Positions 1 through 64,000 of a DNA stretch of 64,000 nucleotides are shown here, one piece after another. The stretch is from Proteromonas lacertae (lineage: Eukaryota), in contig NGBS01000297.1 in the NCBI GenBank assembly GCA_002245135.1, positions 1 through 64,000 of the forward strand, written 5' to 3'. The position numbers and the translations under genes are program-made. Numbering within the stretch: position 1 is the first letter of the stretch; every line of letters starts with the position of its first letter. The notes under the pieces were generated by a model, which did no database searches, had not been told where the DNA came from, and was given only the letters and a program-made list of their open reading frames with translations.

Positions 1-3000
1 GTAGTTGTGAAGTCAATGATTCAATCTCAGCCTTTAGATTTTCTATCATTATATCACTTTCTTGTTTAACAAGTAACAATTCTGAATAATTATTTCTAAT
101 GTATAAATATTATCATGAAGTAGAATAATTTCTTCACTATCCAACATTACACTCATTTTCTTTCTTTGAATTTTCTTCAACTAGTTTCTGAATAGATAAA
201 AGTTGTTCTTTGAGATTTAATATTTCAGAATCTTTCTGATTAATTAAGTAATGATTTTCACTTTCATTTTCTTTCATTTTGTTACATAGTATTTCATTCT
301 CATCTTTGTATTTAGCTAATTCTTCTATTTCATTTTCCAATAGTAATAGTTGAGATTGTAATGATTTCATTTCACATTCTTTGGATGAGTTTTCATTTTT
401 CATTTCTTCTAATTTCTTCTCATTTTCTTCATTTTCATTTATCAAACTATCTAATTTTAGTCTTAAATCATTGATTTCATTCTCTTTTCCCTTTTCATCA
501 TCTTTTACTCTATTCATTTCATTCTTTAATATTTCTATCTCTTTTTCTTTATTCTCCATCTCTTCTTTGTATAGTTCGATACTCTCTTTATATTCTTTCA
601 ATTCAGTTCGAAGATTTTCCATCTCATTACTGTTCATCGATTGCATACTCTTACTAGAATTTAATAATGTCTCAAATCCATTTGATAATTCATTTAGTTT
701 CTTACTTAAATCATTCTTTTCTTCTATTATTTCTTCTTTTCTTCTTTTAATTCTTCATTATCTTTTATTGTCTTTTCTAATTCTTTTTTCATCTTTCATT
801 TTCTTCAACATTCATTTCTACATTCTCTTTTAACTCTTTATTTCCTTCTCTTTATTATCTATTTCTTCTTTTAGTTTATTCTTTTCTTCTTTCAGTTTCT
901 TATTCTTCTCAAGAACATTGTTCACTTTACTCTCTAAGTCTTTTTCATTATTTATTAACTTATCAATTTGTTCATTCAAATCATTGATTTGATTTTCATA
1001 TTTTGTCTTTTCACTTTCATCATCTTTTACTCTATTCATTTCATTCTTTAATATTTCTATCTCTTTTTCTTTATTCTCCATCTCTTCTTTGTATAGTTCG
1101 ATACTCTCTTTATATTCTTTCAATTCAGTTCGAAGATTTTCCATCTCATTACTGTTCATCGATTGCATACTCTTACTAGAATTTAATAATGTCTCAAATC
1201 CATTTGATAATTCATTTAGTTTCTTACTTAAATCATTCTTTTCTTCTATTATTTTCTTCTTTTTCTTCTTTTAATTCTTCATTATCTTTTATTGTCTTTT
1301 CTAATTCTTTTTTCATCTTTTCATTTTCTTCAACATTCATTTCTACATTCTCTTTTAACTCTTTATTTCCTTCTCTTTATTATCTATTTCTTCTTTTAGT
1401 TTATTCTTTTCTTCTTTCAGTTTCTTATTCTTCTCAAGAACATTGTTCACTTTACTCTCTAAGTCTTTTTCATTATTTATTAACTTATCAATTTGTTCAT
1501 TCAAATCATTGATTTGATTTTCATTTTGTTTAATAGTATCTTTACTTATTTCCACTAATTTCATCTTCTCTTCATTTAGTTCTTTAAATTCTTCATCCAA
1601 TTTCTGTATTTGACTTTCATAGTCTTGTATTAATGATTCTTTATTAATCTCAGCATTGTCAATTTCAGATTGTAATTCCTTTATTGCTTCTTCTTTAGAT
1701 TTCTCTATTTCTACTTTATCATTTTTCAAATCGACTATTTGTTTCTGTAATGAATCTATCTGTTTTTCATAATTCTCTTTTACTTCATTTTGATTATGTG
1801 ATAATTCGTTCATTTGTACTTTATATTCTTTAATCATTTTTTCATTGTTTTCTTTCTCAGCTGATAATTGTTCTTTCAAATTTTCTACTTCTTTCTCACT
1901 TCTTCACATTTTTCATCTGCTTTTTCTTTGTTTTGTTCTAATACATGTAATTGTTCAGTTAAAACTTCAATTTGACTGTTTAAATCAGTTTCTATTGATA
2001 ATTTCTGTTCATTCAATTCAGATAATTCTCTTTCTAAATCCTCAACTTTCTTCTGTATTTCAAATTCATTGTGTTTAGTACTATCTTTTATCATATTCAA
2101 TTCATTTTCTAGCTCATTTATTCTATCTTTATCTTCATGATTTGAATTTTCTAATTCTGATATTTTACATTCTAATTGTGTATTTGTTAAATGTAATGAT
2201 TGAATTTCATTTTCATATTCCAATTTCTTAGTGTTATTCTTTAGTTTAATTCATTGATCTGTTTATTTGAATTTTCTAATTCTGATTCTAATTCACTATT
2301 CTGATTCTTTAATGATTCTATTTCTTCAATATATTTCTTTTGATTATCATTTAAACTGTTGATCTTATTTACTAAATCTTTGATTTTAGTCTCATACTCT
2401 TTCTTTGAATTTTCTTTCTCATTTTCAGAGTTTTGTGTCAATTCTGAAATTTCTAATTTCAATTTATTATTATCTTCAGTCAATTTCCTATTTATCATTT
2501 GATATTCATTAATTGAGATTGTAAGATCATTGATTCTTTCATTCAATGTGTTTTCAGTCTCTGTTTTATTCTCTTGAACTTTCTTCAACAATTCTAATAA
2601 TTCAGCATTTTCATTCTCTACTAGTTCCATTTTGGATTTATTATTATTCTCTAATTTATTTTTTGATACTTCTGTCTTTTCAATCTTTGATCTAGATTCT
2701 TATTCAATTCTTGAAGTTCTTTTATCTGTTTTTCTAATGTCTCTTTTGCTAATTCTAATAAATGTTTTTCATTCTCTAATGATTTTAACTGCATTTGGTA
2801 ATTATTACTATTCACTTCAAATTTCTTTCTTTCATTTTCACTTAATTTCAGTCGATCTTCCAATTGTTGTATTTTCTCTTTATCTTTTGTAATTTCTTGT
2901 TCAAATTCTTCTTTTTGAGTTTGAATTTCAGCTTCTAATGTGTCAATATAATCTTTAGAATGAGTTGATAAAGAGGTAAACTCCTTTGTTACTTTTCTTA

Positions 3001-6000
3001 ACTTATCTTTTAATGAAGTTATTATATTCTCATTTTCCACTTTATATCATTATATTCTTTTTCAAGAAGTGATTTACTGGTTAATAATTCACCATTTTCC
3101 TTTTCTAACTTATTAATTTGTTCTTTTAATACAATTTCTGTTTGTTCTTTTTCAATTTCATATTGTTTGATCTGTTCTGATAATTCACTATTTTGAGTCT
3201 GTATTTCTGCATAATTGATATTTAATGATTGTATTTCTTCATTTAATCTGTTAATTACTTCATTTTTCTTATTCATTTCTTCTAATGAATCTTTATAATA
3301 CTTATTGGAAGTTAAATTTTGTTCTTCTAATGATTTTATCTTCATTTCATATCTGATTCATATTCAGATATTTTCACTTTCAATTTATTATTTTCTGTTG
3401 TTAATGATGTTATTGAATCGAACTGAGAATTGTTCTTCTTCTCTAATGTCTTTAATTCTGCATCTTTTGTTATTAAATCACTTTGCATATCAGATATTTC
3501 ATGTTGTAATACACTATTGGTTTTTTCTAAATCAGAATATTTATTACTCAATTCATTCATTTGATTTTGTTGGTCTTGTAAAGTATTTTCTATTGTGTTT
3601 TTATAATTATCATATTCATTCTTTATTGTTAATAATTGAGATTCTAAATTAGCGATTGTTGTTTCATTTTGTTGTATTTTATAGCATAATCTGAATTTTC
3701 AGATTTATAATTATCTATCACTTGGTTTAATGATTCTATTTCTGACTTTAGATTATTGATTTCTTCATTTCTCATTGTTTCATTTTCATTGTTCTGTTTT
3801 GTTATTTCTTCTAACTTCTTCTCATTTTCTTCACTTTCATTTACTAAGCTTTCTAATTTTAACTTTAAATCATTTATTTCATTATCTTTTTCTTGGAATT
3901 TCTCATTTTCATCTTCCTTTACTTTATTATTCAATAATTCTATCTCTTCTTTATACAGTTTCATACTCTCTTTACAATCATATAATTCATTTTGAAGATT
4001 CTTCATATCATTATTACTATTAGATAATTCACTAAGTTTACGACCTATCTCATTCTTATCTTCTTTCAATTTTTCATTTTCTTCTTCACTCATTTGAAGA
4101 TTCTCTTTAAGTAGCTTTATTTGATTCATCAATGATTCTTTCTCTGAATCTAATCTATCATTTACATTATTTATCTCTTTTTCTTTATTCTCTAATTCTT
4201 CCTTTAATCTATCAATCTCATTCTCATAATTATCTTTCATTTCACTTATTTTTATCTCATTTTTCATCTTCTTTCTTTTGAATATCCAACTCAAAACTGA
4301 TTCTTTTCATTTTCTAATACTTCATACTTCTCTCTCACTTCCTCTAATTCGTGTTTTTAATTCTTCAATTTCACTATCTTTGATTTCACCTAACTCTATC
4401 TTTTGCGCAGTTAAAGCTTTGATATTCTCTTCTAATTTGATTATTTCATTTTCATATTTCTCTTTCATATCATCATATAAAGTTACTTTGTATCTTGATT
4501 TTATCTTCTAATTCACTTATTCTCTCTTTTTCTACCTGATTATTCTTCAATAATTCTATTTCATCAGATAATTCTTTGATTTTTCTTTCATATTGTTTGA
4601 TACTCTCATTATTTTCTGAATTTATAATTCTATTTTCTCTTCTAATTCTGTTTTGTGCTGTGATAATTGAGATAAATAATCTATTCAAATCGAGTAATCT
4701 TTTCTTCGACTACTAATTCTATAACAACTATAATCATTTGAAATTATATCCAATTGAGATTTCAATTCATTCACTTCTTCAGTATATACTATCATTCTTT
4801 ATCTTTTAATTGTATCAATTTAACATTCAGATTTGTTATTTCTTCTTCATCTTTTATAATCTGAGATTCATACGATGATTTTATATTCTCTATTTCCTCT
4901 TCATTTATTGTATTTACTTTTAATTCCAATTCATTCTTCAATGATTCAATTTCTGATTTTAAATCAATTATTTCTCTATTCTTCTTTTCATTTTCATTTG
5001 TTAGATTCTGTAATCTTGATTGATGGCTTGATTGTAATGTGTTTTGAGATTCCAATAATTCTTTTAAATTATTTTCTAATTCACTTATTCTTGATTTTGA
5101 TGTATTATTTCATCTTCTCTTTATCTTTCTCTAAATTAGTATTCTTTGATTCAAATCATTGATCATTTCTTCTTTGTTTGTCATTGATTCTTCATACATT
5201 GTTATTTTCTTTAGTTTTTTCCTCATTTTCCTTTGATAGAGATTCTATTTTTTCATTTAACTTGACCAATTTGTTCATTCATTACTTCAATATCATTATT
5301 AGATGATTTTAATGTAAGAATTTCCTCTTCTAATTTCTTTTTCTCTTCTTCAAATTGATTTAAATTATTCTTATATTCATTCTCTAAAGATTCTTTTGAT
5401 TTTCTTAATTGATCTATTAATAGTAAAGCATTTTGTACTCTCTTGTTGAAGTGAATCTAATTGTTTCTTATAAGTCTCTTCCAATTCATTTTTCTCATCT
5501 TCCATTTCTTTTAATTGATTTTCCAACTTTTCATTTAATAATTTCAACTTCTTATTTCATCCTTATTATTGTTCTTTTCCTTATTATCAGTTTCTTTATC
5601 TTTATTCTTTATATACTCTCTTATCTTATACAAATCTTCTTCATAATCATATTCTGTAGTTGTATTTACTATCTTTACAACTATCATTCTGTGTATGTAA
5701 TAAACTCTGATATATATCATGAATAGATGTTTTAATATCTTCATTCTCATTAACTATATTGATTAACGATTTCTCCTGATTTTCATATTCTAATTGTTTC
5801 TCAGATAAATGCATTTTCTAACATTTCTTTATCATTTTGTAATTGAGAAATTAATAATGATTGTTCTTGATAAGAAGAAGTTGGAATTGTAGTGGAATTA
5901 GATATATATACAATTGGTTCAAATGTTATGAGTGATAATAATATTGGATTAGTTGATTCTGATGTAGATATGGTTGATAATGATGTTGTGTAATTAGATG

Positions 6001-7937
6001 GTGAATTTGGTGGAGTTATTTTACCTGTTGCTTGTATTTTAATCAATTCATTATATTGATTTTGTAGTTTTTGGCAATGTTCTTGTGATTTGAAGTATAA
6101 TTCTTTATAATTATCATCATGAAGAATAGATTGGTTTGGTGTAATACTATTGAACATACTAACTACATTCCCTAAACCAAATGTGAGTTTAACATCTTTA
6201 TTATTATTATTTTGTTGTTGTTGTTCAGTTAATCTTTCATTATTTTCAGTGATTAAATCTAATTGTTTTCTTTGTTCATTTAAAGTATTAACTAATTCTT
6301 CATTCTCCAACAACATATCTTCATAATTCTGTTTCAAGCTGTTCTAATTCTTCATCTTTTTCTTCTTCTTTCTCAATCGTTATAAAATCATATATGTTAT
6401 ACTCATAATTCATATTATTACTATTTATTAATTGAAGTATCCATCATTGTTGATTGATCTAATTGTGTTTCTAAATCATTTACTGTAGTTTCCATTTTAT
6501 TCATATTGTGATTTAATCTATCATTTCTTCTTTTAACATCTTGTGGCTTTGAGATAACTCTATATATTTCTTCTGTATTTCATCTACAGCAATATCAAGA
6601 TCTTCATTATCATCTCCATCTAATGACATGATTGGATAATGAAGTGTTTTTAGTAAAAGATTTGATGATGGTTTGGTTGTTTGTTCAAGTGATAGTTTCT
6701 TATAAGCAGAATGTAGTGTTAAATACTTTGAGGATATTTCATTATACATTTGATAATATTTCTTATAATCATCCAACTGTTTTGATATGACTTTATTCTG
6801 CGATTTTAATTCATTAATTTCCTTTGATTCTGTTGTATGTTTATATTTATCTAATAATTCATCATATTTAACTTCTAATTCATCATATTTCTTACTCAAT
6901 TCTCTATTTTCTTCTAATAATTCCTCTTTCTGTTGTTTTAACTCCATAAAATCACTAGAGTCCATTTCATTGGCTAAAGATGTGTCTAATTGTCGTGTAT
7001 TGATGTTGACATTATTGAAGTCTCCATTATTGTCTTATTCTTCTCATCTATTACATCTTTTAATGCTGAAATTAGATCCGTTTCTCTCAATTTCTCTACT
7101 TTTTCAGGTGAAGATGGTAATTCTTCTAATTGCTTTTTATACCTTTCAATTATTTGTCTATTGATTTGTTTATCTTTTTCATATTCATTCATTAAGTCGG
7201 AATATTGTTGTTCATAAGAATGTGTTATTTCTTCTATTGCTTTATCTTTTTCTGTTAACTGTTGTTTTAATATTTCTATTTCTGTTTCTGTTCCTAGACT
7301 TCTATGTTTATTGTTATTTGCCTTTTTCAATTCTTTATCTTTTCTATCCAAATCTTTTCTCATCTCTTTTAATGTCTTTTTAAATGCTTCATTCTCTGTA
7401 ATCATTTCTTTCTTTTCATTTTGTAAATTAATTATTAGTTGTTTATCCAATTCTGATTGTGATTTTAATTCATTATATTGTTGTTGTAACTCATTATAAT
7501 CATTTGTTGTTTCATATTCGGATATTTTTCTTTCTAATGAATTATTCATTGTTGTTACAGATTCAAATTGTGATTCAAGTACTTGTATTTGATTCTTTAA
7601 AGTTTCATTTTCTTTTAATTTTTCATTTAATATATTCTCTAGATTTGAATAATCATCATCATTATCATCATTTGAAGTTAAAGATTTGTTATTTTCTAAC
7701 TGTAAATTCTGTTGTTTCAATTGACTTAATACCTTTTCACTTTCTATAATTCTATTATTCAATAAATCATTAGTTTGTTTCATTAAATTATATTGTCTTT
7801 CAATGTTATTAAACTGCTGTTCTAATGTATATTTTTCAGAAGATATTTCATTACATTTATTACTCCAATTATCTATCTCATTGATTAATATTTCATTCTT
7901 CTTCTCTAAATCAATACATCTCTTTGATACTTCATCC

Positions 7938-7971
<34 letters not shown>

Positions 7972-8910
7972 TATACATCTAATGTTTGAGATAAATTCAA
8001 ATTTGCTTTATCTAATTCATTTATTCTCTGTTGAAGTGTTTTAATCTTTTCTTCATATTCCATATTCTTTGTCATTGTATTTAATGAATTATTACTACTA
8101 TTCATACTATTACTCTCCAATGGTTTTGTCATTAAAATATAATTAAATAAATTTCTTTTACAGGTTGCTAATGGTGTTTGATACTTTTGTATTTCTTTAT
8201 CCATTGTCACTAATTTTTCTAAGTCTTTTCTTGCTTGTTCTTGCACACGTCTTATGGAGTGATGATCTTCTTTTAAGGACTGTACTTTAACTGCTAAATC
8301 ATCAATATCGTGAGTGAGAAATGATAATAAAATGTCTTGGAATAAATGCTTCAATTATATTACTTGTATGTTTGATTGAAGTTGGTAAAACCTATTGTAT
8401 ATATTATATATAGTATAATGATATTAATACTCCCTTGATTCTTTGTATTCTATTATTGATTCCATCAATAACTTCCTGTTTTGAAACATTACCTTGATTT
8501 GTTGCAAAAGTAGGAAAATCAAGTGTGTTTGATGATAATGCATCTCGAATCTGTAACAACGCCTTTATTAATACATCTTGTGGAGTTTGAGGAGTTCTAA
8601 CTGTTATTCTTGGAGGAGATAATGAAGAATGTTCTTGTCTGATTGTTCCAAAAGATGAATTGCTATATTCTAATGATGGACTAAATGATGACATTCTACT
8701 ACGAACAACATTTGGGGATGGATTGATAATATTCGAGGATACGGAGTAAGGATTCTGTGGAGGCTTTCCAGGTGATTTATTTATTTTACCTGGTGATAAT
8801 AATGATTTTACAGAATCAGTCATTGAAGTATAATTTGTAACAGGTGTTGCTGACGAGTTTGAAATTATTGTATATGGTGTACCATATTGATTGTTGTATT
8901 TATTGTCCAT
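1..8910 (-). CDS. Giant coiled-coil (E/K/N-rich) protein, multi-exon, runs off window start, many frameshifts in 1-6500
   Basis: ATG 8910 (MDNKYNNQYG); consecutive minus-strand heptad-rich ORFs; GT-AG introns at about 8392-8430 and 7937-7977; many remaining breaks sit in homopolymer-rich sequence. Confidence 0.6.
493..1524. repeat. Tandem direct repeat, two copies of about 510 bp (493-999, 1015-1524), inside the coiled-coil gene
   Basis: Near-identical DNA; MQSMNSNEMENLRTELKEYK and ENQINDLNEQIDKLINNEKD each encoded twice. Confidence 0.9.
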
Positions 8911-9073
8911 TATCTAGTAGATTGACTATGTCAGTCTCGAGAAAATGGATAAAAAGATTTAAAAATGAATTTTGCTTGAAAAGCTTGGTTGGATTTAAAA
9001 ATCAAAATAGATTTTAACCATAAACAAAAGAGAAAAATATGATGTTTATTAGTTCTATAATGTGTTTATGCAT

Positions 9074-10586
9074 TTATTCGTCTTTCTTGGATGGTTCGAA
9101 TGCAACATCTTGAGCCATTAAAGGAACAGCTAAATCTAGTCTTGGATGTGATGTTTTAAGATCGTCTAGTATTAAAAGGAATAAAATAATATATATATAC
9201 TAACAGTAATTCCTTTACCGTTATTCATTTTATTCATTTCTTCAATGACAAATTTAGTAGCATAAGTTGCTGCTAATATATCTTGGGTACTTCCAATTTC
9301 AGAGATAGTATGCATATTTCTAATTGGATAGCCAATACTAGTAACAGCGATATCTTTACTAGCTAACACACCAGCCATAGCATCAGTACCAGTGTCACCT
9401 CCAGCTCTATCAATTTGAATTGGAATATCATTTTCTTTAGCAATTTTTTTAAACTATAAAATATATATGAAGTAATATATACTAAAGTGTTTAAATAAGG
9501 ATGACAAGGTTGCTCCTTCGGAGATAGTAAATCCATTTCCCATCTTTAAAGGAGGTAAATGACGACCACCTAAATCAGGAGCAGCTTCATAATCATGATT
9601 CACTTACAAAACAGTTAAAGAAAATAATATAAATAAAAAATGTTAAGTAAAAAAAAATGGATATATCAGTTGCTAGAATCACATCTGGGTTTAATTCACC
9701 TGCAATTACTCTGCTTCCAAATCTTCCAATCTCTTCATATGGTACACAAGCAAATAAACAACGAATATTCTTAATTGCTTCAGTATTAGTGGAAAACAGT
9801 GCAACCAACTAATCAAATAACAATAAAATCAATAATATATACTTTAGCAGCCATAAAGCATCCTAAGCCATTATCTAAGTAAGCACCACTGAAAGTATTT
9901 GGAGCAAATGCTGGTTTGATGGGTCTATCAAAAATTATTGGATCACCCGGTTTAAGTCCAACTTTTTCTAAAAACTTCTTACTTTCTTTCTCATTCATAC
10001 CCAATTCAATGTAGATTTGTTTCTTTGTAATACCTCTTTCTCCTGATATTACTGAAGGTTCTGCGAAATGAATTGCACCTAATGCTTCTACTGTTGCACC
10101 TGTTATTACTCTATAAGATCCTAGTTTTTCAGTATCTTCTGTAAATATCTTTACTGGATTTCCTATTAATGTTGCTGGTAACATTGAGTCAGTACTTACC
10201 CATATTTTACCATCATTACCTATTTGTTGTACTTGCATTCTTATTTTATCAGCATGTCCAACAACCATAACAGTAAACATGTCAGTTTTATTTGGATTGG
10301 TATCTAGAACAATACCTGCATTACCTTTGAATGTGTGAATAGCCCAATCATTTTTCATGATTGATTTAAAAAATGGTTCAATAACTCCAAATGTCATACC
10401 ACCCTCCATTCCAACTGGACTATTTTAGATTATTTGATAAACTAAATACCTTGGAGCTGCTAAAATTTGTCTCATCAAATCAAAATCACCAGCTGACATT
10501 GGTTGCTTCCATGGTTTAACTCCATTAGCACTAGAAAATGCTCTAAATGAAAATAGTTTGCTCAATTTCGTAGAAGCTCTTAACAT
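9074..10586 (-). CDS. M42-family aminopeptidase with N-terminal mitochondrial-type presequence
   Basis: Spliced MLRASTKLSKLFSFRAFSS..LAAPSPVGME..GHADKI..AYLDNGLG..EEIGRFGS..ATDVNHD..GTDA..PIRNMHT; four GT-AG introns plus one AT-AA intron; one apparent +1 error near 9507. Confidence 0.85.
9604..9664 (-). other. U12-like AT-AA intron, 61 nt
   Basis: GAT|ATATCCATTT...TTCTTTAACTGTTTTGTAA|GTG restores ATD-VNHD. Confidence 0.8.
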
Positions 10587-10662
10587 TTTGACTTACTATA
10601 ATTATATTCGTTTCACAATTTTGAATCTAGATTTAATTCTTGTTTTTTTCTCATCCTAAGAA

Positions 10663-11253
10663 ATGATTGGTAAATTGGTTGGTGCTTTCGCTGTAGGTGT
10701 TGCAGGAACTGGAGCTGTAGCTGCTTGGTATGTTAATGTATGTGTTTTATTCAAATTTATATAAATATAGAGATCTGAAAATCAAGTAGTAAGAAAATAC
10801 ATTGAAAAGAAAGAAAAGGAAATGACTGAAACAGCTGCTCCAGCAGTTTTAGCAGATCTCGAAAAAAAGAGAAAAGAATTGAGAGAAAAAGACATGCAAG
10901 TACAACAATTGAACTTATTAATATCTGGAGAACAATTGGTAAGAGAAGAAGAGAAAAATAGACTTCTTGCTTTAAGAAATGAAGATTTGAAGAAAATGTC
11001 TAAAATGGAGAAGCAATTTATGGAAGAATTAGAAAAACAAAAACAATTATATACCAATGATATTAATACAAAAGAAAGACTATTATCAACTGAAAAGACA
11101 AAACATAATGAAGAATTAAAAGAAATTCGTGAAAAGAGGATGAAGGATTTACAAAACTTCTCAAGTTCTTGTGCTAAATTCTGTATGAATATGGAACGTA
11201 CATTAAACGGTGCTCCAGAAAAAGAAACTACAGAAAAGAAAGTTTCAGTATAA
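10663..11253 (+). CDS. Hypothetical coiled-coil protein with N-terminal hydrophobic segment
   Basis: MIGKLVGAFAVGVAGTGAVAAWYVN, one GT-AG intron, then joins ORF 10822-11253. Confidence 0.7.
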
Positions 11254-11331
11254 CTTATTAGTGTTTTTGACTATTATATTGTTTTTGTTAATGAAGTGGA
11301 ATAAACAAAACATAATACGAAAAAAAAAAAA

Positions 11332-11693
11332 CTATTCTGTTTTATCTTTATTTGATTTATCACTTACAGATTGTGATTGTGGTTGATTTTCTTTCATTGC
11401 ATCATTTAACAGTTTCACAGTACTATGTTAATTATATTGTACTTAAATATACTAATTGGCAGACACTAATAAACCAGTACTTAAAAACAATGTAATAAAG
11501 AGATGTACATTTGAATATCCAAGTATAACCAATGAAAATAAAATAAATATTAATGCAATCAATGATATGTTTAAGGATAGAATCAGTTTATTAGAGACTA
11601 AACAATTAAATAACTTATTTATATTATACCACCTGGTGCTAACATATCTTTTACAAACTTCACAAGTGCAGATTCCTGTTCTACTTCTGGCAT
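11332..11693 (-). CDS. PKR1: Pkr1-like V-ATPase assembly factor (small two-TM ER protein)
   Basis: Spliced over two introns: MPEVEQESALVKFVKDMLAPGVSNKLILSLNISLIALIFILFSLVILGYSNVHLFITLFLSTGLLVSANY; absent from the ORF track. Confidence 0.6.
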
Positions 11694-11762
11694 TTTGATA
11701 AAAAAGAAATATCTATTCAAGCCAAGCTCTTATCACATTTTTTAAGTTTTCAGGTCTTAAAG

Positions 11763-13527
<1,765 letters not shown>

Positions 13528-13614
13528 CTAATATATAAGATTAGATTTTTTTATTCAAATGTTTATAATTTTGTTAATCACCACTCACACAAGAATGTAT
13601 TACATAATTATAGT

Positions 13615-14010
13615 TTATAAATACGGACATAAAGAAGCTAAACTAGGTTTTGAAGCTATTAATTCAAATCTTATTCTTTTTTTATCATAAACTGAAATAA
13701 GAGTTATTAACCCCATAAAAGTAATATAAAATTTATTCTCTATTCTCAATATACACATATTACTTTCAGAATAGTATTTTAGAACATCAAAAGTGAGTAA
13801 TTTCATTCCTTCATCTCCATATCCAGTTTTTATAAATGACAACTACAGTAAATTAGAATTCAACATACAATAATCATTTTAATGCTTTTATCGTCTAATT
13901 TCTTCATTTTTTGATCACAATGACTAATAACATTATATACTATAGTATTAATACATCCTGAATAGCATAAATGAATAATTACAAGCAATGTCCTTCTTAA
14001 TATCGCTCAT
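13615..14010 (-). CDS. RNase P/MRP subunit, Rpp14/Pop5 family
   Basis: Two introns; GYGDEGMKLLTFDVLKY..CILRI..LITLISVYDKKRIRFELIASKPSLASL fits the Rpp14 pattern. Confidence 0.6.
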
Positions 14011-14071
14011 AGTCCAAAAATGTACATTAGGTTTGATTCTAAGTTTGAGAATAAAAAGAAGTTTTACGATT

Positions 14072-14539
14072 ATGGATGAAATAGAAGCTGAATTGGCTGA
14101 AGCCAAAATGAAGGAAGAAGAAGAAAAGTCGTTGTTAGTATTTGTAACTGGTTATCCTACCAGTGCTTCAATAGTATTTATCATAAATCTGTAATATGAA
14201 ATAGAATGATATAACGTCAATATTTTCGCAATGTGGAGAAGTGGAAGATGTGAAAATGACGATATCAGAAGCTACCATCAAATACAAATTCCATAATGCA
14301 GGTATATTCATTTATATACATATGTAGTTGAAGAGGCCTTAAAGAAGCTTAACCAAACATCATTTATAGGTCATATTTTGACAGTCACAAGAACAAAACA
14401 AATTAAATCACCTACACACAAAAGTTCACCTGTAAAAACTGAAATAGCACCTCCTCCACCAGATGAAAAAAGAAAAAGTAGTATTAAAAAGACAAATTGG
14501 GAAATTATTAATGAAATATCAAATAATAAATCAGAATGA
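14072..14539 (+). CDS. RRM-domain protein
   Basis: VFVTGYP..|NDITSIFSQCGEVEDV..A|VEEALKKLNQTSFIGHILTV; two introns. Confidence 0.7.
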
Positions 14540-14663
14540 AGTGTATGCATAGAAATGTATATTATTTATTAAACTATATGATGTATATTTCGAATTAAGA
14601 ATATGTATTTGTGTTTTAGATATGAAAATAACATAAATTGAAAGATAATTAAATTAATCGAGT

Positions 14664-17600
14664 TTACTTTTTATATAATTTAGAGAAAAACGAATTCTTA
14701 TTTTCCAACAACTTGTGTGGATTATCATACTCGACTATTTCACCTTTATCCAATACTAACACTAAATCACTTTTTAAACTGTTTGATAAATGATTTATAT
14801 TAAATAAAAGAAACAATAGTACTTCAACAAAACAAAAAAAAAGATATGCGAAACTCTTACTAGTGTACTATTTGTAAAATAATTATCTAAAATATTCTCT
14901 ATTAAATCACTTGTATCTTTATCTATTGAAGATAAAGCTTCATCCATAAAAATGATAGAATATTTATTCAATAACAAATGACTAATTCTCAACAACTCTT
15001 TTTCCCCCATACTTAAATTCAGACTCTCATTTTGATTTAATTCCTCATTTATATTATCATTCTTAATCAATTTCTCTAAACCAACAACTTTCAAAACATT
15101 CATTATCTCTTTATCAGAAAATTCATTTCTAGGATCAATATTATATCTGATTGTATTATTCTCGTCAATCAATAATCCTTCTTGTGGAATAATACCAATA
15201 CTATTTCTATAACTTCTATTATTCAATACTCCAATATTATAATTACCAATATAAATCTCTCCTTCATAATGAATTAGATTTAATAAACACAATAATAACG
15301 TTGTTTTACCTGATCCAGTCCTACCACAGATTGTAATATGTTGCCCTTGTTTTATTGATAAATTTAGATTATATAACACTATTGGAGTATCAATACGATA
15401 TTTTACTGTTAAATGAGAGATGACAATATCACCACTAATTGATATTTTGGATGGAACAGAAGTGAATGATATTGAATTCATTTTCTCATCATTCTCTATT
15501 GCTTCATACTCTTTTATTCTTTCTAATGACACTAATTCTCTTTCCGTGTTTGATAACGAACTTACAAAACTCTATTCATTGATTATTACCTAAAAAAATA
15601 TACTGAAAATGTGTTGATTAATGGAAGTGAATAAGATAAACTATAGAAATATATTAATGAATAAATTGGATAAAATATACCATAAACCAATCAATCCAGC
15701 ACTCATAGCATCATTTGCTATAAAAAGAATAACGATAATAAAAAATACAACTAATATTTTGACCATACAATACTAAAATAACTGCAATAATCATAAATCC
15801 AATATATTGAACATATAAACTAAACCACTGAGCAGAACTCAAAACACTATAAACAGTACATTGATTTCTATCAATCAAATGTAAAGATTTATCTAAATAG
15901 AATGGAATTTTATGGAATATTCTAATAATAACTGATCCAGATAAACTCTCAATAAAATGTGAATATAATGGAGATCTTGTTACAGTATCAAGCCTTCTCA
16001 AATCCCTACAAACTGTTCTATACTTTCTTTGTATACCTAAATATCCAATAATTACTAGTAGTAATGGCAAACTTAATCTAGTATTTGATATTATTATTAT
16101 TGAAATAGTTCCAATCACAACATACAATTGCTTTATTAGAATATTAAATTGAAATGGTAATTCATCATCTACTGACCAAATATCTTGATTTATTCTATTC
16201 ACGATTCTACCTAATGGATTTTGATCAAAGAATAGTAATGGTTTTACTATCAGCTTCTTCAATAAATCATTATGTATGTATTCAGCACATCTTATACCAC
16301 CATATGCAAATGAAAAAGAACGAATGAATGAAGCAATTAAATTGATGATTAAGAAATACACATAATATCTCATATAATATGAACTATTTGAAATATCGTT
16401 TGTCCATCGAGATAGCCAAAAATCAGCTAAATTGGTTGAAAACTATAATAGAATATTATATAAAAAATAAATCTATACTTGCGAAATAGTTAATGAAAGA
16501 AATACTATCATCAATATCAGATAACTCATATTCTTAAAGTAATAGAAATAAACAGACGATTTGATTTTACCTTCTTCTGTTTGTTCATCAAATATCAACT
16601 GTCCACTTGCTTCTCCTCCACTTACTACATTGTTATTACTCTCTTTGATCTCTTCAATTTTAGATATTAACTCTTTCATTATTTCATTTGATTTTCCATC
16701 TTTTATTATCTTCCCATCTTCTAATACAATAATTCTGTCAAATCTCTTAGCAAATTCTAAATTATGAGTGACAAGAATAACTGATTTATCTTTCAAATAC
16801 CCATCCTTTTTGTTAAATAAAGCTTCGAATATTTCTTCACTTACAACAGAATCCAATGAAGCAAAAACATCATCTAATAAATACAATTCTGCATTATGAT
16901 AGATTGTCCTTGCTAAACACAATCTTTGTCTCTGTCCTCCACTTAGATTAATTCCATTATATCCAATTTCAGTCATATCTTTAGCAGGAAATGAATCAAT
17001 ATCTTTTAACATTGCACAGGCTTTTATTACTTCAGAGTATTTTGTTACAACAAAATTAGAGTTGAATGTGATTATATTCTGAATGGTATCATTCGGAATC
17101 CAAGGAATTTGACTGCAATAAGATAGATTATCAGTTTTATAGCATTTAACATTCTCATTCTCATTCAAATTTACACATTCCAATTCATTTAATAATGATA
17201 ATAACAACTGAGTTTTACCTGATCCAGTTTTACCAATAACAGCAATTTTTTCTTTCTCTTTCATTAAAAAACTAACATCATGAAGTAATTTCAAATCTCT
17301 ATTTGAAACTGGAGATAAATAACAATGTTTATATTCAACAATTACATGTTTATGATCTTTCTGATTTGTTACAGATGGTGGGATATATTCTAATACTGGT
17401 CTATTTAATTCCGTAGTAAATAAGAAATCCTGTATTCTTTTACCTGATACTAAAGCTTCTAACATTCCATTCAAAATCCAAGGAAATGCATTCATTGGAT
17501 AAATCAGAATATTCAACAATGTAATAGTAGTAAATGCTCTTGAAGCGTTAATCTCTTCATTCAATTTATAAGCTGTGAATAAAGTACCGAAAATAACTAA

Positions 17601-19100
17601 AAATGGAGTACTTCCCCAAAAGAAAACACAAAATGCATCTAAATATTTCCTATACTTCAAATATCTAATTTCATTATTCCTATATTTTTTTATATTTTTA
17701 ATATAAATATCTTCATAACACATTGCTCTTATTACTCTTATGTAATTCAATAATGAAGTATACCATTTCACTCTGTTATCTTTATTCTCCATCATTAACC
17801 TCGTATATCTTGTTATATACTTTGCAATATAGAAATTAATTGGAATAATACATAACAACATTATTAATGGAGTTAAAAATGCAATTCCTACAGTATTATA
17901 GAGTAAATATAATGTTAAAACAACTTGGACTGGAACACTCCAGAATTCGTGAAATATACTACAAGCATCTGATAATTTCTGTGAATCAATTGACATTAAG
18001 TTGGTAATTTTTCCATCAACAATCCTTATCTTAGATAATAAAGCAGTATGATAAATTGAGCTAATCAATCCAGTTCTAAATCTTAAAGAAATCTTTCCAA
18101 TTATGAATGTATAATGAGGTGTTAAGTTAGCAGTTATTATCAAACAAATAATCAATATTCCACTGTAAATAACAAACCATTTCAAAGTATATTCTTTTTC
18201 TACTAAATCCACTATTTGCTTCAATAATATTGGTGGTGCTAAAGCTAATAAATCAATAGATAATTTCACTATTCCTAACCAATAATATTGCTTACCTAAG
18301 AAGTGATTAAATATATGAAACAATGGAATAGAACTGTTACTATTCTTTTCTCTTTGTTTTGATAGTAATTCATAAAATTCATTTGATAACTTTTCTGTAT
18401 TTTCTGTATATGGAAGTGGTCTTAAATCTTTCCATTTGATTGTACGATGTTCTGAAAGTGTTATTAAAGGTGATAACCATGAGAAAAAGAATTTATTAAT
18501 GAATGTGATCTTTGTGTAATCTATTATTTGTGTGAAGGTTTTGTATTGATAATCGATGAATAACAATCTGTATAATATATACGCTGTACATAAATGAAAT
18601 ATTATAAAATAAATGATAGATTGCCATGAGTTCATGTACGAAGTAATATTGTAGGAATAATATGAAAATACTAATTCAAGTGAGAACGGAATGATATAAA
18701 TTCTATATTATTATAATAAATCACTTATATATAGCTCATACAATGATATTGTTATAAAAGTAAGGTGTATATATATAAATATCATTAAATAACAAAACCA
18801 TAATATAATATTTATTGAATGTAGTATCTATGACAATAAATATTTTAAAATAAACATACTAAATAACCTGTATTGTTAGGATCGAGGATTGAGTAAAGCG
18901 ATAGAATAATCGCAATACAAATTGTTGCAGGTATTATAATTTGAATTACATGATATTTTGGAGGTTGTATCTATAAATAATAGTTCACATAATACACTAT
19001 CTGCTAATCTTTTAGAATTTTTCAGAGAAAAGCATATTTTTAAGTAACATATACACTGAATGAACTTAATAGTAAGAAAAATAGCATAAAACTGCAACAT
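14664..19100 (-). CDS. ABC transporter, ABCC (MRP7/ABCC10-like)
   Basis: Two TMD-NBD halves: GKTGSGKT, LSGGQRQR, LLDD; GRTGSGKT, LSMGEKE, FMDE; last exon joined via an AT-AA intron. Confidence 0.9.
14795..14847 (-). other. U12-like AT-AA intron, 53 nt
   Basis: TCG C|ATATCTTTT...TTTCTTTTATTTAATATAA|AT CAT restores VSHHLSNSLKSDLVLVLDKGEIVEYD. Confidence 0.75.
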
Positions 19101-19300
19101 TTAAATGAAAATAGTGAGAAAATTCTTGTTTTTCTTCTTTTTCATTCCAACAAATTATTAGAATATAACATTATTATTGTAATAATCATCTTTAGATTAA
19201 CATTATGCAAACTACAAAATAAAATCATATCAACAAAACCCAATTTCACACATTAGAAAAAAATTGATGTAATATAAAAATAATAATTTTATCTTTCTAC

Positions 19301-20360
19301 TTAATTTGATATGTTCTTCCCCATTATATCTTTACATACTTTCCCAACATCAGTACCATACAAGAAAACTGCAACAATAACCAAAATTGTGCCAATAGTA
19401 AATACCAAAGTAACATGAAAATCAAACAAATAAATTGACAAAATACATGACAATACAATAGACACAGAGGTTGCAAATCCTTTCAATATATTATCTGCAT
19501 ATTTAATAACCACAGCCACTACTAAACCACCAAAAGCTTGGATTGAAATACATAACCATACCCAGTTGTTATAACCTAATAAAAAACCTTTTTCTGAGAC
19601 GATAGCCCTTTCTCTATACCAAATACCCATAAAGCAGAAGATTAAACTAAATACAGACAATTGAATATTCCTAATCCAAATTGATGATTTTGCTCCTTTT
19701 AATAACTTTTCGAAATATACACCAGCAAATCCTGATGTTAAAGATGATATAATAACACATGTCATACCCCACCAGTATATACCACCAGCTGGATCAGGAG
19801 CATTTCCTTTAGGTTGTACTAAAGCAACGCCACCTGTCAATATTACTAGACTTATCCACTGATAACCTGTTAAATGCTTACTTAATACTAACACTGAGAA
19901 AAGAGCTGTAGTTAAGATTTTGAGTTGATAAGTGACTTGATATGTGGCTGCATCTAAATTACTTAGAGCAATGTACAATAAATTATTCTGTAATGTGTAT
20001 AATCCTGATGGAATGATTAACAATAAAGTATCACGAGGTTGATCTATAATATCCTCTTTCACTCTCTATTTTTGTTATAAAATGCAATAATAATGAATAG
20101 TAAATACTTTTAGCATTCCTCCAATACTATTTTCTTGATATGTTATCATCACAATACAAGTTATAAGTTTAAATAACTCACTAAACACAACAGCTGTTGA
20201 TGTTAAATATCTACACAATATAAACCATGACAATACTTATCACCAGGAATAGTTCTGGTATAACGCATTACAAGAACCTATTTGCGATAATAATAGAAAA
20301 ATATACTTGCGCTGTGTTCTGTATAACCAATATGATCAAACTTAAATACTTGATATTCAT
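19301..20360 (-). CDS. Nucleotide-sugar transporter, SLC35A family
   Basis: [69 protein letters not shown]; three introns. Confidence 0.92.
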
Positions 20361-20424
20361 GTTAGTGAAGCAAAATAAAAATTCGAAATGGAATAAAAAA
20401 TATCCGTTCTATGAATATTTAAAA

Positions 20425-21538
20425 ATGAAAAAGAAGGTTATATTTCTGGTACTTATTTCAATTTTATCATCAATAAAGGTATAAAATGCAACTAATGCTA
20501 TTTTTAATAGACAATTTTGTTTAATTATACTCAAACAAGACCTGGTGAGCAGTATATCAATAATAACGATATTGAATAGATTCATATCATCCACAGCAGT
20601 GTTATTGACAGAAATATTAAAAGTGGTTGTTTCTTGTTTTGCGATTTTTGTGATGGAGTGGAAAAATAAAGGATTTGTACATGTATATACAACAAAATAT
20701 CATATATTAGTGTATCAAAAAAGAAATAATAGGCAAACCTTATGACACATTAGAATTACTTCTGCCTTCTTCTTTCTACACTCTTCAACAGTTTTTGTTG
20801 TATATTAATATGCTTATATTCGTAATAGATATATAGCTCTAAGAAATATTGATGCAGCCACTTACCAAATAACATTTCAACTCAAAATCCTAATAACAGC
20901 AGTTTTTTCTGTCATTTTAATGAAAAAGAAATTATCCTTTACTCAATGGTTTAGTTTATTATTATTAATGTGTGGAGTAGCATTAGTTCAACCATACAGT
21001 ATATATATAAATAAATATCTTTACATAAATAGAAGTAAATAGAATTCCAGAAGGAAATTATTTGATTGGAATTACTTGTGTAATTATTTGTTCATTAACA
21101 TCAGGATTTGCAGGAGTATATTGTGAAAAAATAATGAAAAATTCCAATCATAATGTCTGGATTCATACGATACAAATGTCAATATGGAGTATATTACTGT
21201 CATTTATTGGAATGTCTTTTTATGATTTGATGATAATAAGTAAAAAAGGATTCTTCTTTGCTTATGATCATTTAGTGTGGCTTTGTATTTTAGTTCAGTT
21301 ATTGAATGGATTTATTGTGATATATGTTATTATTTATGCTGATAGAATATTGAAAGGTTTTGCTACTTCAATTTCTATAATAATCTCATCTGTCATCTCC
21401 ATGATATTATTTGATTTTAAATTCACATGGAATTTTCTCTTAGGCTCTATTATTGTTATTTTGTCAAGTTATATGTATGGAAGAGCTAAATTAGAAAAAG
21501 AAAAAGTAGATCAATTAGTTTTACCAAAACATGAATAA
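20425..21538 (+). CDS. Divergent SLC35A nucleotide-sugar transporter paralog
   Basis: [43 protein letters not shown]; five introns. Confidence 0.85.
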
Positions 21539-22040
21539 TGTATAATATATAACCTATGTAATTTAATATTTATATGAAACATTGTTTGTTTTATTTGTAA
21601 ATAAAGAGATATTAACAGTTTTCATAATAAAATATCAAACTGTAATTCAAACTTTCATTATTAAATATTCCATTATTCTCTGTATATAAATACTGGAATG
21701 TCATAAATACATTATAAAATGACTATTATTTTTAATATAGTAAATATGAGAATAACTATTCACTCAAATTGAATAGTTAGTTTGTATTTTGTAAAACAAT
21801 AATGAATATGAAGAAATTGGTGTGTTATTCCAATATTATTATATATAGTAGATAAAAAATCAGAATACATGTTATTATAAACTTAAAGAACAATAAGTGT
21901 TGTTCATTGTATTAAATAATTAGTAAATTACAAGAAATAATGAATTATATATATATGACAACAAAAATGTCTCAAAATGATTGTGTTTTAACTCAATATT
22001 GTAACATTACAATTTTGTCTCATTTCTTTGTTGAATAAAA

Positions 22041-22702
22041 ATGAAATCTTTCATTGTTTTTTGTTTAAGTATAATTCACAATTAATATATTATATTTAAT
22101 TTATAGTTGCATTGATAGCAGCAGCTACAATCCCAGTACCAAAAGAATTAGGAGGTAAATTTCATGATGATTCTACAAGTACAACTATAATTGTTACTGA
22201 TAAGTATTATATGACTTATATGAATTTTATGGGTATGGAAATGAATGGAGTGTATGATAGTGAAAGTATTATTGGAGGTATATATATATCATTTATAATA
22301 TAAATAGGTGAAACAACAACATACAAAGCCAAAACACTAAATTTGAACTTAGGAGGTATTGCTAATAATGATATGATAAAAATGGTATTTACACAAGCTG
22401 GTTGTCCAGTTCCAGATACATCAATAATATCATTTAAATGGATTAAAGATAAGTGTTCAAAAGCAATGGATGATTTTGATATTACTGAAGTTCCAGAGGA
22501 AATTGTATTAGCGAAGAATAAAGAAAGTGATTCTGTTGCTTATCAAATTAAAAGTGGTATAATGACTAAGAATGAATTTAAGCTTAGTAACGTTGCTGAT
22601 TTGAATACTGAAGTAGAAAATACCTTAAAACCAGATGGTTCTAATGGTATAATCCCAACATTAATGGTTGTAGTAGTAACATTAGCAATTTTAATGTTAT
22701 AA
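22041..22702 (+). CDS. Predicted secreted, GPI-anchored surface protein
   Basis: Signal peptide MKSFIVFCLIALIAAAT; C-terminus DGSNGIIPTLMVVVVTLAILML; two introns. Confidence 0.65.
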
Positions 22703-23063
22703 ATTATAACATTAAATGATCTGATTCTACTGATATTCTTTTTTTTATTGGTAATATTTGATATTCATATAATTCATAATATATTATCTTCATCAAAATC
22801 AGTTAATTACAATTTATATGAAAGTAAGTTAAATAAAAAAGAAATTATGAAATAATCAATCAACGAATAACTACTAACTTTCATAATCAAATTTATACTC
22901 AAAATCTTAAATCTATCAAATATCAAAACAAATTTCAGCCTCTAAGAGTGTTATGAGATTGGACTTCTTATCAGAGACGCTTTATTTAAATAAAAGCCAA
23001 TCTGAGTAAATCCCCAAAGAAAAAAAGAGTCAATTTGCATTAAAGAAGCAGAAATCATCAAAT

Positions 23064-23466
23064 TTATTCGCTACCACCAATATTGAAGTATCTTAATTCA
23101 TAGGTGTCTCTTTTATTAGCAACAACATGAAGATATTCTCTTAAGTTGTTCTTCTTGATGTATTTCTTTGTAAGATATTTAAGATATCTCTTTGAGAATG
23201 GGATGTTTACTTCTACTTTTAATTTATCAGATTCAGCATCAACTTTTACTATTCCAAATTAATAAACAAACAAAAATACCTGCTTCACCTAAAACTCCCT
23301 TCTTGTTGTTAACTTTAATGTTTCCTTGTAAGAATTCTTTCTATTAGAATATTATATTACATTTCTATACAAAGTTGGCGATATCAATGATCTTATCCTT
23401 TACTGGTTTGGATAAATCAATAACGTATGTTGATGAGGTCTTTTGTACTGGTTTTTTAGCTGGCAT
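23064..23466 (-). CDS. RPL22: 60S ribosomal protein L22 (eL22)
   Basis: [47 protein letters not shown]; two introns; absent from the ORF track. Confidence 0.95.
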
Positions 23467-23940
23467 TTTAAATGCTTCAAAAATGCAATAAGTTTGATTG
23501 GCTTGATGTGTATTAAGTGTATTTTTTTTGTATTATTTTTGTACTTGTTTAATTTTCAAAGGCAAGGAATAATTCATACATATAAATCATATTTCAATAT
23601 TTTTACGTTTTATTAAGGTAAAATTATTAGTAGCAACAGAAGATCACAAATTTAATAACCCAAATGTAAATTATTCATCAAAATAATTAGTATAATACAT
23701 TTCAATAATCCAAATAATTATTTTTCGTATATATCATACATATCTCTATAATAAACTAAAAGATCTAACACAATTCATTGCTTTTATTCTGCATACGATA
23801 TAAACATATAATAATTTCTTTTCCTTATTTCTTTCGTTCATAATATAAAAAATACAATTCTTTTATGTTAAGTTATGTAAAACTGTTTCATAATCAAACC
23901 TTTTGTTTGTATAGTAGTTTCAAACTTTTGAAATTTTAAT

Positions 23941-25031
23941 ATGCCAAAATCAGAAGTGTCACAGAAAGAAATATACTCTTATGATGCTCCTTGGCCAGTC
24001 TACTCATTGGCATGGTCAGTAAGGAAGGACCCTAAGCATATGTATCGATTTGCTTTAGGGAGCTTTTTGGAGGATTTTCATAATCTAATAAATGTATTTA
24101 ATTTTTATACATCATACTAGATTGTGCAACTTGATGAAGAAAAAGGTGAATATGTTAGTACTGCATCCTTTCGACATCCATACCCAGCAACAAAAGTAAT
24201 GTGGATTCCAGACCAAAGTCTTGGAACTCCAGATCTACTAGCCTCTTCGGGAGACTATATTCGATTGTGGAATGTTAATGATGATGGTACTGTCACATCA
24301 AAAGCTAAATTAGATATTGTATGTTTACTTAATATAAGTATGATAAAATAGAATACAAATTCAGAGTTCTGCTCTCCATTAACTTCTTTTGACTGGTGTG
24401 ACTATGATTATAATTTAATTGGAACTGCAAGTATTGATACAACATGTACAATATGGGATTTAAATGTATAAAATGAAATATTATATATTAATTCTATTAT
24501 AATTAGACAGAACAAGTGAAAACTCAATTAATAGCTCATGAAAATGAAGTATATGATATTGCCTTTGGTAATTCCAAAGATATATTTGGTACAGTAAGTG
24601 CAGATGGTTCAGTTCGTATATTTGACTTAAGAGCATTAGATCATTCCAATATCTTATATGAATGTAGTTCTCCAATAATGCGTATATCATGGAATAAACA
24701 GGATTCGTCGTTTATTTCAATAATACTACAAGATAATACACAAACACAGATATTAGATACAAGATATCCTTCTCACCCTATTATGGAGCTGTCAGGGCAT
24801 TCTTGTCCAGTAAATTGCTTATCATGGGCACCACACTCAGCTTGCCATATATGCACAGCTGGTGATGACTCTAAAGCATTAATCTGGAATCTAGCGAGAC
24901 CTTCAAATCCAATGGATCCTATATTAGCATATAATGCTGGTATGCCTATTGAGAATCTACAATGGTCATGCTCTCATCCAGATTTTATTGCAATCGCGTT
25001 TGCTCAGAAAGTACAAGTATTGAAAGTGTAA
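23941..25031 (+). CDS. DCAF7: WD40 protein of the DCAF7/WDR68/AN11 family
   Basis: [72 protein letters not shown]. Confidence 0.92.
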
Positions 25032-25128
25032 AAGTTTGTTGTTCTAATATTAATTAAATGTATTTCTTTTTAAATAGCTAAATTTGTGTTAGGGGAAAAA
25101 AAAACAAATAAAAATTATGTATTTCTAT

Positions 25129-26026
25129 TTATCTGAACTTTACATCACCAGGTAATCCACCTAATGCACTTTTAAGAGCTTTAGGATCTGCCCATTGTGA
25201 TGCTAAATAATCATCTTCATCATCTTCTGTTAATTGTTTCATTTCTTCCTGTTTCTTATAATATAACGCCATCATTTGTTTTCTTTCTTCATCACTTACA
25301 GCTGGCTGTCTTTGTGGAGGTCCAGATCCTTTCTTTTGGATTTTTGCAATTATCATTGTTTTTTCATTTTTTCCAACTCTGTCACCCACTGTTTGGTTTC
25401 TCAGAAATTCTTTTCCTGCCCACCATAATGTGCATGTTTCTGGATCTAAATAACTTAAAGAAGCTGAAGTTCCTTCAATCTCTTCTTTTCCATCAAAAAT
25501 TTGTTTTACTGGATCATAATCTGGTATACCCATTGGATAAGCTATTGTCACAGCACCTCTTAGGTTATCCATTACATTTTTTATTCCTTCTTCAGTTAAT
25601 GCAACTTTATTTAATGCCTGATTTCTTGATATATATGCTTTTGCTTCTTCGCATGTTTTATTTATTACTTTTGCTAAATCTGGACCACATCCGTTACCAG
25701 TTCTTTTCCCAAGGGGATCTTCTTCGTAAAATTCATTCTTTTCGATTGGATCTTCAGAATACTATTTATAATAAATGAACAATAGAAACTATACTTTATC
25801 AAGACCTTGCTTTTCTGGAAGTTTAGCAGGTCCATGCTTCCCTAGCCGTTCGCATTCAACAACTAATCTTTCTATTTGATGTCTACTATTCTCTATATTA
25901 GCCTATTTCGAATAATATTACTTTAAAATATACCAAACTTCTTATAACAGCATCATTACTTGCTTTGCATGTAGTTTCAAAAATAAATTGGTCAGTATCG
26001 TCGAATTTAATGTGAATAACAACCAT
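25129..26026 (-). CDS. CFAP298: CFAP298 (C21orf59) family protein
   Basis: MVVIHIK..QFIFET..KHGP..DPLGKRTGN..LRGAVTIAYPMGIPDYDPV..LWWAGKEF..VGKNEKT..YYKKQEE. Confidence 0.85.
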
Positions 26027-26305
26027 TTTTTGAATTTAAAAAAAAGAAACGGATTAAATTTTCTAGACTTTTCTTGAAAAACGTTTGTTTAACTGAATTG
26101 TAAAGTAGTTACTGTTACTTGGGTTTATAATTGCTAAATTGATCATTTTATTGGATATTGTATTGTTGATTTGAACAAATATATTAAAACAAAAATGAAT
26201 TTATTCATTAAAGAAATATATATCAATTGCTATAGTAACATAAAGCAAAAAAGAAAAACTAATGCAAATAATTTTCTTTATAAATATTAAATAACAGATA
26301 TTAGA

Positions 26306-27036
26306 CTAACTACCTTCTAAAATCCCATCCACTCTATTTAAATATGTATTATGAAAATAATAATACTATTCTATGAGTCGAACTGTATTGTTGAGATTGT
26401 TTATCAAGTTGATCATAATAATCACATTCCTGTAATTTTGATGGGTCAAAAACATCCTATTAATGTATATAATCTTTATTATTTATATACTGCTGTAAAA
26501 TTAGAACCGTATTGATCTATATTATAATAATCAATAATCTGTTGAAGAATGTATGGATTTTTAAACTGTTTCTTTCTTCTCAAATTCTCTGTGAATGTTA
26601 TTGGATAGTTTTCATATTCTTCAATCTCTTTCTTAATCCTTGCTTCAATAACTGCATCGCACACTCCTTCTGGTTCTGGTGGAATTAAAGGTCCATTTAT
26701 TACTGTTATTTCTTCTGTATTTCCATCAACATTATTTGATGTTCTACTATTATTCGTATTGTTGTTAGTTTGCCCGTTCGTATCTATGAAACAATAAAAA
26801 TTAGAGAAATCGTTATAAATATTGTACTATTAATTGTATTATTACCATCATTACTCGATTTTAGATTGTTCTGTTGTAAATTCAACAATCCTTCTCTTTT
26901 AAAATCAACCTAAAAAATAAAGTAAGTAAAATACTTCTTCTAATTCATCCTCATAATATGGCAAAATGCTTGAAATTTTATTTTTAGTGCTTTTTTCATC
27001 AGGTTCTTCATTAGCATAGCCGAAAAGATTGTTCAT
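26306..27036 (-). CDS. SAP30-binding protein (HCNGP-like)
   Basis: LIPPEPEGVCD..LRRKKQFKNPYILQQIIDYYNIDQYGSNF..|DVFDP..DYYDQL. Confidence 0.75.
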
Positions 27037-27297
27037 TTGAAAATTGCTTGAGAAAATCAAACTTTTTTAGTTTAAATTATTTTTTCATATAGAAGCAGGT
27101 TTCAATCATTCTCGGATTATCCGTTAATAACATAGTTGCAGCTTTTACTTGCATATAATATTCAAAGAATCAAGCGCAACTGCTAATTTAACAGTTTTAC
27201 TTATACCAGTATTTACGGTTATTTTTATATATTTTAATTTATTAACTCATTTTTTGATAGTATATAGGCCATTAATATAATTTCTAGACTGTTAATT

Positions 27298-29480
27298 ATG
27301 CAAGATAAGACAAACCGAGATAAATTGAAACAGTATTATGCTTATAGTTATATACAATGATATAGAATTATAAATGATTATCTACAGTCCAGAGGATACA
27401 ATTGCTCAAATACAACACTTGCATACGATACTTCAATAACATCCTATATAAATGATCAATTGAATGACACGTCAGATATAATAGGAGAAGGTTCTGGATT
27501 GATATTAGCCTTTCATTGTAATATTTCAACCTTACAAACACAATATAAAGAGTATTTAGGAATTCAACCAATTTTACAACCAAATTCAAAGCCATACACA
27601 AAATATATAAACAGTCAAATAGTATATATATATAATATATGTAATACAAATTAGTCTAATTTTTCATTTTCACTGTTTGCGTTAATAGTGTTATTAATAT
27701 ACGAATCTGAAGAAAATGATATAGTGACTCAATTCTTTAATGAAAATTGTAAAGATTTTGATATGGATTATGTAGAACATATTGAAGTATTAAAGCGATA
27801 TATGAATAATAAGAAAGATATATCAAAATCAAAATGTCATATTCCTTTAATGAAATCAATACTAAATAAACACATTGAATTACATATTCCTGTAGATTAT
27901 TATAATAAATTAATTGAAGAATTATCTAATAGATCGTTGTTATATCTTCTATATTTAATTGAAAATGTATAATTATATGTAAATTATTATACATTTTTTC
28001 TGTTATAGTGTTTTGAGTTTATATTTATTGATGAATCAGATCAACTAGTAGAAGATTATTTTGATTGTAGTGATTTTCGAATAGAACTGTCTTCTATAAA
28101 TAATGAATTCCAATCACAACCCACTCCTCTTCCACCATCATCATCTTATCCATCTTCAGACATACCTATTCCATTACCATTACAATCAACATCACAACAA
28201 CAACAACAACTTGTTTTTCCTAATTCAATGTCTTCATCTTCACTATCTACATCTTCATCTCCACTTGATCCATTTTCAATATCTCCTATGTTTGTTACTC
28301 CTTCATCACCTTATCCAAATAATATACCAATTCCTCTATCACCTTTTCCAGTAGAACAACAACAACAACAACAACAAACAATAATCAATACTGTAATAGA
28401 AATAAATAAACAATGGGGAGAAATCGAAGATAGTGATAATCCAATACATAATAGCAATAATAATAATCGTACAATTCCATCCATTCCTCATACTTCAATG
28501 TCTTTTCCTTATTCTACTCTAAATTATGTATTTACTTCTCCACAAAATTTAATAACTACAATGAAAATAAGTCATAATAATAAAATGATAATTTGTGGAT
28601 ATGTAAATGGAATAATAGAATACTGGAATAAAATAAATGAATCAAAATCAAATTCTCATAAACTCTATGGTTTAAATTCAACTGTTTTATCAATAGATAT
28701 TGATTATAATAATGAATATATAATAGGAAGTGATGTTTATGGTAGTATAATGATGTGGTCAATCATATCTAATCAATCGATGGCAGTTGTAAAGTATCAG
28801 GGACATACTAGTGCAGTTTTTAGTGTGAAATTTAGTCCAGTGAATTATTATTTTGCTAGTGGAGGACATGATACAACTGTACAAATATGGAGGACTGATA
28901 CATATAATAGTTTGCGATTATTTACAGGTCATCGATGTGAAATATCGTGTTTGGAATGGTTTAATAATGGTGTTTATTTAATCAGTGGAGATTATTCTGG
29001 TGTTATTCGAATATGGGATTCTATAAAAGGGATTTGTACAAGACAATTGTCACTTTGTAGTAGTAGTATTAGAATCAGTTGTATAAGTGTAAGTTTAAAT
29101 GGAAAATACATTAGTTTTGGAAGTATATATTTTATTTATGTTAAATTTATTTTATTATTATTTAGATGATGATAGTGAAATAATAGTATATGAGATAGAA
29201 AAAGGTATTTTTTATAAACAACAGTTACAAGTGAAGAATAAAACAATTAATTCGATTTTACTACTGGAGAATGATAATATATTATTATATTGCACAAATA
29301 ATAGGTTATATATATCTTCCATTACACTAAATTCAGTATATTTATATTATTCTTATTTTATTATAGGATTCTATCAATTTAAATTCAACACAAATCGTTT
29401 CTAACAATTCAAGTCATGTATTTACACTATCATATAACAAAAATCATCATCATATATTATTATGTAGTGTTAATTTTTAA
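27298..29480 (+). CDS. TAF5-like protein (LisH, NTD2-like region, WD40 repeats)
   Basis: IINDYLQSRGY; KYQGHTSAVFSVKFSPVNYYFASGGHDTTVQIW..LRLFTGH; several introns. Confidence 0.7.
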
Positions 29481-29590
29481 TAAAACATTTATATTTTGTT
29501 TTTAATATTGTGTTTTTTATTTGAAAAAATAAATAAATTTAAAAGAGAATTTGAGAAAAAAAGAAGAATAAATTTAATATATTATTAACA

Positions 29591-30307
29591 TCACTTTTTA
29601 TTCTTGTTTTTATTCATATTAGTTGCAGCTGTCTTTCCTCCAGCGTTTTTAGGTTTAAAAGTATATTTATTCATTGGTAGTTCAGGTCCAACATCTTTCA
29701 AACCCAATGTCTTTATTACAAATGCATATCTATTCATATCTGTTCTTCTTAAATAACACATTAATCTTCTTCTTTTGCTTGTCATTCCCTTTAAGCCTCT
29801 AAGTGTATTAAAATCTTTTGGATGAACTTTTAAATGTTCTGTGAGATGTTTAATCTTTGCTGTGAATAATGCAACTATTTTTAAATAATATATATATGTC
29901 TATACTCTGTACTTCTGGTGATCCAGTATCACTATCAAATCTTTTCACCTTTTGAACAAGATCTTCCACTTCATATTTCATTTTCTCATAGTTTGATAGG
30001 CACTGTCCACCTAACGCTCTTTGAAGTTCAGGCGATAAAGAATTATATTGATTTAATGTGAGTCCAAAACGCATTCGTGGAATTTCTGTAGCAGTACTTT
30101 GAATGGGTATATTTTCAGCAGAAGGTGCAGCTACTGCACTTAAAGATCTTGATGGTGTTTGTGAAGCTATAGATTGAGTAGAAAACCAGAATTGTGGTAT
30201 TACTGTTGCATTTGATTTGACTCCCACTTTAGATAGAGCTAGTCCATAATTGTAAAACTAATAAAAAATAATTTGAATTAAAATACCTTAGGCAAAGTCC
30301 TAAACAT
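29591..30307 (-). CDS. MRPS15: Mitochondrial ribosomal protein S15 (uS15m)
   Basis: Presequence MFRTLPK|; DTGSPEVQ|..HLKVHPKD..RGL..KRRRLMCYLRRTD. Confidence 0.85.
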
Positions 30308-30496
30308 CTCAAAATAATTCTCAAGCTTAACTTGAGATTCTTTTCTTTTTATTCATTTTTATAACCTTATAGTAGAAATTTTAACATCACAATCATCACT
30401 TTGTGCTTTTATTTGTATAAACAATAATAAAAGTAAAAAATATTAGTAAATATTACATTATAATAGTAGTTATACTATTAAACAACATATGCTACA

Positions 30497-32080
30497 TTAC
30501 TCCATGTTATGAAGTACAACACTACCAGGAGAAGTCTTTGACGCTTCAGCAGATACCATCATACTCTCTTGAGAATGTAGATTTGAAGAAGAAGGAGGTA
30601 ATTTATTCATATTATCTAAATCATTCAATTCTTTCAATGTCTTCAATCCATTTGGTCCAGTAATACCAGAAGGTCTTGACAAATTCCTACTACCATTCCT
30701 TTTCATTGCAGATTTTGGTTTTTGTACATTCGTTGGAAATGTAAATGGTTTCATTGTAGTAGTTTGTTTACAGGGAGATGATACTAAACCTTCTCCCTTT
30801 TCACTTTGATATGGAGATATTGCTATTTTTTCTATTTTTGTTTCTTCTACTTTATCATCATCATCTTCTTTTTCACCATCTTTTTCATCATCATTTGTTT
30901 CTTCATCCATTCCTACCCAACTTTCAAATGCAAATAGGAATTCTCTGAATGTTACCAACTCTCCAGCTCGTGTATCTAATTCATGAAAACGTTCTTTTGT
31001 TAAGAATTCATTCACTGGATCCACACCTTCACGTTTTTTGTTATTTTTTATTTGTACTTTCTTTCTATAGGCTATTTCTTTTAAATCACTCTTCTTTATC
31101 GCGCCTTGACCTTTCTTATCAAATTGAATATATCCATCTGCGATTAATTCGAATGTTCTTTTTAATTTGGTTCCTTCATCAAATACATCACATTTATCAT
31201 CTAATGGTTGTGGCTATAAATATTATTATTAATAATAATCAAATAAATACTATTTCTGGTAGAATTGTTGCTGATTTGGGTAAATCTATTTATAAAAAAA
31301 TGTTTAAAGATATTAAATACGTGGTATTTCAGATAAACTATGGGATGGACTTCTATATGGCTTATTTTCAGTATCTAACTGATATTGCAACATTTGAGCA
31401 TGATAATTAGCCAAATCTAATTTGGCAGATTCTCTCCTTAAATCAATAGGAGGTGGTTCTTTTAAGGTTGTTATAGGTGCACGCAAGGGGGATGAACTTG
31501 TACGATCTCTTCCTGTTTTACTGAGTTGATATTGTAATCCTTCTTCTTTAGAAGCTGCGTTTCCTGGTACCAACTATATCAACAAAATATATAACACATA
31601 AACTATACATCCAATAAATATATTAGAGATAAAGCGATTAAAAATTCTTTAAATGACAATTTTTGAGTCTTTCTTATATCTGATTCATCAAATATTTGTC
31701 TTAGAACATCTTTTCTTACACCATGTATTCCTAACTCATCCAACGACTCTTGTAATTCATCAAACTCTATTGTATGACTTCCGTCTGTGTCAAAATGATC
31801 AAATGCTTTCCGAATATTCTTAAAACAGTACTACAAATATAAAATCTAATATACGTTTATCATGGGAAATTGAAGTATAATCTTATTAAATGGACTAAAT
31901 AAATAATTAATATTTGTATACGTAATATATCTTGATGATCTTCTATTTACTAGCGCAATATTAATTCTAGAACATTAAAACATTGTCAACATACCGTGTC
32001 ATAATAGCAACAGACACGTAGCTGATTTTTCTTTCATGATTTTCATCTTCTCTTTCGATTTTTGTAACTCCTCCACCCAT
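30497..32080 (-). CDS. EF-hand calcium-binding protein, possibly N-myristoylated
   Basis: MGGVTK; FDHFDTDGSHTIEFDEL; ERFHELDTRAGELVTFREFLFAFESWVG. Confidence 0.75.
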
Positions 32081-32184
32081 CTTTCACAATTTAAACGAAA
32101 AAATAAATATTTTGGTGTAATTTACAGTAATTTTCGGGTAATAATGTTACACTCAAAAAAAACACAATTTAAATACAATATATA

Positions 32185-34255
32185 TTAAAAGCAAGATTTG
32201 ATTTTCTTTGTAGTAAGTAGTTTTACCAATTCCTTTCTTTCTTTTTCAGTATATTGACGAGGCTGAAGTTTATCATCTAAATAATTGTAAACATAAAAGA
32301 AATACATACCTCTCATGCTAGCAAGACTTATATCTTCTATATCATTACAATATTGGAAAATGGATTTTACTATTTTAACCATCTTCTTAAACTGAAATCT
32401 ATTTCTTGATAAACAAATCTGTTTCAAATCTCTTAAACCAGCCAACATATTACAAACACTATCAGAATCACCTTTTCCTAAGTCACATTCATCTAAAGTC
32501 AAAGATGTAAGATTTGGACATTGTAATAATATATTTTGTAATTCTTTAAATGAATTTCTTGTGAAATGAGTTCCAGTAAATTTCAATTCTGTTAAGTATG
32601 GTGTTTTTGAGATATATTCATACAAATCTCTCATTTTAATTGAACTTTGAATATCTAAAGTTGTGATTGATAAAGATGTGACTTCTTCTAGCTTATTATC
32701 GAATAATGGTTTATCTAAAGCTTCATCTTTGAATGTAACTATCAAAAATAAATAAATAACATTATATTTAAATACAACTATGTCTAATATCAACATTAGA
32801 AGTGAATTTCTTCATTGATGTAATAAGTGTATAAACATCATTAAATGACAATGGCAAACCTTCTACATTAAAATATTCAATATAATCATATAAAGGTAAT
32901 AATGAAATAATTTGTCTAACACCAGCTTGTCTTATCTCTTTATTGTTTGAGAAATTCAGTTTTGTTATTCCAATTACTTTTCTTAATTCATTACATATTT
33001 CACAAACACTTTTATCAGACATATTTACATCTTCTAAGTATAATTCTTCAATATTTGGAAATGATTTTATTACTCTTGATAATCTCATTACTCCAATATG
33101 ACCTAATCCATTGTGAGATAAATTCAAATGTTTTAATGTCTTACAAGAGAATAATGTGTCTATTAATAAAACTGATGATTTCTCTTGAATAGAAATATCT
33201 ATTTAATATTATAAATAATATATAATAAAGAATACTTTCTAAATCAATAGATTCTACATATTTCCAATGATTTAATGCTCTTGATAGGAATAGAATTGCT
33301 TGATCTTCTATTGCGTTATTACTAAAATCAAAATGCGTTATATTCTGATGAAGTGTAATTTGATCTGTAAATACTGGAAACATTACTCTATCAAATCCAA
33401 CATCTACATAATAATAATAATAATAATAATGAATAAATCTAATATATACTTTGCATTTGTAAATCTCTCAAACTATTAGTTTTAGCCAATCCTTGTCCAA
33501 TATAATAAGATTCTCTTTGACATATATCATTCACATTATTCATTATTAAACGAGTAAATAATGGTAATGTTGGTATATATTTGAATATCAAATAATAATG
33601 AGCTTTTGATAATTGAGTATTGGATATATTTAACTCTCTTAAATTGGGAATATTGTAAGTTAAATCAAGCCAATCTTTTTCTGTTAAATCTTTTAATGAT
33701 ATGTATGAGATATTGAGATACTGTATATGTTTTAAATCTAATAAAGCATCTGCTAGCGGCTTTATAATCTTAGAAGTACAAATATTTCCTACATTATAAA
33801 TTAATTTAGATTATACTTCCAATATTCAAGTGAGTGAGTTTATCTAAGTCTGATATATTTGGCAAGAAACTAATCATTACATCATCATTCATTGAACATT
33901 CTATTTCATATTATAAAATACTAAAAATACGAAACATTGATAGAATCTCTAAATTCTCACACTCTTTTAAACAAAGAACAAAGTGAGGTAACATTGTTCC
34001 AGATATAATCTGATAGTCCATTTTTAAGCTTATCAAATTTGTGAAATATCGATTGAATGCTAGTCTCAGCTGTTTATAGTTAAGAATGGTTAACATTAGT
34101 GATGGAGCACCTGGCTTAATAATTGCTTTATTTTCTAAGCTTAATTCAGTACATGACTCTTCTTTCTTCTCTTTTAAAATGTTATCTATATATTCAATCC
34201 CTGTACATATAGAAACAGGAGAATCTGGGGTTAAACTATGGTCACTTTCTGACAT
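32185..34255 (-). CDS. RNI-like leucine-rich repeat protein
   Basis: Repeated LxxLxLSxNxI units across ORFs linked by GT-AG introns. Confidence 0.75.
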
Positions 34256-34281
34256 AAAGCAGAGTTACGTTTGTATTAAAA

Positions 34282-36492
34282 ATGGAGGAAGAAGATATAG
34301 AAATCGATATTGCGAATGATAATCAGAGTATACTATTTATTCTATATAATTATACATAGATATAATAATACCAGATGCTACATTTGGTATAATGGCTTAG
34401 ATTATCTTCTTATTTAGCGCAAACAGGTATACCTGCTCTTGACAAAGCACTTGTTGGAAATAAAATAAATGGAGCTGAATATTTAGACATTCACGCATTT
34501 ATAGACGCAGAGAATCCAGAACCAGTTCAACCTGTTTTATCAAGTTTGAATGTTGCTACCTTATCACAATACTTAAAAAATATGCATCATTTAAAGAGTC
34601 TTAACTTAAATCGTATTTTTATTGTAATTATATTCATAATAGATCAGCGTTTTGAAGTTGAAGAAACTGAAATGTTAATGGAAGGTCTTAAACAATGCCA
34701 AGATTTAGAAGAACTCTATTTGAATTGTATATATTGATTTAATTATATCTTATTCAGGTTGTCAGCTTGGTGATGGTGGTGCAAAGCTACTAACAGAGAG
34801 TATATACAAATGGAAGAACCTAAAAGTATTGAATATAAGTCATAATAGCATAAATGTATTTACTTTAACAAAACTATCAGAATCATTGAAATTCACAAAG
34901 AAATTTGAAAAATTGATATTATCAGAGAATAATTTAAACCCTTTACCTATCAATGAAACATTTGAAATATTTGGAAATATTAGAACTGTAAAATATATTG
35001 ATTTGTCAAGTATATTATTATTATTATTATTAATAGATAATCATTTTGATCCAATATCTGCTTGTTCTTTATCAAAAGCATTATCACAGTGTATGTTATT
35101 AGAAGGATTTATATTTAATAATGAATATCTTACTGATGAAATGGGTATATGTGAAGTTATAATAGCTATTTCAAAAATACCAACAATGAAAATGATTAGT
35201 TTTACAAGTATATAACATATATATTAATATTAAATAGATTGTAGAATTAAGTTATCTGTTGTTGATTATGTAGTACCATATTTGGCTAAAATGACATCTT
35301 TAGAATCTGTCAATTTCTCTGATAATCCAATTACTGATACTGGAACAAGGTTATTTATTCGATTCTTCAATCAATTTCAAAATTTGAGTGAATTCTATTA
35401 TGCAAGTATAAATAATATATTTATTTGTATTATCTATAAATAGATACTTCAATAACAAAAGCATCAGCTGCAGCAATAATGAATTTAGCCAAAGAATGTA
35501 AGAAAACTAAAATAATCGATTTATCAAGGAATAATATTGGAGATGAACCATTTGCTGAATTACCATATACCTATTCAGAATATCCATCTTTAGAAAAACT
35601 AATAATTGATAGTATATAAATATAAATTATTATTAACAAATAGGAACAAATATTACAACAGAAACAAATGATGTATTTTCTACAATTATTGCTGATTGGA
35701 GAAACTTCAAATATTTGAGTATGAAAGAAAATCCACTAATAGTAAAAGACAATAATTCATTAATCGAATTAATCAAATCAATAAGATATGCTAAACAAAT
35801 GGATTATTTTAATGTTGGTAATATCACATTATCATTTGAACAAGCATTATGTTTAGGCGAATTACATAAAGATTATCCAAATAAAACCATCATTTTTAAC
35901 TGTATATTTAAATATAAAATCATTAATATTATTTTTGAATAGATGAAACAAGTTGTAAAGTATTAGATAAAATGATACTATCTGGTACATTAAGAGAACA
36001 ACCAAACTTTATACTAGAAAAATACAATTTCGAATCAGAACATACAATTGATTATATAGCATCAGTAATACCAGCGATGAAGAATTTAGCTTCACTCTCT
36101 TTAGCTGGTTGTAATATTAATCCAAATATATTACAATCATTTCAGAAGATAACTAGTTGTTGTAGGAATGTTGCTACATTATCGTTTTCAAATTGTGGAA
36201 TAATGTCACATCAAGTGAATAATATTATTAATATTGTTGGTTTATGTAATAATTTGAGAAATCTTTCACTTTCCCAAAACCATTTATTCTCTAAAGATAT
36301 TAGAAGAATATGTAAAGAGATAATTGTTTATTGTCCAAATTTGGTGAAGATTAACTTCTCTAGAATGACTCGTATTTATTTTAATTATTATTATTAGATC
36401 CTGTTACTGGTGAATCAATCAGTATTAATTGTATAACTAAGTATAAATTGTCAAGATTATCAAAGAAGATAGGAATACAAATTGAATTATAG
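34282..36492 (+). CDS. RNI-like leucine-rich repeat protein, divergent paralog
   Basis: MEEEDIEIDIANDNQ|; LRR exons (LKSLNLN, LEELYLN, LRNLSLSQNHL) with many introns. Confidence 0.75.
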
Positions 36493-36554
36493 AATATAAT
36501 TTTATATTAGTAATTTTTGTTTGTCTTTACATATAAATCTCTTAAATTATATGT

Positions 36555-36570
36555 GGTGCTAAAAAGCACC
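36555..36570 (-). promoter_or_regulatory. Histone mRNA 3' stem-loop
   Basis: AAAACCA-GGTGCT-TTTT-AGCACC-ACAT; 6-bp stem, 4-nt loop, 36 nt after the H2B stop. Confidence 0.9.
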
Positions 36571-36606
36571 TGGTTTTAAACTTCTTTAAAAGTAAATTCA
36601 TTTAAT

Positions 36607-37021
36607 TTACTCTTTCTTTTCGGGAGCAGCTTTACCTGTAGCACTAGTAACTAAACTGTTGTATTTTGTTACAGATTTTGTACCTTCTGATACAGCATGC
36701 TTCGCTAATTCACCTGGTAAAACTAATCTTACAGCACTTTGGATTTCACGACTACTTAAAGTGTGCTTCTTGTTGTATCGACATAATTGACCTGCTTCAC
36801 CACAGATTCTTTCGAATATATCACTTACAAAAGAATTCATTACAGACATTCCTTTCTTTGATATACCACATTCAGGATGGAACTTGTTTCAATACTTTGA
36901 AAATGTAAGATGAATAGGTTTCAATTCTTCTGGCGTGTCTTTTTTTACCATCTTTGTTTGTGGCGACTTTCTTTACATTCTTTACGGCTTTCTTTGATGC
37001 AGCTGCTGGTTCTTGACCCAT
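36607..37021 (-). CDS. H2B: Histone H2B, intronless; one apparent +1 error near 36880
   Basis: [17 protein letters not shown](+1)[52 protein letters not shown]. Confidence 0.95.
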
Positions 37022-37661
37022 GATTGAAGATTTTGAGAGATTAGATGAATATTAAAAATTCAAGAAATAATGGAATGAATGATTTTTAGAAATCATTGAT
37101 CTGAAATATAATTGGATAAAAGCTGATGAAATTATTTTTGATCTTTGACATCTAACATGTGTTGAATGTTTGAAATAGATTTTTGAGTTTATTTCATTAC
37201 ATAGAGTTTATTTCATGCTACTAATTTTAAGAAAGTAAGGTTATAGAGAGTATTGTAGAAACACATCCTACAGTATAGTAATATTCAATCATAAGATAAT
37301 CTTTTAAATCTAGTAATAAAAATCAATCGGTATTTACCAATAATATGAATTATAAGTGTGATGAAGAAGAACAGAGTAAGAATTCTTTACTCATCCCCTA
37401 CGAGTAGTAGAATCACATTTTCCAATACGGTAACTACGAGATAATATTAGTAATAAAATTACATATGTGATAAATATCTGGAGGTAACGAAAAAAGGAAA
37501 AGAAAAAGTGATTATAATCAAAAATCGCAGAAACGATTTGAGTCTAACATTTTTATCGTGTAAAAAATCAGCATTTTTATGTATAGTGACTCAAATTTGT
37601 CTTGATAGCCAAAGAATTAATAACTATTGGATCTTTTTAGATTTTATATCTATTTAAGATT

Positions 37662-40600
37662 ATGAGAGTTATAGCTCTTATTTTGCTCTTAGCTATATGT
37701 ATTTCTTATTATCTATATTGTATACAGGTTATGCTCAAGGACCAAGGTGTACTTACAACAATGGTAATACAGATTTCTCATTCGATGTAAATCAAGATGT
37801 AGAAATAATTCCTTCCTGTTTACCAACACCTACAAATGCAGCTTCTGATCCAGCTTTACCAACTGGTCTGTATTTAGGAAGTGATGGTTCAATTAAAGGT
37901 GCTCCAACATCTGCATTACCAAAAACAACATACACCATCACTTTTACAGGTCCTACAGGTGATACATCCACAACAACAATCTCAATGTCAGTAACTGCTC
38001 CAATTCAATCTTGTACTTATGGTGTTACTGACAGAATTCAAATCCCAATCAACACTTATACAATTATTCAAGGTCCAAAGTGTGATCCACAAGCTACTTC
38101 ATTCGAAAAGCAAACAAACAACATTCCAGCAGGAATGACTTTAGATCCAGTGACTGGTGCAATTAGTGGAACTCCAACAACAACTACAAGAGCTATTACA
38201 ATCGTTGTAACAGCTAAAAACACTGCTGGTTCATTACCAGTATCTGTGAATGTAATTGTAGTTGATAATACTCAATTACCACCTGGTATAATGGCTAGAA
38301 TTTCTCCAAATAAATATGCTGATCCAGATAAAGAAGGTGCAAAATGTCCATCAACTTATGATCCTTACTTATATGATTTTGAAAATGGAAATATGAATCC
38401 AATCACCACTTATTATTTCACAGAATTAAATCACCACTTATTATTTCACAGAATTAAATCATAATTGTGATGGTGATTGTCCTGCTGCTTTTCCTCAACA
38501 GAAATATTTTGTAAGATTTGATGGTATTATTCATGCTCCAGTTACAGGTACTTACTCATTTAGAATTTATGTAGATGATTGTGTTTGGTTGTTCTTAGAT
38601 AATAATTATACTCACCCAGTTGCTGCAATTCCAGCTACTAAAACTGTTGTTATTAGATTTGAAATGACTGAGGGAGATCATGCATTTACTGCATTACTAT
38701 ATCAACTTGATGGTCCTACTCAACTACGTATAGAATGGAAGATATTTTCAGCTGGTATAATGTATTATGAAAATTTAGGTGGTGAATTTATATCTGGTCC
38801 ACAACAACCAGTTCAATTCTTAACTTATCCATCCAGTGATTATATTATTAGAATTCATACAGGTGTAAATATCCAACCAAGTTATGAAGGAAGTCCAACT
38901 GAATGGTTTATTGAACCAGCATTACCAACTGGTTTAACATTTTCTAATGGTAGAATTACAGGTAATCCATCAGTAGAAAAAACATCTACAAAATATAAGA
39001 TTACTGCCAAGAATGGTGTTTCAACAACAACAGCTGATATTTATCTTACAGTTGTAACTTTATCAACAGAAATCTTAAAACCAGGTATTATGGCAAGTTA
39101 TTATTCGTGTAGAAGTACTTCTTATGGTAATGTTGATAGTTGTGAAGGTCAAACATTAATAGCAAAACATGTAGTTGCTGCAATTGATAGAGAAAAATCA
39201 AGTAAAACATTTGATGGTTTAATTTCCAAATATGGAACAAATTTGAAAGTGGTTTATGAAGGTTATATCAATTTCCCAAATTCAGGAACTTATATTTATG
39301 GAACTGATGTGTTAGATGCTGGTAGAGTCAGATTTACAGCTGAAAATTCTCAAGATGTTAGCGAAGTAACAGCTCAAAAAACATGTGGAGAAAAGGAATT
39401 ACAAACTTGTGTTCTTGAAACAAGATCAAGTCAAAAAACATTAGGAACAAGTGAAGGTCCAAGAGCAATTGAATATACCTATTTGAAATCAAATATGAAT
39501 CCATTGAAACAAGTGCAATTATTCTGGTCAGGAGGTCCAAATATGATGGAAAAGAATTATATTCCATCTGATTATTATTATTATTTACCATCTTCATCCT
39601 TATCTTATGGAACTCCAGTAGCTATTTACATGTCTCAAATTCAACTTGATGCAAATAGACCAATTATTTTTATGTCAAACAAAATATATCAATCATTCAG
39701 TATTTATCCAACATTGCCAGCTGGTTTAAGATGTGATTCAAGAACTGGTGTAATCTCAGGAACACCCACAGTTGATTCATCTTACAGAACAAAATATACA
39801 GTAACAGCCACTTCAACTGATAGAACAAGTGTATTAACAGCGACAGTAGAAATTGAAGTAGTAAAATATGTAGCTCCAATTCCAATTGATTATACAGGTA
39901 GAACAATAAATGGAAAAATAGGAGTAGCAATCGAAACTGTTGCGCCAGTAACAGCTCCAACAGGTGTGAATTATTATGTAGAAGGTGGATTACCACTTGG
40001 TTTAAGTGTAGATTCAGCCACAGGTGCAATAAGTGGTGTTCCATTAGAATCAGCTTCAGGAACCATAACAATCTTTGGTCAATCTGATGGTGGTGTTACT
40101 CAAGCATTAGTTCCAATTCAAATTGATTCATGTGAAACAGGTAAATCATTTGTGAGAATGGTATTTACTGGTGGTGCAAATCTTGGAAATGATCCCAAAC
40201 AAGTAATGAAATTAAAAACACTTGATGGAAATGTTGTAATGGAAAGAAGGGATAGTGCATTTGGTACATATGAAATATACCAATGTGTTGATGATAGTCT
40301 TTATCAAGTGACATTAGGTCCAAATGTATATTCAGTTCCAGGTGAATATTGGGTTTATGGTGAAGGAACAAGTATTTACAGATATGGTAAATATATATTG
40401 AATGATAAAGTGAAAGGAAATGATGCTCCAGAAAATGTTGTAGTTCAATTTTCAGTTACTATTGGTTCTTCTTCATCACCTCAAATCGAATATCCAGATG
40501 GTGATGGTGGTGTTTATACTATTCAAAGAGGTATTGGTGCTGTTATATCACCAATTATTAGTTATGCAGCTGATTACTGCTCAATTAATCCAGTTAATCT

Positions 40601-42944
40601 TCCTGATTTATTAGTATTTGATAATAAAACAGGAACAATCACTGGTAATTCAATGTATAACAATCCAGATGGTTTAACATTTACAGTAACATGTACAAAT
40701 AAAGCAGGATCTGGAACAACTCAATTAACAATCAAAACAGAACCGTGTCCAGAAGGATCATTCCCTGCTCAAATTGCTGCTAGTTCAACAGGTGATAATT
40801 TTAATGGTTGGTTTGCTTATGGTTACTTTTTCAGAGGATTAGAACCACCAGAGGATAAACAAGATTATATAGTTAATTGGGATTTTGGTATTTATCCATA
40901 TACAACAACAAAAAGATCATTCTGTATGTATCCAGATAATTATACTTTAAGTCTTAGTGGTGAAATGGGAGGAAATTATTGGGGCTCAAATGCTTTGACA
41001 ATTTCTTTAGCTGATGGTGAGATAATTTATAATGGTAATGAACAAAAGACACAAGTATTTGATGTTGCTTATATAAGCCCACCAAATGCAGCTTGGGAAT
41101 ATAGTCCATCAGCTAATAATAGAAATTGGTATAATAACTTCAAACCAGGTGAATGGGAATCTTATATTCCAGGAAGTTATCCAGATAGAGGTGATAGAGT
41201 TTATACAACTTATTACAGAACAACATTCACAATTCCTGATGATTTTGATATTAGAAAGATAGCTGCTTTTGAAGCTGGTTTTAAATATGATGCTGGTATT
41301 GTAGCTTATTTAAACAACAAAGAATTCTACAGAAGAAATGTTCCAGCAAATCAACAAGCTAATACTTATGCCACAGAAATATACACAGGAAGTAATATAA
41401 TGTTAAGAAGAACTGGTGCTTCAGCTGATATATTACAAAATGGTGTGAATTATATTGCTGCAGAAGTTCATAAACACAGAAATAGTGTAAATATCAATCC
41501 ATTTGCTGCTTTCTTCAATTATATAGTTGCTGATTGTAACAGAAGAAGTGTAAGAAGTATGGAAGTTACAAACAACTTTGGATCAGAATTTGTTTATCCA
41601 GATGAACCATTAACTAATTTTGTTGATGGTAATAAGAATACAAAAGGTTATGTTAGATGTGGTTGTAATGGTGTAGAAATTACATTCATGTGGCCAAATG
41701 GAAGATCAGAATTCTTCAACAAATATACTTTAACAACTGGTGATATGTTGAAGGATGGTAAATATCCAGTTAGAGCTCCATTCTCATGGGATGTATATGC
41801 AACAACAGATGGTGGTAAAACATGGAAATTATTAGATTCGCAAGATCAAATTATCTTCAGAGATCCAGATAATCTAAATGATGAAACAAACTGGCAAGCA
41901 AAACAAGTAACAAGAGAATTCTACATTTATGGTGTTTCTGAATCATTTGATGGTGTATTAATCAACTTCACAACAACTGGTATTCCTGGTTTAGCACCAT
42001 GTGAGCCAACTATGCCAGGTTATGATGGTTTAGAATTGATGGAAGTGACATTTGATGCTTGTAACAATAAATTATGTGCTCCACAAGGAGAATGGACTGC
42101 AACAGTAGCTGGAAGTGAATGTGTAAGAGAATGTCCAGAAGGTTATAGTGGTAAACAAACTAGAATGTGTAATGATTTAGGTGGAAGTCCAACATGGGGA
42201 CAAGAACCAGTATTCTCACTTGTTTGTTCATTAAAGATGATTAAAGATTTCGTTATTAGTAATGGAACTTCAACAGTATATAAAGATTTTGATGTGGCTG
42301 GATTAGTTCCAACATTTAGTGTATATGGTGCTGAATTAGAATATGCAATTACTCCATCTCTTGAAACAACAGTTCCAGGATTATCATTCAATACATCAAC
42401 TGGTGAAATAACAGGAACTCCCAAAGCAGAAATGGCTTTAACCACATTCAGAGTAACAGTTAAAAATCCAGTTTCTGATGAATTATATGGAAATATTTAC
42501 ATTCGTGTAGATACAGTTAGATGTATGACTGATGGTTCATGGCCAGCAACTGAACAAGGTAAAACAGTAACAATTCAATGTACAGGATCAACAAGAACAA
42601 TGACAAGAAGATGTACAGCTGGTATGAATCCTCATTGGGAGACTTTAGAAGATAATTGTTCAGCAGAAGAAATAGTGAGTAAGAAAACCTCAACAGCAGT
42701 TATAGTAGTTGCTTCAATAGCTGGTGTAATCTTCTTATTATTGATTGGATTCTGTGTATATGCTCGTGCTAGTTCTGCCAAGAAGAGAGCTACTAGAAGA
42801 GGAATGAGAACAGCTCAAGCACAAGCAGCTAAAGCTGCAATGGAAGCTAGAGAGAAAGCAGCAGCTGGTGGTGAACCAGCTCCAGAGAAAGCCACAGCTG
42901 CAGCTCCAAAAGAAGAGAAAGGATTAGCAGCTGAAAGTGAATAA
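37662..42944 (+). CDS. Large type I membrane protein with putative-Ig (He_PIG-like) repeats, PA14-like domains and Cys-rich modules; broken by a 28-nt duplication
   Basis: Signal MRVIALILLLAICYA (one intron); LPxGLx..TGxISGTP repeats; VRFDGIIHAPVTGTYSFRIYVDD; TM AVIVVASIAGVIFLLLIGFCVYA. Confidence 0.85.
38401..38456. repeat. Exact 28-nt tandem duplication
   Basis: aatcaccacttattatttcacagaatta occurs twice in tandem. Confidence 0.95.
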
Positions 42945-43099
42945 ATGAATTTCATTTCATTTCGATTATTCATTCTCTGATATGAACTTTGTTGTGTTTT
43001 TGGTTTTAAAAAAGAAAATCTATAATATTTGCTATGACATCTTTATATTTTATATAAAAGAAACTTTAATACAAAAACATCCATAAATATTAAATTATC

Positions 43100-43789
43100 T
43101 TAATTTTTTATATTTCTATTGTATTTCTTTCTTCTCAACTTGAATTTTTTATCTGTTTCAGATTCTTCCAAGTATTTATTTATTATTTGTTTTTGAACTA
43201 CTGAATCATAATATTTACATTTCATCATAGAACACTCTAAACATAATCGATTTAATAATCCATTCTTCTTTTCACCAAAACATTTCACAGATTTTCTCTT
43301 TTTACAAGTTGAGCATCTAATCATTTTATCTGGTTGAGGGGTTTGAATGATATTTTTAGGTAAATTGATTTTGGGTAGGATTTTTCTTTCTTTTGGACGA
43401 TGTATAGGAAAAAAGGAATTATGCAGTGATAGCAATGCATTTATAACATCTTCATCACTTTGCACATGATTTGTAACGACATTATTTGCGTACATTGGGT
43501 TATGTGACTTTGAAATGCCATTATTCGATGTTCTAATATTAATTGGATTTTTGTGGACTGAAAAAACAATCTGCGGTTGAGTGATTGACAATCTAGCAGA
43601 TGAACAACCAGGAATGTCTTTAGATGAATTATACTGTGTGTTTATTTCATTTACTGGAAGTTCTTTGTCTTTACATACATAGCTCACTTCACTGTTAAAT
43701 TTAGGTGAAGTAAATGTGTTTTGTAATACACAAGATACATTATGAATATCACTAGAAGGTCCTTTGTGTTCTTCTAGAATTATATTCAT
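43100..43789 (-). CDS. Hypothetical protein with C-terminal CxxC..CxxC motif
   Basis: Intronless 229-aa ORF; CSTC..CF..CLEC with basic tail. Confidence 0.55.
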   Translation of the reverse strand: MNIILEEHKGPSSDIHNVSCVLQNTFTSPKFNSEVSYVCKDKELPVNEINTQYNSSKDIPGCSSARLSITQPQIVFSVHKNPINIRTSNNGISKSHNPMYANNVVTNHVQSDEDVINALLSLHNSFFPIHRPKERKILPKINLPKNIIQTPQPDKMIRCSTCKKRKSVKCFGEKKNGLLNRLCLECSMMKCKYYDSVVQKQIINKYLEESETDKKFKLRRKKYNRNIKN

Positions 43790-43933
43790 GAAGATTGGAA
43801 TGCAGAGATTCTATAGGATGTTTTTATCATCAAATAGTTTTTAAACAAAATGTTTGAGGAATCAAGCTTGAATGGTTTTGATTCAACATAAAATCAAGAC
43901 AATTGTCACAAAATAAGAAAATAAAAACTACTT

Positions 43934-45365
43934 TTAAGCTAAATGGCTTAATAATGTGCTATTTTCTGGCAAATATTCAGGATGATCTGTTATAATCTGT
44001 TTAATATCTGTAAACTTTAATTTCACCAAACATGAAGAACTTGCAGCTATATTTGACGCAATTGCTATAATCTTTTTCACAATATCAATTTTCATTGAAG
44101 GAATTAATGCTATAATTGTTTTAATGAATGGTTTATTAGCATAAATATCATAATTATCATACAACTTCAATGACAATTCAATATAATCAATCAACAACAG
44201 TTGAATATGTAGTTTTACATTTGGAAATAATTCAATCACTTCATTGGTTATGTTATTCAACACATCAGTATGTTCTATTTTTTCACCTTTTCTATCTTCC
44301 ACAACTAAGCTAATCATCGAATTAAGACACTCAATTGTATTTACTAAAACTTCATTTTTTGGTGATTTCAATAATTCTATTATATACTCTTTAAATTCTT
44401 CATTATCTTTAATCATTTTCAAATATTCTTCATTCTTACTCTTTAATAACATCGGAACTAATTGAATAGCTGATAGTAATAACATATTAGATGATTTCTT
44501 TGGATTTAATAAACTAATTAATAATAAAATGAACTTATTATCAGATATATTCATTAAATCAACAATAAAGTCTCGATTTTCAGATAATATTTCATATAAC
44601 AATGTTAAATCAGTTATTAATACATCTTCTTTCTTTTGATCTGTTTGTGGTTTATTCTCATCATCAGTATTATTGATATTATTATTCATAATTGCTAGTA
44701 AAGTATTCGTATTAATTATAAAATTCTTTACTATAAATGGTAAAAATGATTTTATCAAAGATCTTGGCATTTTATCAGATACATTACTTAATAACCATAA
44801 ACTATTGAATGATATTTCTTCATCATTACTTAATTTATCATTATTTATTACTTTTATTAAATTTTCAAACATTTTTGAATTGATAATAAATTCTATTGGT
44901 GGATTTTCATCTAATGTTAATAGAGATCCGATATTCCATATTGATTGTTCTACTACACGTTTATCATTATCTAAGAATAAGTTTATGAATAGCTCAATTT
45001 CTTTATTACTTATTATTTCAGTGTGTTAAATAAAATTAAGAAAAGTTGGTTGACAATAGAAGAAAGTAAAAAAGATATCTCAATAACACCTAGTGATATA
45101 CATTTTCCAAGTAGGTAAACACAATAATATTTCATATCAGCGTCAGAATCTGATAAGTGACTTACAAGAATTGGAAATATTCCATTTCCATTAATATCAT
45201 CAATTGGAATTGCTGTTTCATTTTTCTGAGATAGAAGCTTCAAAAATAAAAGACCTCTTTTGCAATTTTGAGGTTCTGGGTCTTTAACAAGCTTCATTGC
45301 TTGATCCATCTAACAATAAATCGAATGGTTAATACCTTTTCTTTAGTAAATACAAGGCCGTCCAT
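43934..45365 (-). CDS. ARM/HEAT-repeat protein (divergent importin-alpha-like)
   Basis: GIFPILVSHL, RVVEQSIWNIGSL, NSLWLLSNVS; one GT-AG and one AT-initiated intron. Confidence 0.65.
45026..45078 (-). other. U12-like AT-AA intron, 53 nt (an AT-AC end 3 nt further is also in frame)
   Basis: GAG|ATATCTTTTT...TTTTCTTAATTTTATTTAA|CAC joins two ORFs in frame. Confidence 0.7.
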
Positions 45366-45482
45366 TAAAAAGCAAAAATTGAAAATGAAAGCTTGATGTT
45401 AGGCTTGATTTTTAATTTTAATTTTTCATTTTTTTTTTCACAATAAGCAAAACATTATAATAAAAATATAAGTATATTTACA

Positions 45483-47994
45483 TTAATATGTTCCAACCTT
45501 AAACTCAGGTCTAAATGGAGAGGCATGTTCTTTACCAGCAGTTAAGAAATCAACTGTCTTCTTTCTATACAGTACAGATGATTGATTCATATTCTTAGGA
45601 ACAGATGTTTTTCTTCTTCTAGCTACAGTTGACTTTGACAATTTCGATTCATTTTCATTCTCAGTCTTAGTGACAGTATCTTTAACAGTCTTTGTAGTAG
45701 TTGTTTCTTCTTCATCTGTAATAGTAATAGTCTCTCTCATAGACTTCTTATACTTCCTAGATCTCAATCTATTTGGAGCTTCATAATCTTCCAACTCTTT
45801 CATGTTATTCTCATTATTCTCTTTCACATCTTCAATAATAACTTTCTTCTTCTTCTCCTTCTTTGGTTTGACTTTTCTTCTAGTCTCTACAGGTTCAGGA
45901 ATAACCACAACTTTAAGTTCTTCTGGTAATACAATTGTAGTAGGATGTTTTGGTCGTTTTCTTTCAATATCATAATTCGTAATTTGATCTAAAACAGGAC
46001 ATAATTCACTGTATTGACGGTGTTTAGTTAAGAATGGATGTTCCAATACTTGCTCAATCATTATTCTTTCATTAATATCGACGGTTAAACACTTTTTGAT
46101 GAAATCTTTTGCTTCATCACTTACATAAATCCATTGTTTTCCTCTCCAATCAAATTTACCTTTTATTAAATCGTTATAATTTCTAAATGGAGTTTTACCA
46201 CAGAATAATGTATAAGTAACAACGCCAATACTCCAAATATCAGCTGTTCTATTGATATTCTTCTTTTTTAATAACACCTCTGGAGCTAAACAATCGCAAT
46301 ACAAATAAGGATGTTCGATGTTTTCATAAACTGATCTTAATGTACCAATATCACTGATTTGAACTGTTGGATCTTTTGTCATATAATTTTCTATTAAAAC
46401 ATTTGATGGTTTTAAATTATAGAAGTTAGTGACATGATCATGTAGATATTGTATTGCTTCACAGATATGTTCAACTATATATTTGATTTTATATTCACTA
46501 TAATATTCTTTAGTAGCTAAACAATCAATACAATCACCTTCATGTAATAATGGATAAACAATGTAATAGAAATCACGATCTTCAACAAATTCAATCACTT
46601 TAGTTATATAAGGATGATCAAATTTCTGTTGTAACATAATTCTTTCTTTTAAACTTTCAGGATATCTTATCTTTGTTTTTGGTATTAATTTAATAGCAAC
46701 TTCTTCGTTTGTTTTTATATTTGTTCCACTGTATACTTCACCAATATGACCTTTTCCTAATCTTTTACCAAATAAATATCTTTGTCTCATATCAACATAT
46801 CCTAACTCTTTCTTAGTAAATTCATTTTTATGAATCACTAATTTAGTTACATTGATAAATGATTGCCATTTCTTTCTTGTTACATTATATATCTTAAATT
46901 GATTCAAATTATCAGATACTGTATCAATATTCTGCGGTTGTACTATAAAATCATGACTTAAACATTTCTCAGGTGTCATTCTTTCTACTGGATCAGTCTC
47001 TAATAAACGATTAACAAACTCTTTCGCATTAGTTGAAAGGGTGTCCCAATATTTTGGTGGAAATGAAAATTCCCCATTTACTATTTTTCTGAATATTCCA
47101 TATGGATTACCGTCTAATGTATTAAATGGAGTTGTACCACTGAGTAATATATAACTAATAATACCTAAACTCCACATATCAATCTGAGTATCATAGATGT
47201 TATGATCTACATTGTTGTTGTTGTCTTTATTATTGTGACTGTTTGTACTAGTGATAGAGGATGAATTAGATGTTATTATTTCTGGTGCTAAGTATTCAGT
47301 ATTACCACATCAGTGTGGATATATTATTACGATTGGAAACTAATGAGATAGAATATCCATAATCACTGATTTTTATTACACTATCGCTAGTATAGTCTTT
47401 TAGTAATAGATTCTCTGGTTTAATGTCACCATGAATAATACCTCGTTGATGACAGTAATTAAGTGCATTGAGGATGGTTTTGAGTATTTTTCTTACATCT
47501 TCTTGACTGAAGAAGTTTTTATTGCTGATTCTATCGAATAGTTCGCCTCCTTCCATTAGTTCATTTAACGATATAAATTCTCTTTTTATCTTCAAAGTAT
47601 TCATAACATTTGACTATATTTGGATGATCAATCTATATTAATTAATTAACATAATAATAATAATAGATATACAGCAATTGCCAAATTTAAGTTACTTCTA
47701 AATGTGTCTAAATCATCAACTGTTCTTTTGTCTATTACTTTAACAGCGTATTTCTCACCAGTAGATTTAGCAACTGCTTCAATAACATTGGCTCGAGGTC
47801 CTTTACCAATAATCTTCGTTGGTAGGTATTTAGCCATAAATTCATTATCTGTTTTGTATCTACAAAAATTAGAATTATTTAAATGTATACTCTACTAAAG
47901 AAGTTGATCTTGCTGTTCCTTGAGATCTATTTGAGTAAAGAATAATATCATACGAAGCATCTGACTCTTCTTCTCTAGAATTGTTTGATCCCAT
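45483..47994 (-). CDS. Tandem CAMK-type kinase, second domain degenerate; two apparent frameshifts
   Basis: MGSNNS; domain 1 AVK/HGDIKPEN/DYG/APE/DMWSLG; domain 2 GKGHIG/AIK/FYNLKPSN/DIG/APE. Confidence 0.85.
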
Positions 47995-48131
47995 AATTTT
48001 AAAGGCTCTTTATCACTCAAAATAAAAAAAAATAAAAATCTAAAAAAATGGTTTATGAAAAATTATTCCGTTGGGTGTGAAAAAAGGTTTTGGGTAATTT
48101 TGACTGTAATTCTTACTTCTTCTTTTTTCGA

Positions 48132-48644
48132 ATGACTATAGAATTATTCAATCAATTAGATCGTATTTTTGAAAATAGAGTACAAATGTACAAGGAATGG
48201 GAAGAGTAAAATTTCTAATACTACTTCTTAGCCATTTTACAGAAATAATGAGAACTGAAGATTTTAAAACGTTTAATGAACAATGTGAAAAAGTGAAAGC
48301 ATTATTTAATGAGATTAATCAGAAAGTAAGAACAATTCAAGAACAATTTAGAGATGCAGGTATGTCTGATGTTTGTTTTTACATCGATGAAATTCAGAAA
48401 TCAGAAAAAATGAAATTAGAAAATGTATTATTTATATTATTCAATGTAGACAATACAATTACAGGTTTTGAGAGAAAAACACAATGTTTTTGTTCAGAGT
48501 ATAATTGAAATAATTTATTAAATAGCTCATGAAGGTGTTGATTATACAGAAGAAATTAATAAACTTAAGAATAAGGAAATGAACATAATTAATGAAATCA
48601 ATGAAAATATTGATAATATCCATTGTGAAAAAGCTGAACTATAA
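48132..48644 (+). CDS. REX1-B domain protein (C19orf60-like)
   Basis: ENRVQMYKEWE..FNEINQKV..IQKSEKMKLEN|TIQLQV..INEINENIDNI; three introns. Confidence 0.6.
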
Positions 48645-48948
48645 TATTTATCCATTTTTTATTATATAAATCTGTTTTTATGATTTTGATGTTTGAATAT
48701 CATAAATAATATTCCTCTTAAAGCAATATTTAAATCAAATTTAACATAGTAATAATTTTTATGCTGTATATATTCACTAATATAATGAATTAAAACAAAA
48801 CAAACATATTTTGATCAAGCTCAAACTTTTGTTGAGGCTTAAATAGAATTAAGAATCTATTTAACTTACAGCCGATAACTGAATTTTGATAATAAAGGAA
48901 TCATTTCATAACTAGTGGTAACATTCTAGTCATTTTGAATATAACAAA

Positions 48949-49661
48949 ATGGTCAAGTTAGGACAATTAAGAAATTGTATAAATATAAATCTACAATATA
49001 TGTGCTTTTATCTATATATTTAACTTATAAAATATTCAATCAATTAACAATTTGGCTTAATCTAACTATATAAATTCCAAAATAATTATTCTAATAAATT
49101 TAAATAGATCGTCGTACTTACAAGACACCACGTCGTCCATACGAAAAAGAAAGATTAGATCAAGAACTTAGACTCTGTGGTGAATATGGTTTAAGATGTA
49201 AAAGAGAAATTTGGAGAGTTCAACTTGTATTAGCTAAAATCAGAAAGGTAGCAAGAGAACTTTTAACTCTTGAAGAAAATGATACCAGAAGATTATTCGA
49301 AGGTTCAACTTTAATCAGAAGATTGACACGTCTCGGTTTATTAGCTGATGATGAAAGAAAGTTGGATTATGTTTTGCAATTATCAACCCAAAGATTATTA
49401 GACAGAAGATTACAAACTAAAGTATTCAGATCTGGTTTAGCTAAATCCATCCATCATGCTCGTGTTTTAATCAGACAAAGACACATCGCTGTAGGAAAGA
49501 ATATGGTTGATATTCCATCATTTATGGTGAAATTAGATTCAGAAAAACACATTAACTTCCAACCAAAATCACCATTCGGTTCATCTGGTAAACATGGTCG
49601 TGTATATGTACACAACATGAAAACAAAAGCCAACCAAAAGAAAGAAGGAGGTGATGAATAA
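48949..49661 (+). CDS. RPS9: 40S ribosomal protein S9 (uS4)
   Basis: [60 protein letters not shown]; intron 48977-49107. Confidence 0.97.
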
Positions 49662-49826
49662 GTAACTCGATAAATAAAAAATAGTGAAAGAGTAATGTTA
49701 CCACATACATTTTGAATTTTTTGTTATTTTGGTGATATAATAAATAGAATAAAACAAAAAAACAAAGAATAATGTGAAATAAGTTTGATTACTGTTTGTT
49801 ATCGTTTTATTGTTTTGATTTTGAAA

Positions 49827-50666
49827 ATGTCTTTACCAAGCGATTATCCAATAGAGGGTGATGGAATATCTGAAAATTTGTTTTATTTTTTATGGAGTAA
49901 AGATGATATGGAAAAGTATATATTTTTCTTTTATAAATTAGAGGACCAATGCTTCATATTCCTGAAACTGTTATATTCAGAATGAAACAAGTATCATTAT
50001 TATTGTAATAATACCATTAGCCAATTGCTTGGTACTTCACTAGTGTCAATGGACAAATCAAGCGAAAAAATAGGAATAATTTAACTGTTACAAAAATAGA
50101 AGAAATATTTTGTAGAAAGAAACTATCATCTGACATAGTAGCATGTTTCATTGAAACAAATCCAGAACAGACAGGTGGAACTGCTGTATTCAATTATTAT
50201 AATATGGACACATTTTGTATATATTTAATTTTGTAATAATATTGTAGTGAAATGGTTGCAATCAGATGATAAGAAAGATGGAATACTTCAACAGTTTATA
50301 GAACCATGTGGTAATTATAATAGTATTGTCTATCACCTATATATTAATTAGATGTAATAAAATGCCAGTGGTCTCCCAAAATGTGTTTAATTGAAAGAAG
50401 ACAAGCTCTCTATCCTTTAACTGATAATAGATACAATATATATGAACGTACAGTAACTTATGAAGGTAATCCACATAACAGTAAACTATTACCAGTAAAA
50501 GGATCGTTATTACCTTCATTATTACAACAAATATGTAATAATATAGTCAATCATATAACTGAAACTTCTTATAATAAATATAACATATCTACTTTTACAG
50601 CTCATTTTAAAGTTGATTCTAAAGATCGATTATGGTTTTTATATTCAACATCTATTAATCTAACTG

Positions 50667-50704
<38 letters not shown>

Positions 50705-52589
50705 AATGAATAGTAATAATTATTTAGGAAGTAAAACTAGAAATATTCAATCAGCTACAACCTTTGGATCTATTTATTCACCCAAGCCAAGTTCATCAAT
50801 GAAGAAAACCAAATCAACACAACAATTATTCGCTCAAGATCAGAGTCAATCGCAATTGAGATTAAATAGTCAAGAATCTCAACAACAATCACAATTACAG
50901 AGAATTCCTCCACAAAAATCAGCAGTTTTAACAATACCAAAATCAGTCAATTTAAAAGGTAGTAATCCATATTATAAAGCTACTAATTTAGAAAGATCTT
51001 ATCAATGTCCAACTTGTGGTGATTTTGTAGAAGAATCATGTGTTCATCCAGTGTTATATAAATTAATAATAAAATATCATGGTGTATTAACTAAACAAAT
51101 GAATAAAACATATGGTAAAGTTGAATATCCAATCAGTGATGAGATTAAAGAGACTGTTGGTAAAATAGGATTGTTTGAAATCCCAAGAGATAAAGATGAT
51201 CAACCCCCCGAAAATTTTGATAAAATCCCACCCCCAATTAGATTTATCCATCCAAAATTATCTTATAATAATTATGTAAAATATTGTAAAGATCCTCTTT
51301 TCTTATTTAAATCTGTAGGTATTTGTGAAGAATGTTTTCTGAAATATGCTGAATATAGTGATGGTTCAATGCCAAAACCAGAACCTTCTCCATCTATATA
51401 TTCTGATTCACAACTAAGTAAAGAAGAATTAAAAGCTATTAGAGAAAGAAGATTAGAATCATTAAAGGATAAATCATTATGGTCACCTTTATTTAGTCAA
51501 GAAACTAATTCCAACACTCAAACTAAAAGTAAATATTCTGGTCCAACTACTGAATTTGGTAAAATGGCTACTAAAAGACCAACTATTCCACCATCTAACA
51601 CTGATTATATTACCAATACTCACTATCAAAGTAGTAGTAATTTAAACACTGCTAATTCTAATAATAGATATAATACAGCATCTACAGCAGGCAGTTCATC
51701 TTATTATGAACCTAGTACAGCTGGTACTTATTCATCCACAGCTAATGGTGGTAAAAGATCTTGTTCATTACCTTCAATACCATCTGCCACACCAGGAACA
51801 GCTAATAATAATAATAATAATAATAAGAGTAAATATGTATATAAAGGTGGAAGAGTTGATTCACCGATGGTATTTGGCGAAGATGAAGATGAGAGTGAAA
51901 GTGATGAAGAAAAACAGTTTGAACAGTATTATAGTACTTACTTAGAACCTCCACGACAAAAACAAGAGAAGTTCTACAGAGATTTATATGCCAATCCAAA
52001 CTTAAGAGAAGGTCATCCACTTACAGCAATTGCTACAGAAGAAGTAATAAGAGCACAAATGACGGATGGTGTATTAGATCCTTATCAGAAACCAGGTGAG
52101 CATTTGTCACCCACTGAATATGGTGAAAGAAGAACGGAAATGCTGAGACAAAAATTACCCAAACCATTATTAGCACCACAAGTATTGAATGATTCTGAAG
52201 AAAAGATAATTAGGAAGAAAGAACAAAGAAGAGAGAGATTGGAAGGTAAGACTAGTAGTACTAAGAAGAAGGGTAATACTAAAAGATCAAGATCTCCCAT
52301 TGAAGAAGATAAATATTTGAATGTTCAACATTATTTGGAAATGCCTAATACTCCAGAACCAAGACCGTATTATTATTATTGATTATTGTATATAATTTAT
52401 AGAAAGAAAAATAAGAAGTCTACAACAAGACAACAACAACAAGAACAAGATACTCGAGATAGTGGTGATGATGGAGATTATGAAAGTGGTGAGAATTATG
52501 AGCAATACAATGAACCATATGATGAGCGATATGATGAAGAGTATGATGAAAGACCAGAGTCTGGAGTTGTTAATTCTGATTTGGAGTAG
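49827..52589 (+). CDS. Hypothetical protein with globular N-terminus, CPTC motif and low-complexity C-terminus
   Basis: Spliced IPETVIF..AWYFTS..GILQQFIEP..WSPKMCLIERR..ERTVTYEG; +1 error near 50668. Confidence 0.65.
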
Positions 52590-52797
52590 TTTATGTTATT
52601 TCTATCTAATCATATATATTTTTTATAAATATTGAAAATTGTTTTTGGTGATTATTCACTCCATAAACACTCTTTTTTGAAAATGTGGAATTTCTCTGTA
52701 CAACTAGCACATAATGCACTGTAAATGATATGAACAACCTAAAAACCAATAGAAACAATATAAATAATAAGGCAATTAAAAAAATATCTGAGAATAC

Positions 52798-52917
52798 TTA
52801 ATCTTTGGCATCTTTTTCGTTTGACGTTACATAAAAGTACGCTACGATAAGCAAAAATATGGCGACTGATAATAACCTTACAAAATTCATTAAATCGACG
52901 TCTAGATCCTCTTTCAT
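52798..52917 (-). CDS. OST4: Oligosaccharyltransferase subunit OST4 (39 aa)
   Basis: MKEDLDVDLMNFVRLLSVAIFLLIVAYFYVTSNEKDAKD fits the OST4 pattern; too short for the ORF track. Confidence 0.7.
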   Translation of the reverse strand: MKEDLDVDLMNFVRLLSVAIFLLIVAYFYVTSNEKDAKD

Positions 52918-53018
52918 CTTGAAAATTAAAAAATGGATTAATGTGTATTACAACAAATACATTGTATTTTCAAAATAGATTTGATTTTCTTTATCTTTTG
53001 AGTTTTTATCTATCAGCA

Positions 53019-54169
53019 ATGAATCCATTGGAACAATTAAGAAGAAAACATCAAGTTGAAGAAGAAGTACCTACTTTTGCTGGTCAAGCTGTTATGATAG
53101 AGTATTTTTTGTTGTTTTTTTATCATATACAGTTCATCTTGTCATGATTACAAAGCAACACCATATACAGATTGTTTTGATGGTAAAAGAGAGATAAAAA
53201 TACCATCCTCCAAAAATATATCCTTTTCTTTTCATTTATACAACTTAAAAGTGTTATTTTTAATTCACATTTAAACATTTAATGTATATTTTGGAGGTAA
53301 AAGTGGTCCAGCCTTATTTTTACTACATGGAGCTGGTTATACAGGTGCTAGCTATGCAGAATTTGTTGTATACAACACAACTATGTTATATCAAATAGAA
53401 AGAAGCCAAAAAATACAGTCGTTGTTTCGCCATAGACTTCAGAGGACATGGTTTAACTAAAACAGACAATCAACTCGATTTATCAGCAGAAACTTTAACA
53501 AACGATACAGTCAAAATAATCCAATTCCTCTGTACTGAATTACCCAATGATACACCCTCCATTATAATAGGTCATAGTATGGGTGGAGCAATAGCGACAA
53601 GAGCAGCAGCAACAGGTGAAATACCAATGTTAAAAGGATTAGTAGTGATTGATGTAGTAGAAGGAACAGCAATACCAGCATTAGTACATATGAATACAAT
53701 ATTAGCGAGTAAACCAAAGAGTTTTTCAAGTATAGAAGAAGCTATAAAATGGGATATTCAAAGTCAAACATGTAGAAATCCATTATCTGCAAAAGTGTCA
53801 ATGCCAACTCAAATTGTTAAAGATAGTAAAACTAATCAATATGTATGGATTACACCATTAGAAAAGAGTGATAAATACTGGAAGGATTGGTATATTGGTT
53901 TAAGTGATTTATTTTTGACTGTTCCTGCTGCAAAGTTATTGATTTTAGCTGGTAGTGATCGATTAGATAAACCATTAACAATAGGACAAATGCAAGGTAA
54001 ATATCAATTATTAGTAATGCAAGGAGTTGGACATTGTATTCAAGAAGATGCTCCAGTTGAATTATCTAAGACAATATTTAGATATTTAAGCAGAAATGGC
54101 TTGACTGAGAATCAAGATGATGAATTAGCTAAAAAGTTGGAAAGAGCTAGACAAATGATTCCACATTAA
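53019..54169 (+). CDS. PPME1: Protein phosphatase methylesterase 1
   Basis: LLHGAG, DFRGHG, GHSMGGAIA, IDVVEGTA, DRLDKPLTIGQMQGKYQ, GHCIQED. Confidence 0.95.
53218..53274 (+). other. U12-like AT-AA intron, 57 nt
   Basis: AAT|ATATCCTTTT...TTTTTAATTCACATTTAA|ACA; perfect U12 donor; restores KN-TFNVY. Confidence 0.85.
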
Positions 54170-54290
54170 TCAATATAGTAGGTGAAATAAAAAATATGAT
54201 ATTATTAAATATATATATAACTTAATATAGGTGTTGGGAAAAAAATTAATAATTTAATCTATTTCTATGTATTATGAATCTTCAATTTCT

Positions 54291-56721
54291 TCAACTTCCA
54301 ATTTCTTCTTCTTCTTCTTGTGGTGGCGGAGGAGGAGGAGGTGGTGGTAAAGATTGTATTTCACTCTCATCTTCAATAATCTTCAGTTGATTCTGAATAG
54401 TCTTTAATAACTTGTATTTATATATATTATCAACTTCATTATTTCTCATAAAACAGTTAACAGCTAATTCTACATCATCTCCTTCATACAATTCAAACAT
54501 TGCACTTCTACAAGGACTTATTTTTATTTCTACACATAATATCATCTGTTTATTCCTTCTACCTCCTCCTCCTCCTTTGCCATTAGAAATATATTTACCA
54601 CTCTGTTCTTTATTCTTTATTTTATTATACAATCTTTCTCGTTTTTCTTTCCATTTTTGTTCATTCTCTAATCTCTCTTTTTCTTTTTGTTCTTCTTTCT
54701 CTTTTACTAATTCTTCATATCTGTTATGTAATTTCATTGATTCTAAGTTAAATGGTTTGGGTATTATTCCTCCATCTTGATTTCTTTTCACTTTAGCTGA
54801 CTGACTCTTTGTTGATCCTAAGTAATATAAACTTCTTGCTATTTCATCATCTCTCATTTCTTTATCTTCTCTTGCTTTTCTCATTCTATTTACTACATTG
54901 TTATATCCAACTGGATTTGAATATTTCATTAATTTCTCACTTTTAGTTGTTGTTGAAGGACTTCTTACTATTTTCCTATGATTTAATTTTGGTTCAAATG
55001 TACATTCTGGATCTTCTTCGTTTGATTTTTCTTTTCTTAATTCATTTAGTTTCTCTTGTTTCTTTTTATGCAATTTGTATAATTTATCAATCCTCTATTA
55101 TATTAATAATAATAAATATATATACAGATTCTTCTATATCATTATCTTCACTCATTTCATTTACTAATTTCATTGATGTTTTATTCAATTTTGGCTTGAA
55201 TGTCAAACCTTCAGTTTTCTTCAATTCTTCTTTTATTTCTCTCTCTCTTAATCTCTCACTCTTTATCTTTGCATCATTAAATAATCTGTTTGTAGTTGTT
55301 ACACTTTTTGATCTTTTCAATTTATTTGATTTTGTCAGTTGTGAATTATTACTATTTTCATCATCGTTCTCTTGCTGTTGTTCTTGATTCTCTTTTTCCA
55401 TCATTATTTCTTTTGATCTTTTATTAATTGATGGGTTAAATGTCATTTCTTCATTCTTTAATATTTCACTTTTATTTGCCATTCTTTTCCTATTAGTTAT
55501 TAATTGATTCTCTATAAACATTTGCCTGTTGAAAACTAAGTGTTTATTTAATTTACTTACTTCCTATTAAATAATAATTCTATTTATAAATACTGTTGAA
55601 AGTGGCTCAAATTGATTCTTACTATCATTTTTACTATTAAACATTATATTTAATATATAATTAGTAAATGTTGAAAAACTAACTAACTCTTCATCTATTT
55701 CATCTGTTTGATCTTCCTTTTCAATAACAGCCCAGAATGTTTCATAATAATCCATTATACCTTTTTCATTTTTATGTAAAAAACCAAGATCCTATATTCA
55801 TTAGTAATATATAATTATTATAAAAAATACGATCATCACATTCAATATATCTTCTTTATTCAAACATCCTATTCTTTCTTTATCATATCTCTCAAATTCA
55901 TTCTCTATTTCTGTTTTCATTTTCTTCTTTAAAATCATTTCACTTTCTTTACTGATTCTTTTCATGTTTCTTTTCTTTTCATCTGTTTTCTCTATTAATT
56001 CTTGAACTGTTTGTTGTCTTACTTGTTTCTGAAGTGCTTCTTCATATAATATTTCTGTTCTTTGAGTTCCAGATGTTGTTATTGAATATGAATTATTTGG
56101 ATTTGGATTGATTTGTGGATGAAATAGTATTTGACCTGTTTTACTATCTCTATTATCAGGAGTTGGTACTTTCTTCTTTTCATAGAGACGATCAAATATT
56201 GGTGATTTTATTCTATTCTCTGCTAATTTTCTATTATTTAATAACAATATAAACATACTGTGACATTTTGCTTATTTTTGGAGTGAATTGATAATCTTTT
56301 TTTATTTTTGCTTCACTTTCTTTTTGTAATTCTAATTGCTTTAATCTTCTTTGAGTTTGATCTCTTTCCATTCTTTCTTCAAAACTTAAATCATTATCTT
56401 CACTGGATCGATTCTTACTTCTAATTGTTATATTGAATTATTCTAATACTTATATTTATTTACTTTTGGTTTAAATGTGCATTCTATATCGTCTTCATCT
56501 CTTTTTGTTGTTGGAGGAGGTGGCTATAAAAATAAAGGTATATATGAATACAATTCTCTTTAACACTATAGCTTCACCTGATGTGTCTTGCTCAGATTCA
56601 ATTTCTAGGTAAAACACTAATTAAGAAATTTTATACCATTATCACTCTAAAAAAACGTAGATATAAGAAAATATACTTGTAATATTTGCCCATCACTTTC
56701 GAAACTATTTTCTTGGCTCAT
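54291..56721 (-). CDS. Coiled-coil protein with repeated (C)TFxPxI/L motifs
   Basis: ECTFKPKVN, MTFNPSIN, LTFKPKLN, ECTFEPKLN; many introns and a 10-nt microexon. Confidence 0.65.
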
Positions 56722-56926
56722 AAAATCAAAAAAATCAAATTCAAATTCAAACGGCCAGTTTTTCATTTTAATTTTGAACTTATTCATTTTTCTCTCACTA
56801 TTGATGATGATTCATTTCAATTGTGTATTTAAAATATATCACAACATAATATTAACAAAATTAAAGAAAATTTTATAAGAAATATAATTATTAAGTCTAT
56901 CTACAGATTTACAACAAAAAGAAAAA

Positions 56927-57537
56927 TTATGTAAAAGATGAAGGATCTTTTTCCAGCTTAGTTTTGATTCTCTGAATCCATAAATCTATAATATTCACTG
57001 GTACGACTAATCTTTCACCCATTGGTGTAGCTTGAGCAAAAGATGCTAAATAATTATATAAATCTCTAGCTATTTTGATTAAGCCATTCTCTGTTCTAAC
57101 AGCAGCAAAAGCTACATCATAATTTGAAGGAGGAATGCTATTTATTAATAAATAATTCATATTATACTCTTCTAAAGATATACCCACTTGTATATATTGA
57201 GCATTTACTACATCTGTGTTTGTTGCCCAACCAGTTGAAAAAATAGCTGAAGGAGAGTTAAAATTAATTGCACCAATTAATATCCATTGTGAAAATGGTG
57301 GAATACTATAATACAAAGCATCTATTTAAGCAGCAAATGAATAAATGTTATACAACCAGTGTTAGGAAGTTCAGGTCTAGGTATTAAGAATAAAGATAAT
57401 TCATGAACTTGCCCGGGATTTGGAATAACGTTTATATATTTTGTTTCAGACAAAGGATGCCAAGATGTTATAATTGGTCTTCCTGGAATGACCAAACCAA
57501 AAGGACAGTCTTGTGCCGTACCTAAAATATAATCCAT
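56927..57537 (-). CDS. Hikeshi/OPI10 family protein
   Basis: PFGLVIPGRP..LSLFL..WILIGAI..PSAIF..VGISLE..IARDLYNYLASF..W..DPSSF; one intron. Confidence 0.85.
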
Positions 57538-57671
57538 TTCATATACCAGGCAGATTATATGGATTCATTGAATGAATGTTCTGGAAAAGACTAAGAAATT
57601 ACGTGTCAAAAAGTAGAATTACAGGTAAATTACATATTTTAGAAAAAGATTTTTATTGTTTTTCTGCGATT

Positions 57672-59476
57672 ATGAAGAGGTTTGAATTACCTGTTTATGA
57701 TAAACCTATATTTGCCAATGACAGTAGCGATAATGATAACTTAAATTATGCTAATATGACTTCTTTAATAGAATTAATAGATCAATTGTGTATAAACAGT
57801 CTAAATATACTCTAGCTGCTCTATCACGTTATTCAAATAAAATATTTCAAGGATTAGTGGATAGATCAAACTCATTATCAAAACGTGTACATACTGCTGC
57901 AGACAACTTAAAAGATCTTCAAAAACTTGTCTCCGCAAAAGAACATAGTTTACATCAAACATTAGATCAAGAAAGTGATGTAAAACCAATAACAAGGTCA
58001 TTAATCGATAATAATACAACACCATCATTTAATGATACAGATAGATCAGAATCATTATCTCAAAAACAACACAAATGTCAAAAGAGTATACCCAATTTCG
58101 ATTATTATGATCAATACGATAATACACTACAAGAAGATCAAAAGGTAGCAATGAGATTCTCAGATCCTAATTATTTCATGATTCAATGGGCAGAAAAAGA
58201 AACACGAAGATTAAAACAACAAGCCAAACTGCCAAGAATAATTAAAAGAAAAGCACTTCAAAGATCTCAAGCAAATATCAATTCAAATAGTGAGACAAAT
58301 GTAAACTCTGATAGTAATGCTTCAGTGAATGATACAAGTACAACTAGTGTCAATACTATGAATCAACCACCAGGTGGATTTAATCCCTTCGCTTATACAG
58401 CATCTGAAACAGCAGTTAATCCATTTATGGCTAGTTCATCAACATTAAATCCATACAGTACCAGTTCTGCAACAATGAATCCATATTCTACTAATGTTAA
58501 TCCATATGCAACTACAGCACAAGGTCAGACTTCCTCTAGTACGTTCTCTAATGGTGGTACAGGTACAAATATTGGTTCTACCACTATTAATCCATTTGCT
58601 CCTCAAGCTTCAATCAATCCATTTGCACCTTCGAAGAACGAAATGCCACAAGGAGGATTTGCTGCTCCTCCGCCTGATGTATCTGAGTCAGAAAGTGAAT
58701 CTGAAGAATCTGAAGAAGAAAAACCAAAGCCAAAAGCTAAACCAAAGCCAAAGGCAAAACCAAAGAAACCTGTGAAGAAAGAAGAATCATCAGAATCTGA
58801 GAGTGAAAATGAATCATCTTCTGAAGAAGAAGAAGTTGTACAGAAGAAGAAACCAGTAAAGAAACCCGCAGCTAAACCAAAAGGCGATAAAGTTGTAATG
58901 CATGATAAAGTATTGCTACCACAAACACCACCAGAATCTCCAAGAGAAGAAACTGAGATAAAACGACCACCAAATCCACTATTAGCACAAATTCAAGGAT
59001 TTGATAAACACAAACTTAAACCAGCAGATGATGAAGAACAACAACAACAACCATCAGCAACATCACCTGAAAGACCTCATCCTCCAAATCCATTATTGGC
59101 TCAAATACAAGGATTTAATAAGAATCAATTAAAGAAAGCAGAAGATGGTGGTGATGATGAAGCTCCTAGAGCAAGACCACCAAATCCATTATTAGCACAG
59201 ATTCAAGGTTTCAATAAGAACCAATTGAAAAAGACTGAAGATGAAGAACCTCCTGTTAGACGTCCAGCTAATCCTTTGTTAGCTCAAATTCAAGGGTTTA
59301 ATAAAAATCAATTAAAGAAAGCTGAATCAACTGGTGATTCAAATAAAGAAGAAGAATCTCATGTAGATAGAAAAGCTGTTGGTGGAGGTGGAGGTAATTC
59401 ATTAGTTGCAGATATATTGAAGAAGAGAATGCAAATCTTAGGAAATACTCAAGAAGAAGATGATGATGACTGGTAA
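57672..59476 (+). CDS. SCAR/WAVE-family actin nucleation-promoting factor with four WH2 motifs
   Basis: DQL|SALSRYSNKIFQGL..RV and FSDPNYFMIQW (WAVE homology); four NPLLAQIQGF..LK repeats; acidic EEDDDDW end. Confidence 0.8.
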
Positions 59477-59581
59477 GTCGTTAATAATGTTTATAAATAT
59501 AATATTTTTATTTTTTTTGCTTTTGATACTCTAACTGTAAAATGAAAAAAATTATGTTATGAAACGAATATATTTTTATAA

Positions 59582-62500
59582 ATGCAAAAGAAAAAGTATT
59601 CGAAAGAGATAGTGTTAATAAATAATGAAGATTTAAAAGAAATTGAGCAAAAAATCCAAAAATTAGCTCAAGTAGTGAAAACAACACATTATCTAATCTC
59701 TACAGATTATAAGTTGGAGAATAAGACTTTAACTGTTACTACCGACTTTATTTCATCTTGTGGAGATTTAAAATTACCTATTTCACCTGAACAAATAAAA
59801 TCAGTAATAGAGGATGTTATAAAAGGTTTAAAGGTATTAGAAAAACATTCTTATTATCATGGAAGTATAAAGCCATCCAATATTCTATGTGAAAAGAAAA
59901 TGTTCAAACTGTGTCATTATTACCAAAAAGGAATCACTGACTCATACATTCCTAACATTGAAACAATTAAGTATGAATCTCCTGAAGCATTGAAAAGTAG
60001 TGAGTTATCTATAGAATCAGATCTATGGAGTGTTGGTTGTGTTATTTATTATCTTTATTGTGGTAAATGTCCATTTGAGTATGCTGGATCATTAGTTGAA
60101 TTGTTTAAAAGAATAACCTACAGAAAAATTAATGAACAGCCACCTTCAGAGAAAAAAGACGATATAATTAATGGATTGATTGATAATCTAATTGTAGTAG
60201 ATACAAATGAAAGATATGATTTGAATATGTTAAGTAAAAAGTTAGAAAGACCCAATAATGCTAAAATCTACGAAAAGAAAGATATTGTGTATTTGAAATG
60301 TAGTAAATATGTTACAGATTATAAATTTAAACAAAATGGAGTATTCTATCATGGTAGTGATATCAGGTTTATAAATGATGTATTAATATAAATAATCTCA
60401 TCATATTTTTTAATCTTTTATAGGAAATAGAAAGAAGTATTAAATTAAAACTAAGTTATAACTTTGGTGATTCTCATATACTTCAATCACAAATTATAGA
60501 AAGAGGATTATATAAAGAAAATCCACAACAAATGTTGACAATACAGAGACTATTCTTACCAATGACCTTAGAAGAAAGGAAAGAATTAGAATTAGAATCA
60601 ATTTTCAAAGATTATATAATTACGTCTATTCTCAAAGCCATTAAGGCATTACATAGCCAAAATATTATTCATGGAAATATTAATCCATCTAATATACTAT
60701 TAGATGAAAAAGGTGAAGTTTTTCTAACAGATTACTTTATGAGTAGTTTATATAGAAATCATGTTTCGCCAATGGATTCAGTGTATTATCAAAGTCCAAA
60801 TAGATTATTAGATAAAGATTTAAATAAAGATGATGATTTTTGGTCTTATGCAATGATATTGCTCTATTTAACAGATAGTTTACCAAGTGATTCAAAGAGT
60901 ATAACTAATATATATAAATTCATTAAAAAATTACCAAAAGAAAGAATTGATAATACATCAGATGCTTTTATTAAGAATACTGCTCATGATATAGTTTTAG
61001 AATTATATAATAAGAATAAAAAACAATCAGATGAAAATGATAAAGAAAAATCAATATATACAGATGATTATTTGATTAGCAAGTTCAGTAGTATAAATAT
61101 TTTCTATATATATATATATAATTGAAATAGACAGTAATATTAACAGTAATATTGATTATATGTTAGATAAAAATATAAATGTTTATTCGATTCTTGATTG
61201 TTTTGGATTGGATTATTTATTAGTTCCACAAAGTGCTTTAGATGATAGTATATATTTTATATTTATATCAATTATATTTTAGAAATTCTTGATTGCATTA
61301 TTACTATATTCAATTCAACAATGTCAAATTCAATATTTAGATTTCTTGTTAAAGAATTCCCCAAAACTCGTCTCATCAATATGATTGAAAGAATGGATAA
61401 AATATTCCAAGAGAAAAAGAAAAATTTGACATTATCACCCCCCAAATATACATATGTTTTTTATTCTCCAAATTATAGGATAGTAAATCCTTCATCATCT
61501 TATGATAAGTGTTATTCCATATTCCGTTATATTATAGATGTTGTGCAAAATGGAGTCTTAAATATAAACAGTAGTTTAGTTGTGGAATACTATTTTTATG
61601 AACCATATTTGCAGTTTGTTAAACTAAAGTCTCTTTCTTTGAAAAGTATAGATATTAGTTTTCTATAATAACACTTTATAGATGTTAATAATAGAAAAAT
61701 AATGAATTCATTGCTGAGGAACATACGAGAACAGCAGACAGTTGCAATCGTTATATATACAGGGAATAAAAGATAATCACTTTAATTGCTGTTTGATTGC
61801 TTCATTGAAATTTTTGACTAATTTAGAATCATTATCATTAATTGATATGAAATTAGATTGTGATTTTATTGAAAATATTACTGAATTGAATAAATTAAGA
61901 ATACTCAATTTGGATAATTCAATTAAATATACAAAAGATCGGTATAAAAGGTTTTATTCTACTTTAAGCGTTTGCCTCTCCCATATAAACGATTTAGAAG
62001 AGTTAAATCTTAGTAAAGACTGTTATGGTGGTAGTGATATAAAAGAATATTATCATTCATTAACAAAATTTAAAAACCTAAAGAGTATAAAACTAGCTTC
62101 GTGCTTTATTCAATACAAAAATAGTTTTGATTATCTGTCATCAACTTTCCCATTCTATAACCTTGAAATACTTGATTTAAGAGGTATAATGATGTTATAT
62201 TAATAATTAAATGAATAGATAATTTGTTAGGTGATAATGGAATAATCAGTATTGCTAATCATACGAATGATTTATTATCATTAAAAACTCTATTATTAGA
62301 TGGTAATAAGATTAGCAATGAAGGAATGAAGAAATGGAAAGATCATTTAAACCAGTTGCAATATCTTGAAGTATTGAGTCTTAGCCATAATAATATAACA
62401 ACCAAAGGTTTAAAAATAATCGAGAATGATTTAAAATCTCTTGATAGACTCATAGATCTTGATTTTTCCTGTATATATATTGTTAATATATCTTATATTA

Positions 62501-64000
62501 TATTCGCTTTTAGACAATGATTTATCTGATGACGAAGCTTTTTATGTATTAGATGGTATTTTTAAATCATTACCATATCTACACAGAGTTAATATTAATC
62601 GTATTGTCTTCTTTTCCATTTATCATATTAAATAGATATATTTCCTAATAAGAACAATTCTAATCTCTTGAATGACGATGAGAATAATGTAATAGGTTTA
62701 AACACTGTAGAAATATCTCAAAGCTTTTATAATTCTTTATTAAAAGTAGATTGTTTTAATCTTTCAGGAAATCAATTAAAATCTTCTTTAATATTTGTGA
62801 TTTTTTATAATAATCGTCAGTTAATAAACAGCATCAGAGAATTAGATTTAAGTAATAACTTTATAGGTGATAATCCATCAGAATTTGCCGATTTGTTAGA
62901 AAAACTAGCTAATCTAAGCAGTTTGAATTTGAGTAATAATGGAATAACTGAGGAAGGAATAAGAGAATTATCAGATTGCTTTCCACCACTTGTATATCTA
63001 GATTTGTCAAAGAATGCAATAAAAGATACTGGTTTGATGATTCTATGCAAGAATACAGATTTATTTTCTTCTTTGCTTCATTTAGATTTGTCTAATAATA
63101 ATCTTACTGATAGATCAATGAGTTATCTATTTAATTCGGCATTATTCTTAACATCTCTTAACTTAAACTGTATAACAATTATATATAACTTTATAGTTAA
63201 TAGTATTCTGCTCTATTATGAAGAGGTTGCTGATCAATTGAGTAATTTGAGTAATTTGAAAGAATTATCGATTGGCTGTAAAAATATAATCATTAATATT
63301 ATATTTTAGGTAATCCAATTTCAAATGACAGAATATTAAAGTCTCTTACAAATCTCCAGGAATTGAATATTAGAGGAACAAATATAAATAATAGTGATAA
63401 TACAGGCTGTATAAGATCTTTTATTTTTTTACTCTTATTTAGTCTTGTATAATCAAAATACTGAATTGATACATTTAAATGAGTATATTTCAAATCAAGG
63501 AAGAAAATTAGACATGGAAAGTATATTAATCTATTTTATTCTTTCGTAATATATAGAAAAGGGAATTGATTATAATAGGAGTATAATAATATCTAACAAT
63601 CTTGTTGGTCATTCATTTATTCGTGAGATGATTCTAGGAATGAATGATATCAATGATGATTCGTTAATAATACTATCAGAGGCAATACAATTCTTAAGTT
63701 ATTTGGAAGTGATTGATTTGAGCTACAATTGTATATCTGAATATGGATTTGTATATTTTGCATCAAAAATTAAATATTTGATGCATTTGAAAAAAATGGA
63801 CTTACGATGTATAATATTATTATTAATATACTGTAGTTAACAACGTAAAGAATCAAGATTATGTAGAATACATAAAGAAAGCGACAATGAATTTGACTTC
63901 ATTGAAAATAGAAACAAGTATATAAATAGTATAATTAGTTATACATAGATGAAAAGAAGTTTCTGAGAGATAGTATTGATAACAAAGAATCTAAAAAGAA
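59582..64000 (+). CDS. Tandem degenerate kinase domains fused to RNI-like LRRs; runs off window end
   Basis: HGSIKPSN..YESPE..DLWSVG; HGNINPSN..LTDY..DFWS; then LRR exons joined by GT-AG introns. Confidence 0.7.

Follow-up and report, generated by a model that had tools for sequence, protein, structure and literature searches.

Four segments of 53–61 nt, each inside one gene, start with ATATCC or ATATCT and end in TAA within the 64-kb stretch of DNA analysed here (the window). They are likely to be U12-type introns of the A class, and it is likewise likely that most such introns of the lineage end in AA. The coordinates, lengths (61, 53, 53 and 57 nt), starts and ends were exactly as in the original prediction. 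The host genes, which are intact, encode an M42 peptidase, an ABCC transporter, an ARM-repeat protein and the protein phosphatase methylesterase PME-1. Each segment is on the coding strand, at a frame break or stop of its gene; three are in phase 0 (M42, ARM and PME-1) and the ABCC segment is in phase 1. The AA end is firm in three cases and ambiguous in one (45026, ARM). Exact removal restored the reading frame in M42, PME-1 and ABCC, and removal of either 53 or 56 nt did so in ARM. U12-type introns are characterized by an [AG]TATCCTT-like donor and a TCCTTAAC-like branch element approximately 10–15 nt before the acceptor. An ATATCC/ATATCT donor is present in 4/4 segments, three of them without the full ATATCCTT. 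A branch-like element had been claimed for all four; a YYTTAA element with its A 10–11 nt before the end was found in three, and the ABCC segment has only the weaker TTCTTTTAT.

The claim that no usable GT-AG pair exists at these sites is true functionally but not literally, as in-frame G[TC]-AG pairs occur near each site. Three such alternatives were scored and came out 16–35 bits worse than the AT-AA reading, and the closest pairs at ABCC and ARM delete the H-loop His or meet a stop. Overall, GT-AG, AT-AC and retained readings either scored lower or included a stop. No usable in-frame AC that would provide the C of a canonical AT-AC end was found for M42, ABCC or PME-1, and, as anticipated, an AT-AC intron without a sequence error is possible only at 45026 (CAC, +3, in frame). 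A codon-model gene finder picked all four donors and the AA end of M42 only; the other AA ends rest on homology or analogy. No spliced full-length protein was present among the homologue clusters read.

The M42 metallopeptidase gene (9074–10586, minus strand), identified by Pfam PF05343, homologues and a gene model, contains four GT-AG introns and the 61-nt phase-0 AT-AA intron (ATATCC...GTAA; 9604–9664, minus strand). The latter separates the D and V codons of a D-V-x-H-D motif in which D, V, H and D are invariant in 120/120 homologues. When 77 open in-frame junctions were scored against the profile of these 120 proteins, the AT-AA junction ranked top (613.3 bits), and the 77 included no GT/GC-AG or AT-AC option. 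The branch-like TTCTTTAAC (9614–9622, minus strand) matches the U12 branch consensus at 8/9 positions, and its putative branch A is 11 nt from the end of the intron. The host gene is bacterial-like (58–65% identity), and its N-terminal extension looks like a mitochondrial presequence.

The PME-1 gene (53019–54169, plus strand; homologue search and gene model) carries a 57-nt phase-0 intron (ATATCC...TTAA; 53218–53274, plus strand), the last triplet of which is an in-frame stop if the intron is retained. Its donor is the only one of the four with the full ATATCCTT, and the A of the branch-like TTTTTAAT (53257–53264, plus strand) lies 11 nt before the end. The AT-AA reading was joint top of 77 in-frame junctions against the homologue profile (431.4 bits) and gives I-P-S-S-K-N-T-F-N-V-Y vs. 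I-P-D-S-Q-N-T-F-H-V-Y of homologue P0002; an AT-AC end requires an extra upstream base and scored 427.0 bits, 4.4 lower. A scan of metagenome contigs yielded 71 PME-1 loci, all distant, with no close relative among them, and genome and viral contigs gave no PME-1 match. A crude check of 19 distinct upstream stretches from the metagenome loci revealed no matching minor intron. The five members of the PME-1 cluster, none of which matches the window exactly, start within the last exon and so do not bear on the junction.

The ABCC/MRP-type transporter gene (14664–19100, minus strand; Pfam PF00664 and PF00005, with an uncertain 5' end) is interrupted by a 53-nt phase-1 intron (ATATCT...ATAA; 14795–14847, minus strand), which falls within the codon (C|AT) for the H-loop His in the second nucleotide-binding domain. 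The spliced reading, S-H-H-L-S-N-S-L-K-S-D, fits the spacing of ABCC2 in the PDB, A-H-R-L-H-T-I-M-D-S-D. Among 11 relatives from three other lineages that read through the intron, all have H-I-[FL]-F at the donor, so that an A-type donor is kept; the P0246 cluster reads H-I-L-F, compatible with the textbook ATATCCTT. Two of the 11, P0247 and P0255, read through a 54-nt version, as evidenced in P0247, itself with PDB matches to ABCC proteins, by an 18-residue insertion relative to the PDB ABCC spacing. The last base of this version must be A because the encoded residue is Asn, and C, G or T would give His, Asp or Tyr, respectively. A check for a miscall at the terminal A, as had been suggested, thus confirmed A in both relatives, and since the base is fixed in independent contigs a miscall is excluded for this intron. 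One lineage, 85% identical at the protein level, retains this last A in an intron whose interior has wholly changed. These relatives fix the base at −1 and allow, without proving, A at −2. Neither AC nor AG occurs within 13 nt of the end. The weak branch-like TTCTTTTAT (14804–14812, minus strand) has its A 10 nt before the end and a 6/9 consensus match, and the peptide S-L-I of P0247 and P0255 would permit TCCTTAAT, with an A 9 nt from the end.

The ARM-repeat gene (43934–45365, minus strand; Pfam Arm) encodes an importin-alpha-like protein with weak PDB matches to importin-alpha (best E 5.5e-7). Its 53-nt phase-0 A-type intron (ATATCT...TTAA; 45026–45078, minus strand) has an alternative end at 45023, which gives a 56-nt AT-AC intron, likewise in frame. 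The branch-like TTTCTTAAT (45035–45043, minus strand; 7/9 match) has its A at a distance of 10 nt from the AA end and 13 nt from the AC end. In 6/6 read-through relatives, which fall into one cluster at 80% identity and another at 46%, the donor ATH-[TA][CG]N-TTY occurs at the same codon. The read-through F-L-I at codons 13–15 is common to the window and P0256/P0268, and the 80% cluster has a stop at codon 18 that is compatible with either end. Taken together, the donor constraints are kept in 17/17 read-through relatives (11 ABCC and 6 ARM), and the positions are shared with relatives at 46–85% protein identity.

It had been proposed that AT-AA is the dominant minor subtype in this DNA. The three or four AT-AA ends among four introns do constitute a skew, but do not establish dominance, with n = 4 in a window chosen for the feature. 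The 95% interval for the AT-AA share is 19–99% for 3/4 and 40–100% for 4/4. Published sets place the AT-AA share of minor introns at approximately 3% at most, a share at which the chance of at least 3/4 is 1e-4; the skew is therefore real, though the number is tiny. The best-surviving alternative, which we regard as unlikely, is that these are real minor introns of which AT-AA is a minority genome-wide, the excess reflecting small-sample luck, window selection and AT-rich drift in an AT-AC system. The small, feature-selected sample, the possible AT-AC end at 45026, the interiors of 79–92% A+T and the observation that mammalian minor introns can carry a different last base in mouse than in human (PMC1557818, Table 3) are in keeping with it. 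Drift, however, predicts AT-AT equally often and 0/4 end in T; the last A of the ABCC intron was kept despite its changed interior; and no unambiguous AT-AC or GTATCC intron was found among the approximately 146 predicted introns of the window. In keeping with the original statement, GTATCC/GTATCT-AG introns were absent from the predictions: of 142 predicted GT-AG introns, only two start with GTATC, and both read GTATCA. Nor is an unusually high density established: 4 of approximately 146 introns (0.75–6.9%) is compatible with the approximately 1% of Blastocystis ST1 (P = 0.06), and it exceeds the vertebrate minor share of 0.3%.

Further candidates in the window were rejected. A possible fifth intron at 56664 (minus strand) is covered in the gene model by two ordinary GT-AG introns, and those proposed by a relaxed gene finder at 48996, 49068, 47292, 18767, 9454–9480, 3019 and 3340 fell in a long GT-AG intron, at indel sites or in a poor 5' model. 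In RPS9, 48996–49103 falls in one long GT-AG intron, and the two proposed ATAT...TAA introns inside it were dropped.

The bare motif, ATATCY with 8 or more T among the 10 nt that follow, is not significant alone, with four occurrences vs. approximately two in block shuffles, 16/100 of which reached four. When it was combined with the branch-like element and a YAA end, three occurrences were seen vs. 0.07–0.09 expected (maximum 1 in 2 × 100 shuffles). Among 170 [AG]TATC[CT] sites on both strands, the four segments rank 1–4 by T content. The 116 clear major introns all start with GTAT, 112 of them end in TAG, and they are of variable length (24–50 nt) and without a branch consensus; the four segments do not conform to this class. 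It is improbable, in our judgement, that the major spliceosome removes them, in which case ATAT...TAA would be GTAT...TAG with both terminal G residues changed to A, each compensating the other, and a minor spliceosome might be absent. The ends do differ from those of the major introns by G-to-A changes only, and A-A termini splice weakly in mammalian tests (PMC8283771, section 34). Several features nevertheless set the four apart: C at +5 (4/4 vs. 2/116 major introns, P 2e-6); a YYTTAA element 7–13 nt before the end (3/4 vs. 3/116, P 3e-4); and the greater length noted originally, at least 50 nt in 4/4 vs. 4/116 (P 9e-6). Moreover, the H-I-L-F of the P0246 cluster permits the textbook donor, and when the gene finder was free to call short ATAT...TAA introns, none withstood inspection.

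Less probable still are assembly errors that make AT-AC or AT-AG introns look AT-AA. Single-base indels are numerous in the window: at least seven frame breaks fall in 1–3800, and further indels lie at approximately 9490, 36855, 47302, 47570 and 61720; one lost G would make the M42 intron AT-AG, and one surplus upstream A would make the PME-1 intron AT-AC at a cost of only 4.4 bits. The M42 and PME-1 ends are without a second source, which matters because at least five single-base indels lie beyond 8.9 kb. However, approximately 5 indels per 55 kb amounts to about 1 per 10 kb. At this rate a single error within a few bases of a junction is improbable, and the chance of three such errors is negligible; at 14795–14847 the independent contigs and the lack of a nearby AC or AG refute it. 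That the segments are mobile intron (introner) copies, or are excised without a spliceosome, is hardly credible: they are alike in size with ends in common, but their interiors are no closer than shuffles in 6/6 pairs (37–297 of 300 shuffles as high), alignment leaves the donor and T-richness as the sole common features, and the positions are old.

U12-type splicing accounts best for the four segments. Position, termini, frame restoration and distinctness from major introns were observed, and conservation in relatives covers the donor A of two introns and the last A of one; the minor spliceosome likely removes the segments, in which case an ending that is normally rare would be the commonest minor form of the lineage. 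U11, then U6atac, would pair with ATATCY(T), and U12 with the TTYTTAA-like element. The acceptor would be the first pyrimidine-A-N 9–11 nt beyond the branch A, a rule that would bypass an out-of-frame AAG or AAC 1–2 nt downstream in 3/4; the optimal U12 branch-to-acceptor distance is 11–13 nt (PMC3584512). A symmetric A-A pair between A(−1) and A(+1) may replace G-G or A-C, and A(−2) may pair with the branch A. The C-to-A change probably arose by AT-biased mutation, with A then probably maintained over T by selection. The minor spliceosome can use AT-AN ends productively (PMC1557818), and A-A termini, the geometry of which is given as common to G-G and A-C in section 34 of PMC8283771, splice weakly in mammalian tests (also PMC1557818); an altered spliceosome is therefore not strictly needed, and the originally proposed shift in 3' splice-site recognition is something we only infer. 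Within the 64 kb, no minor snRNA (Rfam; one sub-threshold histone stem-loop), no minor-specific protein and no tRNA was found, a result that does not bear on the rest of the genome.

More tentatively, and with slightly less than even confidence, we suggest a clade of AT-rich stramenopiles in which minor introns are almost all AT-AA, the minor spliceosome prefers A-A, and intron gain is ongoing, including in a bacteria-derived peptidase gene. If true, a switch across a whole clade would have left introns invisible to standard annotation. Annotation pipelines drop AT-AA introns, and hence such lineages may be undercounted when the loss and density of minor introns are surveyed. The intron in the bacterial-like M42 gene would be a candidate minor-intron gain, an event considered rare. 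Pairing of first and last bases is disputed for non-G-G ends, as section 34 of PMC8283771 presents it: mutation data favour a geometry admitting A-C and A-A, which the cryo-EM geometry reportedly does not admit. A lineage in which introns ordinarily end in A-A would offer a natural experiment on terminal pairing in exon ligation and suggest that Prp8, ZRSR2, CENATAC or U6atac has changed in compensation.

The host lineage is probably stramenopile. A quick PME-1 tree gave no resolved placement of the window protein, and a PME-1 C-terminal tail is common to nine named oomycete matches and one unnamed protein among 119. The window also encodes He_PIG/PA14 proteins and a mitochondrial-type S15 (Pfam). 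He_PIG proteins are, we presume, associated with Blastocystis, and a He_PIG scan of viral contigs gave no match. The window has 27% GC, genomic stop codons, no TGTTTGTT at gene ends and variable major introns of 24–50 nt, and is therefore not like ST1, ST3, ST4 or ST7.

In the literature consulted, with supplements, subscription papers and the Proteromonas genome paper outside its scope, no organism with an AT-AA majority was found. Animal and plant AT-AA U12 introns have the same ATATCY donor, branch element near the acceptor and AA end (PMC1557818, Table 2; PMC10639083), and differ in their rarity from those of the window, which are only 53–61 nt long. In human, AT-AA accounts for 3/33 non-canonical U12 introns, a group that makes up 4.9% of the class (PMC1557818), vs. 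3–4/4 here; approximately 4% of conserved minor introns are non-canonical, approximately 75% of these being AT-AA in plants (PMC10639083). Human CENATAC-dependent A-type introns belong to the same AT-AN class, but are a weaker, less efficiently spliced minority (PMC8280824), whereas here the A type is apparently the sole minor class in the window. Blastocystis sp. ST1 is likewise a stramenopile with tiny major introns; its minor introns are also very short, averaging 42 nt, the majority of A type (77% AT-AC) and making up approximately 1% of all introns (PMC5608401; PMC10639083); these are phase-0-rich (49%; PMC10639083), as are the present ones (3/4), but are given as AT-AC, AT-AA being absent from the main text (PMC5608401). 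Physarum polycephalum shares relaxed termini, ATATC[CT]TTT donors, evidence of minor-intron gain and a fixed, short branch-to-acceptor distance of 9–12 nt, as here, but differs in that AT-AA makes up 27% of 1,014 non-canonical U12 introns beside 1,830 annotated AT-AC introns, the G type is in the majority and the branch element is TTTGA (bioRxiv 2020.10.12.336362).

All four segments have the predicted coordinates, begin with ATATCC or ATATCT and end in TAA; they measure 61 nt in the M42 peptidase gene (9604-9664, minus strand), 53 nt in the ABCC/MRP-type transporter gene (ABCC; 14795-14847, minus), 53 nt in the gene for an ARM-repeat importin-alpha-like protein (ARM; 45026-45078, minus) and 57 nt in the phosphatase methylesterase gene PME-1 (53218-53274, plus). 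Genes are densely packed in the window and its GC content is 27% (Proteromonas, 27.0% in Table 1 of PMC12129017). The bare motif was not significant, with four occurrences vs. about two in local shuffles and at least four in 16/100 shuffles. Requiring a branch-like element and a YAA end as well leaves three occurrences, vs. 0.07-0.09 in shuffles, and when the 170 [AG]TATC[CT] sites on both strands are ordered by the T content of the ten following bases, the four candidates rank 1-4. Each coincides with a frame break or a stop in a recognisable gene, on its sense strand; it is this position, rather than the bare motif, that makes the segments convincing. We consider it likely that they are real U12-like introns with AT-AA ends.

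The original prediction had allowed an AT-AC reading for ARM, and this reading survives, since the TAA end (53 nt) and a CAC end at 45023 (56 nt) are both in frame. For M42 and PME-1, 77 open in-frame junctions each were scanned (in M42, donor -6 to +6 and acceptor -15 to +15). The AT-AA junction of PME-1 scored joint top (119 homologues), the tie being a one-base slide that yields an identical protein, and the sole AT-AC option begins ATCCTT, by which the donor consensus is lost. In M42, the AT-AA junction scored highest against a 120-homologue profile and restored a D-V-x-H-D motif invariant in 120/120 homologues; GT/GC-AG or AT-AC ends occurred in 0/77 junctions. More distant GT-AG readings fell 16-35 bits below AT-AA. 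In ABCC, the predicted spliced reading has the ABCC2 spacing on either side of the H-loop, while in a relative that reads through the intron an 18-residue insertion lies exactly at the intron site.

Our own gene finder, which permitted GT/GC-AG and ATATCY...AN introns and was supplied with no coordinates, predicted 155 introns, of which 150 were GT/GC-AG; all four candidate donors were among its choices. It took the AA end for M42 only, placing the others 3-15 nt downstream (AT-AT, AT-AC and AT-AT), because the codon model cannot tell in-frame ends apart. From 142 GT-AG predictions past position 6900 a clean major set of 116 GTAT...YAG introns was drawn (median 32 nt; TAG end in 112). The candidates differed from this set in having C at +5 (4/4 vs. 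2/116; Fisher P = 2e-6), in YYTTAA near the end (3/4 vs. 3/116; P = 3e-4) and, as had been claimed, in length (53-61 nt; 4/4 above 50 nt vs. 4/116 of at least 50 nt; P = 9e-6). The gene-finder predictions likewise bear out the reported absence of GTATCC..AG introns, containing neither a GTATCC nor a GTATCT intron. A relaxed run, also permitting short ATAT...TAA introns and frameshifts, gave seven extra AT-starting candidates, all discarded on inspection. Major introns across the window are 24-50 nt, 88% A+T and nearly signal-free beyond GTAT and TAG, many with ATT microsatellites; RPS9 (48949-49661, plus) has a single GT-AG intron that follows codon 10 and, at ~130 nt, is four times as long as usual, with no Rfam match inside.

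A miscalled terminal A was also considered, given at least seven frame breaks in 1-3800, most repairable by one extra A within an A run. A surplus base at ~9490 (M42) deletes an Asn invariant in 120/120 homologues, and omitting it gains 20 bits; other single-base breaks occur in histone H2B (~36855, minus), a kinase (~47302 and ~47570, minus) and an LRR gene (~61720, plus). Such breaks in conserved genes, mostly surplus bases, are probably assembly errors; beyond 8.9 kb they number ~1 per 10 kb, too sparse to strike three junctions. The very long coiled-coil gene at 1-8900 (minus), with a ~480 nt tandem repeat, has many frame breaks, which look like unpolished long-read sequence and not programmed frameshifting.

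Logan proteins from relatives' unspliced contigs were searched with the ABCC read-through ORF. These contigs were assumed to be DNA; some are 7-15 kb, but the two that read through the whole ABCC intron are ~1.1-1.3 kb. Eleven proteins in three clusters were found (84-90% identity to the window over the exon), with V-S-H-I-[FL]-F in 11/11, which demands A at intron +1, as G would encode Arg. In two of them, P0247 and P0255, the reading continues across the whole of a 54-nt intron to N-H-L-N-N-S-L-K-S-D, and the Asn forces A as the final intron base (C would give His, G Asp and T Tyr), confirming the ABCC terminal A; the -2 base is compatible with A, nothing stronger. The other nine terminate within the intron and place no constraint on its end. 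For ARM, two clusters at 80% and 46% identity contributed six read-through proteins, all with a donor compatible with ATATC at the codon where the window has it. In the 80% cluster the F-L-I of the branch region is retained and the reading ends at codon 18, which suits a TAA or TAG end and also a longer AC end.

Beyond the observed anatomy, frame restoration and conservation, established spliceosome biology suggests that the donor would be recognised by U11 and then U6atac, the branch element by U12, and the acceptor fixed by distance from the branch. As first described, the AA ends fall 10-11 nt beyond the branch A, and in P0247 this distance is 9 nt if S-L-I is encoded as TCCTTAAT; the reported U12 optimum is 11-13 nt (PMC3584512). 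Because an out-of-frame AAG or AAC occurs 1-2 nt beyond TAA in three introns, the simplest acceptor rule would be to take the earliest pyrimidine-A-N that follows the branch by 9 nt or more. The two terminal bases of the intron are described as pairing with each other at ligation, and A(-2) as pairing with the branch A (PMC11585973). A-A is reported to give weak splicing support and, according to mutation data, to fit the geometry of G-G and A-C (PMC8283771, section 34); AT-AN ends are reported to be productive in the minor spliceosome (PMC1557818). Loss of the terminal C could be explained by AT-biased mutation, but such a bias should yield T and A equally often. That all four end in A, and that a diverged relative has kept this A, suggests, from small numbers, selection for terminal A.

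Two other genes bear on lineage, namely a CFAP298 homologue (25129-26026, minus) and, extended at its N-terminus, a mitochondrial-type ribosomal protein S15 (29591-30307, minus). The PME-1 tail is, among named matches, common to oomycetes only; this, the S15, the presence of He_PIG/PA14 proteins and the 27% GC tentatively point to a stramenopile close to Blastocystis or Proteromonas, but the Blastocystis downstream element is absent from gene ends in the window. The window also encodes a ~1,750-residue He_PIG/PA14 surface-type protein, its frame broken by an exact ~28 nt tandem duplication (~38405-38460, plus). The M42 gene (9074-10586, minus), which has five introns including the AT-AA one and whose product begins with a presequence-like stretch, shows 58-65% identity to its matches; the named ones are all bacterial (Halomonadaceae, Bradymonas, Mariniblastus). 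It is a candidate for gene transfer in which a minor intron was gained afterwards; of the 120 matches, most are unnamed and may include eukaryotic homologues. Directly downstream of H2B, a histone 3' UTR stem-loop match (36531-36575, minus) is sub-threshold (29 bits; gathering 34), and two nucleotide-sugar transporter genes (19301-21538) diverge from a 64 nt spacer.

Blastocystis ST1 has 346 minor introns of ~35,000, described as AT-AC (PMC5608401); section 24 of PMC10639083 gives 77% AT-AC, a mean of 42 nt and 49% in phase 0. The claimed high density is not established: in a window selected for the feature, 4/146 exceeds 0.3% (P = 0.001) but does not clearly exceed 1% (P = 0.06), with no correction for that selection. 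AT-AA in at least three of four introns has P = 1e-4 if its share is 3%, and P = 0.04 even supposing that all 23% of non-AT-AC ST1 introns were AT-AA. Whether AT-AA dominates among minor introns genome-wide we judge to be evenly balanced. No AT-AA-majority organism was found in the literature searched; supplementary per-species termini tables, outside that scope, could bear on novelty. Whereas the sources cited present AT-AA as a rare variant in human (three minor introns in one survey; PMC1557818, Table 2), plants (at most ~3% of conserved minor introns; PMC10639083) and Physarum (~270 vs. 1,830 AT-AC; bioRxiv 2020.10.12.336362), it accounts here for three or four of the four candidates.

Follow-up and report, generated by a model that had tools for sequence, protein, structure and literature searches.

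On balance, we favour the view that positions 9664–9604 (minus strand) of the window, meaning the whole 64-kb stretch of DNA analysed, are a U12-type AT-AA intron in the gene for a predicted mitochondrial M42 aminopeptidase, that the minor spliceosome removes it, and that it was gained after the gene had entered eukaryotes. In this account, which follows the established mechanism of U12 introns, U11 and U6atac would recognize the ATATCC donor, U12 would pair with the branch motif TTCTTTAAC, and the distance from the branch point would set the 3′ end, so that AA could replace AC. AA would have become the usual minor-intron end in this AT-rich genome, and splicing would bring Val287 next to Asp286, which is predicted to bind metal.

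The intron and the gene that carries it

The window has 27.5% G+C and contains eukaryotic genes (histone H2B, uS4, WD40, kinase, and CFAP298). The CFAP298-family gene lies at 25132–25761 (minus). At 37658–42941 (plus), a gene nearly without introns encodes a large protein that combines PA14 with numerous putative Ig domains, and two nucleotide-sugar-transporter-like genes stand head to head at 19304–21540 (the second was read by eye). Major-type intron candidates in the window mostly begin with GTAT, and an Rfam scan of the 64 kb gave no match.

The M42 gene spans 10586–9074 on the minus strand and is interrupted by four GT-AG introns (30, 34, 29, and 35 nt) and by a fifth, longer one (61 nt). 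These five inferred spliceosomal introns and the eukaryotic neighbour genes place it in a nuclear genome. Exon 1 (10450–10586) encodes a predicted mitochondrial presequence, whose first 26 residues include five Lys/Arg, five Ser, and no Asp/Glu. Intron 1 (10420–10449; GT-AG, 30 nt, phase 2) separates it from exon 2 (9843–10419), which encodes His101 and Asp228. Exon 3 (9665–9808), which follows intron 2 (9809–9842; GT-AG, 34 nt, phase 0), contributes Glu263, Glu264, and Asp286. Beyond the 61-nt intron 3, exon 4 (9483–9603) has a surplus base at about 9492–9495 that breaks the frame and is probably an assembly error. Intron 4 (9454–9482; GT-AG, 29 nt), exon 5 (9201–9453) with His374, intron 5 (9166–9200; GT-AG, 35 nt, phase 1), and exon 6 (9074–9165), which ends in a TAA stop, complete a protein of 440 residues with an X at the exon 4 break. 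For intron 5, a boundary at 9204 was rejected in favour of 9200.

Membership in the M42 family is indicated by exons 2 and 5, which score 47.4 and 41.7 bits against PF05343 (cut-off 23.2); exon 3 alone scores 18.7 bits against the same cut-off. Aligned to TET structures by way of the homologue P0001, the protein has the full set of His101, Asp228, Glu263, Glu264, Asp286, and His374, which we take to be five metal ligands and the catalytic Glu. The 410–440-residue M42 subfamily to which it belongs passes no NCBIfam equivalog cut-off.

Intron 3 (9604–9664, minus; 61 nt, phase 0) begins with the donor ATATCCAT (9657–9664), which agrees with the U12 5′ splice site RTATCCTT at seven of eight positions, the mismatch being at +7. 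Its branch motif TTCTTTAAC (9614–9622) resembles TTCCTTRAC, equals the branch of the human PPME1 intron, ATCTTTAAC, at eight of nine positions, and stands ahead of the last 10 nt of the intron. When the intron sequence was shuffled 200,000 times, an ATATCC start arose 37 times and a branch-like motif at the correct distance 4052 times; chance does not account for the two signals. The intron closes with TGTAA and is flanked by the GAT (Asp286) and GTG (Val287) codons of the motif ATDVNHD, two residues found unchanged in all 120 full-length homologues among the matches listed (of 1285).

A profile of homologues ranks the AT-AA boundaries first, with 96.6 bits, among 1661 open in-frame donor/acceptor pairs, and these termini fall within the AT-AN or GT-AN pattern of U12 introns (the AT-AN class is described in PMC8280824; this and the other papers are cited for the parts available to us). 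The best GT-AG choice reached only 60.1 bits, and GC-AG, GA-AG, and AT-AC choices were likewise outscored. Use of the adjacent AG (9666–9603) would pair it with the donor ATATATC, delete the Asp, and lower the score to 87.4 bits. The first-pass annotation had placed an AT-AA intron directly after the Asp of ATDVNHD, had argued that the adjacent AG would require a non-consensus donor and remove that Asp, and had called the intron minor-type; all three proposals are borne out, the last of them strengthened by a second minor-type intron in the window, in the PME-1 gene described below. Intron 3 is thus well supported as a real minor-type AT-AA intron.

Age of the intron and descent of the gene

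Minor introns are held to be ancient and seldom created. A gene of bacterial descent sets a dated floor for the age of any intron within it, and the locus would make the question of creation testable with orthologues from named taxa. We consider it probable, from comparison with homologues, that intron 3 was gained on this lineage, and likely that the gain postdates the entry of the gene into eukaryotes. The Asp/Val site is unbroken in all 120 top homologues among the matches listed (of 1285). We also compared 29 fragments that we call eukaryote-like, a label of our own. Seven end before the site, one has an intron at +1, and 21 are unbroken, so that the site is uninterrupted in 21 of 22 informative fragments; some of the 21 may derive from transcripts, from genes without introns, or from organisms that lack a minor spliceosome. 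It is also unbroken in the metagenome locus L002, and an exon 3 search for short relatives returned no candidate.

The neighbourhood of the site has its own breaks. P0152, P0371, and P0372 share an insert of 47 residues that can be read as a GT-AG intron in phase 1, lying 1 nt downstream of the Asp/Val site. In P0372, from translation only, the insert reads Asp/Gly-Lys...Pro-Ala/Val, that is G/GT..AG/TN, with its acceptor on the window's adjacent AG. This coincidence is one ground for an unlikely alternative, in which an early eukaryotic intron stood here, was kept as U12-type in this lineage, was shifted by 1 nt and became major-type in P0152/P0372, and was lost elsewhere; a variant, included in the same estimate, has a major intron converted to minor type here. 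Such an old intron would sit well with the grouping of the gene with many eukaryote-like sequences, with an AU test that does not reject the query beside P0152 (p-AU 0.347), with the retention of ancient minor introns in this lineage (PME-1), and with the argument in PMC11347168 that intron class conversion goes both ways. It is countered by the density of breaks in this part of the gene: homologues have ten distinct inferred breaks, curated by eye, within a 99-nt stretch that includes the site, which gives a neighbour within 1 nt a chance of about 0.26. The exact site is moreover intron-free in all homologues read, including the 21 unbroken fragments, intron sliding is at most very rare according to PMC10639083, and the P0372 intron is a putative one, read from translation.

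Introns do turn over in this gene. Close relatives form the cluster P0121 (17 members, 94% identity over exon 2), in which the intron 2 break is common to 15 of 15 listed members, and the cluster P0139 (five members, 80% identity) has two inferred short GT-AG introns inside the window's unbroken exon 2. Read-through in this 80% identical lineage (P0139, P0242–P0245) suggests that its introns are apparently only about 21–22 nt long.

A gain on this lineage may have taken either of two forms: intron 3 may have been created afresh, or a major intron may have been converted to minor type. If the gene entered after the last common ancestor of eukaryotes, the intron has to postdate that ancestor; if it entered earlier, an ancestral intron would require many losses and no retention at precisely that site. 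The phase of the intron agrees with a pattern in Blastocystis ST1 for which PMC10639083 considers recent gain possible, a proposal that rests on a 49% share of phase 0 there. Phase 0 is nonetheless no sign of youth here, because both control introns of the window are in phase 0 and one of them is ancient. The earlier claim of new minor-intron creation is thus partly supported: gain is likely and the site is unbroken in 21/22 fragments, but the transfer-based argument behind it is weaker than supposed. The proposed comparison of intron positions gave a similarly mixed picture: none of the homologues read is interrupted at precisely this site, and P0152/P0371/P0372 have an inferred GT-AG intron displaced by one base.

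That argument had taken the M42 gene to be a prokaryote-type gene, probably acquired laterally by the lineage, a premise that our searches and trees do not sustain. The top matches of the protein are 58–65% identical and are bacterial where named (among the matches listed). A GTDB scan yielded 65 loci at 53–61% identity and one short piece at 71%, all titled prokaryotic; a metagenome scan yielded three loci at 49% identity and no close relatives; and an Atlas search returned bacterial clusters only, a result that does not define the range of the family. The profile search (117 matches) and the homologue search also brought up many fragments whose N-terminal extensions are basic and poor in acidic residues, or whose tails resemble introns. 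Among 20 eukaryote-like homologues picked by hand, 19 carry no more than one acidic residue among their first 25. The stretch before the first conserved motif is 35–93 residues long in all 20 picked and 43 in the window protein, as compared to 14–37 in 119 of the best 120 homologues (of 1285). The subfamily is thus present in other eukaryotes or eukaryote-like sources: these presequence- or intron-bearing fragments, P0213, whose Picozoa EukProt label is the sole eukaryote source name in the set, and the metagenome loci L002 (310–1659) and L003 (2860–4209), which are intronless M42 genes with a presequence. Both lie beside Lon, and the best matches of the adjoining Lon are mitochondrial.

Mitochondrial-type presequences are seen in the eukaryote-like M42 proteins P0141, P0162, P0189, P0258/P0359, P0261, P0262, and others, and many eukaryote-like fragments end after one Met-Gln motif, as if they shared an intron there. 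Five further homologues (P0266, P0270, P0272, P0274, and P0276) form a clade (99) with a giant-virus look, and several of them carry long tails that are acidic or rich in lysine; P0274 had no match in a viral scan.

Phylogenies bear on the same point, and the query nests in no bacterial clade in any tree computed. A 41-row tree, with rows picked from about 440 sequences and with long rows and far outgroups omitted, separates the query and 17 eukaryote-like rows from 23 bacterial-labelled rows with support 80/93. In a quick mixture tree the query joins 16 eukaryote-like rows at 89. The eukaryote-like grouping falls apart when four long outgroups are added, an 85-row quick tree does not settle the placement of the query, and AU tests do not reject three bacterial-clade placements (p-AU 0.148, 0.231, and 0.198). 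The phylogenetic check that the first-pass annotation had proposed therefore cuts both ways: two trees join the gene to eukaryote-like rows with no bacterial nesting, and the AU tests still allow a bacterial sister.

These placements leave a rather improbable route, in which the lineage obtained the gene by its own transfer from bacteria, so that every one of the five introns, intron 3 among them, would be new here. The bacterial names among the best matches and the AU results would accommodate it. So would the introns themselves, which, P0121 and P0139 aside, are not confidently seen in any eukaryote-like homologue (P0322 offers one possible match to intron 2), and the distribution in the available part of PMC12129017 Table S5, where the M42 domain is counted three times in Proteromonas lacertae, zero times in eight Blastocystis genomes, and not in Cafeteria. 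It is opposed by the lack of bacterial nesting in every tree, by the two trees that unite the gene with 16–17 eukaryote-like rows, and by a kind of presequence common to 19 of the 20 hand-picked eukaryote-like homologues. We thus regard the M42 gene as probably an old, patchy eukaryotic gene of bacterial descent, as opposed to a recent private transfer. The eukaryote-like M42 proteins would apparently constitute a widespread and undescribed mitochondrial peptidase of protists; our literature searches, from which most subscription papers fell outside, found no paper on M42 in these protists.

The AA ending

Two further introns in the window appear to share the AT-AA termini of intron 3. A window-wide scan for the build of intron 3 found two donors, as compared to 0.1 per shuffled window (six of 60 shuffles had one). 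The second marks an intron of the PME-1 gene at 53218–53274 (plus; 57 nt, phase 0, donor ATATCCTT), a U12-type AT-AA intron that serves as a positive control. The exon 3′ of it aligns from Thr66 of human PME-1. The human PPME1 intron is a U12-type AT-AC intron with the exon flanks Lys-Asp/Thr-Phe and the branch ATCTTTAAC (PMC8280824 supplement), and the supplement of PMC11347168 also classes it as minor. Because the Thr66 start matches these flanks, the PME-1 intron occupies the same position as its human AT-AC counterpart. This conserved position indirectly supports the expectation of U11, U12, U4atac, and U6atac genes in the genome.

The third intron lies in an importin-alpha-like gene at 45026–45078 (minus; U12-like, donor ATATCTTT, phase 0, AT-AA, 53 nt), a candidate first noticed while frame changes were being checked. 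An AA end (45026) and an AC end (45023) are both in frame. The AT-AA choice gives a Trp-to-Phe spacing of 25 residues, as in importin alpha 7vps, and the AT-AC choice gives 24, one short, so that ARM spacing leans slightly towards the AA end. The looser scan that covers this intron produced nine matches against 5.9 expected, which is not significant alone, and KPNA genes had no match in two human supplements.

All three minor-type introns in the window thus read best as AT-AA. Among conserved minor introns, AT-AA makes up 1.117% in animals and 2.958% in plants (PMC10639083), and for two unselected AT-AA cases the plant rate gives p ~9e-4. As 3/3 introns read AT-AA and one of them is orthologous to a human AT-AC intron, these observations suggest that AA is the usual minor-intron end of this lineage. 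A further-reaching account, which we put forward as a conjecture that could well be wrong, is that the lineage, which probably stands next to Blastocystis, has replaced AT-AC by AT-AA throughout its minor introns and still creates new ones, including M42 intron 3 in a gene that eukaryotes obtained from bacteria.

The quality of the assembly bears directly on these termini. Probable errors lie at about 36880, 47307, 9492–9495, and 1800–7100 (all minus) and at 38445 (plus), and besides frameshifts in H2B, the kinase, the M42 gene, and a long gene for a coiled-coil protein (1–7000), they include a stretch of about 25 nt that occurs in duplicate. Under a script filter, 13 of 18 inspected junctions lack a low-GC GT-AG candidate; two of the 13 are introns by eye and one is the importin-alpha-like intron. 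Given such indels, a single intron terminus could be wrong. The M42 intron might then be an ordinary AT-AG or AT-AC minor intron that lost its G or C, and a G lost from AAG/GTG would yield the observed sequence in a window where even histone H2B and M42 exon 4 carry indels. We judge this very improbable, since it demands a lost base at the final position of two or three separate introns, a repetition that we infer to be unlikely. It is scarcely credible that the M42 gene is a decayed pseudogene whose insert is not spliced, as the frameshift in exon 4 might hint, since every predicted metal ligand is intact, 94% identical relatives exist (the 17 members of P0121), and like frameshifts also strike essential genes of the window.

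AT-AA minor introns are already known as such. Their apparent prevalence across a lineage, with a control anchored in a human gene, is to our mind a stronger result than the gain of intron 3. Searches of the literature by title and abstract, with most subscription papers outside their reach, found no report of a lineage dominated by AT-AA minor introns. Introns of this kind would escape annotation that expects GT-AG or AT-AC, and an AA-dominated lineage would illustrate how the rule by which the minor spliceosome sets the 3′ end can change. If the switch and the ongoing creation are true, the birth of minor introns could be followed in a second lineage besides Physarum, one in which the 3′ rule has changed.

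Comparison with known systems

At the protein level, the gene product has the same Pfam match and the same His/Asp/Glu-Glu/Asp/His set as characterized M42/TET aminopeptidases (PF05343; PDB 4x8i, 2pe3, and 1y0r). It differs from them in belonging to the 410–440-residue subfamily, here with a presequence and five introns.

The A-type U12 introns of animals and plants likewise have an ATATCC donor and a branch near the 3′ end, and AT-AA is their commonest non-canonical pair (PMC8280824, PMC10639083). In contrast, AT-AA amounts to only about 1–3% of those introns and to 3/3 in the window, where the introns run to 53–61 nt and the signals have lost some C.

A closer parallel is provided by Blastocystis ST1, which also has short, A-type-rich, and phase-0-rich minor introns alongside major introns of about 30 nt (PMC5608401, PMC10639083), although 77% of its minor introns are AT-AC. 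The PA14/Ig protein of the window also recalls Blastocystis (PMC5608401 section 8; PMC10639083). Unlike the window, which has both genes, eight Blastocystis genomes are without M42 and CFAP298 in the available part of PMC12129017 Table S5; for Proteromonas lacertae, the table gives a CFAP298 count of 1 and lists U11/U12 25K and RNPC3-family proteins. The CFAP298 gene hints at a flagellate or a deeply branching lineage, and with moderate confidence we assign the organism to the Blastocystis–Proteromonas group; a comparison of uS4 with PDB entries gave no placement. Proteromonas does not appear in the portions of the text and supplement of PMC10639083 at hand. The sequence TGTTTGTT occurs at 21583 and 49793 (plus), where it follows the stop codon of a gene resembling sugar transporters and that of uS4. 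It was rejected as proof of Blastocystis because only two of its 14 copies in the window (6.25 expected) are placed at gene ends, 3′ of a stop on the sense strand.

For the creation of minor introns, the relevant comparison is Physarum polycephalum. PMC10639083 describes very little evidence of such creation outside Physarum, with a suggestion only for Blastocystis. In Physarum, U12 intron creation is documented, AT-AA accounts for 27% of non-canonical minor introns, and more than 20,000 introns carry a proposed transposon signature (bioRxiv 10.1101/2020.10.12.336362).
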